DNA of 64,000 nucleotides from an uncultured archaeon (GTDB taxonomy: Archaea; Iainarchaeota; Iainarchaeia; Iainarchaeales; GCA-2688035). The stretch is from the NCBI GenBank assembly GCA_964354805.1, contig CAYHBD010000009.1, positions 96,001 through 160,000 of the forward strand, in the 5' to 3' direction. Below are positions 1-64,000 of the stretch, in pieces. The position numbers and the translations under genes were made by a program. Position 1 is the stretch's first letter; every line of letters starts with the position of its first letter. The notes under the pieces are model-generated. The model made no database searches and was not told where the DNA came from. It worked only from the letters and a program-made list of their open reading frames with translations.

Positions 1-8944: not shown

Positions 8945-10285
8945 CTATTTGTTTAATTTTAGTTTATTTAATATATAATATATTGGGAGGCTTGCTGCGA
9001 AGGCGATTAGGGCAAAGCCCATTAAAAGAGGCGGGAATTGCAGCAGCATTGCAAGGCAGGTTATTGCACCAAAAAAAGGCAGTATGGGAAACCTGCCTAT
9101 TGAAAGCGGCGTTTTGAAGGTTCTTTTTGCATTTGGCTTTGCATAGCGCAGCGCAACAACGCAGCAGTTGACTGCAAAGAAAATCAGGAAAATCCCCAAA
9201 TTTGAGAGGGATGCAACTGATTTGATGTCGCCAATTAAAGCGAATGCCATTGCAAAAACCATTGTCAGAATAACTGCGATATAAGGGGTTCCAGCCTTGG
9301 GATGGATTCTGCGCAAAAAAGCAGGCAGGCATTTTTCCTCGCTCATTCCGAAAATCCGCCTGCTTACCGAAATCAGGGCAATCAGCACAGTGTTTGCTGT
9401 TGAGCACAGAGCAATCAATGCAAGCAAAGTGAACGCGTCAGGGCCAAATGCCTTTTGCGCAACCGAAGCAATCGGGGCGCTGCTCTGGCTCAGCTGCTGC
9501 CAGCCCAGAACGCTTACAGCCGATATTGAAACTAGGATATATAAAACAGTTGAAATAGCAAGGCTCAAAAGCATGGCAATGGGGATTGTCCGCTTCGGGT
9601 TCCTCGTTTCCTCGGTTACATTCGCAAGGTCCTCAAAGCCGATGTAAGCGAAGAAAATCAATGCAGCTGCGCCTGCAACAGGCTGCAGAAAATCAAAGAT
9701 ATTTGCGGCAGCATTCGGGGTTTCAAAATAATTCACCGAGCCGAAAAAAGGCAGGCCGATTGCGATTATTATCAATAACCCAGCCAGTTCAATTGAAGTT
9801 AAAACAGTGTTGAACCTCGCTGACTCCTTCATTCCGATGAAATTCACAACTGAAAGAACGGCAATCAGGCCGAGCGCCGCTGGCAGAAAAAAACCCGGAA
9901 AAAACTTGGTGAAATAGCCTGCAAAGCCGAGCGAAACAGTTGCAGCGCACAAAATTCCCGCAGCCAAAGCAATCCAGCTGACAAAAAAAGCCAGGCTGTT
10001 TCTCTTGAAAGCGCTCTGCATGTAAACATACTCTGCCGCTTCTCGCGGAAACATGCCGCTCAATTCAGCATAGCTCAAGGCAGTGAAACCTGCTATAATT
10101 GCGGAAACAACAAAACTCAGCCACAAGGCGTTCCCGGCAATGCCTGCACCCTGCCCAATCAAAACATAAATTCCCGCCCCAAGGATAATTCCAATTCCGT
10201 AAAGGGTTGCCTCAAACAAGCCAATGTTCCGCTTCAAATGCGGCTTGAAAATCCTCGGATGCGGCTGATGCAAAGGATGCCTCAA
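8945..10285 (-). CDS. APC-family amino acid permease
   Basis: GIILGAGIY, YAEL, FFAYIGFE, EET.NP.R.IP; about 12 TM helices. Confidence 0.93.
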   Translation of the reverse strand: MRHPLHQPHPRIFKPHLKRNIGLFEATLYGIGIILGAGIYVLIGQGAGIAGNALWLSFVVSAIIAGFTALSYAELSGMFPREAAEYVYMQSAFKRNSLAFFVSWIALAAGILCAATVSLGFAGYFTKFFPGFFLPAALGLIAVLSVVNFIGMKESARFNTVLTSIELAGLLIIIAIGLPFFGSVNYFETPNAAANIFDFLQPVAGAAALIFFAYIGFEDLANVTEETRNPKRTIPIAMLLSLAISTVLYILVSISAVSVLGWQQLSQSSAPIASVAQKAFGPDAFTLLALIALCSTANTVLIALISVSRRIFGMSEEKCLPAFLRRIHPKAGTPYIAVILTMVFAMAFALIGDIKSVASLSNLGIFLIFFAVNCCVVALRYAKPNAKRTFKTPLSIGRFPILPFFGAITCLAMLLQFPPLLMGFALIAFAASLPIYYILNKLKLNK

Positions 10286-10346
10286 AGCAAAAAACCCCTC
10301 GGCTCTTTCAAAACCCCATTAAGGCAATACATTGAAAACCGCCCCT

Positions 10347-10901
10347 TCACTTCTTTCTGTACCATGCAGTGTACCTGTACAGCCAGTAGAACAAGGCAAG
10401 GACAACAATTGCAACAATTGCATTCAGAACAGTTGTAACAGGCGGGTAGATATTCCTCTGTTCCCAAGGAATCAATTCAAAGTCAGGCTCAAAAAAAGCA
10501 TAGGCGGCAATAACCACTGCAGCAACAAACATCAGCTGAATGAAAAAAAGCGCTGTTGCCTGCTGGTCCTTTGCCTTGCGCAGCTTTTCCTTTGCAGCCT
10601 GCTTTATTGTTGCACCAGCCATCTTTTGGGCAGCAAACAAAGCAGGGTGCTTTTTCTTGACAGCAAAATACATTGCAACAATCAGAACAAGAATAAAAGC
10701 AAGCAAAACATACTCAATAGGCTCCCTGCTCAAGCTGAACTGAAAAGGGTGTTCAGAAAAAACCCGCAAGCCAAACAAATAAAGCAGCTGGTAAACAAAA
10801 AGAATCACCAAAACAATCTGGGCAAACAAAAAAGCAATTGCCCTCCGCTGCTCCCTAATCGTCTTCCGCCTGATTCTAATCATGCTATAAAAGAACAGCA
10901 T
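10347..10901 (-). CDS. Hypothetical membrane protein
   Basis: Four hydrophobic segments; start probably at ATG about 10883. Confidence 0.65.
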   Translation of the reverse strand: MLFFYSMIRIRRKTIREQRRAIAFLFAQIVLVILFVYQLLYLFGLRVFSEHPFQFSLSREPIEYVLLAFILVLIVAMYFAVKKKHPALFAAQKMAGATIKQAAKEKLRKAKDQQATALFFIQLMFVAAVVIAAYAFFEPDFELIPWEQRNIYPPVTTVLNAIVAIVVLALFYWLYRYTAWYRKK

Positions 10902-10988
10902 TCGAGTATAAAAATTTTAAGGAAAGGAAAAACTGCCTGCAAAATTGCAATTGCAAAGGTTTTTTAGGAAAAACAACAATAAGTTTTT

Positions 10989-12296
10989 ATGAATCCAAGA
11001 AGAACTGCCACAAGAACAAAGAAAAAGCTGGTTATGTTAACTGGAACCGCGCAGCCCAGAGAAGACCTAAGAAGGCTTGTTGCATGGCATAGCCTTGAAC
11101 AGCCGGAACATGTGCTCAGGGTTGCTTCAAGCAAAAGGCTGCAACAGGCAAGCCAAGCCTGGGCAAAAAAATTTCCTGGAATAGGAAGGAGAATTGCAAA
11201 AACCCCACCACCTGAAAGGCTTCGGGCAATGCAAAAAATTGAACAGCTTGGAATACGCCAAGTGGAAAATGCACTGCGAAAAGGCTTTGCTTTGAAAGAG
11301 GTGCTGAACTATCCAACAAGGGTAGAGCTCGCTGCTTTTATCCGCAGGACAACACCTGAAAGAGTGAAAATCCTCAGTGGCTTTGGCTTAAACGAAATCA
11401 ATGCAAAAAACCTCTGCATATTGTTTGAGTGGCAGAGCCCTGAAAATATCCGCCAATTTTTTTCAGAATTGCGGAGAACAAGCATTGACCCAAACACGCT
11501 GAGCCCAAAACAGTATACCCAGTTTTATTCAACCGGAAAATGCGATTTGCTTGATTTTGAAACACCAAAAGATAAAAGACTAAGAGTGTTAGGCCACACT
11601 TCCAGGAGCGTTATTGCCTCCACTAAGCCAATAACGCGATTTGTAGACTTCAGAAGGCACGGCAGGGCGCTTTTTTCAAAGAACTTCGCCTTTTCAGAAA
11701 ACCTGCGGCAATCGCTTGCAGAAAAAGGAATTGCTGCATTTGGTTTTTCTGCAAAAGTGAGAAAGATCGTAAGCTCGAATCCCCTTGTAGGTTTCCCCGA
11801 CAGGCATGCGTTTTACTTGGAAGTGCCGGAAATCGCTGACCTTTTGAGGGAAGCAAGGCCAAAAAGGCAGCACCTTCGCAATGCGCTTGCATTTGCGGAC
11901 GTAACATTGATTCCAACACAAAAATACATTCACATCTATGAATTGCAGTCAGATATTGTAGGAAAGCTGAGAGAGCCGAACAGGGAAAAATACAAAAGCT
12001 GGGCTGAACTCACTGTTCTTGGCTTGGCAGATTTTGCCGCAAAAAACGGCTACGAGTTTATGGACCTCTCAAGCCCACACATAATAAAACAAGTCTGGCC
12101 CCATCTTGGCAGAGAACTAACGCAAAGGCTCTACTATGATTTGCCCAAAAAAATGGGTTTTGAACTTTTCAAAAGAAAAACAGCAGTACAACACTATGAC
12201 AGCGCCTTTGGAGAACAGCAGTTTGGAAAAAGCAATATTGTATGGCGAGTTGAAATAAATACCCTCAAGAAAAAGTTCCCAGAATTCTTCACCTAA
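10989..12296 (+). CDS. Hypothetical protein with Arg/Lys-rich N-terminus and an ELQSD-type C-terminal domain
   Basis: 435-aa ORF; IYELQSD...W..L.......A..NGY pattern. Confidence 0.65.
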   Translation: MNPRRTATRTKKKLVMLTGTAQPREDLRRLVAWHSLEQPEHVLRVASSKRLQQASQAWAKKFPGIGRRIAKTPPPERLRAMQKIEQLGIRQVENALRKGFALKEVLNYPTRVELAAFIRRTTPERVKILSGFGLNEINAKNLCILFEWQSPENIRQFFSELRRTSIDPNTLSPKQYTQFYSTGKCDLLDFETPKDKRLRVLGHTSRSVIASTKPITRFVDFRRHGRALFSKNFAFSENLRQSLAEKGIAAFGFSAKVRKIVSSNPLVGFPDRHAFYLEVPEIADLLREARPKRQHLRNALAFADVTLIPTQKYIHIYELQSDIVGKLREPNREKYKSWAELTVLGLADFAAKNGYEFMDLSSPHIIKQVWPHLGRELTQRLYYDLPKKMGFELFKRKTAVQHYDSAFGEQQFGKSNIVWRVEINTLKKKFPEFFT

Positions 12297-12301
12297 GGGG
12301 C

Positions 12302-12411
12302 TTATTCCTCAATTTTTATCCCGAACTCTTCATCAATCTCTTTTGCGGTTTTCTTCACTCGTCAATTTTTATCCCGAATTCCTCATCTATTTCCTTTGCG
12401 GTTTTCTTCAT
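12302..12411 (-). repeat. Diverged tandem copy of the last 19 codons (incl. stop) of the HTH regulator gene
   Basis: Gene end MKKTAKEIDEEFGIKIDE* (12355-12411) versus copy (G)TG-KKTAKEIDEEFGIKIEE* (12302-12358). Confidence 0.9.
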
Positions 12412-12795
12412 CCGCTGGAAAATCCTCTCAATGTCTTCCTCAATCTCCTCAATTGTTCGAAACATTGACCTGCTTCTCGGCAGATAAAAGCGCCCCTCTC
12501 GAACAACAAGACCAGAGCGCAGCATATTGTTCAAATGGTTTATTACGCTTCCCCTGCTCATCTCAACCCTCTTTGCAAGAGCAGTGGAAGTCAGGGGCTT
12601 GCTTCGCTCAGCTCCCTTAATGATTTCCTTGAAAACACTAGCTGCTGTCTTCTCCCTGTCAATAGGTTCAAAAAAGCCGAGGCAGTTGCACAGCCAGTCA
12701 AGCTCTTTGTCAATGCCGTGGCTGAAAGGCTTTTCCACCCTTCTCACAACAATCTTGAAAGAAGCCCTCCTGACGGTTTTTGGTTCCGGGCTCAT
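12355..12795 (-). CDS. Winged-HTH transcriptional regulator (ArsR/TrmB-like), divergent from grpE-dnaK-dnaJ
   Basis: LTSTALAKRVEMSRGSVINHLNNML.SGLV HTH; ATG at 12795. Confidence 0.82.
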   Translation of the reverse strand: MSPEPKTVRRASFKIVVRRVEKPFSHGIDKELDWLCNCLGFFEPIDREKTAASVFKEIIKGAERSKPLTSTALAKRVEMSRGSVINHLNNMLRSGLVVREGRFYLPRSRSMFRTIEEIEEDIERIFQRMKKTAKEIDEEFGIKIDE

Positions 12796-12820
12796 AAAAT
12801 AATAAGAAAAGGAAAGCAAT

Positions 12821-12837
12821 TTAAACATTTTGTTTAA
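12821..12837. promoter_or_regulatory. Perfect inverted repeat TTAAACA-TTT-TGTTTAA in the divergent promoter region
   Basis: 7-bp arms with a 3-nt spacer between the HTH gene and grpE, overlapping TATA-like TTTAAA. Confidence 0.5.
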
Positions 12838-12886
12838 GAAAATATGTAAATGATTAAATAATTTAGACATTTGGCAGTGATTTTGC

Positions 12887-13519
12887 TTGCAGAAAAAAGA
12901 AACCGGCACAACAGAGAAAAAGCAGAAACATGCTGAGAGTACAACTGAAAAAAAACAGGAGCAGACGGGAGAAGAGAAAAAGCAGTTGCACCAGCAAATT
13001 CAGGAACTTAAAGAGACATTGCAGCGCGTGCAAGCTGACTTTGAGAACACATGCAAAAGGACGGAGAAAGAAAAGGCTGAATTCAGGAAGTATGCGAATG
13101 CTGCTATGGCAAAGGAATTGCTGCCTTTGCTTGACAGCATGGATGCTGCTGTTGAAAAGCTGCAGAAGCAGGAAGATGTGAAAAAGGAGGAGATGTTGAA
13201 TGGATTGCGATTGTTGCGGATGCAATTGCTGCAGTTGCTGCAAATGCACGGGCTGCAGGAAATAAAATGCCTGGGCGAGAAATTTAATCCAATGCTGCAT
13301 GAAGTAGTAACGCAGGGATGTGATGAAAGCAGGCAGGAGGATTGTGTGCTTGATGAACTGCAGAAGGGTTATTTGCTGAATGAAAGGGTTTTAAGGCATT
13401 CAAAGGTTAAAGTAAATAAGAAAAAAGAAGAGAAAAAAGGGAATGATGCTGAATCAACGGGTAAAAAAGAAGGGCAAAAGAATGGCGAAAAAAAGGGAAT
13501 TGCTTCAAATAATGCATGA
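12887..13519 (+). CDS. grpE: Nucleotide exchange factor GrpE
   Basis: ADFEN...R, LLP.LD, F.P..HE and GY.LNERVLR.SKVKV. Confidence 0.95.
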   Translation: MQKKETGTTEKKQKHAESTTEKKQEQTGEEKKQLHQQIQELKETLQRVQADFENTCKRTEKEKAEFRKYANAAMAKELLPLLDSMDAAVEKLQKQEDVKKEEMLNGLRLLRMQLLQLLQMHGLQEIKCLGEKFNPMLHEVVTQGCDESRQEDCVLDELQKGYLLNERVLRHSKVKVNKKKEEKKGNDAESTGKKEGQKNGEKKGIASNNA

Positions 13520-13535
13520 AAAGGTGAGCAAAAGA

Positions 13536-13613
13536 ATGGTAAAGAGACCAAATCCAATTGATGTGCCGGATGAATTGTTTCCGGACATGCCGAATGACGG
13601 CGATGATTTTTAA
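13536..13613 (+). CDS. Putative 25-aa microprotein MVKRPNPIDVPDELFPDMPNDGDDF
   Basis: AGGTGA RBS upstream of the ATG; fills the grpE-dnaK gap. Confidence 0.45.
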   Translation: MVKRPNPIDVPDELFPDMPNDGDDF

Positions 13614-13627
13614 GGGAGTGACGAGAA

Positions 13628-15499
13628 ATGGGCAAAGTTATTGGAATTGACTTGGGAACTTCGAACAGCGCTGCTGCTTTCCTGGAAGCCGGAAAGCCGA
13701 AAATTATTCCAAGCGCTGAAGGCGCTTCGGTTTACGGAAAAGCCTTTCCCTCTTATGTTGCTTTTACAAAAGAAGGCCAGGTGCTTGTGGGAGAGCCGGC
13801 AAAAAGGCAGGCAGTAAGCAACCCTGACAATACTTTCACTGCTTTTAAAAGAAAAATGGGCACTGACTTCAAATACAAAGCCAGGGGCAAAGAGTACACC
13901 CCGCAGCAATTAAGCGCTTTCCTCCTGCAGAAAATAAAGAAGGATGCCGAAGAGTTTTTGGGAGAAAAAATTGAAAAAGCAGTTATCACTGTTCCAGCTT
14001 ATTTTGACGATAATCAGCGCCAAGCAACAAAGGATGCAGGAGAAATTGCAGGCATGCAGGTGATTAGAATTGTTAACGAGCCAACGGCAGCCTGCCTTGC
14101 ATATGGCCTAGATAAAAAAGCAAAAGAGCAGCGGATTCTTGTTTTTGATTTCGGCGGCGGAACACTTGATGTAACTGTAATGGAATTCGGGCAGGGCGTA
14201 TTTGAAGTGAAATCAACCAGCGGTGACACACTGCTTGGCGGAACAGACATGGATAACACGCTTGTTGACTTCATTGCAGCTGAATTCAAAAAAGAGCAGG
14301 CAGTTGATTTGAAAAAAGATAGCATGGCAATGCAGCGCTTGAGGGAAGCAGCCGAAAAGGCAAAAATTGAATTGAGCACAGTGCTTGAAACAGACATTAA
14401 TCTGCCATACATTACAGCAGACAGCTCAGGCCCAAAGCACCTTGCAATGAAAATCACCAGGGCAAAGCTTGAGAAGCTGATTGAGCCGATTATTAAGAGA
14501 TGCGAAAAACCTGTGAAGCAGGCACTTGCCGACGCAAAAATGCTGCCTGCAGACATAAACAAAATCATAATGGTTGGAGGCCCAACAAGAATGCCCTGCG
14601 TGCAGAGCTTTGTTGAAAGCATTGCAGGCACAAAAGTTGAAAGGGGCGTTGACCCAATGGAATGCGTTGCTGCAGGGGCTGCAGTGCAGGCAGGTGTTTT
14701 GAGCGGAGAAGTCAAAGATGTCCTGTTGCTTGATGTCACTCCATTGACCCTTGGGATTGAAACGCTTGGCAGCATTCGAACACAGCTTATTGCAAGGAAC
14801 ACAACAATTCCAACAAAAAAGAGCCAGATTTTTTCAACGGCAGCAGACAGCCAGACAGCCGTTGACATTCATGTGCTGCAGGGAGAAAGGGAAATGGCCA
14901 GAGACAACAAAAGCCTTGGCAGGTTCCAGCTGGTTGGAATACCGCCGGCGCCAAGGGGAATTCCGCAGATTGAGGTAACATTTGACATTGATGCAAATGG
15001 AATAGTGCATGTTACAGCAAAGGATTTGGGAACAGGAAAAAGCCAGAGCATCAAAATCGTTGCATCGCAGAAGCTGAACGAGGATGAAATTGAAAGAATG
15101 AGGAAAGAAGCAGAGCAGCACGCTGCAGAGGACAAGAAAAGGAAGGGAGAAGCTGAAACAATCAACGAAGCAGATGCCGTTACTTACAGCACTGAAAAGC
15201 TGCTTGAAGAAATGAAGGACAAGGGTGAAAAGGAAAAGCTTGACAAAGTGAAAAAGCTCAATGACGAACTGAAAGAGCTTCTTGAGAAAGAGCCGAAAGA
15301 CGCAGGAGCAATTAGGGCGAAGATGGATGAATTGAGCAAAAAAACGCAGGAGATTGGAACAGAGATTTACAGGAAGGCTGCGGAAGAGGCTGCAAAAAAA
15401 CAGCAGGGAGCGCAGGGGGCAAAGGGCAGCGGAGAGCAAGGCGGAGAAGACAATGTTGTTGACGCTGACTACGAAGTGCGAGACGAGGACAAAAAATAA
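13628..15499 (+). CDS. dnaK: Chaperone DnaK (Hsp70)
   Basis: [32 protein letters not shown]. Confidence 0.99.
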
Positions 15500-15560
15500 T
15501 ACCAGAAAAACAAAAAGCCCCTTTTTTAATTTCTTTTCAATTAATTTTAACTGATTTGGC

Positions 15561-16709
15561 ATGCCAGAAAAGCGCGATTACTATGATGTTCTCGGATTGA
15601 AGCGCGGCGCTTCAACTGATGAAGTGAAAAACGCTTACAAAGAGCTTGCGAAAAAATACCACCCTGATTTGAACAAGGAAGCAGGCGCTGAAGAGAAATT
15701 CAAGGAATTGCTGGAAGCATACCAGGTTCTTTCCGATCCGGAGAAAAAAGCAAACTATGACCAGTTCGGGCACGCGGCCGAAGGGTTCCAGGGCTTTCAG
15801 GGATTCAGGGGCGCCGGAGCAAGAGGCTTTGATTTCGATTTCGGGGACATCTTTGAAAACATGGGCGGATTCAGCGAATTCAACCTCGGAGACCTGTTCA
15901 GGGAAGCGTTCGGTGGCAGGGGAGCAAGAGCAGCCCCAAGCCATGGAAGCAACTTGCGGCTGGACTTAAGCATCAGCTTTGAGGAAGCAGCATTCGGGGC
16001 AGAAAAAACAGTGCACATTGAAAGAGTAGAAAGCTGCGATGCATGCAATGGAAAAGGCGGTAGCGGGGAAGAAACATGCAGCCAATGCAAAGGGCACGGA
16101 GTAATAACCCAGAGCAGGAGAACAATGTTTGGAGTTTTTTCAACACAATCAACCTGCGGAAAGTGCGGCGGAAGCGGAAAAACAGTGCGAAACATCTGCA
16201 AGTCATGCAATGGAAAAGGAAAAATAAAAATCAGAAAAGAAATCAAGGTAAAAATTCCGGCTGGAGTGAACACAGGAAACCACCTGCGCTTGCACGGGCA
16301 GGGCAATGCAGGCAGCAGGGGCGGAAGAGCAGGCGACTTGTTTGTTGTGATTTTCGTTGAACCGCACGATGTTTTCAAGCGGGATGGAACAGACATTTTT
16401 GCTGAAGTGCCGATTTCTTTTGCCGAAGCAGCGCTTGGAACAAAGCTTGATGTTCCAACACTGGATGGAGAAGCAACAATCAAAGTGCCTGCCGGAACGC
16501 AGACCGGAACAATCTTCAGGCTGCGGGACAAGGGAATAAAGGAACTTGAGGGAAGCGGCTTTGGAGACGAATATGTCAAGGTAATTGTTGAAACCCCAAA
16601 GAAAATGAGCAGCAGGCAGCGTCAGCTGTTTGAAGAAATTGTGAAAGAAGAAAACCTGCGCGAGGAAAGGAAAGGCTTTTTTGCGAAAGTTGGAAAAAAA
16701 TTTAAGTAA
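15561..16709 (+). CDS. dnaJ: Chaperone DnaJ
   Basis: HPD J-domain, G/F region and four CxxCxGxG repeats. Confidence 0.99.
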
Positions 16710-16744
16710 TATTTTATTACCCAAATTCACATGGTTGAGTAAAC

Positions 16745-16849
16745 ATGCCCAAAAAAAATTTGCATGACGAATTCCTGCACAAAATACAGCAACAGAAAAT
16801 GAAAGAATTGTGGGATAACAAAGAAGACGAATTCTGGGAAGACGTTTAA
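16745..16849 (+). CDS. Putative 34-aa small protein MPKKNLHDEFLHKIQQQKMKELWDNKEDEFWEDV, antitoxin-like
   Basis: Acidic LWDNxEDExW tail resembles small antitoxins usually found upstream of PemK/MazF toxins. Confidence 0.5.
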   Translation: MPKKNLHDEFLHKIQQQKMKELWDNKEDEFWEDV

Positions 16850-16859
16850 TCCAGAATTT

Positions 16860-17540
16860 TTACAGCTGCCTTTTCCCGATTTTTCTGAAAACCAAGTAAG
16901 AGTAAACAAATGTTGCTGCAAGCATCAGCAAAGCAAGCCCTATTACGAAAGCAAATGCCCAATCAGGCCAAGCAACAGAGAAAAGCATTACTATGCCGAA
17001 CACAATGAACAGCTTCCCGCCGAACACATGGGTCTTTGCCCAAACCTTGTCGCTTGCAAGAGCCCAGGGAGTCCTGATTCCGATAAAAAAGTTTCTTTTA
17101 AGGTGCGGCAGCAGCAACCCGATTGCAATGAAAAGCACTGCAATGGCTGGAGGAAAAACCTGCGCCATATTGAATTGAAAGCCAAAAGAGGGGGACAAGA
17201 TTATTGCAAAAAAGGCAATGAAGAACAACTGCAGCACCAGGCCAAAAGCCCAGTAGTGCTGTTCAAAAGCCTTCCAGTTTTCCTTAAATGGATCGATTTT
17301 TGGAAGAACAACCCACAAAAGCAGCATAACAGCCATTATCAGCGGGATTAGGAAAGCAGAAACCCAGTTCGGGCCCCAGCCATCAATCTGCCCAGCTGCA
17401 TTCCAGTGAATTGGAACAATTTCCGGCAGCATTGGAAGAACAACAAAAGCAGCCACAACAGCGGCAATCACAAGCAAAAAGCAAACTATTTCCAAAGCCA
17501 ATGTTCCCTTATTTTTCTTATGCATCTGAATTGAATACAA
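16860..17540 (-). CDS. SdpI/DUF1648 family membrane protein
   Basis: LPE.VPIHWN..G..DG and N.FIGIRTPW.L.S..VW.KTH. Confidence 0.92.
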   Translation of the reverse strand: MYSIQMHKKNKGTLALEIVCFLLVIAAVVAAFVVLPMLPEIVPIHWNAAGQIDGWGPNWVSAFLIPLIMAVMLLLWVVLPKIDPFKENWKAFEQHYWAFGLVLQLFFIAFFAIILSPSFGFQFNMAQVFPPAIAVLFIAIGLLLPHLKRNFFIGIRTPWALASDKVWAKTHVFGGKLFIVFGIVMLFSVAWPDWAFAFVIGLALLMLAATFVYSYLVFRKIGKRQL

Positions 17541-17618
17541 CGGAAAGGAATAAAAAAAGAAGTAATGGAAAAAAAGCCTGCGTTTTCCTCATCGCACGGC
17601 ATTTCACAGTTTTAATTA

Positions 17619-17738
17619 CTACGCTTGCCCGCACACTCCATCAATGCAAAAACCAGAAGCGCATTGAGTGTTATCAGTGCAGTGAGCATTTGCTTTCTTG
17701 AGGTCACAGACACCGCTCGCGCAACTATTTGGGCAGGA
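17619..17738 (-). pseudogene. Orphaned Cys-rich C-terminus, in frame after the stop of the 1189-aa gene
   Basis: After the TAG: SCPNSCASGVCDLKKANAHCTDNTQCASGFCIDGVCGQA**. Confidence 0.65.
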
Positions 17739-20700
17739 CTATGGTATTGGTCCAACACTGCTAAAATCAATTTGTTGGAATCCAATTCCTCCCTGCGAAA
17801 TGGGTTTTAATGCAGGAGAATTAGCAAGCAAAGTGAACTTGTCATTACTATAATCTTCAAACAAGGGGTCTGCAACTATTGGGTCTTGATCAAATCCTTT
17901 TTGTTTCCACTCCTCAAGATTCCAATTGGGGTTTGTACGATAGTTGGGATTATAATAAAGATTAAAATTTGAATAATCAATTGAATGAATCTCTTGTTTC
18001 GTTATAAGTTTTCCATCATTTTCGTAATAGACAATATTTCTTGTAAACCTGTTGCCAGAGGGCATTCTATTAGTAAATGGATCCACTATATCCTCCAAAT
18101 CCGGAGAACCCCCAGCATAATTTAACTGACTCAGGCCACCTTCAGCGAAAATATTGTTCTCAACAACATTATCAAAATTTCGAACAAGAAGCAAAGCGCC
18201 CCACGAGGCCCTATAAACTACATTATTTTTAACTTGGATATCCTTGCTGCCCATGTCCAAATAAATTCCGACGATTCCCCAATCAGTAAGGTGTTTATTG
18301 GTCTTAACTATATCGTGACAAATATTATTTCTGACTATTGTCCCTGGTTGTTTGCCCACAAGATAGATGGCTGCACCATCATTTAACTCTTGCATTACAT
18401 GATGAACCTCGTTATACTCAATTATATTATTGCTGACTAAAGTATCGTATGCATACCATCTCCATCCAACAGAAATTCCAGTGTAAGTAGTATCGTAAAC
18501 CAGATTATGCGAGATTTTATTGCCCCCGCTCATTAAAACCAATATCCCAGCACCCTCTTTATAGACCGCATTTGTGTTGTGAATCCTATTATTCGAAATC
18601 GTGTTATTCTTTGTTAAGTTTTCATTAACATCAATACCAACCTTAATGCCCCCAGCGCCTGTGTCAAATATATCATTTCCGATTATTTGAAGATTTTCAG
18701 AATAACTGTATAAAGCATAAGCGCCGGTATTTTTAATGACATTATTCTCAAACTTGCAATTTCTACAAAACTCAAAACTTACAGCAGCAGGAACTGGAAT
18801 ATTAAACCCTGTTTGTATACCATAATAACCATTCGCTGGAAGCCACCAATCAGAATCAGCAAAAGTAAGCCCTTTGAAATTTATGTTTTCGGCAAACGTA
18901 AGAACTAATCTAGTATCCACATCAAATCGCAGAGCCTTTCCTATCTTACCCTCAACAAATTGCTGTTTACCAACTAATGTAATATTCTTGAAATTTCCAG
19001 ATACGTCATTAAGACTGCCTTCAAAAGGAACGTGAAGGATTAAACCATTTGTTATATCCTTCGCATTAAACAACTCTTCTACCTCACTCTGGCTTAAGCT
19101 CCTGTTGAATATCCTCAATTCATCCATAGCCCCTACAAAACCATCACAATAAGGGGGTTTTCCAATTTCAGGAGAGTCAAGTTTCATATTGGGATAAAAA
19201 TCAATCGGCACTTCCCCTTCATATTCGCCATCAATATAACAAATAAATTTTTTACTTTCCTTATTCTCCCTGTCAAAAACACCAGTAATCAAATGCCATT
19301 GAGCATCACTGACAATAGTATTCCCACAAATAGTTTCTGTATATTTGCTGCCATCTCCAATTAAAAATTTTATTTTCCCTCTACTAAGCCCAAACCGATA
19401 GCCATTCCCAGCACCTGCATTACCCACTGTATACATCCTGATTGATGTAGAAGCAGTGTTAACCCAATGAGAAATAGTAAAAGAACCTGCCAAATTTAAA
19501 CCATTTTCTTCACCGTTAACCTTAACAAGTTGATTTAAAATAGGGGCAACAATTTCAGAACTATCTACTTTTTTTCCAGGCAAAGGCCAGTAATACAATT
19601 TTCCAGCATGCTTATCAAGATACCATTCACCAGGGCTATCGAGCCCTTCAAAAACATTTTCAACATAATACCTTCCTGTACTAGGGTTATAATCATAGTC
19701 ATACCCCCTGTCTATTGGCAGGCTGCCAACAAAATAAACCTTTTGCCCTTCCACCCTGGCTATCTTAAATCTTGACTCCTTCCATCTCCTATAAGAAATA
19801 ACCTCAACATCATTAAGATTTGTCCATTTAGCACTAATATCACTACCACTAAAATTAAATGCAGTAAGATTTGTGCCAGCATCTACACCATTAATATAGT
19901 AAAAGCCCTCGTCCGGCTCCCTTGCCCTCACAGCCCTTTTGCCATCCACAAAAAGAGAATTAAAATCACCATACTGGCCCAAAAAAGAAGAAACATCAGC
20001 AACATAAATTCCACCTTTATAGGGTTTCCAATCTAACTTTAATTTTTTCCCTCCAGAAATAACCACTTCTTCTCCAGGGTAAGCCTGGTAAGTAATTGGC
20101 TTATCAGAAGCCCCAGAGTCTTCAAAGGTAAGGTTAAATGTCTTATCCAATCGATAAACCCCTCCCCGAACATAAACATTTACCGGGGCATTAAACCTAT
20201 TTTGCTGCTTTAAACCCCTAACAGCATCCCTTGCTTTCTCCAAAGTCTTAAAAGGACTATCAATTGTCCCCAAACCGTTATCATTCCCAGACGCAGAAAC
20301 ATAATAACAAATTGTCCCAGGAACCGGGCAAGCTGGTGGTGAACAGTCGTTGTCCACAAAGTAGTTACAATCTGCTGGACAGCAACCGTCGCCATTTTGG
20401 CATCTGGTGATTGGCGTGTGGAGGCAAGCATTGTTTGTATCGCAAATGTCAACAGTGCACGCGTTTTGGTCATTGCACTGTGAGTCATTGTAGCATTCAA
20501 TTGGGTTTATGCATTCCCCCAGGCAGCATTGGGTTGTGCCTGTTGCAAGAACAACAGACCTCGAGCAAACCTTGTTGCTTGGGCAGAGTGTTCCCCCCAT
20601 TTCATCACATGTTTTGAGCACGCACCCGCCGCTGACACATTTCTTATTCGGGTCACAGGTCACGTTTTTGCAGGGGTCAGGAGTGCCCTCCTCACAGTCA

Positions 20701-21308
20701 CTTGGGCAGCATCTATCGCTATCAAATGCTGATATAAAATTACTCGGGCATGTTTCATTACTCGAGCATATCCTGCCACTTTGTGCAGCACATGTCAGCG
20801 TAGTGCAATCGCTGTCATTTAAGTGGCTGCAGTTACTTGGGCAACATCCATCACCTGAGTTGCAGTTGATTATCTGACTATGCGAGCACTTTTTTGGGGC
20901 ACCGCTGCAAACATCACTTGTGCAACTGGCCCCATCATCGCAGTCTGAATTTTTCTGGCACTCATCCAGCGTTACTGGCTTTTTGTAAACGCATAAAACT
21001 TCTGTTCCTTTTTCATCAAGCCATGCTTCAAGCTGGTTTTCATTCTTTTTAATCAAAAAATACAAATGGGGTTTCTCTTCGAACTGTCGACCGCATTTCT
21101 CCATAATTGTGTTTATTTGTGATTTTACCTGGCTTTTTTCCCAAAGACTGCTTGTAATTGCTGCGTCAGGATTTTCTGCAAGAAATTCCTTCACTCTTGA
21201 ATCAGCTTTAACTACATTAATTGGATCCTGCGGGCCAACGCACCCGCCCAAAGCAACTGCTACAAAAAACAAAACAAAAAGCAATATCACGCCTATTCTT
21301 TCCATCAA
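17739..21308 (-). CDS. Large lipoprotein-like surface protein: Cys-rich repeats, parallel beta-helix domain and inserted LamG domain
   Basis: Lipobox ALGGC; CxDxxxCTxDxC repeats; YYVS..GND...GT...PF.TL..A..AVR beta-helix start; WHLITGVF and F.G.MDELRIFNR.L (LamG). Confidence 0.85.
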   Translation of the reverse strand: MMERIGVILLFVLFFVAVALGGCVGPQDPINVVKADSRVKEFLAENPDAAITSSLWEKSQVKSQINTIMEKCGRQFEEKPHLYFLIKKNENQLEAWLDEKGTEVLCVYKKPVTLDECQKNSDCDDGASCTSDVCSGAPKKCSHSQIINCNSGDGCCPSNCSHLNDSDCTTLTCAAQSGRICSSNETCPSNFISAFDSDRCCPSDCEEGTPDPCKNVTCDPNKKCVSGGCVLKTCDEMGGTLCPSNKVCSRSVVLATGTTQCCLGECINPIECYNDSQCNDQNACTVDICDTNNACLHTPITRCQNGDGCCPADCNYFVDNDCSPPACPVPGTICYYVSASGNDNGLGTIDSPFKTLEKARDAVRGLKQQNRFNAPVNVYVRGGVYRLDKTFNLTFEDSGASDKPITYQAYPGEEVVISGGKKLKLDWKPYKGGIYVADVSSFLGQYGDFNSLFVDGKRAVRAREPDEGFYYINGVDAGTNLTAFNFSGSDISAKWTNLNDVEVISYRRWKESRFKIARVEGQKVYFVGSLPIDRGYDYDYNPSTGRYYVENVFEGLDSPGEWYLDKHAGKLYYWPLPGKKVDSSEIVAPILNQLVKVNGEENGLNLAGSFTISHWVNTASTSIRMYTVGNAGAGNGYRFGLSRGKIKFLIGDGSKYTETICGNTIVSDAQWHLITGVFDRENKESKKFICYIDGEYEGEVPIDFYPNMKLDSPEIGKPPYCDGFVGAMDELRIFNRSLSQSEVEELFNAKDITNGLILHVPFEGSLNDVSGNFKNITLVGKQQFVEGKIGKALRFDVDTRLVLTFAENINFKGLTFADSDWWLPANGYYGIQTGFNIPVPAAVSFEFCRNCKFENNVIKNTGAYALYSYSENLQIIGNDIFDTGAGGIKVGIDVNENLTKNNTISNNRIHNTNAVYKEGAGILVLMSGGNKISHNLVYDTTYTGISVGWRWYAYDTLVSNNIIEYNEVHHVMQELNDGAAIYLVGKQPGTIVRNNICHDIVKTNKHLTDWGIVGIYLDMGSKDIQVKNNVVYRASWGALLLVRNFDNVVENNIFAEGGLSQLNYAGGSPDLEDIVDPFTNRMPSGNRFTRNIVYYENDGKLITKQEIHSIDYSNFNLYYNPNYRTNPNWNLEEWKQKGFDQDPIVADPLFEDYSNDKFTLLANSPALKPISQGGIGFQQIDFSSVGPIP

Positions 21309-21450
21309 TAAAAAATAGTAAACTTTGAAATATTTAAACAGGCAGGATGCCTGAATTTTGGGATAAAATTACTTAAACGCAAAAAACCTTCAAAAATCAA
21401 CTAATGGAATTTGCCTGCGGGAAGAAAAGCGAATAAACCAAGCGATTTTG

Positions 21451-21864
21451 TTAAAGCATTTTTTCAATTTCTTTTGTTGTTAGAACCTTTATTTCGTTTT
21501 GCTGCCTGAAGTGCTTGTCATCTGACCAGATTGGCTTGTTTCCAAGCTCTATTGAAAGGGCTATGAACGGAACATCGTCGGCATCAATTCCCTTCATTAT
21601 CCCAAGCGCTTTGTTGATTGATTTTTTTGATATTTCATTTTCTGACAAGACAGCTATTTTTGACAGGAGATGTTTCATTAAAAAGTTGAATTGCTGCTCG
21701 TTTATTCCAGCCTTCTTTTTTATCAGCGCTTTGTATTTTCCCACTTCTTTTAGCCCAAATTCCACGGTGTATAAAGAAAATTTTTTGCTCAGAATTATTC
21801 TCCTGCTTACGCTGTCTCTTATGAGCGCGGCGATAATTCTGTTCGTGTCCACAATCAGCTCCAT
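21451..21864 (-). CDS. vapC: PIN-domain toxin (VapC-like)
   Basis: IVDTN, D.DD.PFIAL and IWSDD.HF. Confidence 0.9.
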   Translation of the reverse strand: MELIVDTNRIIAALIRDSVSRRIILSKKFSLYTVEFGLKEVGKYKALIKKKAGINEQQFNFLMKHLLSKIAVLSENEISKKSINKALGIMKGIDADDVPFIALSIELGNKPIWSDDKHFRQQNEIKVLTTKEIEKML

Positions 21865-22094
21865 GAGCCAAACCTTTTCTCAAAACGCCGCCTGATTTCT
21901 GCCTTGATACCGTGCCCTATTTCCTCGGCATCAGCCTCTGAAAGAGCGCTGTCCTTCAGGATTTTGTCCATAAACTCCAGCTCCCTGACCCTTTCCTCAA
22001 ATGTTTCCCTCGCAATGCTGCTCCACCTGATTTCATTATGCTTTGACATTCTTTTATGCAATTCATCCGGAATAGCCAGAGTCATATTAGCCAC
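21855..22094 (-). CDS. Ribbon-helix-helix antitoxin
   Basis: NMTLAIPDEL...M..H.EI.WS..AR; overlaps the PIN gene. Confidence 0.85.
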   Translation of the reverse strand: MANMTLAIPDELHKRMSKHNEIRWSSIARETFEERVRELEFMDKILKDSALSEADAEEIGHGIKAEIRRRFEKRFGSWS

Positions 22095-22326
22095 AAAAAA
22101 TCACCAAATAGATTATGTGAAAACACATATTTAAACATATGCCCGGCGGCCGGGGCAAAAAGAAATAAAAAAAGAATTAATGAGGCGGGAAAAATTTATT
22201 TAAATTCTTTTTCTTTCCCTTAAAAAGGGGGTTGAATATCTTTCTTTGATTTATAAATTAATTGACAAAAGAAATATAACTATTTAACACCCTTTTAAAT
22301 TATAACCAATTTTAACGGTTTTGCAT

Positions 22327-24711
22327 ATGGACCTTGATTTCCACAAAATAGAGCAAAAATGGCAGGCGCACTGGGAAAAGAATAAGATATACAAATTCAA
22401 CCCAAAAAGCAAGCAGCCTGTTTACAGCATAGACTCACCGCCGCCGACTGTTTCTGGGACAATGCACCTGGGGCACGCATTTGCATTCACCCAGCAGGAC
22501 TTCATTGCACGCTACAAAAAAATGCGCGGTTTCAACGTTTTCCACCCGTTCGGCTTTGATAACAACGGCCTGGCAACAGCGCTGATGGTTGAAAAAAAGC
22601 TTGGAATAAAACAGAAGAATTTCCAGAGAGACGAATTCATCAAAATCGTTCTGAAGGAAACAGCGGAAGAAGAGCGCAAGATGCTTGCAGCATTCAAAAG
22701 CATTGGATTAAGCGTTGACTGGAGCCTTTTATACAGGACAATTGATGAGCTTGCAAGGAAAACAGCGCAATACAGCTTCCTTGATTTGTTCAAGCAGGGC
22801 AGGCTTTACCAGAAAGACGCTCCAACAATGTGGTGCCCGAGCTGCGAGACAGCGGTAGCACAGGCAGAGCTTGAGGACAGGGAAATTGAAAGCACCTTCA
22901 ACGACATTGTTTTCAAAACAGAGCAGGGAAAAGAGGTAATAATTGCAACAACAAGGCCGGAATTGCTGCCTGCGTGTGTTGCTGTTTTCGTTCACCCAAG
23001 CGATGAAAGATTCAATCACTTGGTTGGAAAAAAATTAAAGGTGCCGTTGTTTGATTTGCTTGTTCCAGTGCTTGAGGACCAGAGAGCAGACCCTGAAAAA
23101 GGGACAGGAATTGTAATGTGCTGCACTTTCGGAGACCAGACAGACATGGAATGGTATCAGGCGCACAACCTGCCAATGAGGGTTGCAATAACAAAAGACG
23201 GCAGAATGAACGAACTCGCGGGAAAATTCAAAGGCATGACTCTTGTTGAAGCAAGGAAAGCGGTTATTGAGGATTTGCGCAAAGAAGGTCTGCTTAAAGC
23301 ACAAAAGCCGATAAAGCACGCTGTGAATGTTCATGAGAGATGCAAAACAGAAATGGAGATTCTGCCAAGCAAACAGTGGTTTATACACTACCTTGACTTG
23401 AAAGACGAGTACATAGTGAAAGCCGATGCATTGCAATGGGTTCCAAAATTCATGAAATCAAGGTATGACAACTGGATCAAGGGATTGCAGTGGGACTGGT
23501 GCATTTCAAGGCAGCGCTATTATGGTGTGCCGTTCCCGGTATGGTACTGCAAGAAATGCGGAGAGGTAATGCTGGCTGAAGAAAAGCAATTGCCTGTTGA
23601 TCCCCTAAAAGACAATCCCTTAAAGAAATGCAAGTGCGGAAGCGGCGAATTTGTTGGGGAGAAAGACACTCTTGACACATGGTTCATTTCATCGCTCACT
23701 CCGCAGATCAACTGCAAATGGGCCGAGGATTCCGCTTTCTTCAAAAAAATGTTCCCAATGGATTTGAGGCCGCAGGGACATGACATTATTGCATTGTGGG
23801 CGTTCAACACAATTGTCAAAGCATTGTTCCACCAGCAGCAGCTGCCCTGGAAAACAATTACAATAAACGGCTGGGCGCTTGATTCCAAAGGAAAAAAGAT
23901 GTCAAAGAGCCTGGGCAATGTAATAAAGCCAGAGGAAATGATCCAGAAATACTGCGCTGACGCACTGCGCTACTGGGCAGGCCTGCCTGTATTGGGAGAG
24001 GACGTTCCATTCATGGAAAAGGAAATGGTTGCGGGAAAAAAGTTTTTGGTGAAACTGCACAATGCCGCAATGTTTGTTGCAAACTCAACAAAAGGCGTGA
24101 AAATCGGGAAAATCAATAAAAAGGAATTAATGCCTGAGGACAAAGCGATTTTGAGCAAGCTGAACAGGCTGATAAAAGAATGCACTGATGCCTGTGAAAG
24201 GTTTGAGTTCAGCAAGGCACTGAATCCAGCAAGGAATTTCTTCTGGCTGCAGTTCGCTGACTTTTACATTGAGGAAGTTAAAACAAGGGTTTACAACAAA
24301 AAAGACAAAAGCGGGAAAATAGCTGCAGCCATATTGCAGGAAGCAATTTGGGATTGCCTGCTTTTGCTTGCGCCATTTTTGCCGCACACAACGGAGGAAA
24401 TAGCGCAGACAATGTTCAAGCACAAGCTGAAAGAGGAAAGCATTCATTTGCTACAATGGCCCTCGGCAGATGAAAAAATGATTGATGAAAAAGCAGAGCA
24501 AACAGGCGAACTGATTAATGAGGTCATTGCAGCAATGAGGAAAGAGAAAAGCAAAGCGCAAAAGCCGATGAATGCGGAAGTGCAAAAAGCAATTGTTTCA
24601 TTGGCTGAACCGGAAAAGCTAAAGGAAGGGCTTGACACTATTAAAAGGACAATGAACCTAAAGGAAATTGAATTAAAGAAAGGCGAGTTGGCAGTTGAAT
24701 TGGAATTCTGA
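22327..24711 (+). CDS. valS: Valyl-tRNA synthetase (archaeal type)
   Basis: PPPTVSG..HLGH, ATTRPE, GTG.VMCCTFGD, WCISRQR, KMSKS. Confidence 0.97.
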   Translation: MDLDFHKIEQKWQAHWEKNKIYKFNPKSKQPVYSIDSPPPTVSGTMHLGHAFAFTQQDFIARYKKMRGFNVFHPFGFDNNGLATALMVEKKLGIKQKNFQRDEFIKIVLKETAEEERKMLAAFKSIGLSVDWSLLYRTIDELARKTAQYSFLDLFKQGRLYQKDAPTMWCPSCETAVAQAELEDREIESTFNDIVFKTEQGKEVIIATTRPELLPACVAVFVHPSDERFNHLVGKKLKVPLFDLLVPVLEDQRADPEKGTGIVMCCTFGDQTDMEWYQAHNLPMRVAITKDGRMNELAGKFKGMTLVEARKAVIEDLRKEGLLKAQKPIKHAVNVHERCKTEMEILPSKQWFIHYLDLKDEYIVKADALQWVPKFMKSRYDNWIKGLQWDWCISRQRYYGVPFPVWYCKKCGEVMLAEEKQLPVDPLKDNPLKKCKCGSGEFVGEKDTLDTWFISSLTPQINCKWAEDSAFFKKMFPMDLRPQGHDIIALWAFNTIVKALFHQQQLPWKTITINGWALDSKGKKMSKSLGNVIKPEEMIQKYCADALRYWAGLPVLGEDVPFMEKEMVAGKKFLVKLHNAAMFVANSTKGVKIGKINKKELMPEDKAILSKLNRLIKECTDACERFEFSKALNPARNFFWLQFADFYIEEVKTRVYNKKDKSGKIAAAILQEAIWDCLLLLAPFLPHTTEEIAQTMFKHKLKEESIHLLQWPSADEKMIDEKAEQTGELINEVIAAMRKEKSKAQKPMNAEVQKAIVSLAEPEKLKEGLDTIKRTMNLKEIELKKGELAVELEF

Positions 24712-24761
24712 AAAAAATTGAAGAAAGAAAAGGCGAGCTTGCGGTTGAAATGCAATTCTGA
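24664..24761 (+). repeat. Diverged tandem copy of the valS 3' end
   Basis: EIELKKGELAVELEF* versus KIEERKGELAVEMQF* (24714-24761). Confidence 0.85.
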
Positions 24762-24854
24762 GGGATAGTGGCAAAAAAATCAAAAATACCACTTATTTAA
24801 AGGTTTCTACTTTTATCGAAACATTTATATATAAATTGTGCAGCATATTGTATT

Positions 24855-25445
24855 ATGCGGAAGGCAGAGTTTGTTTTCAGGGAATTGCTTTTTCAGGTGC
24901 TTGAAAAAAGGGCGTATTCCTTTACCCAAAAGGATTTAAGCAGCAGGCTGAATATCAGCCTGAGCAATGTAAACCATGCCTTGCTCAGGCTGAGGGCAAT
25001 GAACGCAGTCAAAGTAAAGCCAATGGGCTGCTCTGTTGTGAATGCAAAGAAGATCCTGTTCCACTGGGCTTGCAGCAGGAACCTGCAAAAGGACATTGTG
25101 TACAGCACAAGGGCTGAAATGCCTGTCAGGGAGATTGAGAAAAACATGCCTGCTGATGCAATTTTCACTGCTTACAGCGGATTCAAATTCAAATTCAATG
25201 ATGCGCCTGCTGACTACAGCGAGGTGTATGTTTACGCTGCTGACTTGGATGAAATGCGCAAAAGGTTTCCGCATTCGGCGAAGCAGCCAAACCTTTTCGT
25301 ATTGCAGTGCGATGCAATAATGCAAAGGCATGGAAACATTGCCCCAACAGGACAGTTATTCGCTGACTTGTGGAATTTGCCTGAATGGTATGCGCGAGAC
25401 TTCCTTAAAGCGCTGGAGGCGAAAATCGATGCCCTACTGGAATGA
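24855..25445 (+). CDS. HTH-containing protein, AbiEi-like antitoxin of a type IV TA-like pair
   Basis: N-terminal HTH (FTQKDLS..L.ISLS.VN); Q.F.DLWN....A..F near the C-terminus. Confidence 0.65.
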   Translation: MRKAEFVFRELLFQVLEKRAYSFTQKDLSSRLNISLSNVNHALLRLRAMNAVKVKPMGCSVVNAKKILFHWACSRNLQKDIVYSTRAEMPVREIEKNMPADAIFTAYSGFKFKFNDAPADYSEVYVYAADLDEMRKRFPHSAKQPNLFVLQCDAIMQRHGNIAPTGQLFADLWNLPEWYARDFLKALEAKIDALLE

Positions 25446-26049
25446 ACTGGTAACTGAAAAAAGCTGGCGAAAACTGGCGGAACTGCGCCAGCAAAAAATA
25501 CGGTTTGTTTTAATCGGAGGCTGGGCGGCATGGCTTTACACAAAATCGCTAAAAAGCAAAGACATTGACATAATTGTGGGCTTTTCTGAATTAAGCAAGC
25601 TGCGCCAATTGTTTGATTTGACCAAAAATGATAGGCTGAAAAAATACCAGTTCGTTTTGGACGAAATTGACGTTGACGTTTATGTTGAACACTTTTCACT
25701 ACTGGCAATTCCAGTGGAAGAGGCCATGAAAGAAATAACACAAATAGAGGGCTTTACAGTAGTAAAGCCAGAAATGCTGTTGATTCTGAAGCAGGGCGCG
25801 GAAGAAGCAAGGCAAAAAAGCGAAAAGGGCCTGAAGGACAGAATCGACATAATTGAACTGCTGCTGAAAGCAGGCATAAACTTTTCAGAATACAACAAAA
25901 CACTGCAAAGGCACGGCATTGAACACTTCAGGCAGAGGCTGATTGAAATACTGCAAAACTTCAGTGAAACAAAATACCTGAACCTCAACCCAAGGGAATT
26001 CAAAAAAAAGAAGCAACAACTGCTGCGTGAAATAAAAGAAACCAAATAA
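25429..26049 (+). CDS. Nucleotidyltransferase-fold protein (AbiEii-like)
   Basis: LIGGWA...Y....SKDIDI and K..KDRIDI; overlaps the HTH gene. Confidence 0.75.
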   Translation: MPYWNELVTEKSWRKLAELRQQKIRFVLIGGWAAWLYTKSLKSKDIDIIVGFSELSKLRQLFDLTKNDRLKKYQFVLDEIDVDVYVEHFSLLAIPVEEAMKEITQIEGFTVVKPEMLLILKQGAEEARQKSEKGLKDRIDIIELLLKAGINFSEYNKTLQRHGIEHFRQRLIEILQNFSETKYLNLNPREFKKKKQQLLREIKETK

Positions 26050-26131
26050 TTGCAGGACAGCTGGGTCAAATTTTTTAACGGCAGTAAAGCCCAAACAGAA
26101 AAAAACAAATTCAGGCTCAAATTTAAAACAA

Positions 26132-26153
26132 TTAAATTTTTATTAAAGAAAGC
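26132..26153 (+). promoter_or_regulatory. Shared promoter motif of the WKRGEI family, TTAAATTTTTATT(A/C)AAGAAAG
   Basis: Near-identical copies at 37694-37715, 39914-39935 and 41500-41520, a variant at about 43645-43664; each begins about 40 nt before the start codon. Confidence 0.7.
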
Positions 26154-26174
26154 GCTTTATTTAACTGGATAAAA

Positions 26175-27905
26175 ATGAGACGCAATCCCGCATTTTTTGT
26201 AATTGCTTTTCTTGCAGCATTTTTGCTAGTGAGCAATGGCTGCTATGCCCAAGCCTTTGAGCATTCGCTCCATTTTTTTCAAATCAGGTATGGTGACAGT
26301 ATGGGGGAGCCTCTTCCAGCCGGCAAAGTTGAGTTCACAATCGGGCCTAATGCATATGACGGCTTGCTGCAGTATGCGTATGTATCGTTTATGACAATTA
26401 CCCCCCAGGAAAATGTTAGTAGGGGAGATGCTCCGGGTTATGTTGTTTCACTTGACCCGAGTGAAATAGACACTGTATACAGCCAAAAAGGATACTGGCG
26501 GGGCAACGTATATCGGGTAGATAAAAATGAGCTGCAAATAGCGGATATTCAAAAAATACACAAAGAATTAAATCCAAGCGATCCGGCATTATATTTTGGC
26601 GCTGAGTTGGATGCCAGCGAGAAACCAGCCAAGCCCGCTGGCTTAACAGATGCGGATTATCAGAATGGCAAAACAATTGTTGTTCCAGCAAGATATAATA
26701 ATGATGTACCGTTCCAGAGAAGGTTTTTTTTTAATTTAAATGCCGAGGCAGTGAGAGAATACATGATCCTGTACGCGTTAAAGCAAGCTGGGTCAAAAAA
26801 CATTTTTGTTGATGGTGCTTTTGTTAGTAACTGCCAGATTTGTGTTAATTGCGGTTTTTATTCAGGTGGGGAATGTCCTAAAGGAGAATTAGGAGAATCA
26901 AAAGAATTGCATTATATTTCCAACGAGAGCGCTTCTAGTCAAATAATTACTTACACCTCGCAAATAAATGGCATCCTCAACAAAATAAAGGGCAGCCGAC
27001 AGATTATACTTAATGGCTTTAGTTTAAGCCAATCCCACCCATCTACCGCAGAAGTGCTTCGTTGGCTGTTGGATCATGGTTCCACTAATTTTGATGGAAT
27101 AATGCTGGAAAACGGATTTTGGGGAGATGATCAGTTTTATGCCACTGATTTTTCTGCCAACGGGGGGCATGGCAATAACTGCATTGAGCCCTGGAAGTAT
27201 CAAGGATTGGGCTACAGGGATCATATATGCACTGATATCGAATATTATAGGAAGTATATATTGGAGTTAAAGAACACGAACAAGAAATTTTTGTTTGTAG
27301 CTGGAAGTGATGTTGAAGGCCACCCAGATTATTTAAAATTTGCTATAGGCAACCCTTTGATTGAAGATATATGGCTGTGGTTTCACCTTATTGCAAGCCA
27401 AAACACCTATTTCTATATCACGCAGACTACCCAAGAGCCAATGCTAAATTACCCAGTCTACGATTCTCCTTTGGGGGTGCCCTTAGAAGAAGAGGGGCCC
27501 AGCAAAGATGGCAATACCTGGTCCAGAGAATACGAAAGAGGCACAGTTGTTTTTGACACAACAAAAGGCTGCATAAGTGAAATCAAATTCATTGAAAAAG
27601 AAATATGCGACGGCAAAGACAACGACGGCGATACCCTTATCGATGAAGACAATGTCTGCTGCAACAACGGGCAATGCGATGCTGGCGAAACAGTTACAAC
27701 ATGCCCGCAAGACTGCAAGTGTGGCAATACCCTATGCGATGCAGGCGAAACATTTGAAACCTGCCCAGAGGATTGCCAAGAATGCGTTGATAACGAAAAA
27801 CTAGTAGGCGACTACATCCCCAAATGGAAAAGGGGAGAAATAACCATGCTTGTGCTGATGCAGAAAATCGCGGCACGAAACGCAGGAACAGGATGCCCGC
27901 AATAA
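26175..27905 (+). CDS. Secreted protein: putative glycoside hydrolase-like domain, Cys-rich repeats and WKRGEI C-terminal domain
   Basis: Signal peptide; LG.PL...W.REYERG.V resembles GHL15-type C-termini; CGN..CDAGET..TCP.DC repeats. Confidence 0.75.
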   Translation: MRRNPAFFVIAFLAAFLLVSNGCYAQAFEHSLHFFQIRYGDSMGEPLPAGKVEFTIGPNAYDGLLQYAYVSFMTITPQENVSRGDAPGYVVSLDPSEIDTVYSQKGYWRGNVYRVDKNELQIADIQKIHKELNPSDPALYFGAELDASEKPAKPAGLTDADYQNGKTIVVPARYNNDVPFQRRFFFNLNAEAVREYMILYALKQAGSKNIFVDGAFVSNCQICVNCGFYSGGECPKGELGESKELHYISNESASSQIITYTSQINGILNKIKGSRQIILNGFSLSQSHPSTAEVLRWLLDHGSTNFDGIMLENGFWGDDQFYATDFSANGGHGNNCIEPWKYQGLGYRDHICTDIEYYRKYILELKNTNKKFLFVAGSDVEGHPDYLKFAIGNPLIEDIWLWFHLIASQNTYFYITQTTQEPMLNYPVYDSPLGVPLEEEGPSKDGNTWSREYERGTVVFDTTKGCISEIKFIEKEICDGKDNDGDTLIDEDNVCCNNGQCDAGETVTTCPQDCKCGNTLCDAGETFETCPEDCQECVDNEKLVGDYIPKWKRGEITMLVLMQKIAARNAGTGCPQ

Positions 27906-28064
27906 AAAAAGTGGCGAAAGAAGAGTTAAACAATATTATTAAAGACTTTTTAAACGCAATTAATTGAAAGGGGCAAAAGAAAAGGGGCAATTGCAATGCA
28001 ACTCATCAGGCAGAAGCCTTTTTTGCTGATGCAAAAAAGCCTTGGGAAAGAAAGGTGCCAATAA

Positions 28065-28667
28065 ATGCGGCTGGTAAGGCAGGGAGCAGAGGCAAAGCTG
28101 TTCAGAACAGAATTTGAGGGAAAGCCCGCGCTCTTGAAGCAGCGTTTGCCAAAAGATTACAGGTGCAATGAGTTGGATGAAAGGCTGAGGAAGGAAAGAA
28201 CAACAGTGGAGGGAAATCTGCTGAGGGCCGCAAGGCAGCTTGGCATCAACACACCGCTCGTTTTCTCAGTTGAAAAGGGGAAGAGCGAAATATTAATGCA
28301 ATTCATTTCCGGGCCCAGGGTAAAAGACGTTTTAAGCAAAAAGAACCTGAAAATCTGTAGTGACATTGGCAAAGCAATTGCACTAATGCACGAAAGCAAT
28401 CTGATTCACGGCGACCTGACCACTTCAAATATTCTGCTTGACGGAAAAAAGTTGTTCTTTATTGATTTTGGATTGGGCTACCGCAGCAGCAAGCTGGAGG
28501 ACAAGGCAGTTGATTTGCTTGTTTTCAAAAAAACATTTGAGGCAACCCACTGCAAGCTGATGCCAAAAGGCTGGGAGAAAATAATTGGGGGCTATCTGCA
28601 GGCAGGCGGCTCAGATGGCATTGTAAAACAGATGCAGAAAGTGGAGCAAAGAGTGAGGTACCATTAG
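28065..28667 (+). CDS. bud32: KEOPS kinase/ATPase Bud32
   Basis: QGAEA, K.RLPK.YR..ELD, HGDLTTSN, IDFGL, EDKAVDL, R.RY. Confidence 0.96.
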   Translation: MRLVRQGAEAKLFRTEFEGKPALLKQRLPKDYRCNELDERLRKERTTVEGNLLRAARQLGINTPLVFSVEKGKSEILMQFISGPRVKDVLSKKNLKICSDIGKAIALMHESNLIHGDLTTSNILLDGKKLFFIDFGLGYRSSKLEDKAVDLLVFKKTFEATHCKLMPKGWEKIIGGYLQAGGSDGIVKQMQKVEQRVRYH

Positions 28668-28881
28668 GCAGCAAAAAGGCTTTGCCGAAGGCAGTTTTCC
28701 CAAGGCTTTTTCCAGGGGGAAAAAGGCTTTTTAAATGTTTTGAAAGCAAAGGTATTTACAATTTTTAGTTTTTTCTTTCCCGTTTCAGTAAGAGCGGGAA
28801 GGTAGCTGCTGAAAAGCGGTGATTCTTGGCAAAAAATGAAAATGGCTGGCAAGGTAAACCCAATCGTTTTTGGTGATTTTA

Positions 28882-29580
28882 TTGGCAAAAAAGAAGGAAG
28901 AGCAAAAAGAGGGCAGGGAAGCCAAGCGGGAAAAGGCTAGCGATAAGAAGGCTGCGAAAGAAAAGGAAGAAGAGAAACAGAAAGCTGCCGAAAAAAAGCC
29001 CAGGCAGCACAAGCCGAGGGTAACGGAATTGGAGCACAAGCTGGCTGAGGCACAGGAAAAGCTTAGGCAGAAAAAGGAGAAAGAGGCCAAAGAGGAGGGC
29101 AAAGCAGCTGAAAAAGCCACTGCTGAAAAGCCGCTGCATGCAAAGGAAGGTCTGCCTGAAAGACTGCACAGGGAGCGGAAGCCGGGAGTTCCTGCATGGG
29201 TTGAATTAAAGCCAGCTGAGGCAGTTGAGGCAATGGTTAATCTGGCTAACGCAGGGCACAGCAGCAGCGAGATTGGAATGCTTTTGAGGGACCAGTACGG
29301 GGTTCCAAACATTAAGGCATTGTGCGGCAAGAGCATTGAAGAGATTCTTGCAGAGCACAAATTGCTGCCTGAGATTCCATCAGACCTGATGAATTTGATT
29401 AAGAGAAGCGTTAATTTAAACAAGCACCTTGCGAAAAACAGGAAGGATTTCACTGCAAAAAGGGGCCTGCAGCTCAGTGTCGCAAAAATCAGGAACCTTG
29501 TAACTTACTACAAGAGAAAGGGCAAGCTGCCAATGGACTGGCATTACAGCGAGGAAACAGCAGCATTGCTGGTGAAGTGA
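28882..29580 (+). CDS. rps15: 30S ribosomal protein uS15 with long K/E/A-rich N-terminal extension
   Basis: SEIG..LRDQYGVP, PEIP.DL.NL, H...NRKD..AKRGL; TTG start after GGTGA. Confidence 0.93.
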   Translation: MAKKKEEQKEGREAKREKASDKKAAKEKEEEKQKAAEKKPRQHKPRVTELEHKLAEAQEKLRQKKEKEAKEEGKAAEKATAEKPLHAKEGLPERLHRERKPGVPAWVELKPAEAVEAMVNLANAGHSSSEIGMLLRDQYGVPNIKALCGKSIEEILAEHKLLPEIPSDLMNLIKRSVNLNKHLAKNRKDFTAKRGLQLSVAKIRNLVTYYKRKGKLPMDWHYSEETAALLVK

Positions 29581-29599
29581 TATTAAAAAAGTGAATTAA

Positions 29600-29722
29600 A
29601 TGGATTGTGGTTTTGTTTTGAAAAAGCAGGGCAAAGTGATTGCAAAACAGAAAGGGATTGCTGACTTGCAGCAAATGCTTTGTGCAATTGACGCAGTAAT
29701 CACGAAAGAGCAGGGCAACTGA
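29600..29722 (+). CDS. Putative 40-aa small protein between rps15 and rps3ae
   Basis: MDCGFVLKKQGKVIAKQKGIADLQQMLCAIDAVITKEQGN*. Confidence 0.35.
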   Translation: MDCGFVLKKQGKVIAKQKGIADLQQMLCAIDAVITKEQGN

Positions 29723-29770
29723 AAATGGATGCTGAAAAAGGAAAAAATGGTGGAACAAAGGTGACTGAGA

Positions 29771-30379
29771 ATGGCTGCTGAGAAAGAGAAGAAGGCAAGG
29801 GTTGTTGACAAGTGGAAGAAAAAGCAGTGGTTTGAACTGGTTGCGCCGAAAGAGTTTGATGAAAAGGTCATTGGCGAAACAATTGCTGAAAAAGAGAAAA
29901 ACCTTTTGAACAGGGTTGTGAGCGTTAATCTGGGCGACCTGAGCGGCCAGAGGCAGAGAAGGCACATAAGCATCTTGTTCAAGGTAGTGCAGGTTGAAGG
30001 AAAGAGGGCGAAAACAATTGCAATTGGCCACAGCATAAGCGGGGGCTTTGTGAACAGAATGATCAGGCGGAGAATGAGCAAGCTTGAGGTAACCCAGCAG
30101 ATTGACATTGCTGAAGGAAAAAAACTGAAGGTCAAAACCATTGTTCTTTCTGTTAAAAAGCTGAGCAGCAAGCAGGAAACTGCCCTGCGAAACCAGCTGG
30201 CTGAAAGGATTGAAAAAATGTACAGGAAAAAGACAGAGCTGCAGACAATGCAGGAATTGTTTTTCGGAGTCACGGCATCCAAGCTTTTCAAGCCACTTTT
30301 AAAGATCGCGCCACTGAAGAAAATCGAAGTGATTGAAAGCAGGCTGATTGGACAAGGGGCAATTGAACAAAAGGCTTAA
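29771..30379 (+). CDS. rps3ae: 30S ribosomal protein eS1 (S3Ae)
   Basis: DKWKKKQWF.LVAP..F, IGET, RRR.SK. Confidence 0.95.
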   Translation: MAAEKEKKARVVDKWKKKQWFELVAPKEFDEKVIGETIAEKEKNLLNRVVSVNLGDLSGQRQRRHISILFKVVQVEGKRAKTIAIGHSISGGFVNRMIRRRMSKLEVTQQIDIAEGKKLKVKTIVLSVKKLSSKQETALRNQLAERIEKMYRKKTELQTMQELFFGVTASKLFKPLLKIAPLKKIEVIESRLIGQGAIEQKA

Positions 30380-30454
30380 AGAAAAATTGAATGACTGAAT
30401 TAAATTTAAATAAGTTAACGCAGGCTGATTGGATAGAACTGTCGAAGGGAAAGT

Positions 30455-31138
30455 ATGACTGAACTGCTGCATGCGGCAATAGTTCTGGCTGTTTTGTGCA
30501 TTTTCTCAATTGTGAGCTATAAAAAAAAGCTGCTTGACTTTGAAGGCATTCTTGTTGCAAACATCGTTGGCTTATTCATTTTTTTGCTTGGGAACATTGT
30601 AAATTTTCTTTTCATCGTTTTCTTTTTCATAATAGCCGAAGCCAGCACTATTTTTGCAAGGAAAAACAGTAGAACAAAACATGAAGTGAGGACAACCGGA
30701 AACATTTTGGGCAACAGCGGAGCAGCTGTTCTTTCCCTCATATTCAATTTTCCTTTCGGTTTCTTTGCTGCATTGTCAGCTGCTTTGGCTGACACGCTGA
30801 GCAGCGAAATAGGCCTGCTTTCAAAAAGAAAACCTGTCCTGATAACAACACTGGAAAAAGTGCCGCACGGCACTGATGGTGGGGTTACACCGCTCGGAAT
30901 GTACGCTGCGCTGGCAGGCGCTGCAGCGATTGCCTCAATCCACTTTTATTTGCAGCAAAACCTTTTGCTTTTTCTTGTTTTGATTGCAAGCGGTTTTATC
31001 GGCAGCACTGTTGACAGCTTCTTCGGCGCAGTATTCGAAAGAAAAAAAATGCTGAACAACGCCGAAGTAAACTTTTTGGGCAGCTGCGGCGGGGTTGCAG
31101 CAGGGCTTCTTTTAATCAGGCTGGCTGCAATCTTGTAA
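30455..31138 (+). CDS. DUF92/TMEM19 family membrane protein
   Basis: ADTLSSEIG, V..GTDGGVT..G, DS.FGA, N..VNF. Confidence 0.92.
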   Translation: MTELLHAAIVLAVLCIFSIVSYKKKLLDFEGILVANIVGLFIFLLGNIVNFLFIVFFFIIAEASTIFARKNSRTKHEVRTTGNILGNSGAAVLSLIFNFPFGFFAALSAALADTLSSEIGLLSKRKPVLITTLEKVPHGTDGGVTPLGMYAALAGAAAIASIHFYLQQNLLLFLVLIASGFIGSTVDSFFGAVFERKKMLNNAEVNFLGSCGGVAAGLLLIRLAAIL

Positions 31139-31205
31139 GTTTTGCCAAAGTGCCACAATCAGCTTTCAAAAGCCAGTTTGTCTGAAACCCGCCAATTTTT
31201 GCAGG

Positions 31206-32126
31206 CTATGACTGTATGCTCGGCTGCTGGCTTTCAAACATGCCCTGCTTCATCCCAAAGCCGAAGCTGTAGCCTGCGCTGCCTAATAAGTCGAGCAAGC
31301 TCGCTTCCTTTTTTCCAAAATCAACTGTTTCAGGGGACTCAATGCCTGCAAACTGGGCTGCCTTTGCTATTGCATCCTGCTTTGTGCCAAGCCCGTCAAT
31401 CAGGCCTGCTGCAAGCGCCTGCTCTCCGCTCAAAATCCTGCCGTCGCTCAAGCGCTCAAACTCGGCTCTATTCAGCCTTTCGCCCCTGAATTTGATTATA
31501 TCTCCCTTGAAGTGCTTGAATGCGCTGGACAAAATTTCCTGCATTATTTCAAGCTGCTCTGCATCCATTTCTTCGAACATGCTGCCCATTGCCTTGTTCT
31601 CGCCTTCCTTCAGAACCCGCACTTTCACGCCGTATTTTTTCAGCAGTTCCTCAATGTTTGCAACAATGCTTATCACCCCAATGCTGCCGGTCAGGCTATC
31701 CGCATCGGCAACAACGTAGTCGCTGGCTGCCGCAACATAGTATGCGCCGCTTGCTCCAAGGTCTCCAATCCATGCAACAACCTTTTTGCTCTTCTTTGCT
31801 TCCTGCACTGCAGCAACTATTTGCTTTGTTGCAACAATGCTGCCGCCAGGGCTGTCAATGTCAAGTAATATTGCTGCAATGCTGGGGTCATCAGCTGCCT
31901 GCTGGACTTTCTCGGCTATTTCACTGCTGCTTAATTCCGTTACAAAAGAGGACTTTTCGGCTTCAATGCTGCCCTTTACAGGGATTACGGCGATTTTGCC
32001 TGAAAAAAGGCTGAATGAAGGAGAGAGAACAAGCAATGCGCTGAACAAAAAAGCCAGGCCGATCAAGGCAACCAAGCCAAGCACTACGGCAATTAGAATC
32101 TTGTTCATCCCAAAAAACCCGGACAT
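31206..32126 (-). CDS. sppA: Signal peptide peptidase SppA (S49)
   Basis: IDSPGG, ASGAYY, TGSIGV, G.IDGLG. Confidence 0.93.
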   Translation of the reverse strand: MSGFFGMNKILIAVVLGLVALIGLAFLFSALLVLSPSFSLFSGKIAVIPVKGSIEAEKSSFVTELSSSEIAEKVQQAADDPSIAAILLDIDSPGGSIVATKQIVAAVQEAKKSKKVVAWIGDLGASGAYYVAAASDYVVADADSLTGSIGVISIVANIEELLKKYGVKVRVLKEGENKAMGSMFEEMDAEQLEIMQEILSSAFKHFKGDIIKFRGERLNRAEFERLSDGRILSGEQALAAGLIDGLGTKQDAIAKAAQFAGIESPETVDFGKKEASLLDLLGSAGYSFGFGMKQGMFESQQPSIQS

Positions 32127-32269
32127 TATAACACCAATTGCCCTGCAACAGTATAAAAATTTAATTGCCCCTCTTACCTTATAAATTTAATAACCATCCA
32201 CCCGTTAAACAAAAAACCTGAATTAAAAAATTAAAATCTTAGAATTAAACAAAAAAAAGTGGTTTTTCG

Positions 32270-32794
32270 GTGAGCCCAGATTTCATTCTCTTCGTTGCAA
32301 GAGCAAGCCTGATGGCGATTCCGCTCTACTTATGCAACAGCATGGCCCTGGTTTTCGGAGGCAAAAAGCCAATCGATTTTGGAAAAAAATTCACGGATGG
32401 AAAGCGACTGCTTGGAGACGGCAAAACAATCAGGGGAACAATTGCAGGAATCGCAATCAGCTCGGCAGCAGCGCTTGCCCTGAGCGCAATATTCCCTGAA
32501 ACTACGATTTTTTTGAACGCAAACTACGCTCTTTACGGCACACTGCTCGCAATCGGGGCGGTTGCAGGTGACTTTGCAGGCAGCTTCGCGAAAAGGCGCA
32601 GGGGCATTGAAAGGGGCGGAAGCGTTTTCCTGCTTGACCAGCTCGGCTTCGTTATTGCAGGGCTTGCGTTCGGCTGCCTGCTTGCCCAGCCGACAGCGCT
32701 TGAATTTTTTTTCCTGCTTGCATTCACAATGCTGGCGCACGTCATCGGCAACAGGATTGCCTTTCTGGCGAAAATAAAAAAAGTCCCATGGTAA
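32270..32794 (+). CDS. carS: CDP-archaeol synthase
   Basis: PIDFG..F.DG.RLLGDGKT.RG, GD..GSF.KRR.G..RG, LDQL.F, K.VPW. Confidence 0.93.
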   Translation: MSPDFILFVARASLMAIPLYLCNSMALVFGGKKPIDFGKKFTDGKRLLGDGKTIRGTIAGIAISSAAALALSAIFPETTIFLNANYALYGTLLAIGAVAGDFAGSFAKRRRGIERGGSVFLLDQLGFVIAGLAFGCLLAQPTALEFFFLLAFTMLAHVIGNRIAFLAKIKKVPW

Positions 32795-32845
32795 GCGAAT
32801 GCCAAAAAAATAGAAAAAGTAAAAAAAATTTCCAAGGGTAATAAA

Positions 32846-33382
32846 ATGAAAAAAACCAAAAAGGAAAAGAAAAGCCATAGCGCAAAAGCAGCAAAAAAGG
32901 GTTTTGGTAAAAAAGCGGTTATTTTTCTAATCAAATTTTTTGCAATCTACGCAATAGCACAGGCGGCAATTTTAATCGCACCGCTCGGTCCGCTGAAAGA
33001 ATGGATTGCATTAATTGAAGCAAGCGCGCTTGGGCTGCAGGCGCAGGGCAACAATATTTTGTTCAACGCGCATTCTTTTGAAATCACGGCGCAGTGCACT
33101 GGCTTGATGAGCGCAAGCGTTCTTGCGGCAATCGCACTTAGCTTGAAAAAGCCCGGCCAGCGGAAAAAAATCGTGTTAATTGCTGCAGGCGCTGTGCTGC
33201 TCTTCTTCATAAACCTGTTTCGCGTTTATCTTGTCCTGCTTGCAGCAATCGCATTCAATCCTGATGCAGCAGGAACCCTGCACGAAATAACATGGTTCGC
33301 AATGGCTGCGCTAATTATTGTAATATGGTATTATTTGACTAAAAGGATTGCCGGCGCAAAGGCGTTTGCGGAAATGCTGTAA
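32846..33382 (+). CDS. Archaeosortase/exosortase family protein
   Basis: Catalytic-type CTG, N..R and LH residues within TM segments. Confidence 0.8.
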   Translation: MKKTKKEKKSHSAKAAKKGFGKKAVIFLIKFFAIYAIAQAAILIAPLGPLKEWIALIEASALGLQAQGNNILFNAHSFEITAQCTGLMSASVLAAIALSLKKPGQRKKIVLIAAGAVLLFFINLFRVYLVLLAAIAFNPDAAGTLHEITWFAMAALIIVIWYYLTKRIAGAKAFAEML

Positions 33383-33386
33383 AAGA

Positions 33387-33521
33387 TCCACGCCTAAAGG
33401 TGTGGGCTTTGTTAAGCACAATGACAACGCAGAACACGGCTGTGCTATTGGAGCAGGATTCATCCAACAGCCTTTAACAAAGGCTGGCGAAATTTTAATG
33501 CACTTTTTGCTAAAAAGTGCA
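33387..33521. mobile_element. Non-coding triple-hairpin element resembling IS200/IS605 ends (PATE/MITE-like)
   Basis: Hairpins at 33387-33406 (CCACGCCTAAAGGTGTGG), 33468-33486 (preceded by ATTCATCC) and 33499-33521 (perfect 10 bp). Confidence 0.45.
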
Positions 33522-33566
33522 ATCGTTAAAGCAAATGACTTTTTCCTGCACAGGCGTAAAGCAACG

Positions 33567-35177
33567 CTATTTCTTCTCAAGTATTGCTTTTGCGACTTCT
33601 CCGAAGGCTGGCCTTGTGATAAACACTCCGACCAGGACTCCGATTGTGGTTGTGATTGCAAACCCGACCAGCCTGCCCAGACCGAAGCCGAGCAAAATCA
33701 GTGGCATCATTGTTGCAACGCTGACTGATGCAGCAGCCACCACAATAAAGAAAGCCCTCTTTGCCCTAGCCAAGAGGCTGCCGCTTTCTGCATCTATTTC
33801 GCCTTTTCGCAGCTCGTCCGTTATAATAATCTGGTCGTCAACGCCTGTTCCAACAGCCGCAACCAGGCCTGCAATGCTGCCCAAGTCAAATTTGCTTATT
33901 AAGGAAGTGAAAGCAGCAGCCATTACTACCTCGCTAACGCTCCAGAAAATCATGGGCAGAGTCAGCTTCAGTAACCTGTATCTTATGAACAAAATAATGG
34001 CAACAACAATTATTGCAAGCAGCCCCATCAAAAACGCATTCTGCAGGAAGTTCTCTCCAAGCAGCGGGCTGATTGTTTCCTTGCTAATGCTTTTAACTCT
34101 CTGGCTCAGGCTGCCTGATTGCAGGATTATCTCCAAATCGCTTCTCCTCTGCTGCGCTGTTTCAGCTGTAGCGCCGCTGCCGAAAATCTGCAGTTTGTCC
34201 ATTGCCTTTGCGTCCTCAAGCCTTGCGACATCCATCTGGGCAACGCTCTCGCTCAGGCTGATAATGCTACGCATGCCCAGTGCATCGAAAATAAACGGCT
34301 TTTGCTCCGGCACTGGAAACGGCTTTAGCTCAAAGCCCATTGCTGCGAGCTGCTGCTGCAGTTCATTGCCAAAATCGGATGGAATTATTGCATTCTTTTT
34401 CTGCGCAACAAGCGCCTGCAATTGCTGCAATTGCTCTTGGCTGAAATTGTTTCCGTCAACGATAAAATAGGGCAGTGCCCCGTTCGCCAAAACCTCTTTC
34501 ATTTTTGTGCCCTCGGGAATGCCTTCAGCCTGCAGCCCCTGCAATAAAATCTGCTCGTCGTTGTAGTAAATTTTTTTAGGCAGAATCAAAACAGCGTTTT
34601 TCGGCCTGTCTATGAAGAAATAGGTTTTATCGCACTCGTATTCCCTTCCTGCAGTTGGGTCAAAGGAAACAAGCTGGCACCTGTGGAATGTCATTTCCTT
34701 AAAGCGGTTTGCTGCATTTATCCTTAAAATAAAGGGCAGTACCCACCTGAAGCCGTCGCCCTCCTTGTATAGGCCATAGCCCATTGTAGGGTCTTTCTCT
34801 ATGCTGATTTCTTCGCCTGTAAAGAGAACGTTGCCGTCGATTGTTGCCTCGAAAACGCCCTGCTTTTTCAGCAGGCTCTCAATCCTTTCAATCGCGGCAG
34901 GATCTGTTTCGGCAATCTGGGCAATGACAAAGCTGTCGCCAAAAAAGTTCACGCTTGTGTCCCTCAAGCCTGTCCAGTCAAGCCTCTGCTGGACTGTTGT
35001 TATCATTCTTGCCCTTTCAACAGGGTCTGTTATCGGCTCCTCCAACTGAACCTGGAAAAGGGTGCCTCCGCTGAAATCGATTCCAAACTGCATGCCTCTT
35101 AATCCAAGAATCAAAAGAGCAATGCACAGAAAGAAAATCATCAAGAGTATTCTCCAGTTTTTCAACAAAGAAGCCAT
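33567..35177 (-). CDS. secD: Protein translocase subunit SecD
   Basis: GIDFSGG, L.SGSL, ISP.LG, GTGVDDQIIITDE; ATG at 35177 after GGTGA. Confidence 0.95.
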   Translation of the reverse strand: MASLLKNWRILLMIFFLCIALLILGLRGMQFGIDFSGGTLFQVQLEEPITDPVERARMITTVQQRLDWTGLRDTSVNFFGDSFVIAQIAETDPAAIERIESLLKKQGVFEATIDGNVLFTGEEISIEKDPTMGYGLYKEGDGFRWVLPFILRINAANRFKEMTFHRCQLVSFDPTAGREYECDKTYFFIDRPKNAVLILPKKIYYNDEQILLQGLQAEGIPEGTKMKEVLANGALPYFIVDGNNFSQEQLQQLQALVAQKKNAIIPSDFGNELQQQLAAMGFELKPFPVPEQKPFIFDALGMRSIISLSESVAQMDVARLEDAKAMDKLQIFGSGATAETAQQRRSDLEIILQSGSLSQRVKSISKETISPLLGENFLQNAFLMGLLAIIVVAIILFIRYRLLKLTLPMIFWSVSEVVMAAAFTSLISKFDLGSIAGLVAAVGTGVDDQIIITDELRKGEIDAESGSLLARAKRAFFIVVAAASVSVATMMPLILLGFGLGRLVGFAITTTIGVLVGVFITRPAFGEVAKAILEKK

Positions 35178-35179
35178 AT

Positions 35180-35390
35180 TGTCACCAAAAACAATTTTTA
35201 GTTTTCTCTCCAAATTCCAAAAAATCTCCTAAAAAAATTTTAGTTTTCTTTCCAATTTCCCAAAAATCACCCAAAAAAAATTTTGATTCCACCTAATTTC
35301 CCAAAAATGCCAACCTCAAATTACCCCAAAAAAAAATTTTAATTTCCACCCACTTCCAAAAAACCTTTTTCCCAAATCACCTAAAATATT
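35180..35390 (-). repeat. Four to five degenerate tandem units of about 40-55 nt between secF and secD
   Basis: Recurring T-run/GG(T/A)GA junction and TTTGG(G)AAATT motifs on the minus strand. Confidence 0.7.
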
Positions 35391-36460
35391 GTCTTTTTCT
35401 TTGCCCTCTCAACATACCACAGCAGCAGCGGGGCGTTCATCAGCCATGTTCCAATTATGTCTCCAACAAGGCCAAACAGCAGCACTGCTGAGATTTCAAA
35501 AATTATGCTGATCTGGTTGAAGTAAGAGACTACCAACATCACCAGAAGCGCGCCTATTGTTGTGCCAGTCATTGTAAGGCCGGTGTTGAGGCTGCCGTAA
35601 GCCCTTTCAACAGGGCTTTTCTCCTTCCTCTGCAGCATTCTCGAGGTGAGCATTACATCAGTGTCAATGCTGTAACCCAACAGCATCAGCAGTGTTGGAA
35701 TGCTGCTCAGGGACAAAGGTATTGAGAATACAGCCATCATTGCAACAGCGCACCCCACATCAAAGATTCCGCACACTATGACTGCAAAGCTGGGAATGAT
35801 TTTCCTGAAGAAAATGAAAATCACTATGGTTACGAGAATAACCGCGAATATTGCAACATTAAGCCCTGTCTGCCAGAAAGAAGCGCTCAGGGTAGGCGAT
35901 ATCTCCCTTCTCTGGAAAGCACTGCTTTCGGATAATGAAAAGCGCTGCTTGATCAAATCCTGCATTTGCTGGCTGGCATTCTTGCCTGCCTCAATCAAGG
36001 CTAATTCAGCCTTGTTTACCGCCTCTTCAGGCTCACTTGGCAGGGTTGTGTCAGTGAGGTAACGCTTTACGCTTTCCACTGCATCCCTCGCAAGCTGCAG
36101 CGCGGCATCAGGATTATCAGGGTTTGTTTCAAGCGCTGCCCTGGCTGCCTCTACAGATGCTTTTCCTGATTCCAGGGCAGTGTCTGCCGCAAACTGGATG
36201 TTCACGCCGTATCCAGCAGGGCCTGAAACACTGCTTACTTTTAATTCTGTTAGTTCAAAGTTTTGTGAGAGCAGACTGCTCAGTTCTGTTGCATCAATGG
36301 GCTTGTCTGCCCTGATTATCACCATGGTTCCGCCCTTGAAGTCAATTCCCATAGGCACTTTGGGCCATACGAAAATGAGGATAAAGAAGACTATGTATAG
36401 GGCAATCGGAATTGCGAGCAGCATTTTGTAGTTTTTACCGTAGAAGTTTGGCAGCTGCAA
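35381..36460 (-). CDS. secF: Protein translocase subunit SecF
   Basis: GIDFKGG, LLMLLGYSIDTD, TGLTMT.T, GD...TW..NA. Confidence 0.95.
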   Translation of the reverse strand: MQLPNFYGKNYKMLLAIPIALYIVFFILIFVWPKVPMGIDFKGGTMVIIRADKPIDATELSSLLSQNFELTELKVSSVSGPAGYGVNIQFAADTALESGKASVEAARAALETNPDNPDAALQLARDAVESVKRYLTDTTLPSEPEEAVNKAELALIEAGKNASQQMQDLIKQRFSLSESSAFQRREISPTLSASFWQTGLNVAIFAVILVTIVIFIFFRKIIPSFAVIVCGIFDVGCAVAMMAVFSIPLSLSSIPTLLMLLGYSIDTDVMLTSRMLQRKEKSPVERAYGSLNTGLTMTGTTIGALLVMLVVSYFNQISIIFEISAVLLFGLVGDIIGTWLMNAPLLLWYVERAKKKTIF

Positions 36461-36623
36461 TCAAAAAACCCCTTTTTAGCAAAAAAACCATTTTTTCAGC
36501 AAAAAAACCCTTTTTTTAAAGGCTTAAAAAAAGCTTATAACAATAAATTAACTAAAGAATTATTTAAAAAGGTTGGGAAAGAATGAGGCTGCAATCGATT
36601 GGAACAAAAGGGGGTGAAAAGCA

Positions 36624-37697
36624 ATGAGGCTGCAATTGGCATTTCTTCCGCCGCAAAAGGAATTGCTTGAGATAGCTTTCAGCAGGGCAAGAAAGCAGGC
36701 GGAAAAAATTGGCGGGCAAGGGACCAAGCTGCAGAAATCAAAGCAAAAAGCAACCCAAAAAATCATCACAAGCGCGGCTTACTTCACCGAAAAGCTGCAG
36801 CAGGCTGTCCAAGGATTCCCCTCAATGCAAAAACAGCACCCTTTCTACAGGGAGCTAATTGAGGCAACTGTTGATTTGGATGCAATGCTCAGGGCCCTTG
36901 GCCAAATGAGCGCTGCCAGGAGAATAACCGACAGGCTGAAAGGGCAGTACATCGGAAAAATCAGGTCCCTTGGAAAGGGAGAGGAAAAAAAAGCGGCTGA
37001 CCTTGTAAGCGGATTCTACGGCAGGCTTGCATCGCTTGCAAAAACCATGGACAAAGGGATTACAGCATACAACGAGAACGCGAAAAAAATGCTGGAGCTG
37101 CCAAACATAAGATTTGATTTGCCGACGGCAATAATCGCAGGCTATCCGAACACAGGCAAAACAACAATCCTAAGCAGGCTCACAAAAAGCAAGCCAAAAA
37201 TAGCTGCATACCCATTCACAACACAGTATCTGCAAATAGGATACCTTGTGCAAAACTATCTGGAATTCCAGCTGATTGACACCCCTGGCTTGCTTGACAG
37301 GCCTCTTGAGAAAAGAAACAAAATTGAAAGGAAAGCGATTGCTGCCCTGCGGCACCTTGCAAATGCCATAATTTTCGTTGTTGACCCGACAACAAGGTGC
37401 GGATTTGAACTTGAAAAACAAGCGAATTTGTTCAAAGAGATTGCAGAAGAATTCAAGGAAACAAAAATTTTGATTGTCTTAAACAAAGCTGACATCGCAA
37501 GCAAAGAGGAAATGCATGCTGCGAAAGAAGCATTCGGCAAAGCTACAATAGTGGAAGGGCAAGGCATCCACTCCAAACTGCGGGAAAAAATCGCAGAAGC
37601 GCTGAAGGAAAGAACCGAACCAACGCAGCAGGAAAAGGAGGCGGAATCAACGGAAGAAAAGAATACAAGCGAGAGCCAAGGCAAGGCAATTGGTTAA
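36624..37697 (+). CDS. NOG1 family GTP-binding protein
   Basis: HPFY, GYPNTGKT, YPFTT, DTPGLLDRP, NKAD. Confidence 0.93.
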   Translation: MRLQLAFLPPQKELLEIAFSRARKQAEKIGGQGTKLQKSKQKATQKIITSAAYFTEKLQQAVQGFPSMQKQHPFYRELIEATVDLDAMLRALGQMSAARRITDRLKGQYIGKIRSLGKGEEKKAADLVSGFYGRLASLAKTMDKGITAYNENAKKMLELPNIRFDLPTAIIAGYPNTGKTTILSRLTKSKPKIAAYPFTTQYLQIGYLVQNYLEFQLIDTPGLLDRPLEKRNKIERKAIAALRHLANAIIFVVDPTTRCGFELEKQANLFKEIAEEFKETKILIVLNKADIASKEEMHAAKEAFGKATIVEGQGIHSKLREKIAEALKERTEPTQQEKEAESTEEKNTSESQGKAIG

Positions 37698-37736
37698 ATT
37701 TTTATTCAAGAAAGCGCTTATTCTAAAGGATTAAAG

Positions 37737-39890
37737 ATGAAACCCAACAGGGCGGTTTTTGCGATTGCCTTTGCAGCAGCATTCCTGCTCGCAAGCACAA
37801 ATTGCTACAGCGTGCAACCTGAAAAAGTGTCTTTGGAGGGGGAAGATTTCATTTTCACTTTTTGGCCGATTTACATAAGCGGATGCACACAGCAAAAACT
37901 GGACGACCCTAACAGTATCGCGAGCAAAAGAATGCAGGGAATTGACACAATGATGGACCCTAGTATAGGAATGACCCATGCAGGCATACATTTCGTGGCC
38001 CTTCCCACTGATGAAAATCCATGTTTAACGAATCTTAAGAATATTAAAAAATACAAGCTGGCTTTAGAAATTAGCGCAGGGCATGGTAGATTAAATGAGG
38101 GGCGTACAGAATTAGCTGACATTAAGTGGCCAGCCGAGTATTTAAACACGGACAAGGGAAAGCAGTTTCTCAAGGCGCCCTGCCTGTGCAATAATTGCAC
38201 TATCACTGAAGAGATTGCAAACAATTGGTCTGATTACGTTGACAAAGAAAGGTGCGGGGATTGGAACAACAATCGTGCACTAGACCCTTCATATACCGGC
38301 ATATTATGGCAGAATACTTTGAATAATACAAAGGATGTTGTAGCAAAGGCTCAGCCTGAAATTGTTTTATTTGACACTGAACTATGGCTTAGGCCAGGAG
38401 CCATAGACACGGATTTTTATGGGGATACTGATTGCCAGTGCATGCTTCTTCAAAAGGCCTTTGGATATGATGGATGCGGAACACAACCACCTTGCAACAG
38501 GTATGATTATTACCAAAAGAACCCGCTATGCTGCCAATATGACCGCTATATTTCTGCCTGGAGGCAGCGCGGGCTTGAGCTGAAAGCGGCAGTTCAATCA
38601 GTTTCTTCAGCAAAAGTTTCTTTTTACGACGAAATTCCAGCAAATGGAAGAAGATATGTTCAGACCTATACCGGGGCGTACTGGGATAATTATGACACAA
38701 TTGGAGCAATGCCAAGCGGCGTTAGCGACTACCCATCGCCTTATTTGTACATTGTTCCAAATTTAGAGGTTTTTGAAAAAAACACGCCCTATCTTTCTGG
38801 CACAGTCCCCTGGGTCAGCTATACTCACATGATGGGGTACAGCAATTTCAATGAGCAAAAAGCAGATGTGTACTTTGATCCAAGCGTGAGCAGGGAAGCC
38901 GGGCGAATGCTAAGGGAAGCTGGGGCAAAAGGGTTCATAGTTTACCCAAACGGCCAAAACATGGAGGAAAGGACTGCTGGAGAGAAGTATTGGCAACACT
39001 ATGGGAAACAGGGCTATGATTATTGGCTGGCGCATGCCAAGGAAATGATTGCAGGATTCAACGAAGAACCAACATATGTTGAGAAAAACAAGATTAGGAA
39101 CAGTGATTTTGAGGCATTCAGGGCAGTAACTAAAGAATATAAAAAGGGGGCGGGAATGTCCCATACTAGCAGCCAATTGGTTGGGCAAACACAGTTTGCG
39201 CCTGTTTTTTGGTTTTGGCAGGATTCAAGCCCAAATTACAACGACATTAATAATGCGGCATTTAGCAATTTGGTTTATGATGACTCGCTGCAAGAATACC
39301 TTAAAGTCCCTGATGCTCAACCGTACAAGAATTTTGTTTTCGCCGATGTTAAGAGCGGAAGCGTTGCCTGGAAGCATTCAAGGAACGGCGAGCCAGGCAG
39401 CAGAACCATTTTGTCAAAAACATTCTCAATTGGGGCTGCTGAGGAAGGAAAGTATAAGTTTTCCATTTGGACAAAAGCAAGCCTTGATTCTGCTAACGGC
39501 AAAATTGAATTCTTTTTAGTGAACACAAGCACTTTGGCAGAGCAAAAACTCGGCGAAACAGGCTTTGAAACAAGCTGGAAAGAATTCAAAAAATATGCAA
39601 ACATGGCAGTTGGAGACTACAACGTAAAAATACTAATAAATGACCAAACAGGGCAAGCAATTGACATATTTCTTGACAAAGCATCGCTGGAAAAAGCGGG
39701 GGAAGAATGCGGAAACACAATATGCGAAGCAGGCGAAACTGTCTCATGCCCGCAGGATTGCCAAGAATGCATTGATACGCCGAAATTAATAGGCTACATT
39801 AGCCAGTGGAAAAGGGGAGAAATAAGCATGCTCACGCTGATGCAAAAAATGAAGCAATATAAAGCAGGAACAGGATGTCCGACGCAGTAA
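37737..39890 (+). CDS. Secreted protein: putative glycoside hydrolase/CBM-like passenger and WKRGEI C-terminal domain
   Basis: Signal peptide; KI.NSDFE...W CBM4/9-like region; CGN..CEAGE..SCP.DC; YISQWKRGEISMLTLMQK. Confidence 0.75.
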   Translation: MKPNRAVFAIAFAAAFLLASTNCYSVQPEKVSLEGEDFIFTFWPIYISGCTQQKLDDPNSIASKRMQGIDTMMDPSIGMTHAGIHFVALPTDENPCLTNLKNIKKYKLALEISAGHGRLNEGRTELADIKWPAEYLNTDKGKQFLKAPCLCNNCTITEEIANNWSDYVDKERCGDWNNNRALDPSYTGILWQNTLNNTKDVVAKAQPEIVLFDTELWLRPGAIDTDFYGDTDCQCMLLQKAFGYDGCGTQPPCNRYDYYQKNPLCCQYDRYISAWRQRGLELKAAVQSVSSAKVSFYDEIPANGRRYVQTYTGAYWDNYDTIGAMPSGVSDYPSPYLYIVPNLEVFEKNTPYLSGTVPWVSYTHMMGYSNFNEQKADVYFDPSVSREAGRMLREAGAKGFIVYPNGQNMEERTAGEKYWQHYGKQGYDYWLAHAKEMIAGFNEEPTYVEKNKIRNSDFEAFRAVTKEYKKGAGMSHTSSQLVGQTQFAPVFWFWQDSSPNYNDINNAAFSNLVYDDSLQEYLKVPDAQPYKNFVFADVKSGSVAWKHSRNGEPGSRTILSKTFSIGAAEEGKYKFSIWTKASLDSANGKIEFFLVNTSTLAEQKLGETGFETSWKEFKKYANMAVGDYNVKILINDQTGQAIDIFLDKASLEKAGEECGNTICEAGETVSCPQDCQECIDTPKLIGYISQWKRGEISMLTLMQKMKQYKAGTGCPTQ

Positions 39891-39956
39891 TAGCATCGCA
39901 GCATTTCAATCAATTAAATTTTTATTAAAGAAAGCACTTATTCTAATTGATTAAAA

Positions 39957-41408
39957 ATGAAAAAAACAATCAGGGCAATTGCCATCTTTGCATTACTTTT
40001 GCTTGCAAGCACAAATGGCAGCAGCGCAAAAAATAATATTTACGGTAGCGGCATAGATACAAATGGCTTGATGCCAATCAATGTTGATGACACCAATGTT
40101 AGCTATCGTTTCAGGGCAGAGCATTCAGGGTTGCTTGAAAGCGTTGCATTTTACCTTGTAATCAACAAGCCGTTGTACACTCAGGGCGATGGCGGGCATT
40201 TGCTGGTTGAATTACGAACTGATGATGGCACTGGAAATCATTTTCCGTCCAACGAAGTTTTAGCATCACACTATATTGATAAACCAATGGATGGGCGCAG
40301 TTATCCCGGTTCTTTTGTTCCTTTACCAGGCAACCCTTCACCCTGCACTGGCAGCTCGTGCGGCGCTGCTTTCCCAAAAATTCCTTTAAATGCACAAATT
40401 GAAGAAGGAAAGCTTTACCACATTGTTTTTTCCAATACGCACGCAGACAGCAGGAATAATTGGATGTCCCTGAATCTGCTTTGGGCTGACAGCACACCAA
40501 TGCAGCCCATGTTTGATGACCTTGATTTTGCACTCCTTTTTTACGACAACTTCCACAAAACATGGACAACCAATAGCGAAACTCTTAGGACCCCAATATT
40601 AAGCGTAGATTACGTTGGTGGCAATTCGCAAGGGCAAGGCTACATAGAAGCGTGGACAAATGGCTCTGTTGCTATTGCAGGCGATAACAAAGTAAGGGAA
40701 AGATTTACTGTAAGCGGCAAGGACAGGCAGATATCAAAGGCATTTGTCAAGGTGCAAAAACCAGCTGGAACAAATCCAGGGGATTTAACATTCAAACTAC
40801 AAAAAGATGACGGCACCATTATTGAAGAAGGCAATGTTGCCTCAGCCAGCATTAGTGAAGGAAGAATGCAATGGGCAAGCTATAGCTTCCGAGAGAAACA
40901 CACATTAAAAGCAGGGGAAACATATGCCCTTGTTCTTGAAGCCCCACCCGGTGACTCATATAGTACTTTTGCAATTAGGGAAGGGGGAGATGTTGGATTG
41001 AACGGGGGTTTATTCAAAGACGGCAATGCATACTATAGTGATGACGGTGGACAGAGCTGGAAGGTGATTAGATACAGCGGATTTGATTTACAATTCTATT
41101 TTGAATTATCCTGCCCAAACGGAAACTGTGAGGAAGGGGAAAATTGTTTAACTTGCCCGCAGGATTGCCCCATATGCCAGCCCCAATGCGGCAACGGCAC
41201 AGCGGACACTGGGGAAAACTGCTCAAGCTGCCCTGCAGACGTGCAGTGCGAAACAGGACAAGAGTGCATAGAAGGAACATGCACAGCAACGGAATGCATT
41301 AGGGAACCAGAGCTGCTCGGCTACATCAGCCAGTGGAAAAGGGGCGAAATAAGCATGCTCACGCTAATGCAAAAAATGAAACTATGGAGCACCGGAACAG
41401 GATGCTAA
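39957..41408 (+). CDS. Secreted protein: beta-sandwich passenger, Cys repeats and WKRGEI domain
   Basis: Signal peptide; L.AG.TYALV..., DLQF repeats; YISQWKRGEISMLTLMQK. Confidence 0.75.
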   Translation: MKKTIRAIAIFALLLLASTNGSSAKNNIYGSGIDTNGLMPINVDDTNVSYRFRAEHSGLLESVAFYLVINKPLYTQGDGGHLLVELRTDDGTGNHFPSNEVLASHYIDKPMDGRSYPGSFVPLPGNPSPCTGSSCGAAFPKIPLNAQIEEGKLYHIVFSNTHADSRNNWMSLNLLWADSTPMQPMFDDLDFALLFYDNFHKTWTTNSETLRTPILSVDYVGGNSQGQGYIEAWTNGSVAIAGDNKVRERFTVSGKDRQISKAFVKVQKPAGTNPGDLTFKLQKDDGTIIEEGNVASASISEGRMQWASYSFREKHTLKAGETYALVLEAPPGDSYSTFAIREGGDVGLNGGLFKDGNAYYSDDGGQSWKVIRYSGFDLQFYFELSCPNGNCEEGENCLTCPQDCPICQPQCGNGTADTGENCSSCPADVQCETGQECIEGTCTATECIREPELLGYISQWKRGEISMLTLMQKMKLWSTGTGC

Positions 41409-41409
41409 C

Positions 41410-41467
41410 GCCAGCATAGCGCAGGCAATGAAAAGCAGGTGAAGGCTGCCCAATATAAAAATGGCTG
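41410..41467 (+). repeat. 58-nt exact direct repeat, copy 1, in the joint between WKRGEI genes
   Basis: GCCAGCATAGCGCAGGCAATGAAAAGCAGGTGAAGGCTGCCCAATATAAAAATGGCTG; identical copy at 43553-43610. Confidence 0.9.
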
Positions 41468-41540
41468 CAAGGGGAAAAAGAATTGCAAAAACTGGGGCAT
41501 TAAATTTTTATTCAAGAAAGACCTACTCTAATTGATTAAA

Positions 41541-43562
41541 TTGAAATCCTGCATTAAAATTCCTGCAATCGCATTCCTTGCAATGCTGTTGATCGGGGCA
41601 GCATCAGCCCAAAAAATGAGGCATAAAGAGAAAAAGTTAATACAAGCGAATTTAGTGCTAGCAATTGGTATAGTTTCTTTACTGATTTTTTTTAGTTTGG
41701 GAAGTATTAGAGAGCCAGTTAAAGAAGGTTTAACGAGCTTTGCCGTATCAAGTTTTGATGAAGTTGTTCCCAATTGTGGCAATAATCTTTGCGAGAGTGG
41801 AGAAATTGCTGAAAGTTGTCCTGATGATTGCGATATATGTTCTGAAGAAAAATGTGATGTGTATGCCCCTATTCAGCATAAGAAATATTTTAAGGCTGAA
41901 AAGGAAGTTTATGGTTATGACCCGCCTTTCCAACCAGCTCGAGTAACCTTTGACGCTAATAATAGGCCATATATCAGAAAGAATGACTGTAACACTACAA
42001 ATGACTTCGCGTTTCGATGTTTTACAAATCAGCTAATTATTCAAACCCTTAACAGCAGTGGAGAGTGGGAGTATTGGGATTTATCTAATATAGTAAAAAC
42101 ATACAAAGACCAAATGTTTAGATCCAGCACTCAAACAGATGAAAGAGTAATTATTGATTCTGACGGAGATATGTATCTTGCAGTTGAATACAATCTTGAA
42201 CCTTCTCTGCTACTTTTATATTCAAATGATGAGGGTAAAAACTGGCAGAGTTATCCTATCCAAGGGGTGTCTATGAAGTTTGAACCATGGCCAGGGCGAA
42301 ATACTCCATCAATTTTAATCACAAATCGTGATAATAAGGAATTATATTTTATTATACCCCAAAAATTATCAAATGGCACCTTAGATCTCTCCCATAAAAT
42401 AAAATTATCAGATAATGCCTGGGAACCACTAAATCCTGGAGGGTATATGAGTTATTCTTTTAGTTATGGTGATCTAACTTTTTTTGTTTGGGCAGAATCA
42501 ATTAGTTCTACTCCTAATGAAAACGGAACTCCATCTTACATTGCCGTGTATAATAGGACAAGCAGATTGTTAAGTCAACCATATCATATTGGAAATGGTG
42601 GAACTTATAATGGGGGGACAGGACTCACTGAGCCCCATAATCAACCAACCTTATGTTTGGATTCCAAAGGGTATATTCATGTTATCCTAGGAGGCCATAA
42701 TGAGCAATTTAAATATTACAAATCAAAATATCCTTTAAATATCACAAAGTGGGAAGCACCCGTCTATCTTGGGGATCCAAATATTGATAATGTACAGAAT
42801 AAACTAACTTATCCTGCACTACTTTGCGGAAAGGATGATACTTTACATCTTGCTATGCGTTCAATAATTCCTACTTATAGTTTCACTTTATCTTATACAA
42901 GAAAAAAAACAGGTCAGGGTTGGGAAAAAATTAAGCCGCTTGTTTTACCATTCAGAGCCTATTATGGACACTGGTATCATCAACTGAACATGGATAATAA
43001 TGGCGTATTGTACTTAAATTATTGGTATCTTGCAAATAATTTATTTGATGATGAGCTTGAGGCTTATCAACAAAAGTGGCCAGACGAAGACATTAATCTT
43101 AGCGGAGCATACAAACCAACAAACAACACATATTGGTGGAATCTCTATCCACTATACCACAGTCCAGCGATGCTTGTTTCCTACGATAACGGAGATTCTT
43201 GGAAGCTCGCTGTTACAAGTGATTTTATAAAAGGAATGAACAAAGAAATCTGCGGAAACCAGCAATGCGAAGCAGGCGAAACCTTTGAAAGCTGCCCAAC
43301 AGACTGCAAATGCGGCAATAGCGCCTGCGAAGTAGGCGAAACTTTCACAACATGCCCGGCAGACTGCAAATGCGGCAATGCAACATGCGACGCAGGCGAA
43401 ACATTCGAAACCTGCCCACGAGACTGCCCTCAAGAATGCGTTGACAACGAAAAACTGGTAGGCTACTATATCCCCCAGTGGAAAAGGGGGGAAATAACCA
43501 TGCTGACACTAATGCAGAAAATGAGGCAATGGAAAGCTGGAACAGGATGCCAGCCAGCATAG
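41541..43562 (+). CDS. Secreted BNR_4-like beta-propeller protein with double signal/TM segment and WKRGEI domain
   Basis: HN.P.L..DS.GYIHV..G.H, LTYP, S.D.G..W Asp-boxes; TTG start placed by analogy with paralog promoters. Confidence 0.78.
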   Translation: MKSCIKIPAIAFLAMLLIGAASAQKMRHKEKKLIQANLVLAIGIVSLLIFFSLGSIREPVKEGLTSFAVSSFDEVVPNCGNNLCESGEIAESCPDDCDICSEEKCDVYAPIQHKKYFKAEKEVYGYDPPFQPARVTFDANNRPYIRKNDCNTTNDFAFRCFTNQLIIQTLNSSGEWEYWDLSNIVKTYKDQMFRSSTQTDERVIIDSDGDMYLAVEYNLEPSLLLLYSNDEGKNWQSYPIQGVSMKFEPWPGRNTPSILITNRDNKELYFIIPQKLSNGTLDLSHKIKLSDNAWEPLNPGGYMSYSFSYGDLTFFVWAESISSTPNENGTPSYIAVYNRTSRLLSQPYHIGNGGTYNGGTGLTEPHNQPTLCLDSKGYIHVILGGHNEQFKYYKSKYPLNITKWEAPVYLGDPNIDNVQNKLTYPALLCGKDDTLHLAMRSIIPTYSFTLSYTRKKTGQGWEKIKPLVLPFRAYYGHWYHQLNMDNNGVLYLNYWYLANNLFDDELEAYQQKWPDEDINLSGAYKPTNNTYWWNLYPLYHSPAMLVSYDNGDSWKLAVTSDFIKGMNKEICGNQQCEAGETFESCPTDCKCGNSACEVGETFTTCPADCKCGNATCDAGETFETCPRDCPQECVDNEKLVGYYIPQWKRGEITMLTLMQKMRQWKAGTGCQPA

Positions 43563-43610
43563 CGCAGGCAATGAAAAGCAGGTGAAGGCTGCCCAATATA
43601 AAAATGGCTG
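43553..43610 (+). repeat. 58-nt exact direct repeat, copy 2
   Basis: Identical to 41410-41467. Confidence 0.9.
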
Positions 43611-43684
43611 TAAAGGAGAAAAAGAATTGCAAAAATGGGAGCAGTAGATTTTTATTCGAAAAAGACATACTCTAATTGATTAAA

Positions 43685-45847
43685 TTGAAATCCTGCGCTA
43701 AAATTCTCGCAATCGCATTACTTGCAATGCTTTTGGCTGGAACAGCGGCGGCTGCCAACTGCATAGGCAACAAGTCTGGGAATCTTATAGTTAACGGAGA
43801 CCTGGAGGCAGTCACCGCAGGCATTCCTGACTGCTGGTATAAAGAGGGCTGGGAAAAAGATGGGGTGGCGCTGCCAGGAAGGGATTTGAATTGGGTTAAG
43901 GACCCTATTACAGGCGGAGACCATGGAATGGTTTTGAAAACGCAGAACACAAGCAATGGATCAGGCACAGGGCTTGCATGGCAAAATCCAGTTGCCCCTG
44001 AGCTTGTAGAGCCAAACACCTGGTATGAGCTTTCCTTCTCTTATGCCACTGAAGGCATTGAACCACTGCTTGACACAGACGGCAACATGCTACAGGACAG
44101 CGTTTGGATTGGGGCAGGCGCTATAATATGGGACGGAAACTGGAATAAGATAGATAAAGTGGATTCGTTAATTTGGGCTCAGGACCTTGAATTGGACAAG
44201 TGGGATGACAGCGCATGGGTTTACAGGACATACAAAAAAACAGGGCTTAAGCCATGGAAAGACGTAAAAAAATATTTTAAGACCCCTGCTGTGGTTGGAC
44301 ATATATACATATTAACATACAATTATCCAAAAGGAACAGCATATTTTGATAATTTCTCACTCAGGAAAATAGGTTACAATCCTAATGATGTTCCATTTAA
44401 AAAATCCGGGACACTGCGCTTCCTCCAGTTTAAGGATGAGGATTTTTTCCCAATATTCCTGCACTCGTTTCCACAAAGAGGAGGGACAGATATTGGATTA
44501 AATGAGGTTAAAGAAAACGGATTCAACACAACAAACAGCTGGAACAAAACAAAAATCGAGGAGTTGGATCTGGCAAGCGCAATAGACCTGCCTGAAATCC
44601 ACAAAGGCTCTCCTGATAATCTCTCATGGTACAATGACCCTGGCCCTGGGAATTCAATTGCATACACTGGAAAGGCAGAAATTAAAACCAGAGTTTCCGA
44701 ATGGAAAGATTTTGACAACCTTTTATTTTTTATAACCAGGAATGAAATTGAGTGCCACCCTGTCAGAGACGAGTCATTTGTGCCTGATTTAGAAACATAC
44801 AAAAAAATCAGCGAATATGTCAGAGGCAATGGGGCAAAAATATTCTACGGGTTCTGCGGAAGCTATTACAATACCCCGGAAGCATATACTGGAAGCTATG
44901 ATGACTTTGTAAATTATTACCATCCGCTTGCGGATATTATAAGCCATACCGCAAACCTGCCGCCGGCATACCCAAGCGCATACAACGAACCTCAATTAGA
45001 CAAGGTCGGCATATGGACAAGGACAGACCTTTCCAGGAGCCCCGAAAAATATTTTATTGCAAGAGGCTTCAGCAGAATGGACTGGGCAAACTGGGACAGG
45101 GCAAGGGAAGCAGATGGGAGTGTTCGCAGGTACGACATATATGTACCGTTCAACCTGCAAAGGTTCCTTGTGTGGACCCAGATAATAAACGGCGCCACAG
45201 GGGCTGATTTTCTGTATACAAGCGCGATAAACCTAACTGACAAAGACTATGCCAAATACTATGCCCACAGCTGGAAGCAGATAACCGCAATATCAAAAGA
45301 GCTCTCGGAATTATACCCTGTTCTTGTTGAACCCCAGTTCCTTGACGAGTGGCAGGTTTCCGATCCAAGAGTGGAGATAATGATGAAAAAGCATGATGAA
45401 AAGATTTACCTTTTTGCAGCAAGCACGCATTATGAGGATTTGCTCAAGGAAACAATAACACTTGACAGCAAATACAACATAGCAAAAATAACGGCACTGA
45501 ACGAAGTAATAAACGGGGATGTGGACAATCCCCCAACTGACAGAAGCATTGAGCTAGCTTCACCAAACAGCTTTGTTGACGACTTTGTTGGAGACGACGG
45601 CTCGCACGCATCTGCAGCAAGCCCTGGATATGCTGTGCACATTTACGAGATTGAATTAAGCGCCTGCGGCAATGGCACATGCGATTCAGGCGAAACTGTC
45701 TCATGCCCGCAGGATTGCCAAGAATGCGTTGACACGCCGACATTAATGAACCAGTACATTCCCCAGTGGAAAAGAGGAGAAATAAGCATGCTAACACTAA
45801 TGCAGAAAATAAGGCAACGGAACACAGGGGAAGGATGCCCGCAATAA
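43685..45847 (+). CDS. Secreted protein: CBM4/9-like domain, GH-like barrel and WKRGEI domain
   Basis: NLIVNGDLE...P..W and YFDNFSL; FFPI....GFN; INGATG; YIPQWKRGEISMLTLMQK. Confidence 0.75.
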   Translation: MKSCAKILAIALLAMLLAGTAAAANCIGNKSGNLIVNGDLEAVTAGIPDCWYKEGWEKDGVALPGRDLNWVKDPITGGDHGMVLKTQNTSNGSGTGLAWQNPVAPELVEPNTWYELSFSYATEGIEPLLDTDGNMLQDSVWIGAGAIIWDGNWNKIDKVDSLIWAQDLELDKWDDSAWVYRTYKKTGLKPWKDVKKYFKTPAVVGHIYILTYNYPKGTAYFDNFSLRKIGYNPNDVPFKKSGTLRFLQFKDEDFFPIFLHSFPQRGGTDIGLNEVKENGFNTTNSWNKTKIEELDLASAIDLPEIHKGSPDNLSWYNDPGPGNSIAYTGKAEIKTRVSEWKDFDNLLFFITRNEIECHPVRDESFVPDLETYKKISEYVRGNGAKIFYGFCGSYYNTPEAYTGSYDDFVNYYHPLADIISHTANLPPAYPSAYNEPQLDKVGIWTRTDLSRSPEKYFIARGFSRMDWANWDRAREADGSVRRYDIYVPFNLQRFLVWTQIINGATGADFLYTSAINLTDKDYAKYYAHSWKQITAISKELSELYPVLVEPQFLDEWQVSDPRVEIMMKKHDEKIYLFAASTHYEDLLKETITLDSKYNIAKITALNEVINGDVDNPPTDRSIELASPNSFVDDFVGDDGSHASAASPGYAVHIYEIELSACGNGTCDSGETVSCPQDCQECVDTPTLMNQYIPQWKRGEISMLTLMQKIRQRNTGEGCPQ

Positions 45848-46060
45848 AAAAAGAAATGGCTGCAAGGGAGAAAAGAAACAGCCCCCCACATGGGAAGGGG
45901 GGAGTGGCGGCAATTCCTGCAAAAGGGGCAATTGGGCTTTTGGGAAAAAAAGCGGTGTATTTAAATTTTTTGTCCCAGGTATGTTTTATTAGGTATTTTT
46001 GGCAAGTCAAGTGGATCTTAATTTAGCTTTCCATTTGGCGCTGATTTTAGGTGATTGGGC

Positions 46061-46342
46061 ATGGATGCTGCTGTTAAGAAGGAAATGCAGGAGTTGCTTG
46101 ATTTGATGCGGTCAATCCTGAACGACAGGCTTGTTCCGAGAAACATCAGGGCTGTTGTGGAGGAAGCAATGCAGAAAATAGGGGTGAAAAAGCCCAAGGT
46201 TGAGGACTTCAGCACCGCAATTTACCTGCTTGACGACATAAGCGCTGACATCAACATGCCAACGCACACAAGAACCGATATCTGGGAAGCAATCAGCAAA
46301 ATGGAAGCTATTAAAGAGAAAATAAAGGAGCTTCCGGTTTGA
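46061..46342 (+). CDS. UPF0147 family protein
   Basis: D..VPRNIR, LDDIS.D.NMP.HTRT.IW...S..E. Confidence 0.93.
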   Translation: MDAAVKKEMQELLDLMRSILNDRLVPRNIRAVVEEAMQKIGVKKPKVEDFSTAIYLLDDISADINMPTHTRTDIWEAISKMEAIKEKIKELPV

Positions 46343-47845
46343 ATGCAGTTGGCTGAAGTAAAGGAAAAGGAAATAGTTGAATACGCTGGCAGCAAAGAAG
46401 CGCTAATTGATGAACAGGCGGTTAAGCTGCTTAGCGAAAGGCCTGATTTCAGGGAAATAATTGACAGTCTGCTCAGTGAGGGAACGTTCATCATTGACAG
46501 GAAAGCGGTTGAGAAAAAAATCCTGAAGCCGAAAACAGGTATTGCAGCAAAAGAAGAAGCGGTTGTAGAAAAAAGCAGGTTCAAGCCGCATGCGAAAGAA
46601 ATAACCGCGAATTTCAAAATCCTGCCCCAGCTTGACATAACAGGACAGAGCAAAACGTATGGTACGGCAAAGGATTTCCTGCACTATTTCCAGAGAAAAT
46701 TCGAATTGCTTTCAGAAATGCTGAAAAAAAGGCACACGCTCAGCCCAAAGCCGCTCAACAGGCTGAAAGCAGTTCCCAAAGGCAGCGCTGTTGACGTAAT
46801 AGGCATGGTTTTCAAAAAGTGGGTTACAAAAAACGGGCATGTTGCACTGCAGCTGGAGGATTTGGAAGCAAAATGCATTGCCCTTGTGCTAAAGGATGAG
46901 CTTGCCTTGACAGCTGCAGTAGAGCACATAATCATTGACGACGTGATTGCAGTAAAGGCAGTGAAATGGCAGGAGGGAATGCTGATTATAAAGGAAATAA
47001 TCAGGCCTGATTTGCCAGTGAGGGAGAACAGGAAAGCAGAGCAGAATGTTTCAATTGCGAGCATAAGCGACATGCATGTTGGAAGCAAGCTTTTTCTGGA
47101 AAAGCCTTTCCAGAATTTCCTGGAATGGCTGAATGGAAGGGCTGAAAACAAAAAAGAGCAGGAAAAGGTAAGCAAAATAAAGTATTTGATTGTAACAGGA
47201 GACAATGTTGATGGGTGTGGCGTTTACCCAAACCAATTCAGCGAACTGAACATAAAGGACATCTACCAGCAATACAAGGAATTCAGCAAATTCATTATGC
47301 AGGTACCGGAATACATTGAAGTATTCATTATTCCGGGGCAGCACGATGCAGTAAGATGGGCTGACCCACAGCCTGCAATCCCGAAAGAATTTGCCCCTGA
47401 ACTGCATGCCCTGCCCAATGTCCATTTCCTCGGCAGCCCAAGCTGGGTTTCAATCGAAGGAATGCTCACAATGCTTTACCACGGGGGGGCATTGCACGAA
47501 TTGATTGCTTCACTCAGCTTCCTAAACAGCGAACACCCGGAAGAAGCAATGATTGAAGTTCTAAGAAGAAGGGACCTTATGACAGGATATGGCCACAAGC
47601 AGCCTTATGTTCCGGAAAAAGAGGACCTGCTTGTAATAAGGGAGCCCCCGGACCTGATTTACATTGGAGACATGCACCACAACGCTTACGGAAACTACAG
47701 GGGAACAACAATAATAAACAGCGGGACATGGCAGGCAAGAACAAGCTACCAGGTAAAGCTTGGTCACATCCCAACGCCGTGCATTGCGCCGGTGCTGAAT
47801 CTCGCAACAGGAAAAATAACGGAAAATCACTTCATGCAGCAGTAG
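46343..47845 (+). CDS. polB: DNA polymerase D small subunit DP1
   Basis: OB fold; SDMHVGS, GD.VDG.GVYP.Q, PG.HD, YHG, NSGTWQ..T.YQ. Confidence 0.96.
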   Translation: MQLAEVKEKEIVEYAGSKEALIDEQAVKLLSERPDFREIIDSLLSEGTFIIDRKAVEKKILKPKTGIAAKEEAVVEKSRFKPHAKEITANFKILPQLDITGQSKTYGTAKDFLHYFQRKFELLSEMLKKRHTLSPKPLNRLKAVPKGSAVDVIGMVFKKWVTKNGHVALQLEDLEAKCIALVLKDELALTAAVEHIIIDDVIAVKAVKWQEGMLIIKEIIRPDLPVRENRKAEQNVSIASISDMHVGSKLFLEKPFQNFLEWLNGRAENKKEQEKVSKIKYLIVTGDNVDGCGVYPNQFSELNIKDIYQQYKEFSKFIMQVPEYIEVFIIPGQHDAVRWADPQPAIPKEFAPELHALPNVHFLGSPSWVSIEGMLTMLYHGGALHELIASLSFLNSEHPEEAMIEVLRRRDLMTGYGHKQPYVPEKEDLLVIREPPDLIYIGDMHHNAYGNYRGTTIINSGTWQARTSYQVKLGHIPTPCIAPVLNLATGKITENHFMQQ

Positions 47846-47854
47846 AGGGAACAG

Positions 47855-47995
47855 ATGCCAATAAAATTGGATTTGACAAATTGAAAAATAAAATGAAAAA
47901 AAATTTAAAAGTGAAAAAAACATGCCGATAAAATTGGATTCACTGACAGGCGAGAAAAAAAGTAAGTGATAATTATGCCGATAAAAATTGACATT
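47855..47995 (+). repeat. Three copies of the DP2 start: MPIKLDL, MPIKLDS, MPIKIDI
   Basis: ATGCC(A/G)ATAAAA at 47855, 47922 and 47975. Confidence 0.85.
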
Positions 47996-50900
47996 GATGC
48001 AAGTAGTGCGGTTAAGAGCTACTATGATTCAGTTGCAGCTGAAGTGGAAAAACAGCTTTCCGTTGCAGCAGAGGCAAAGTCAAGGGGCTTTGATGTAAGC
48101 ACTGCAATCGAAACAAAGCCTGTGGCAGACCTTGCCGACAGGACTGAAACAATTATCGGGCCGCCGGGAATTGCAAAAAGGTACAGGGAAGTGTTTGAGG
48201 AAAAGAATGGAAACAGGATGGATGCAATATTCCAAATATTCAAGGAAATAATCGACCAGCAGTGGTGCAAGATTGTGGACGACCAGAAAAGGATTGAACA
48301 GGCAATCAAAACATGCCTTGTTTTGAATACCGAGGGCGTTGTTGTTGCACCGCTTGACGGGGTGCCTGAAATAAAAATAAGCAGAAACCCTGATGGAAGC
48401 AAATACATCGATGTTTACTACGCAGGCCCGATAAGGGCAGCAGGCGGAACATCAGCAGTATTGCCGCTTATTTTAGGGGATTACGCAAAGCAGTTGCTCG
48501 GTCTGGACAGGTTCAAGCCGACAGAGGATGAAGTGGAGAGATATGTTGAAGAATGCCAGATTTATGAAGAGATTGTAAGCAGGCAGTACAGGCTGAGCGA
48601 GGCTGAAGTGAAAAAAATAATTAGGGGCTGCACTGTGTGCATCAACGGCGAACCAACGGAAGAAAGGGAAGTGGCAGTGCACAGGAACCTGCCGAGAATT
48701 GAAAGCAACAGGATAAGGGGCGGAATGTGCCTTGTGATAAGCGAAGGCGTTGCACTAAAAGCGCCGAAGATTCTGCAGTTTTCGAAACAGCTTGGATTGG
48801 ACTGGAGCTGGCTTGAAGGAATAATAAAGGTGGGAAAAAGCGAAAGCGGCGAGAGAAAAATTGAGCCGAACGAAAAGTTTTTGGAGGGCACAGCAGCTGG
48901 AAGGCCGATCTTCTGCTATCCTGAGCGAATCGGGGGCTTCAGGCTGCGCTACGGCAAAGCAAGAAACACCGGGATAATGGGGAAAGGGATTCACCCTGCA
49001 ACAATGTTTCTGCTGGATGAATTTGTTGCTGTTGCAACACAGCTGAAAGTGGAAAGGCCTGGAAAAGCAGCAGGAATTTTCCCGGTTGATTCTATTGAAG
49101 GGCCGATAGTAAAGCTGCTGAACGGCTACGTTGTGAAAGTAAACAGCCTGCAGCAGGCAATTGAATTGAAACAGAAAATTGCCCAGATTCTTTTCTTGGG
49201 TGACATTCTTGTAAGCGTTGGCGATTTTCGGCACAGCGCCCATCCATTGGTGCCAGCCGGCTATTGTAGTGAATGGTGGGCAAAGGAACTGCAAAGGCAG
49301 CTGCGAAAAATCCCTGTGGAAAAAGAGCAGTTCGAGGAAATAATTGCAAAGCCGGAAAATGTAAGCATTGAACAGGCAATTGAATTGAGCGAAAAATTCA
49401 ATGCGCCGCTGCACCCGAACGCGCTGTATTACTATGACGCTTTGAACAAAAATGAATTAATTCAATTAATTAGTTTCTTGCAGAAAGCTGAAACAACCAA
49501 AGAAGGCAAAAAAATTTCCGCGATTGAATTGCCAAAACAAGGAGCGGAAAAACAACTGCTTGAAAAAATTGGTTTGCCACACAAGGTTGAGGGCGACAAA
49601 ATAATAATTGACGCAGATAATGCCCTTGCTTTAACCAAAACACTTGCCTTGCAGAAAAGCAGCCCTGAAATTGCAGGCATAATAGAAAAATCCGCTGATG
49701 TAATTGACGCATTGAACAATTTAAGCGGCCTTGTGATTAGAGACCTTTGCGGAACATTTGTCGGAAGCAGGATGGGCAGGCCTGAGGCAAGCAGGCCGAG
49801 GAAAATGATCGGAAACCCAAACGTGCTTTTCCCAATAGGCTTGCACGGTGGCAACATCAGGAGCGTCAACAAGGCAATGGCAAGTGAAACAGAGGGCAGC
49901 CCAGGCAAAATACTGGTTGAAATAGCTTTATTCAAATGCCCGGAATGCAGGCAGGTAAGGGAGCAGCCATTCTGCCCTGCATGCGGCAAAAGAGCTGAAA
50001 AAATAAACCAGTGCCCGAACTGCGGCAGCATTTCTGCAACGGAAAAATGCGCAAAATGCGGCAAGATGACATCGCCTTTCTCAAAAAGGGAGATTGACCT
50101 AGGCCTTACAATGCAACAGGCAGCACAGAACCTTGGCATAAAAGTGCCTGAACTTGTAAAAGGAGTAAAAGGGACAATAAACAAGGACAGAGTAACCGAA
50201 CCCCTGGAAAAAGGACTGCTGAGAGCAAAGCACGACATGCATGTTTTCAGGGACGCGACAATAAGGTATGAGCTGATAAATGCGCCCTTAACGCACTTCA
50301 CTGCAGCAGAGATTGGAATAAGCATTGCCAAGCTGCGCGAATTAGGCTACAGTAAGGACAGTGAAGGAAAGGAATTGGAAAAGAACGGGCAATTGGTCGA
50401 ATTAATGCCCCAGGACATAATAATCCACGAGCAGGCAGGCGAATTCTTTGCAAAAGAAACAAAATTCATAGACGAACTGCTGCAGCGCTTCTACAAAATA
50501 CAGCCATACTTCAACGTAAACAAAAAAGAAGATTTGGTGGGGCAACTGCTGCTTGGGCTAGCACCCCACACAAGCGCGGCAATAGTCGGCAGGGTGATTG
50601 GCTTCACAAAAGCAAGATGCTGCTTTGCCCACCCATTCTTCCACCAGACAAAGAGGCGAAACATAGACGGAGACCAGGATTCACTGCTTCTGCTTATGGA
50701 TGCCCTGCTGAATTTCTCGCATTCGTATCTGCCGAGCAGCAGGGGAGGCAGAATGGATGCACCGCTCGTTTTCACCATTGCCTTGAAACCAACAGAAATA
50801 GATGATGAGTGCTATCAAATGGAGAAATGCAGCAGCTATCCGCTTGAATTGTATGAAATGGCCCAGAAAATAATGCCGGCTGATGTAAGCGGCATTGAAA

Positions 50901-51412
50901 GAGTGAAAGACAGCCTTGGCAAGCAAAGCCAGTATGACGGATTCGAGTGCACGCATTCAACAAGCCAGTTTGATGCCGGTCCTACAACAAGCAGATATGT
51001 TACGCTTGGCACAATGGAGGAAAAGCTGAGGGCGCAGGCAAAACTGCAGTTCAAAATCGCGGCATGCGAAGGAAAAGACGCCATGGAAAGAGTGATGGTA
51101 TCGCACCTTTTGCCTGACATAATCGGAAACACCAGGGCATTCAGCAGGCAGCAGTTTCGCTGCACTGCATGCAACGCAAAAATGAGGAGGATTCCGCTTG
51201 ACGGAAAATGCATTCAGTGCGGAAAACCCAGCGTCATTCTGACAATAGCGCAGGGCAGCGTGCGAAAATACCTGCTGATAGCGAAAGCGCTTGCGGAAGA
51301 ATACCAGCTAAGCGATTACCTGAAGCAGAGGCTTGAATTAGCCGGCAGGGAAATAGACAGCATATTCCAAAACGAGCAAAAAGAGCAAAAAAAGCTGGCG
51401 GAATTTGTTTAA
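47975..51412 (+). CDS. polC: DNA polymerase D large subunit DP2
   Basis: TEGVVVAP, YAGPIRAAGGT, GGFRLRYG, RMGRPE, catalytic DGDQD, RGGRMDAPLV; no intein visible. Confidence 0.98.
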   Translation: MPIKIDIDASSAVKSYYDSVAAEVEKQLSVAAEAKSRGFDVSTAIETKPVADLADRTETIIGPPGIAKRYREVFEEKNGNRMDAIFQIFKEIIDQQWCKIVDDQKRIEQAIKTCLVLNTEGVVVAPLDGVPEIKISRNPDGSKYIDVYYAGPIRAAGGTSAVLPLILGDYAKQLLGLDRFKPTEDEVERYVEECQIYEEIVSRQYRLSEAEVKKIIRGCTVCINGEPTEEREVAVHRNLPRIESNRIRGGMCLVISEGVALKAPKILQFSKQLGLDWSWLEGIIKVGKSESGERKIEPNEKFLEGTAAGRPIFCYPERIGGFRLRYGKARNTGIMGKGIHPATMFLLDEFVAVATQLKVERPGKAAGIFPVDSIEGPIVKLLNGYVVKVNSLQQAIELKQKIAQILFLGDILVSVGDFRHSAHPLVPAGYCSEWWAKELQRQLRKIPVEKEQFEEIIAKPENVSIEQAIELSEKFNAPLHPNALYYYDALNKNELIQLISFLQKAETTKEGKKISAIELPKQGAEKQLLEKIGLPHKVEGDKIIIDADNALALTKTLALQKSSPEIAGIIEKSADVIDALNNLSGLVIRDLCGTFVGSRMGRPEASRPRKMIGNPNVLFPIGLHGGNIRSVNKAMASETEGSPGKILVEIALFKCPECRQVREQPFCPACGKRAEKINQCPNCGSISATEKCAKCGKMTSPFSKREIDLGLTMQQAAQNLGIKVPELVKGVKGTINKDRVTEPLEKGLLRAKHDMHVFRDATIRYELINAPLTHFTAAEIGISIAKLRELGYSKDSEGKELEKNGQLVELMPQDIIIHEQAGEFFAKETKFIDELLQRFYKIQPYFNVNKKEDLVGQLLLGLAPHTSAAIVGRVIGFTKARCCFAHPFFHQTKRRNIDGDQDSLLLLMDALLNFSHSYLPSSRGGRMDAPLVFTIALKPTEIDDECYQMEKCSSYPLELYEMAQKIMPADVSGIERVKDSLGKQSQYDGFECTHSTSQFDAGPTTSRYVTLGTMEEKLRAQAKLQFKIAACEGKDAMERVMVSHLLPDIIGNTRAFSRQQFRCTACNAKMRRIPLDGKCIQCGKPSVILTIAQGSVRKYLLIAKALAEEYQLSDYLKQRLELAGREIDSIFQNEQKEQKKLAEFV

Positions 51413-51492
51413 GTGGAAGGGCAGACCCGAAACAATGTTTTTTAAAATAAACCTGAAAATCTTATTTATATAAACTGCTAAAGGGAAAAAGT

Positions 51493-51774
51493 ATGGCTGC
51501 GAATAAACCTGCATTTCACGGGATTACAAAATCAAGTATGCACAATGTTGGTGGCGGCAGGCGCAGAGGAGGCACCAGAGGAGTCAGCGTTTACAAAAAC
51601 GTGGTCATACTAAAGCCAGGGCAGAGAATAGTTTACAGATCAAGCTGCCCGCATAGCATTGTGGACGCAAAAGGGAGAACAATTAGACTTTTCAAGGAGT
51701 GGGCATTAACAGCAAGGAAAAAGATAAGCAGGCAAGGGGGTAATAAACCCACGTCGATGAGTGAAGAGGTATAA
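51493..51774 (+). CDS. Small basic hypothetical protein
   Basis: 93-aa ORF with TATA-like TTTATATA upstream. Confidence 0.5.
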   Translation: MAANKPAFHGITKSSMHNVGGGRRRGGTRGVSVYKNVVILKPGQRIVYRSSCPHSIVDAKGRTIRLFKEWALTARKKISRQGGNKPTSMSEEV

Positions 51775-51787
51775 AAGGGCCAAAAAA

Positions 51788-51899
51788 TTATTCTCCCATC
51801 AATTCCTTTTCCAAAACAGCCCTGAGTTTTTTTGTGCCGAAGGTTTTATTCTCCCATCAGCTCTTTTTCCAGCACAGCTCTTAATTTTTTCGCATCGAA
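51788..51899 (-). repeat. Synonymously diverged tandem copy of the cdc6 3' end
   Basis: FDAKKLRAVLEKELMGE* (51846-51899) versus FGTKKLRAVLEKELMGE* (51788-51841). Confidence 0.92.
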
Positions 51900-53171
51900 C
51901 CCGAGCTTTATGAGCGTGGTTGCTCCCCTTACTCCTTTTCCGCTTGCTGTTGTCAAAAGCAGCCCGTATGTGTCCAATTCATTGATGTATTCCCTGAACC
52001 ATCTGCTGCTTACAACGCTTTCGTTCAGGGAGAGAGCAATGCGCTTGTATTCGTTGTAGATGTCACCGCTGCAGAAAACGCCTTCCTCGCTTTGGCCTGA
52101 ACCTGTTATTCTCTGCATTCCTTTTCCCTGTGTTGTGAGCAGGGAAATCGCGTACAACACCAGCTGCTGCTGCTTTGGCAGGGTTGCAACCATGTTAAGG
52201 ATGATTTCCTGTTCAACGCTTGTCTTTGCCTTTCTTACCATGACATCAGTTACCTCGCTGAATTGCATTTTGTCCGCCTCTTCTCCGGCTCTAAGAAGCA
52301 GCATTATTGCTGTTCTTGCATCCCCTGTTTCCTGCGCTGCGATTGCGGATGCGAGGTTGATTGCGCTGCTGCTTACAGCGCCGGGCCTGAATGCCTTTGC
52401 AATCCTTTCCTGTAGGATTGCCTTGAGCTCTTCAGCGTTGTAAGGCGGGAAAACCATTTCTTTTTCCAAGAGTGCGCTTTTTGTTCTTGCATCAAGGCGC
52501 TCTTTGAAGAAAAGGTTGTTGCTTATTCCAAGGATGCTGATGCTACCGAATGGCAGCTCGTCGTTTGCCCTTGTAAGCGAGTAAACCAGTTCGTCCAAAT
52601 CCTTGGCTTTGTCTATTTCATCCAGCACAATGATGAGGTTCTTTCCTTTTTCAGATGCCGCCTGCAGCAGTTTTTCGAACACAAAGGAAGCGCTGTATCC
52701 AATGAAGTCCTCTTTTGGATGGAATTTCTGCATTGCCTTGAGCAGAACCTTATATTTGCTGTTGTGGTTTCTGCAGTTAACGAAAGCGAAGTCAACTGGC
52801 GAATTGCTTTGCTCAATGAATTGCTGCAATTGCTGCAATACGTGCTTTACAGTGACTGTTTTTCCTGTTCCGACTTTTCCGTAAATGAAAACATTGTCTG
52901 CTTTTTTCCCCTGCAGAGTTGCAGCAAGCGCTGTGCTGATTTGCTCGATCTGCTTTTGCCTGAATGGCAGGGCATCAGGGACATAGTGCGGGGAAATAAT
53001 GTTTTTATCCAGAAAAACAGTGTGCTTTGTGATAAACTGCTGGAAAATGTTCTGCTGCGGAAATGTTTCGTCCTGTAGTGAAACAATTTTTTTCTGCTGC
53101 AGCAATGTTTCGTTCTGCGCTGAAACAATTTTCTGCCCCAGTCCCACCAATGTCTGCTGTGCCACACCCAT
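51846..53171 (-). CDS. cdc6: Orc1/Cdc6 replication initiator
   Basis: YVP..LP.R, G..GTGKT, LDEID, F.PY...EL..IL..R, GDAR; C-terminal winged helix. Confidence 0.97.
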   Translation of the reverse strand: MGVAQQTLVGLGQKIVSAQNETLLQQKKIVSLQDETFPQQNIFQQFITKHTVFLDKNIISPHYVPDALPFRQKQIEQISTALAATLQGKKADNVFIYGKVGTGKTVTVKHVLQQLQQFIEQSNSPVDFAFVNCRNHNSKYKVLLKAMQKFHPKEDFIGYSASFVFEKLLQAASEKGKNLIIVLDEIDKAKDLDELVYSLTRANDELPFGSISILGISNNLFFKERLDARTKSALLEKEMVFPPYNAEELKAILQERIAKAFRPGAVSSSAINLASAIAAQETGDARTAIMLLLRAGEEADKMQFSEVTDVMVRKAKTSVEQEIILNMVATLPKQQQLVLYAISLLTTQGKGMQRITGSGQSEEGVFCSGDIYNEYKRIALSLNESVVSSRWFREYINELDTYGLLLTTASGKGVRGATTLIKLGFDAKKLRAVLEKELMGE

Positions 53172-53517
53172 TTGAACCCCGCCTGATTGTTGATTTGTTC
53201 AAAAAACAATTGAACCAAAAAAATCCCTTAAATTTTTTCCTTTTAAAAGGTTTAATTCAATTGAAAAAATCGCTTTTTATTTTTTAAATGAATTTAAGAA
53301 ATTGGGAGCATAATATTATTGGCTGTTGTTTTAAAAAAAGGGAGGGCTTTCAAAAGCAAACCATCCTGCTGCCAAAAATTTGCTTTCCTTACCGAAAAAA
53401 ATTATTTTTCCGCAGCAAATTGTTATGTAGGATTGCAGAATACTATTTAAAAAAGTGTTTGTAAGGGAAATACTATAACTAAAATTATTTAAAAAAAACC
53501 GGGGGTGTAGTAATTTT
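53172..53517. other. AT-rich intergenic region upstream of cdc6, possible replication origin
   Basis: 346-nt gap next to cdc6 and polD; long A/T tracts; only weak mini-ORB-like matches such as TTCCGCAGCAAAT. Confidence 0.3.
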
Positions 53518-53877
53518 ATGGCTCTTTTGGAAAAAGTCCTAAAAAAATCAGACGCGCTTGACATGGAGGACTTCCTGAACAACTTGGACAAGGAAGACGA
53601 AACAATGTACGAGGACGCCGACGCTTTTGTTAAGCCATTCACTCTTGCGGCAGACGCCGACGCGGACATTGTCATAAACGAGGCAAAAGCCGGAAACATT
53701 GTCCTGCTGAATATCGGCGATTTAAGCAAGAGAAACGCGATAAAACTGAAGGAAATGGTTTCAAAAATAAGAGACGGCGTATACTCAATGAACGGAGACA
53801 TAGCAAGAATAAGCCAAGACAGGGTCCTGATAACGCCAACCAGAGTAAAAATAGTTAAAAAGAGAGGGGCCCAGTAA
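53518..53877 (+). CDS. sepF: Cell division protein SepF (archaeal)
   Basis: GNIVLLNI, GDIA.I....VLITP..VKI. Confidence 0.88.
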   Translation: MALLEKVLKKSDALDMEDFLNNLDKEDETMYEDADAFVKPFTLAADADADIVINEAKAGNIVLLNIGDLSKRNAIKLKEMVSKIRDGVYSMNGDIARISQDRVLITPTRVKIVKKRGAQ

Positions 53878-53927
53878 AGGGTTAGGGGAAACATTTTTTA
53901 TTCCCTCAACTCCAAATATTTTTATAT

Positions 53928-54239
53928 ATGGTACTGCAAACCCCCTCATTTTCTATTTCAGAAAAAGCACCTGAGCCTACGGCAGAATCGCCCGAGAGAA
54001 AAAAAGGCAGCATTGAAATAATAAAAGAAACACTGCAAGAGCTCAAACAGCCAAGCGCCTGGCTGCGCTACACAAAAGAAATCGCCGCAGGCGTGGCAGG
54101 CAAAGCTGTTGCGCAAGGAAAAAAAGGCAGCAAGGGAGAAAAAAAGCACTTCTGGCAACTGCTGCAAAAACCCAGCTTCTGGATAACAATTGCGCTGCTG
54201 ATTATTCTGGCAATAGTGCTTGCATGGATTTATTTATAA
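53928..54239 (+). CDS. Hypothetical tail-anchored membrane protein
   Basis: C-terminal hydrophobic helix; overlaps the convergent gene end by 38 nt. Confidence 0.5.
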   Translation: MVLQTPSFSISEKAPEPTAESPERKKGSIEIIKETLQELKQPSAWLRYTKEIAAGVAGKAVAQGKKGSKGEKKHFWQLLQKPSFWITIALLIILAIVLAWIYL

Positions 54240-55011
54240 CCAGCCTGTCAATCCCCTTCAGCAGCAATTCTTTTTCCTTCGGCAATTTGTTGTTTTGGAA
54301 AAAAATCGCATTGCCGAACAAATAAAGCTGCGTTGGAAAGAAAGAATTGGTTAATTTGAACTGGTAAAGCCTGCACTCTTTATTGCAAGGGAAAACGCCG
54401 ATTTTGCCGTGAAAAGAAATTTTATCACAGTTTGCAGCAAGACACAAACGAGTTGCTGAAACAAAGCAAAAAGGAAAGTAAAGGGAGCAGCGCAGCCTGC
54501 TCTTGCCCAAATTGGTGGCAATGCCCTGCGCCAAGTTATCCAACTCAACCCTGGCAACACCATTCTGCTGCAAAAACTTTTGGAAATGACTATTTGCAGC
54601 ATGGCTCTGCATTAAGTGTGCGTAGAATTCCTTTGGAACTTTGGCTTTGAATGACGAAATCCTTGGGTCCCTGTACTGCCTGTTCAGCAGCCTGCCTGCA
54701 ATCAGGGTTGCCTTGCTTTCTTTTGCAGCGTGCAGCAAGCCGTAATCGTTTACAACCAGCTCATCGCGCTCTGAAAGCATCTCTGCAAGAGGCAGAACAG
54801 AGCGCATTCCTGCATTTGTCAAAAAAGGCGTTACAAAAGAAAAACCGATTTCGTTCGCAGCACAAAAATTTTTAACAAAAAGGAAATCCTTTTTGGTTGG
54901 CAACAATCGTTCACAAAATTCAGCGCCGAAATAAATTCTATTAAATGATTTATCCCACTGGCGCAATTGCACCTTATTTTCTACAAACAAAGCTTTCTCA
55001 ATGCCCTTCAT
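54202..55011 (-). CDS. U32-family (UbiV-like) partner protein
   Basis: IYFG.EFCE, E.VVND.G, R.ELDN, R.C and C..EC; ATGA overlap with the upstream U32 gene. Confidence 0.75.
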   Translation of the reverse strand: MKGIEKALFVENKVQLRQWDKSFNRIYFGAEFCERLLPTKKDFLFVKNFCAANEIGFSFVTPFLTNAGMRSVLPLAEMLSERDELVVNDYGLLHAAKESKATLIAGRLLNRQYRDPRISSFKAKVPKEFYAHLMQSHAANSHFQKFLQQNGVARVELDNLAQGIATNLGKSRLRCSLYFPFCFVSATRLCLAANCDKISFHGKIGVFPCNKECRLYQFKLTNSFFPTQLYLFGNAIFFQNNKLPKEKELLLKGIDRLVINKSMQALLPE

Positions 55012-56027
55012 ATTTTCCACTTCCCTGCGCTCGGGTAATAGCAGTTATTGCACTCGCAGGCCCTGTGATACAAATCAAAGTAAAGCCTGCCTGCCTCTTC
55101 CGCGAATTTTTTTGCAGGCAACTTTTTTGCATGCGAAGCGTTTTTTCGCAAGCCTTTTGTTAAAAGGCTTAAAGCAATCCCCTCTTTCACGGCAGCAATG
55201 TCCGCAATCTTTTTCTGCAGGCTGTTTGCCCTGCCTGCAATCTTCACTGAATCAACGCCGGCTTTGAGAAAAAAGGGCAAAGCGCACAAGCCGCAGTCAT
55301 TATAGACAGTGTTGCACCAGACCTTTGCGTGCGCTGCAGCAATCTCCTTCTTGCAGGGAGCAGCGTTTCCCAGAACGCTTACAGAATAATTCATCCTGCA
55401 CGCGAGAGGTTGCATTGGCAATTGCTGGCTTGGCTCAACAATGTGCTGGAAAGAGCACAAGCCGTCAATGAAAGGGCAGATTGCATTCAAAACAAAGCAC
55501 TCTGTTTCCAAGCCAAACCTTTTCGCCTGCCTTGAAAGCTGCACTGCTTCATTAACAGCCAAATGCCTTGGAAGAACAATTCGCTGAACGCCGAGCTGCT
55601 TGAAGAAATGCAGGGAATTGCTGTTGAAGCAGGGCTGCCCTGTGCTCAAAGAAATTTTTGCACCAGGAAACTTTTCCCGAGCCAACTGAATTAGAACAGG
55701 GTCTGCAATTATCAGCCCAGCTGCTCCGGCAGCAAGAGCTTGCTTAACATAGCGCAAAACAATTGGCATCTGTTCCTGGCTGTAAAAATGCGCGTTGAAT
55801 GCAGCAAAAACTGGCACATTGCGCTTTTCAGCTGTTCTCACCGCGAGGCGCAATTCATTGAAAGAGGAAAGGTTCGCTGCCTTGTCATGCCTCAGGTTTA
55901 TGCTCCCAACGAAAGTGAAGCGCTTTGCCCAATCAGGGGTCATAACGCCACAGTATAATTCGTTTGCCCCTGCTTCAATCAGGGGCAGCACTTCTGCACT
56001 GCTTGCAAAGGGAGAAAGTATTTGCAT
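55008..56027 (-). CDS. U32-family Fe-S protein (UbiU-like)
   Basis: GA.ELYCG, LST....FN, R.VLPRHL, CPFIDGLC, CGLC, KIAGR. Confidence 0.9.
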   Translation of the reverse strand: MQILSPFASSAEVLPLIEAGANELYCGVMTPDWAKRFTFVGSINLRHDKAANLSSFNELRLAVRTAEKRNVPVFAAFNAHFYSQEQMPIVLRYVKQALAAGAAGLIIADPVLIQLAREKFPGAKISLSTGQPCFNSNSLHFFKQLGVQRIVLPRHLAVNEAVQLSRQAKRFGLETECFVLNAICPFIDGLCSFQHIVEPSQQLPMQPLACRMNYSVSVLGNAAPCKKEIAAAHAKVWCNTVYNDCGLCALPFFLKAGVDSVKIAGRANSLQKKIADIAAVKEGIALSLLTKGLRKNASHAKKLPAKKFAEEAGRLYFDLYHRACECNNCYYPSAGKWKI

Positions 56028-56084
56028 AATACAAATTAATTGATAGAAATCACTTATAATCCTTTTTGGAAAAGAAATAATACT

Positions 56085-57410
56085 ATGGTTATTGATATTT
56101 CAGCGCAGGAATTGCTTGAACTGCGCAAAGCAGGCATTGAAAAAAATCCCAGGGACCACGACTTTGTTTACAGGTATCCGCCGAGCGACAAAATGCCTTT
56201 CATTGATTTGAAGCGATTTATCGGCAATTTGGAGGGGGCAGATTTTGCCAAAGAGGAAATTGCTTTTTATTTGCACCTGCCATTCTGCACAAAAATCTGC
56301 TCATACTGCCACTACAGCAAGCAGCTGGCAGTGAGCAAAGAAATCGAATTATACGCGGAAGCGGTAAAAAAAGAAATGTCCGGTTACAGGGAATTAATCA
56401 AGGGAGAAATTAAACTGAACAGCGTTTTCTTCGGGGGTGGAACCCCGACAGTGTTGAAAGCAGAGCAGCTAAGCGAGTTATTGCAATCACTTTCAACAAC
56501 ATTTGACTTGAATCTGGAAAAAAAAGAAATTTCGATTGAATCAAGCCCGGAAACACTTGGAGAAGAGAAACTTTTTGCGTTAAGGGAAGCGGGATTCAAC
56601 AGGCTCAGCATCGGAGCGCAGGATTTCGATGATGCTGTGTTAAAGCAGTGCAACAGAAATCACGGCACTAAGCAGGCGCTGCAGGCATTTGATTCGGCGA
56701 GAAGCGCAGGCTTCCAAAACATTAACATCGATTTGTTGTACGGGCTGCCAGGGCAGACAATTGAATCATGGGAGCAGACAATGCAGCAAATCAGCGAACT
56801 AAAACCTGAAAGCGTTACTGCATCTGATTTGCGCATTCTGCCAGGCGCAAAATTCTACAGCACAGATGAAATTTTTCCAAGCACTGGGCAAATGGTTGAA
56901 ATGTATTCTTTGTTTGCTGAAAAAATGCTGTCAATGCATTACATCCAGCAGTTCCCATACCAGTTCGTCAAGCCGGGCAGGGAAATGGCTTTCCTCGAAC
57001 AACAGTGGAGCAATGGCAGCTTTCTTGGAATAGGGCAAAGCAGCTGCTCTTTCATAGCGAAATGGGACTACAACAATGCTTTCCCGCTGAAAAAATACTG
57101 TGAAGCAATTACTGACAACAAAATTTCCGCTGCAATGGGAAAAAAGCTGAGCAAAAAAGAGGAAATGATTAGGTTTGCTGCGCTCGGGCTGAAAAAGTGC
57201 GGCATTAACAGGGAGCAAAGCGGGATAAACAAGGCTACATTTAAGAAAAAATTCGGCATTGAAATCGAAGGGGCATTCAAAGAACAAATTGAAAAACTGC
57301 TGGCATTGGGATTAATTGAAAACAAAGGTGATTGGCTGCGCCTGAGCGGGAAAGGCCTGTTCTTCCACGATGAAATTGGGAAGCGGTTTTTTGAATTTTC
57401 CAAAAACTAG
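56085..57410 (+). CDS. HemN-like radical SAM protein
   Basis: YLHLPFCTKICSYC, FFGGGTPT, NRLSIG.Q, NIDL.YGLPGQT. Confidence 0.92.
   Translation: MVIDISAQELLELRKAGIEKNPRDHDFVYRYPPSDKMPFIDLKRFIGNLEGADFAKEEIAFYLHLPFCTKICSYCHYSKQLAVSKEIELYAEAVKKEMSGYRELIKGEIKLNSVFFGGGTPTVLKAEQLSELLQSLSTTFDLNLEKKEISIESSPETLGEEKLFALREAGFNRLSIGAQDFDDAVLKQCNRNHGTKQALQAFDSARSAGFQNINIDLLYGLPGQTIESWEQTMQQISELKPESVTASDLRILPGAKFYSTDEIFPSTGQMVEMYSLFAEKMLSMHYIQQFPYQFVKPGREMAFLEQQWSNGSFLGIGQSSCSFIAKWDYNNAFPLKKYCEAITDNKISAAMGKKLSKKEEMIRFAALGLKKCGINREQSGINKATFKKKFGIEIEGAFKEQIEKLLALGLIENKGDWLRLSGKGLFFHDEIGKRFFEFSKN

Positions 57411-64000: not shown

Follow-up and report, generated by a model that had tools for sequence, protein, structure and literature searches.

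A short unannotated cap shared by 16 otherwise unrelated secreted proteins of an uncultured DPANN archaeon

In the genome of an uncultured DPANN archaeon (G000; 1.38 Mb, 88.5% complete), 16 genes for secreted proteins follow a common design, in which the head and the tail stay constant and the passenger between them varies. The tail is an unannotated cap common to all 16 of these unrelated proteins, which, judging by their domains, degrade or bind sugars. The most likely role of the cap is to tether or assemble enzymes outside the cell, and we infer docking as the way in which it does so. Little is understood of how DPANN archaea, with their tiny genomes, organize their surface and the enzymes that they export. 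Five of the family genes are located in the window, i.e., the whole analysed stretch of 64,000 nucleotides; positions below are counted from its first letter, and the family genes, their parts, and the genes that anchor the array lie on the plus strand.

Constant ends and variable middles

A profile built from 12 tails detects 16 copies in the genome, all of them (16/16) at the extreme C-terminus of open reading frames (ORFs) of 436-916 amino acids, and each of the 16 proteins carries a Sec-type signal peptide. The five window ORFs exist where a sequence-only reading of the stretch had placed them, and the tail that it had described in all five is recovered at E 1e-26 to 1e-30: 27774..27902 in gene 1 (E 1.1e-27), 39759..39887 in gene 2 (E 1.2e-28), 41286..41405 in gene 3 (E 7.6e-26), 43428..43559 in gene 4 (E 4.8e-30), and 45716..45844 in gene 5 (E 9.6e-30). 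The CGNxxCExGExxxCPxDC linkers are likewise present as four-cysteine units in 5/5 window genes and in 12/16 family genes genome-wide, with one to three such spacers per carrier. The five window passengers show no BLASTP similarity to one another, alignment being confined to the linker and tail, and the genome as a whole has three small paralogue groups.

The 5' ends are equally constant. An nhmmer profile of the upstream block finds the proposed shared motif before all five window genes and gives 15 matches in the genome at E<1e-4, each directly 5' of a family gene; 14/16 family genes possess a private, near-identical promoter block. The blocks span 26130..26183 for gene 1 (E 7.7e-11; repeat families D5/D6), 37692..37745 for gene 2 (E 4.3e-13), 39912..39961 for gene 3 (E 9.9e-12), 41498-41549 for gene 4, and 43642-43693 for gene 5. 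In particular, the gene 1 block consists of a TATA-like AAATTTTTATT followed by a conserved stretch of approx. 30 nt that reaches the ATG. The TATA-like box begins approx. 30-35 nt 5' of the start codon, and a leaderless transcript or one with a very short leader is predicted. ATG and TTG starts fall at the same position in the alignment of the blocks, which supports the starts assigned earlier at 41541 and 43685. A regulon search of the genome with nhmmer for a co-regulated partner found no non-family gene that shares the promoter. The tail profile, the upstream-block profile, and BLASTP agree on a modular family in which a constant promoter, signal peptide, and tail surround unrelated passengers.

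The five genes, their passengers, and their insertion sites

Gene 1 (26175..27905, 576 aa) encodes a signal peptide, a GHL15-like passenger, a MopE-like motif, two CGN units, and the tail. Its passenger scores 25.9 bits against GHL15 (PF14885), below the cut-off of 27, in an alignment limited to the C-terminal 50 profile positions; 4/75 family members match this profile at E<1e-4. Gene 2 (37737..39890, 717 aa) encodes a signal peptide, a passenger, one CGN unit, and the tail; the passenger matches no family, and a weak language-model lead points to GH-type TIM barrels. The signal peptide of gene 3 (39957..41408, 483 aa) is followed by a choice-of-anchor R/DUF4082-like passenger, Cys-rich spacers, and the tail, and the passenger exceeds the NCBIfam cut-off for choice-of-anchor R (NF041539; 33.2 bits vs 30).

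Gene 4 (41541..43562, 673 aa from TTG) encodes a signal peptide, an N-terminal CGN unit, a passenger above the Pfam gathering threshold for BNR_4 (PF15892; 48.2 bits vs 27.3), three CGN units, and the tail; a second, native-looking membrane anchor follows the family signal peptide. The claim that several middles are AT-rich holds for this gene, whose passenger has a GC content of 35.6% compared with 43.8% for the window, and not for the rest, gene 1 being only marginal (41.7%). Since the closest outside homologues of the gene 4 passenger are only approx. 30% identical, no donor can be named. Gene 5 (43685..45847, 720 aa from TTG) encodes a signal peptide, a passenger with CBM4_9-like and GH42-like leads (leads only), one CGN unit, and the tail; it has two paralogues on contig C16, the heads and tails of which are unlike its own.

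Across the family, Beta_helix (20/75) and LamG (13/75) domains are found among the passengers, as are PKD, GHL15, GH20, GH42, GH123, and BNR_4. Together with the window matches and leads, these domain assignments support the view that the passengers are glycan-active or glycan-binding, as had been proposed. The further suggestion that the family serves host attachment in a symbiont fared less well: the passenger repertoire points instead to polysaccharide foraging.

Gene 1 and the array of genes 2-5 each represent a lineage-specific insertion, at a site where relatives have housekeeping genes side by side. Gene 1 lies inside a 3.35-kb insertion between genes for a class-I aminoacyl-tRNA synthetase and a RIO kinase, which are neighbours in relatives. 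The array is anchored on the left by a NOG1-type GTPase gene (36624..37697) and on the right by the UPF0147 and PolD small-subunit genes (46055..47845); comparison of neighbourhoods places the GTPase gene beside this pair in most relatives.

Concerted evolution of heads and tails

The DNA of heads and tails, including non-coding flanks, is homogenized between genes with unrelated passengers. In tails and linkers, the same-codon fraction is 0.71-0.90, whereas it is 0.42-0.55 in paralogous passengers and 0.41-0.43 by expectation; the best tail/linker pair belongs to genes with unrelated passengers (28/31 same codons, P = 5e-8). The much closer codon agreement in tails and linkers than in paralogous passengers shows concerted evolution. 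Moreover, the 3' flank is conserved though the reading frames differ.

The joints between genes exhibit the same pattern. Two copies of approx. 300 nt, about 88-90% identical, have sharp ends, starting inside the tail and stopping at the signal-peptide cleavage site. Copy 1 (41300..41605; repeats D4, D7) runs from the end of the gene 3 tail through the spacer and the gene 4 promoter to the gene 4 signal peptide, and copy 2 (43445..43750) comprises the corresponding parts of genes 4 and 5; each contains one occurrence of the 58-nt exact repeat (41410-41467 = 43553-43610). The conserved joint described earlier thus stands, with its repeat, at the g3/g4 and g4/g5 junctions (2/3) and not at g2/g3. 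A structured RNA in the joint spacer was rejected (z +0.93, no Rfam match). Codon identity and the duplicated joint show concerted evolution of the constant flanks through exchange of DNA, in keeping with the proposed diversification by recombination at constant flanks. The homogenized flanks make the family a concrete example, open to test, of how an archaeon may capture genes in cassette-like fashion and evolve them in concert.

The terminal cap

The cap comprises approx. 40 residues, in which a helix motif, LLxYIxxWKxG, occurs in two tandem copies between two conserved cysteines. It is predicted to form a helical hairpin (AF2 pLDDT 85.6, helices 7-20 and 25-37) closed by a predicted disulfide. 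Among 151 modules, the cysteines are conserved in 141/151 and 149/151, the two Trp residues in 150/151 and 132/151, and Y/F in 134/151; polar K, Q, and G positions are also conserved family-wide. Both cysteines are lost together in P0062. Compared with Pfam and NCBIfam, neither the five proteins nor distant members place the tail in any family, and a sequence-profile search of the PDB yields chance matches only (E>0.5). The module merits a family definition, as its members are otherwise annotated only as hypothetical.

Among 1.84 billion proteins, the tail is represented by 140 clusters, and the named representatives are from DPANN or unclassified archaea. The module is present across genera, in two GTDB families, and in one Woesearchaeota MAG; 11/61 genomes of the order are tail-positive, and the taxonomic family includes 9 cap-positive and 14 cap-negative genomes. 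A scan of genome contigs also returned a tail match in a Betaproteobacteria MAG, which no ORF covers on that strand and which was rejected as spurious. A scan of metagenome contigs with P0013 returned a 2-kb fragment only. Several tail genes are found on metagenome contigs of 69 kb and 216 kb.

In 154 sequences (the representatives and other finds), the module is C-terminal in 144 and N-terminal, right after the signal peptide, in 9; one of the latter, P0050, is spurious (an unrelated Cys-rich repeat protein with nine matched stretches) and was excluded. The N-terminal arrangement is that of 9/9 copies in genome G008, 2/2 in G019, and eight database proteins. The cap is therefore an autonomous terminal module, N-terminal in mature proteins of sister genera, and not a C-terminal sorting signal.

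Possible functions of the cap

We consider it quite possible, at somewhat less than an even chance, that the cap docks exoenzymes on one common envelope partner and that the flanks are homogenized to suit. Once the protein has left through the Sec system and lost its signal peptide, the cysteines would be oxidized, the CGN spacers would make up a short, rigid stalk, and the hairpin, stapled by its disulfide, would act as a docking cap. All caps would bind one S-layer or membrane protein, by which many different exoenzymes would be held at the cell surface. The fit of all caps to one partner, along with shared regulation, would explain why gene conversion maintains the likeness of heads and tails even as passengers drift apart or are freshly acquired; gene 4, AT-rich and with its own anchor retained, is a likely example of capture. 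That anchor also counts against docking, as retention of this protein needs no cap. No partner was found: the genes interspersed with the clustered tail genes of C16, judged by their ORF sequences alone, include no recurring candidate, the promoter is shared by family genes only, Pfam Cohesin has no match in the 88.5% complete G000, and no significant likeness to any solved docking domain was seen. Moreover, self-association or glycan binding would be just as feasible for a hairpin of 40 residues, and the concerted evolution could reflect gene conversion that is neutral and serves no function. A broader version is more doubtful: a calcium- and cohesin-independent display system confined to DPANN archaea, in which the cap would dock exoenzymes on one receptor or on each other and the head and tail flanks would be recombination handles for capturing foreign enzyme genes into a frame for expression, export, and display.

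Self-association is the first of the alternatives, though an unlikely one. Hairpins of different family proteins would pair, e.g., as four-helix bundles, and give rise to multi-enzyme complexes without a scaffold. Approximately ten hydrophobic positions of the module are conserved, which exceeds the needs of a two-helix core, and tails kept mutually compatible by concerted evolution would suit such pairing, as would the failure to find either a receptor or a cohesin. The best structural neighbours in a VIA-wide fold search are generic interaction hairpins (e.g., L27 and the ESCRT-I core) with very weak scores (Z<=4.4); these matches are, however, unspecific, and no protein has more than one module, P0050 being spurious.

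It is less probable still that the cap is a miniature glycan-binding module, with its two Trp-Lys-x-Gly motifs and Tyr binding polysaccharide (the substrate or S-layer glycans) in the role of a carbohydrate-binding module (CBM). Attachment by linkers at either end of glycan-active enzymes is in the fashion of CBMs, the aromatic residues are conserved, and no protein partner was found. Yet the two Trp residues are at opposite ends of the hairpin model, CBM- or LamG-type domains already occur on several passengers, and known CBMs have beta-sandwich, beta-trefoil, or hevein-type folds rather than those of helical hairpins.

There is a slim chance that the cap has no specific function and is a small stabilizing end-piece, the likeness of heads and tails having come about by neutral gene conversion between paralogous flanks that were amplified recently. 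The strongly lineage-specific copy number (16 here, 0-14 in relatives) and the lack of the promoter block at those tail-bearing genes of genera g5 and g9 that were examined are in line with this. Against it stand conservation across genera, the two GTDB families, and the Woesearchaeota MAG, invariant polar surface residues, and the fact that the module stays terminal whether the architecture is N- or C-terminal.

Recognition and processing of the tail by the exosortase/archaeosortase-family enzyme encoded at 32846-33382, amid the tail genes between gene 1 and the array and adjoining SecD, SecF, and SppA genes (PF09721 E 2.4e-12; TIGR04178 49.7 bits), is very improbable and largely refuted: the tail ends in ...WKxGxGC(PxP) with neither a transmembrane helix or other hydrophobic span nor a basic C-terminal cluster, G008 and G019 carry the module at the N-terminus, the sortase homologue is found in 55/61 genomes of the order and the tail in 11/61, and the sortase-SecDF-NOG1-PolD neighbourhood is kept in relatives without tail genes there.

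Comparison with known systems

The PGF-CTERM, PEF-CTERM, and VPXXXP-CTERM signals are also short conserved tails on many secreted proteins of one archaeal genome, with an archaeosortase-family gene nearby; unlike them, the cap has no transmembrane helix or basic tail, can be N-terminal, and is not co-distributed with the enzyme. Terminal CBMs and SLH domains of bacterial exoenzymes resemble the cap as accessory modules at either end, which localize the enzyme to substrate or cell wall, whereas the cap is a 40-aa helical hairpin with one predicted disulfide and no homology to them. The CGNxxCExGExxxCPxDC spacers, and CDGxDNDCDGxxDE in some members, recall the small Cys-/Asp-rich units of DUF4215/MopE-type repeats (PF13948, PF11617); PF11617 matches 6/75 family members, although the CGN units of the window have no Pfam match at E<=0.1.

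Certain distant members (e.g., a Woesearchaeota NosD protein) open with a DxDxDGxIxxxE-type loop before the first helix, as in EF-hands (PF00036/PF13202/PF13405). Such matches are weak (E 0.005-0.1, all under Pfam cut-offs): P0133, P0144, P0151, and P0105 reach 12-17 bits where the cut-offs lie near 25, and window genes do not match. In contrast to EF-hands, the second cap repeat never has acidic ligands. The would-be calcium loops of the G000 tails have P/Q/C/E and P/W/R at ligand positions in place of DxNxDGxxxxxD, and the P/Q/C/E residues make calcium binding unlikely.

A further close parallel is that of type I dockerin and cohesin, and the sequence-only reading had called the tail dockerin-like. 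The likeness is at best an analogy. Dockerin_1 (PF00404) has no match in the five proteins at E<=0.1 or in six genome frames at E<=1, and hhalign of the 151 modules with 11 canonical dockerins from the phylum yields a probability of 0.1% and E 0.35, as in reversed controls (E 0.77); canonical dockerins occur in 30/215 genomes of the phylum. Foldseek searches of the PDB with two models returned nothing at E<=0.001, a 43-residue model having little power, and no cohesin (PF00963) was found in G000 at E<=1, a search of an 88.5% complete genome that a divergent partner would escape. The cap thus differs from dockerins in lacking detectable similarity of sequence or fold, in its length (approx. 40 vs 60-70 aa), in its Cys-Cys closure, and, in G000 copies, in the absence of calcium-binding loops. 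What the two share is a short, duplicated two-helix module, attached by a linker at either terminus to many unrelated secreted glycan-active enzymes per genome. Should docking prove to be its role, the cap would stand as a minimal analogue, without homology, of the cohesin-dockerin pair, and as a compact natural tag of 40 aa that might be useful in protein engineering.

A family of secreted proteins with a common terminal module

Five plus-strand open reading frames (ORFs), starting at 26175, 37737, 39957, 41541 and 43685 (genes 1 to 5, the last four in tandem), each carry the same tail of approximately 40 residues, exactly as the sequence-only reading had described. In the genome to which the window belongs (as contig C9:96001-160000 of G000; 1.38 Mb in 49 contigs, 88.5% complete), a regular expression for the tail retrieves 12 copies, and a profile built from these 12 retrieves 16 (E 1e-20 to 1e-30), all of them at the extreme C-terminus of ORFs of 436-916 amino acids. 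The proposed linkers are also present, as CGN-type four-cysteine units (CGNxxCExGExxxCPxDC) precede the tail in 12 of the 16 genes; gene 4 and one gene on contig C16 possess an additional unit near the N-terminus. Moreover, all-against-all BLASTP bears out the claim of non-homologous middles: the five passengers of the window are unrelated, linker and tail alone aligning, and three small paralogue groups are found among the family genes genome-wide. Across a phylum sample of 215 genomes, the tail occurs in 11, nine in this GTDB family and two in one other, and its copy number is highest in G000. Fourteen further genomes of this family lack the tail, and genera g5 and g9 each include genomes with and without it. 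The window also encodes, at 17739-21308 on the minus strand, a secreted protein of 1189 amino acids that contains GH141-insertion, LamG and beta-helix domains and lacks the cap; thus, the cap is not attached to every large exoenzyme of this genome.

Among the passengers, gene 4 (BNR_4) and gene 3 (choice-of-anchor R) score over threshold, gene 1 is GHL15-like slightly below threshold, gene 5 has a CBM4_9 and GH42 lead from a language model, and gene 2 yields a weak lead to GH-type barrels and nothing else. Pfam assignments for 75 family members comprise right-handed beta-helix (20) and LamG (13) domains, as well as PKD, GHL15, GH20, GH42, GH123 and BNR_4. Judged by its predicted domains, the passenger repertoire is polysaccharide-directed.

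The terminal module itself is covered by no Pfam or NCBIfam model and has no match in a PDB sequence search, nor did full-text literature searches on DPANN dockerins, Diapherotrites secreted glycoside hydrolases and archaeal choice-of-anchor domains turn up any account of it. When 1.84 billion representatives were searched exhaustively with a profile, just 140 proteins were returned at E<=0.001. The module lies at the extreme C-terminus in 144 of 154 sequences examined and at the N-terminus, straight after the signal peptide, in nine, one of which (P0050) is spurious. Within the same GTDB family, the modules are N-terminal in all nine copies of the relative G008 and both copies of G019, and C-terminal, with one exception, in G004 and G013. 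The N-terminal copies (e.g., P0119 and P0131) display a tandem duplication of a helix motif of approximately 16 residues, MPALLGYIGDWKTG followed by MPTLLGYIGDWKAG, between two cysteines. Conserved across the family are the first Cys (141/151), the last Cys (149/151) and the first Trp (150/151), together with a number of almost unchanging polar positions (K, Q, G); in P0062, both cysteines are lost together. The AlphaFold2 model of the cap (mean pLDDT 85.6) is a helical hairpin, its helices spanning residues 7-20 and 25-37, that would place the two cysteines side by side, and a stapling disulfide is therefore the natural reading of the predicted fold. A tblastn match to the tail in a Betaproteobacteria metagenome-assembled genome (WRIU01000006.1, 4001-4123) was judged spurious; it lies inside no same-strand ORF of at least 100 amino acids and is flanked by a flippase-like gene and an exosortase-like membrane gene.

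The promoter block

The upstream motif said to be shared by the five genes is real and private to the family in G000. In particular, the genome contains the exact sequence AAATTTTTATT 21 times, 13 of them before family genes, and an nhmmer profile of the upstream block of approximately 55 nt gives 15 hits at E<1e-4, 14 before tail genes and one before a gene truncated by the end of contig C40. ATG and TTG starts align at one position, and a TATA-like box begins approximately 30-35 nt upstream, so that the leaders of family transcripts are likely to be very short or absent. The block was not detected at the examined tail-bearing genes of genera g5 and g9. In the closest relative, G001, the sole match is a weak copy (contig C66, 3413-3459, minus strand; nhmmer E 0.006) before a non-tail gene, which encodes a capless secreted protein of 371 amino acids and has the UPF0147/PolD genes on one side and the end of the contig on the other.

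Insertion sites

In most relatives, approximately 0.4-1.3 kb separate the NOG1 GTPase gene from the UPF0147/PolD small-subunit genes (2.6 kb in G023), and this gap is either empty or filled with unrelated small genes; in G000 it measures 8.6 kb and is occupied by the four-gene array. Directly after NOG1, G001 carries a gene resembling gene 5 (48% identity), and its contig ends at the point where the tail of this gene would start. Gene 1 lies within a 3.35-kb insertion between genes for a class-I aminoacyl-tRNA synthetase and a RIO-type kinase, which are adjacent in relatives. The same insertion holds one or two small overlapping ORFs (24855-26049) with weak winged-helix and DUF6036 nucleotidyltransferase-like matches, below cut-offs, that are absent between the synthetase and kinase genes of relatives.

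Exchange of heads and tails

The 58-nt exact repeat (41410-41467 and 43553-43610) exists as reported and sits within a joint of approximately 300 nt, ~88-90% identical between copies, that begins inside the tail and ends at the signal-peptide cleavage site. The long conserved joint holds for two of the three junctions of the array and fails at the third; likewise, of the several AT-rich middles that had been proposed, the gene 4 passenger qualifies (35.6% GC vs 43.8%) and no other is clearly AT-rich.

At identical residues, paralogous passengers use the same codon in 42-55% of cases vs 41-43% expected from codon usage, which means that synonymous sites are saturated, whereas the linkers and tails of those paralogue pairs share 71-88% of codons. 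The full set of 120 tail pairs has a median of 64%, and the closest pair reaches 95% nucleotide identity with 28 of 31 codons the same (binomial P 5e-8), the passengers of that pair being unrelated. The head of gene 5 resembles that of the unrelated gene 4 (~85%), whereas it shares 27-37% amino acid identity over the first 30 residues with the heads of its own paralogues. Moreover, a conserved stretch continues approximately 25-90 nt past the stop codon, and its reading frame relative to the stop varies between genes. Codon identity, the head match of genes 4 and 5, and this frame-varying 3' conservation together show, on sequence comparison, that heads and tails are exchanged at the DNA level (by gene conversion or recombination) irrespective of the passenger.

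The N-terminus of gene 4 (41541-41720) contains two successive hydrophobic signals, the family signal peptide and then a second membrane anchor starting with its own Met ('MRHKEKK' plus a membrane span). This double signal resembles the trace left when a head is grafted onto a gene with a pre-existing anchor, and gene 4 as a whole, with its markedly AT-rich body, has the appearance of a foreign gene that was captured between two joints; its donor is not nameable because the nearest outside homologues share just ~30% identity.

Possible roles of the cap

The most likely reading, held tentatively, is that the module serves as a terminal docking cap, tethering varied exoenzymes to one common, putative envelope partner; concerted evolution would keep the caps mutually compatible and the genes co-regulated. 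That caps instead assemble with one another is considerably less probable, and slightly less probable again is that each cap is a miniature glycan-binding module. A neutral end-piece is improbable.

Secretion genes lie together at 31206-36460: SppA signal-peptide peptidase (31206-32126, minus strand), a short exosortase/archaeosortase-family protein of 178 amino acids (32846-33382, plus strand), SecD (33567-35213, minus) and SecF (35381-36460, minus). The SecD-SecF intergenic region (35189-35369) is filled by three to four AT-rich direct repeats of approximately 42 nt (AAAAAATTTTAGTTTTCTTTCCAATTTCC-like; repeat families D11/D12). The position of the exosortase/archaeosortase gene, between gene 1 and the array and beside SecD, SecF and SppA, would suit a tail acting as its sorting signal, but this is very improbable, as the tail lacks a membrane span and the module is also able to occupy the N-terminus; among 61 genomes of the order, moreover, 55 possess a sortase homologue and 11 the tail, and the sortase-SecDF-NOG1-PolD neighbourhood is kept in relatives lacking tail genes at that site.

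Comparison with dockerins

The docking cap had been called dockerin-like in the sequence-only reading. Distant members, including a protein labelled Woesearchaeota NosD-domain protein by NCBI, open with a DxDxDGxIxxxE-type loop and give weak EF-hand matches (E 0.005-0.1, below cut-offs); an EF-hand or dockerin-type origin was therefore suspected and then tested. Aligned by hhalign, 151 modules and 11 dockerins of the phylum yield a probability of 0.1% (E 0.35), on a par with reversed-sequence controls; Foldseek and VIA-align place the cap among generic hairpins and nothing more specific; and a search for Cohesin in G000 found none. The cap is thus not demonstrable as a dockerin. Canonical Dockerin_1 domains occur in 30 of the 215 phylum genomes, and G000 has none. 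Within this GTDB family, they are found in G002, G010, G011 and G017, and G002 alone among these also has the cap, so that the two tags appear nearly complementary in a set of genomes too small for testing. The likeness of the cap to dockerins is architectural: both are short, duplicated, two-helix, terminal modules borne by many exoenzymes.

Follow-up and report, generated by a model that had tools for sequence, protein, structure and literature searches.

Microhomology-mediated tandem duplications (MTDs), a kind of short tandem duplication, have been reported to arise de novo in bacteria, archaea, fungi, and viruses (bioRxiv 10.64898/2026.02.28.708716; PMC13167724). Mosaic alleles, of which the transformation mosaics in PMC13344027 are an example, are patched by homologous recombination between strains, with block-wise jumps in divergence and short donor patches. 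A further related arrangement is found at Rhs and T6SS loci, where homology-facilitated illegitimate recombination displaces 3′ ends (PMC5361080), an orphaned former 3′ end lies just downstream, and alleles are exchanged (Jackson et al. 2009, via PMC5361080). The components of the locus described below are ordinary, namely tandem duplication and allelic recombination, and the nearest descriptions are MTDs and recombination mosaics.

The locus lies in a 64,000-nucleotide stretch of DNA (the window) from an uncultured DPANN archaeon. It contains the working end of an orc1/cdc6 gene (the live tail) and, downstream of it, a dead copy of that end (the echo). The relevant features are:

51846–53171, minus strand: orc1/cdc6 gene, 441 amino acids, recognized from its open reading frame and the Pfam Cdc6_lid, Cdc6_C, and AAA domains
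51846–51890, minus strand: live tail, the last 14 codons of the gene plus TAA, which translates as KKLRAVLEKELMGE*, the same protein in the five alleles of the genus
51788–51832, minus strand: echo, a 45-base dead copy of the tail, also KKLRAVLEKELMGE*, with 8 silent base differences from the live tail
51833–51845, minus strand: spacer of 13 bases from the live stop to the echo, with no convincing alignment to anything
51867–51884, minus strand: 18-base patch over tail codons 3–8, in which the X1 contig and the window show 8 differences, all silent, and whose 3′ edge marks a crossover point
47966–51412, plus strand: DP2, the large subunit of DNA polymerase II, in convergent orientation to cdc6, recognized from Pfam PolC_DP2_N and the central and catalytic domains
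51413–51784, plus strand: lineage-specific insertion of 372 bases between the DP2 stop and the echo, with a 93-residue open reading frame (ORF93) at 51493–51774

The preliminary description of this DNA reported that the copies share 14 residues, with seven codons changed synonymously and the stop intact. This is correct, both copies being KKLRAVLEKELMGE followed by TAA. The codons differ (live/echo) as TTA/CTC, AGA/AGG, GTG/GTT, CTG/TTG, AAA/AAG, GAG/GAA, and CTG/TTG, that is, at eight bases in seven codons (T/C, A/C, A/G, G/T, C/T, A/G, G/A, and C/T) with no amino acid change and an identity of 37/45 (82%). The copies are spaced 58 bases from start to start, and their local alignment score is 50 versus a maximum of 22 in 200 shuffles. 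Eight random substitutions would leave the protein and the stop unchanged with P ~0 to 2.5e-5. A model in which the two copies change at the same neutral rate, and only silent changes survive in the live one, yields nothing but silent differences with P ~2e-4 to 7e-4; with 40 echoes counted as trials the family-wise P is roughly 0.01–0.03. Chance alone is not a comfortable explanation of the all-silent pattern, even with 40 trials allowed.

The homology between tail and echo ends abruptly 5′ of two Lys codons. Beyond this border, 8/13 bases of the spacer differ from the live GFDA codons, against 8/45 within the tail (Fisher p=0.004), and the sharpness of the border means that the real echo comprises 45 bases and not the full 58-base period. 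The LGFDAKK segment is the most conserved part of the tail among 29 relatives, and in the window echo the family-invariant LGFDA codons are lost. A poly-A run is present at the 5′ edge of the echo, beside the spacer, and could represent a microhomology arm or a crossover point. The spacer matches the echo of L031, a metagenome contig from a sister species (cdc6 92% identical at the amino acid level, by codon alignment), at 5/13 positions by hand count on the alignment. A derivation of the spacer from the L031 spacer plus a GFDA copy was rejected, the agreement (5/13 ungapped, ~8/12 with two gaps, by hand) being at chance level. A 12-base long-range inverted repeat (I4) is A/T-rich and was treated as chance.

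The gene carrying this tail has the make-up of a replication initiator, with an AAA+ ATPase, a Cdc6 lid, and a C-terminal winged-helix domain by Pfam; Cdc6_lid scores 66 bits, Cdc6_C 62 bits (residues 328–430), and AAA_16 and AAA_22 are above the cut-off. Orthologues occur in 41/41 related genomes. The stops of cdc6 and the convergent DP2 gene are 0–20 bases apart in many relatives; L002, L003, L004, L006, L013, L019, and L028 are among the loci with this short junction. The junction measures 590–790 bases in L005, L007, L008, L011, L014–L017, L021, and L022, apparently through insertion of a small gene. It looks like a recurrent insertion site. The 372-base insertion is missing in L031, whose adjacent positions 2332/2333 correspond to 51412/51785 of the window and whose echo stop is 1 base from the DP2 stop. 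ORF93 has one copy in the genome and matches no Pfam family; neither L031 nor the related loci searched contain it. Contigs from two sequencing runs, X1 and X2, match the window without differences in this region. At the other end of the gene, the cdc6 N-terminus (53048–53132) contains in-frame tandem repeats of period 21/42, and the five alleles of the genus have one, two, or four 7-residue units or two 14-residue units. This variation in number indicates that the duplication process acts inside genes too, where the frame is kept.

Short repeats of this kind are abundant in the genome. A census of its 1.38 Mb counted 180 short near-repeats in tandem, whose periods peak at 40–60 bases, and 40/180 are copies of the 3′ end of a gene just past its stop. 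The cdc6 echo is one of about 130 short tandem duplications in the genome (1.4 Mb). Some of these are internal repeats that stay in frame and some are tandem units in full; the window's other examples are of the latter, full kind. Two adjoining head-to-tail copies are found in both species (45 bases at a spacing of 58 in the window; 60/64 in L031). Like an MTD, the echo is a head-to-tail copy of a few dozen bases which survives where no reading frame is disrupted, and it is one of many such loci of narrow size range. It differs from MTDs in that any microhomology arms are no longer readable, the borders having decayed and only 45/58 bases aligning, and in that ~130 loci in 1.4 Mb, concentrated at gene junctions, are unusual. 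Further near-repeats of two to three copies, with periods of 42–60 and 73–89% identity, are found in the window at 12302–12410, 24661–24761, and 27665, and the same kind occurs at 35186–35284, 43266–43427, and 62617–62737; these look like further members of the class that includes the cdc6 echo.

The other 39 3′ echoes, when pooled, show 47 silent versus 134 replacement codons among those that differ, which looks like neutral decay. With 7 silent and 0 replacement codons the cdc6 echo is an extreme outlier among the 3′ echoes of this genome. The sister species nevertheless shows what happens to such a copy. Translated, the L031 echo gives S G F D A K K L R A V F E K E L T G, after which one base is deleted; 60/64 bases of its unit align, and the GFDA codons are still recognizable. 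Neutral evolution of the dead copy is thus seen in the L031 echo and in the pooled count, the window echo having changed marginally more slowly than expected. It had been proposed that both copies evolved under coding constraint. For the echo this is contradicted by the replacements L>S, L>F, and M>T and the 1-base deletion in L031, and in the window by the loss of the LGFDA codons, the lack of a start codon, and a +1 frame relative to cdc6. The echo is not under coding constraint. The second copy, lying beyond a stop codon that the first has retained, is never translated and is harmless.

Diversity-generating retroelements are known in DPANN archaea, and the locus, itself in such a lineage, resembles them by its diverged repeat close to a gene's 3′ end; it differs in that the repeat is only 45 bases long and the protein is unchanged. 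A template/variable repeat pair was rejected, as the mismatches are not adenine-specific (1/8 in one direction, 3/8 in the other). Duplication of an att site was also rejected, there being only 13 bases between the copies and no integrase element; the adjoining 372-base insertion consists of the 93-residue ORF without family.

Why all of the differences are silent becomes clear from other alleles. The last ~55 residues of cdc6, with the tail KKLRAVLEKELMGE included, are the same in all five known alleles of the genus, three of which (P0001, P0121, and P0122, 94% identical) were compared as proteins. With the tail protein invariant, only silent changes can be fixed in a live copy. The eight differences became fixed in functional genes, whose protein tail tolerates no change, and this is why every one of them is silent. 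The family set comprised 23 representative genomes, none closer than 76% in nucleotide identity, and the haplotype history was drawn from L031 and short Logan contigs.

An X2 contig, continuous with the cdc6 body, shows that the echo type is also alive. Its last 27 bases match the echo at 24/27 positions and the window live tail at 16/27, and the allele, AAG CTC AGG GCA GTT TTA GAA AAG GAA TT., has every codon state that defines the echo. The preliminary description had suggested a search for a cdc6 allele ending in exactly the echo sequence: a live allele of the echo type exists, and at 24/27 its match is inexact. Run X3, which like run X4 accounts for a small share, covers only ~51782–51832, which might represent another live tail of the echo type. 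In L003, from another genus (~75% nucleotide identity gene-wide), the live tail is 3/45 from the echo and 11/45 from the window live tail, the usual distance between tails of different genera being 11–16/45. The same L003 (G001) tail agrees with the window echo at 42/45 positions, yet with its own congener L002 at only 32/45; being closer to the window echo than to a congener, it indicates that tail alleles do not follow the genome tree. By outgroup comparison the echo is the ancestral-type copy, carrying the older states at the eight differences, and the live tail the changed one. The L031 and window echoes differ at 4/44 bases, and codon 3 is CTC in the window echo and TTA in that of L031, which reflects either two duplication events or later overwriting of one copy.

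The comparison with L031 likewise points to the live tail. Over 51846–51924 (the last 26 codons) 20/79 bases (25%) differ between window and L031, all silently, as against ~8% in the rest of the gene. At degenerate third positions of the tail 8/13 differ versus 0.195 gene-wide (P=0.001). The live tail carries 8 silent changes on ~9.7 silent sites, while the gene-wide 4-fold divergence is 0.22–0.29, and it is the over-diverged partner. TTA, AGA, and a C in codon 7 are derived states common to the window and L031 live tails; in the gene body, the window, X, and L031 types look equidistant (star-like). The window echo has undergone 0–3 changes versus ~6–7 expected (P ~0.03–0.09, Poisson from the 4-fold divergence), a slowness that is only mildly unusual.

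One contig captures an exchange at the tail. X1 record 3, a Logan contig of 153 bases from an independent run, spans 51762–51914 without gaps and so includes flank, echo, spacer, and live tail. It is identical to the window over 105 bases (51762–51866), comprising flank, echo, spacer, and codon 9 to the stop. Past this point there are 8 differences within 18 bases, all silent, five of them being the letters of the echo, and the patch corresponds to X/Z-type codons 3–7. An overlapping contig of the cdc6 body, X1 record 4, is ~13% diverged from the window, and the contigs of run X1 for the DP2 end and ORF93 are identical to it. Both parental types have been observed, namely the window type and an X body with an echo-type tail, from which it follows that the X1 contig is a recombinant. 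X1 record 3 is a crossover inside the live tail. It demonstrates that exchange occurs at the tail, not that the window's own tail was imported. The change from 0% to ~13% divergence within the tail of a single contig resembles the block-wise jumps and short donor patches of recombination mosaics (for example PMC13344027); the difference is that at cdc6 one partner has been kept next door as a dead copy, so that the old allele can be read directly.

From these data we lean toward a history in which a tandem duplication of the cdc6 end was followed by allele exchange between strains, leaving behind a nonfunctional echo of ancestral type. The process would have begun with a short head-to-tail duplication of the last ~20 codons of orc1/cdc6 across a formerly very tight convergent junction with DP2. 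This duplication presumably opened the junction, and the second copy of the tail would have been dead from the start. Local tandem duplication is the simplest origin of the echo, as opposed to insertion of a foreign piece. The echo would retain the ancestral-type tail CTC AGG GCT GTT TTG GAA AAG GAA TTG, which still serves as a working gene end in related strains, and it would have hardly changed, without constraint being the cause. The live tail, by comparison, would belong to a different and more derived allele lineage. Most likely, ordinary homologous recombination with another strain placed it beside the echo, the crossover falling within the tail or next to it; the old echo of a donor may, for instance, have paired with the live tail of the recipient. 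The duplication, its decay in the sister lineage, a live allele of the echo type, and one recombinant contig are all at hand in the assembled sequences, and from them we infer the order of events and the import, rather than divergence in place, of the window's live tail. Import is favored by the excess silent divergence and block-like extent of the live tail, by the derived states that it has in common with the L031 live tail despite a star-like gene body, and by the sharp contrast in age within the echo. The proposal that the echo derives from a different functional cdc6 allele thus holds in so far as there are two allele lineages, with the echo type live in X2; it does not hold for the echo itself, which is not constrained, need not have been imported, and is the older, resident-type copy.

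Several other explanations were weighed against this history. The tandem layout is real DNA, since three independent assemblies show it: the window, L031 (where the species' own echo follows right after the stop with a period of 64), and X1 record 3. The concern that the two versions might reside on separate molecules is answered by X1, in which echo and live tail share one contig. That an assembler set two strain variants of the cdc6 end in tandem is hardly credible: strain variants of the tail do occur together in the same samples, but the copies have no run longer than 14 bases in common, which would not entangle an assembly graph with k=31, the layout recurs in an independent Logan contig and in another species' contig with its own decayed echo, and the majority of the remaining echoes in the genome look neutrally decayed and lack strain-type silent variation. 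We also consider it very improbable that the echo is functional, whether translated after a +1 shift as a doubled tail or acting as an RNA or DNA element (terminator, spacer) which slows its decay. The window and L031 echoes, with periods of 58 and 64, are both in the +1 frame and open from the last codons of cdc6, the window copy has changed less than 4-fold sites (P 0.001–0.02), and T-runs flank it on both strands. Against this, a downstream frame kept as protein across relatives is not seen, the L031 echo being frameshifted and altered by replacements, and there is no slippery motif at GGA GAA TAA A; a +1 frameshift extension of cdc6 was ruled out on these grounds. The echo matches nothing in Rfam, gives no signal of folding (z 0.27 and 1.22), and contains no terminator-like hairpin, and a structured RNA or terminator was accordingly rejected. 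Sigma-70 hits have no bearing on an archaeon. Among 28 relatives belonging to other genera, none has an echo after cdc6. In L028 a 31-base stretch ~129 bases past the cdc6 stop resembles that genome's own cdc6 tail (score 34 versus a shuffle maximum of 23) and may be an independent echo.

Two further accounts concern where the live tail came from. A possible, though doubtful, one is that an old tandem duplication diverged in place, the live copy drifting silently and the echo remaining nearly unchanged by luck, with no import. It is congruent with an echo of ancestral type by outgroup comparison, with an L031 echo that has decayed about as expected for neutral DNA, and with an invariant tail protein, which renders changes in the live copy automatically silent; X1 record 3, moreover, can be explained from the two observed parental types without recourse to the window's history. 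What weighs against it is the low probability of the all-silent outcome at equal neutral rates (P ~2e-4 to 7e-4; family-wise roughly 0.01–0.03), the 8 silent changes of the live tail on ~9.7 sites where the gene-wide 4-fold divergence to L031 is 0.22–0.29, the sharing of derived TTA, AGA, and codon-7 C by the window and L031 live tails when the gene body is equidistant, and the contrast of 8/13 with 8/45, which is unexpected under uniform decay. Decidedly unlikely is a one-step displacement of the C-terminus, in which an incoming cdc6 allele, joined by homologous recombination within the gene and by an illegitimate event at the distal end, brought its own stop and 13 bases and pushed the former resident tail downstream as the echo. 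The pristine 45-base block does abut 13 unrelated bases at a poly-A run, a possible microhomology joint, an echo-type live allele exists, and 3′ ends are displaced in this manner at Rhs and T6SS loci (PMC5361080). The period of 58, however, falls within the narrow modal range (40–60) of ~130 tandem duplications, the in-frame internal repeats and full tandem units of the genome are not products of displacement, the L031 echo keeps 60/64 bases of the unit as a plain tandem duplication would, and illegitimate joins are reported to be orders of magnitude rarer than homologous exchange (PMC5361080). In our analysis an Rhs-style single step would thus fit the cdc6 locus but fit the genome-wide class of tandem units poorly. 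The likeness to Rhs is also limited: Rhs tips are long and encode differing toxins with immunity genes, whereas the cdc6 orphan is 45 bases long, specifies the same 14 residues, and belongs to a housekeeping gene. Divergent toxin tips with cognate immunity were not found at the locus, where the residues are the same and no immunity-like gene lies downstream.

Under the favored history of duplication followed by allele exchange, the silent-only pattern, which looked like proof of a special mechanism of gene-end replacement, has an ordinary cause that is revealed by population and outgroup data. The case cautions against inferring selection on a copy from the finding that it differs from its neighboring gene only at silent positions. 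It is also a rare one, since ~110 bases suffice to read the ancestral allele, its live descendant elsewhere, the derived allele, and a recombinant. A broader and, in our opinion, unlikely idea is that duplicated gene ends serve in this lineage as recombination landing pads which archive alleles. The old echo of an incoming haplotype would pair with the working tail of the recipient and demote the recipient's end to a fresh echo. If that were true, echoes of conserved gene ends would constitute a genome-wide record of past swaps of gene ends between lineages, and live tails with too much silent divergence would point to gene junctions as places of frequent exchange between lineages. The locus itself attests directly to homologous recombination among strains of an uncultured DPANN archaeon, which exchange DNA with crossovers at the ends of genes.
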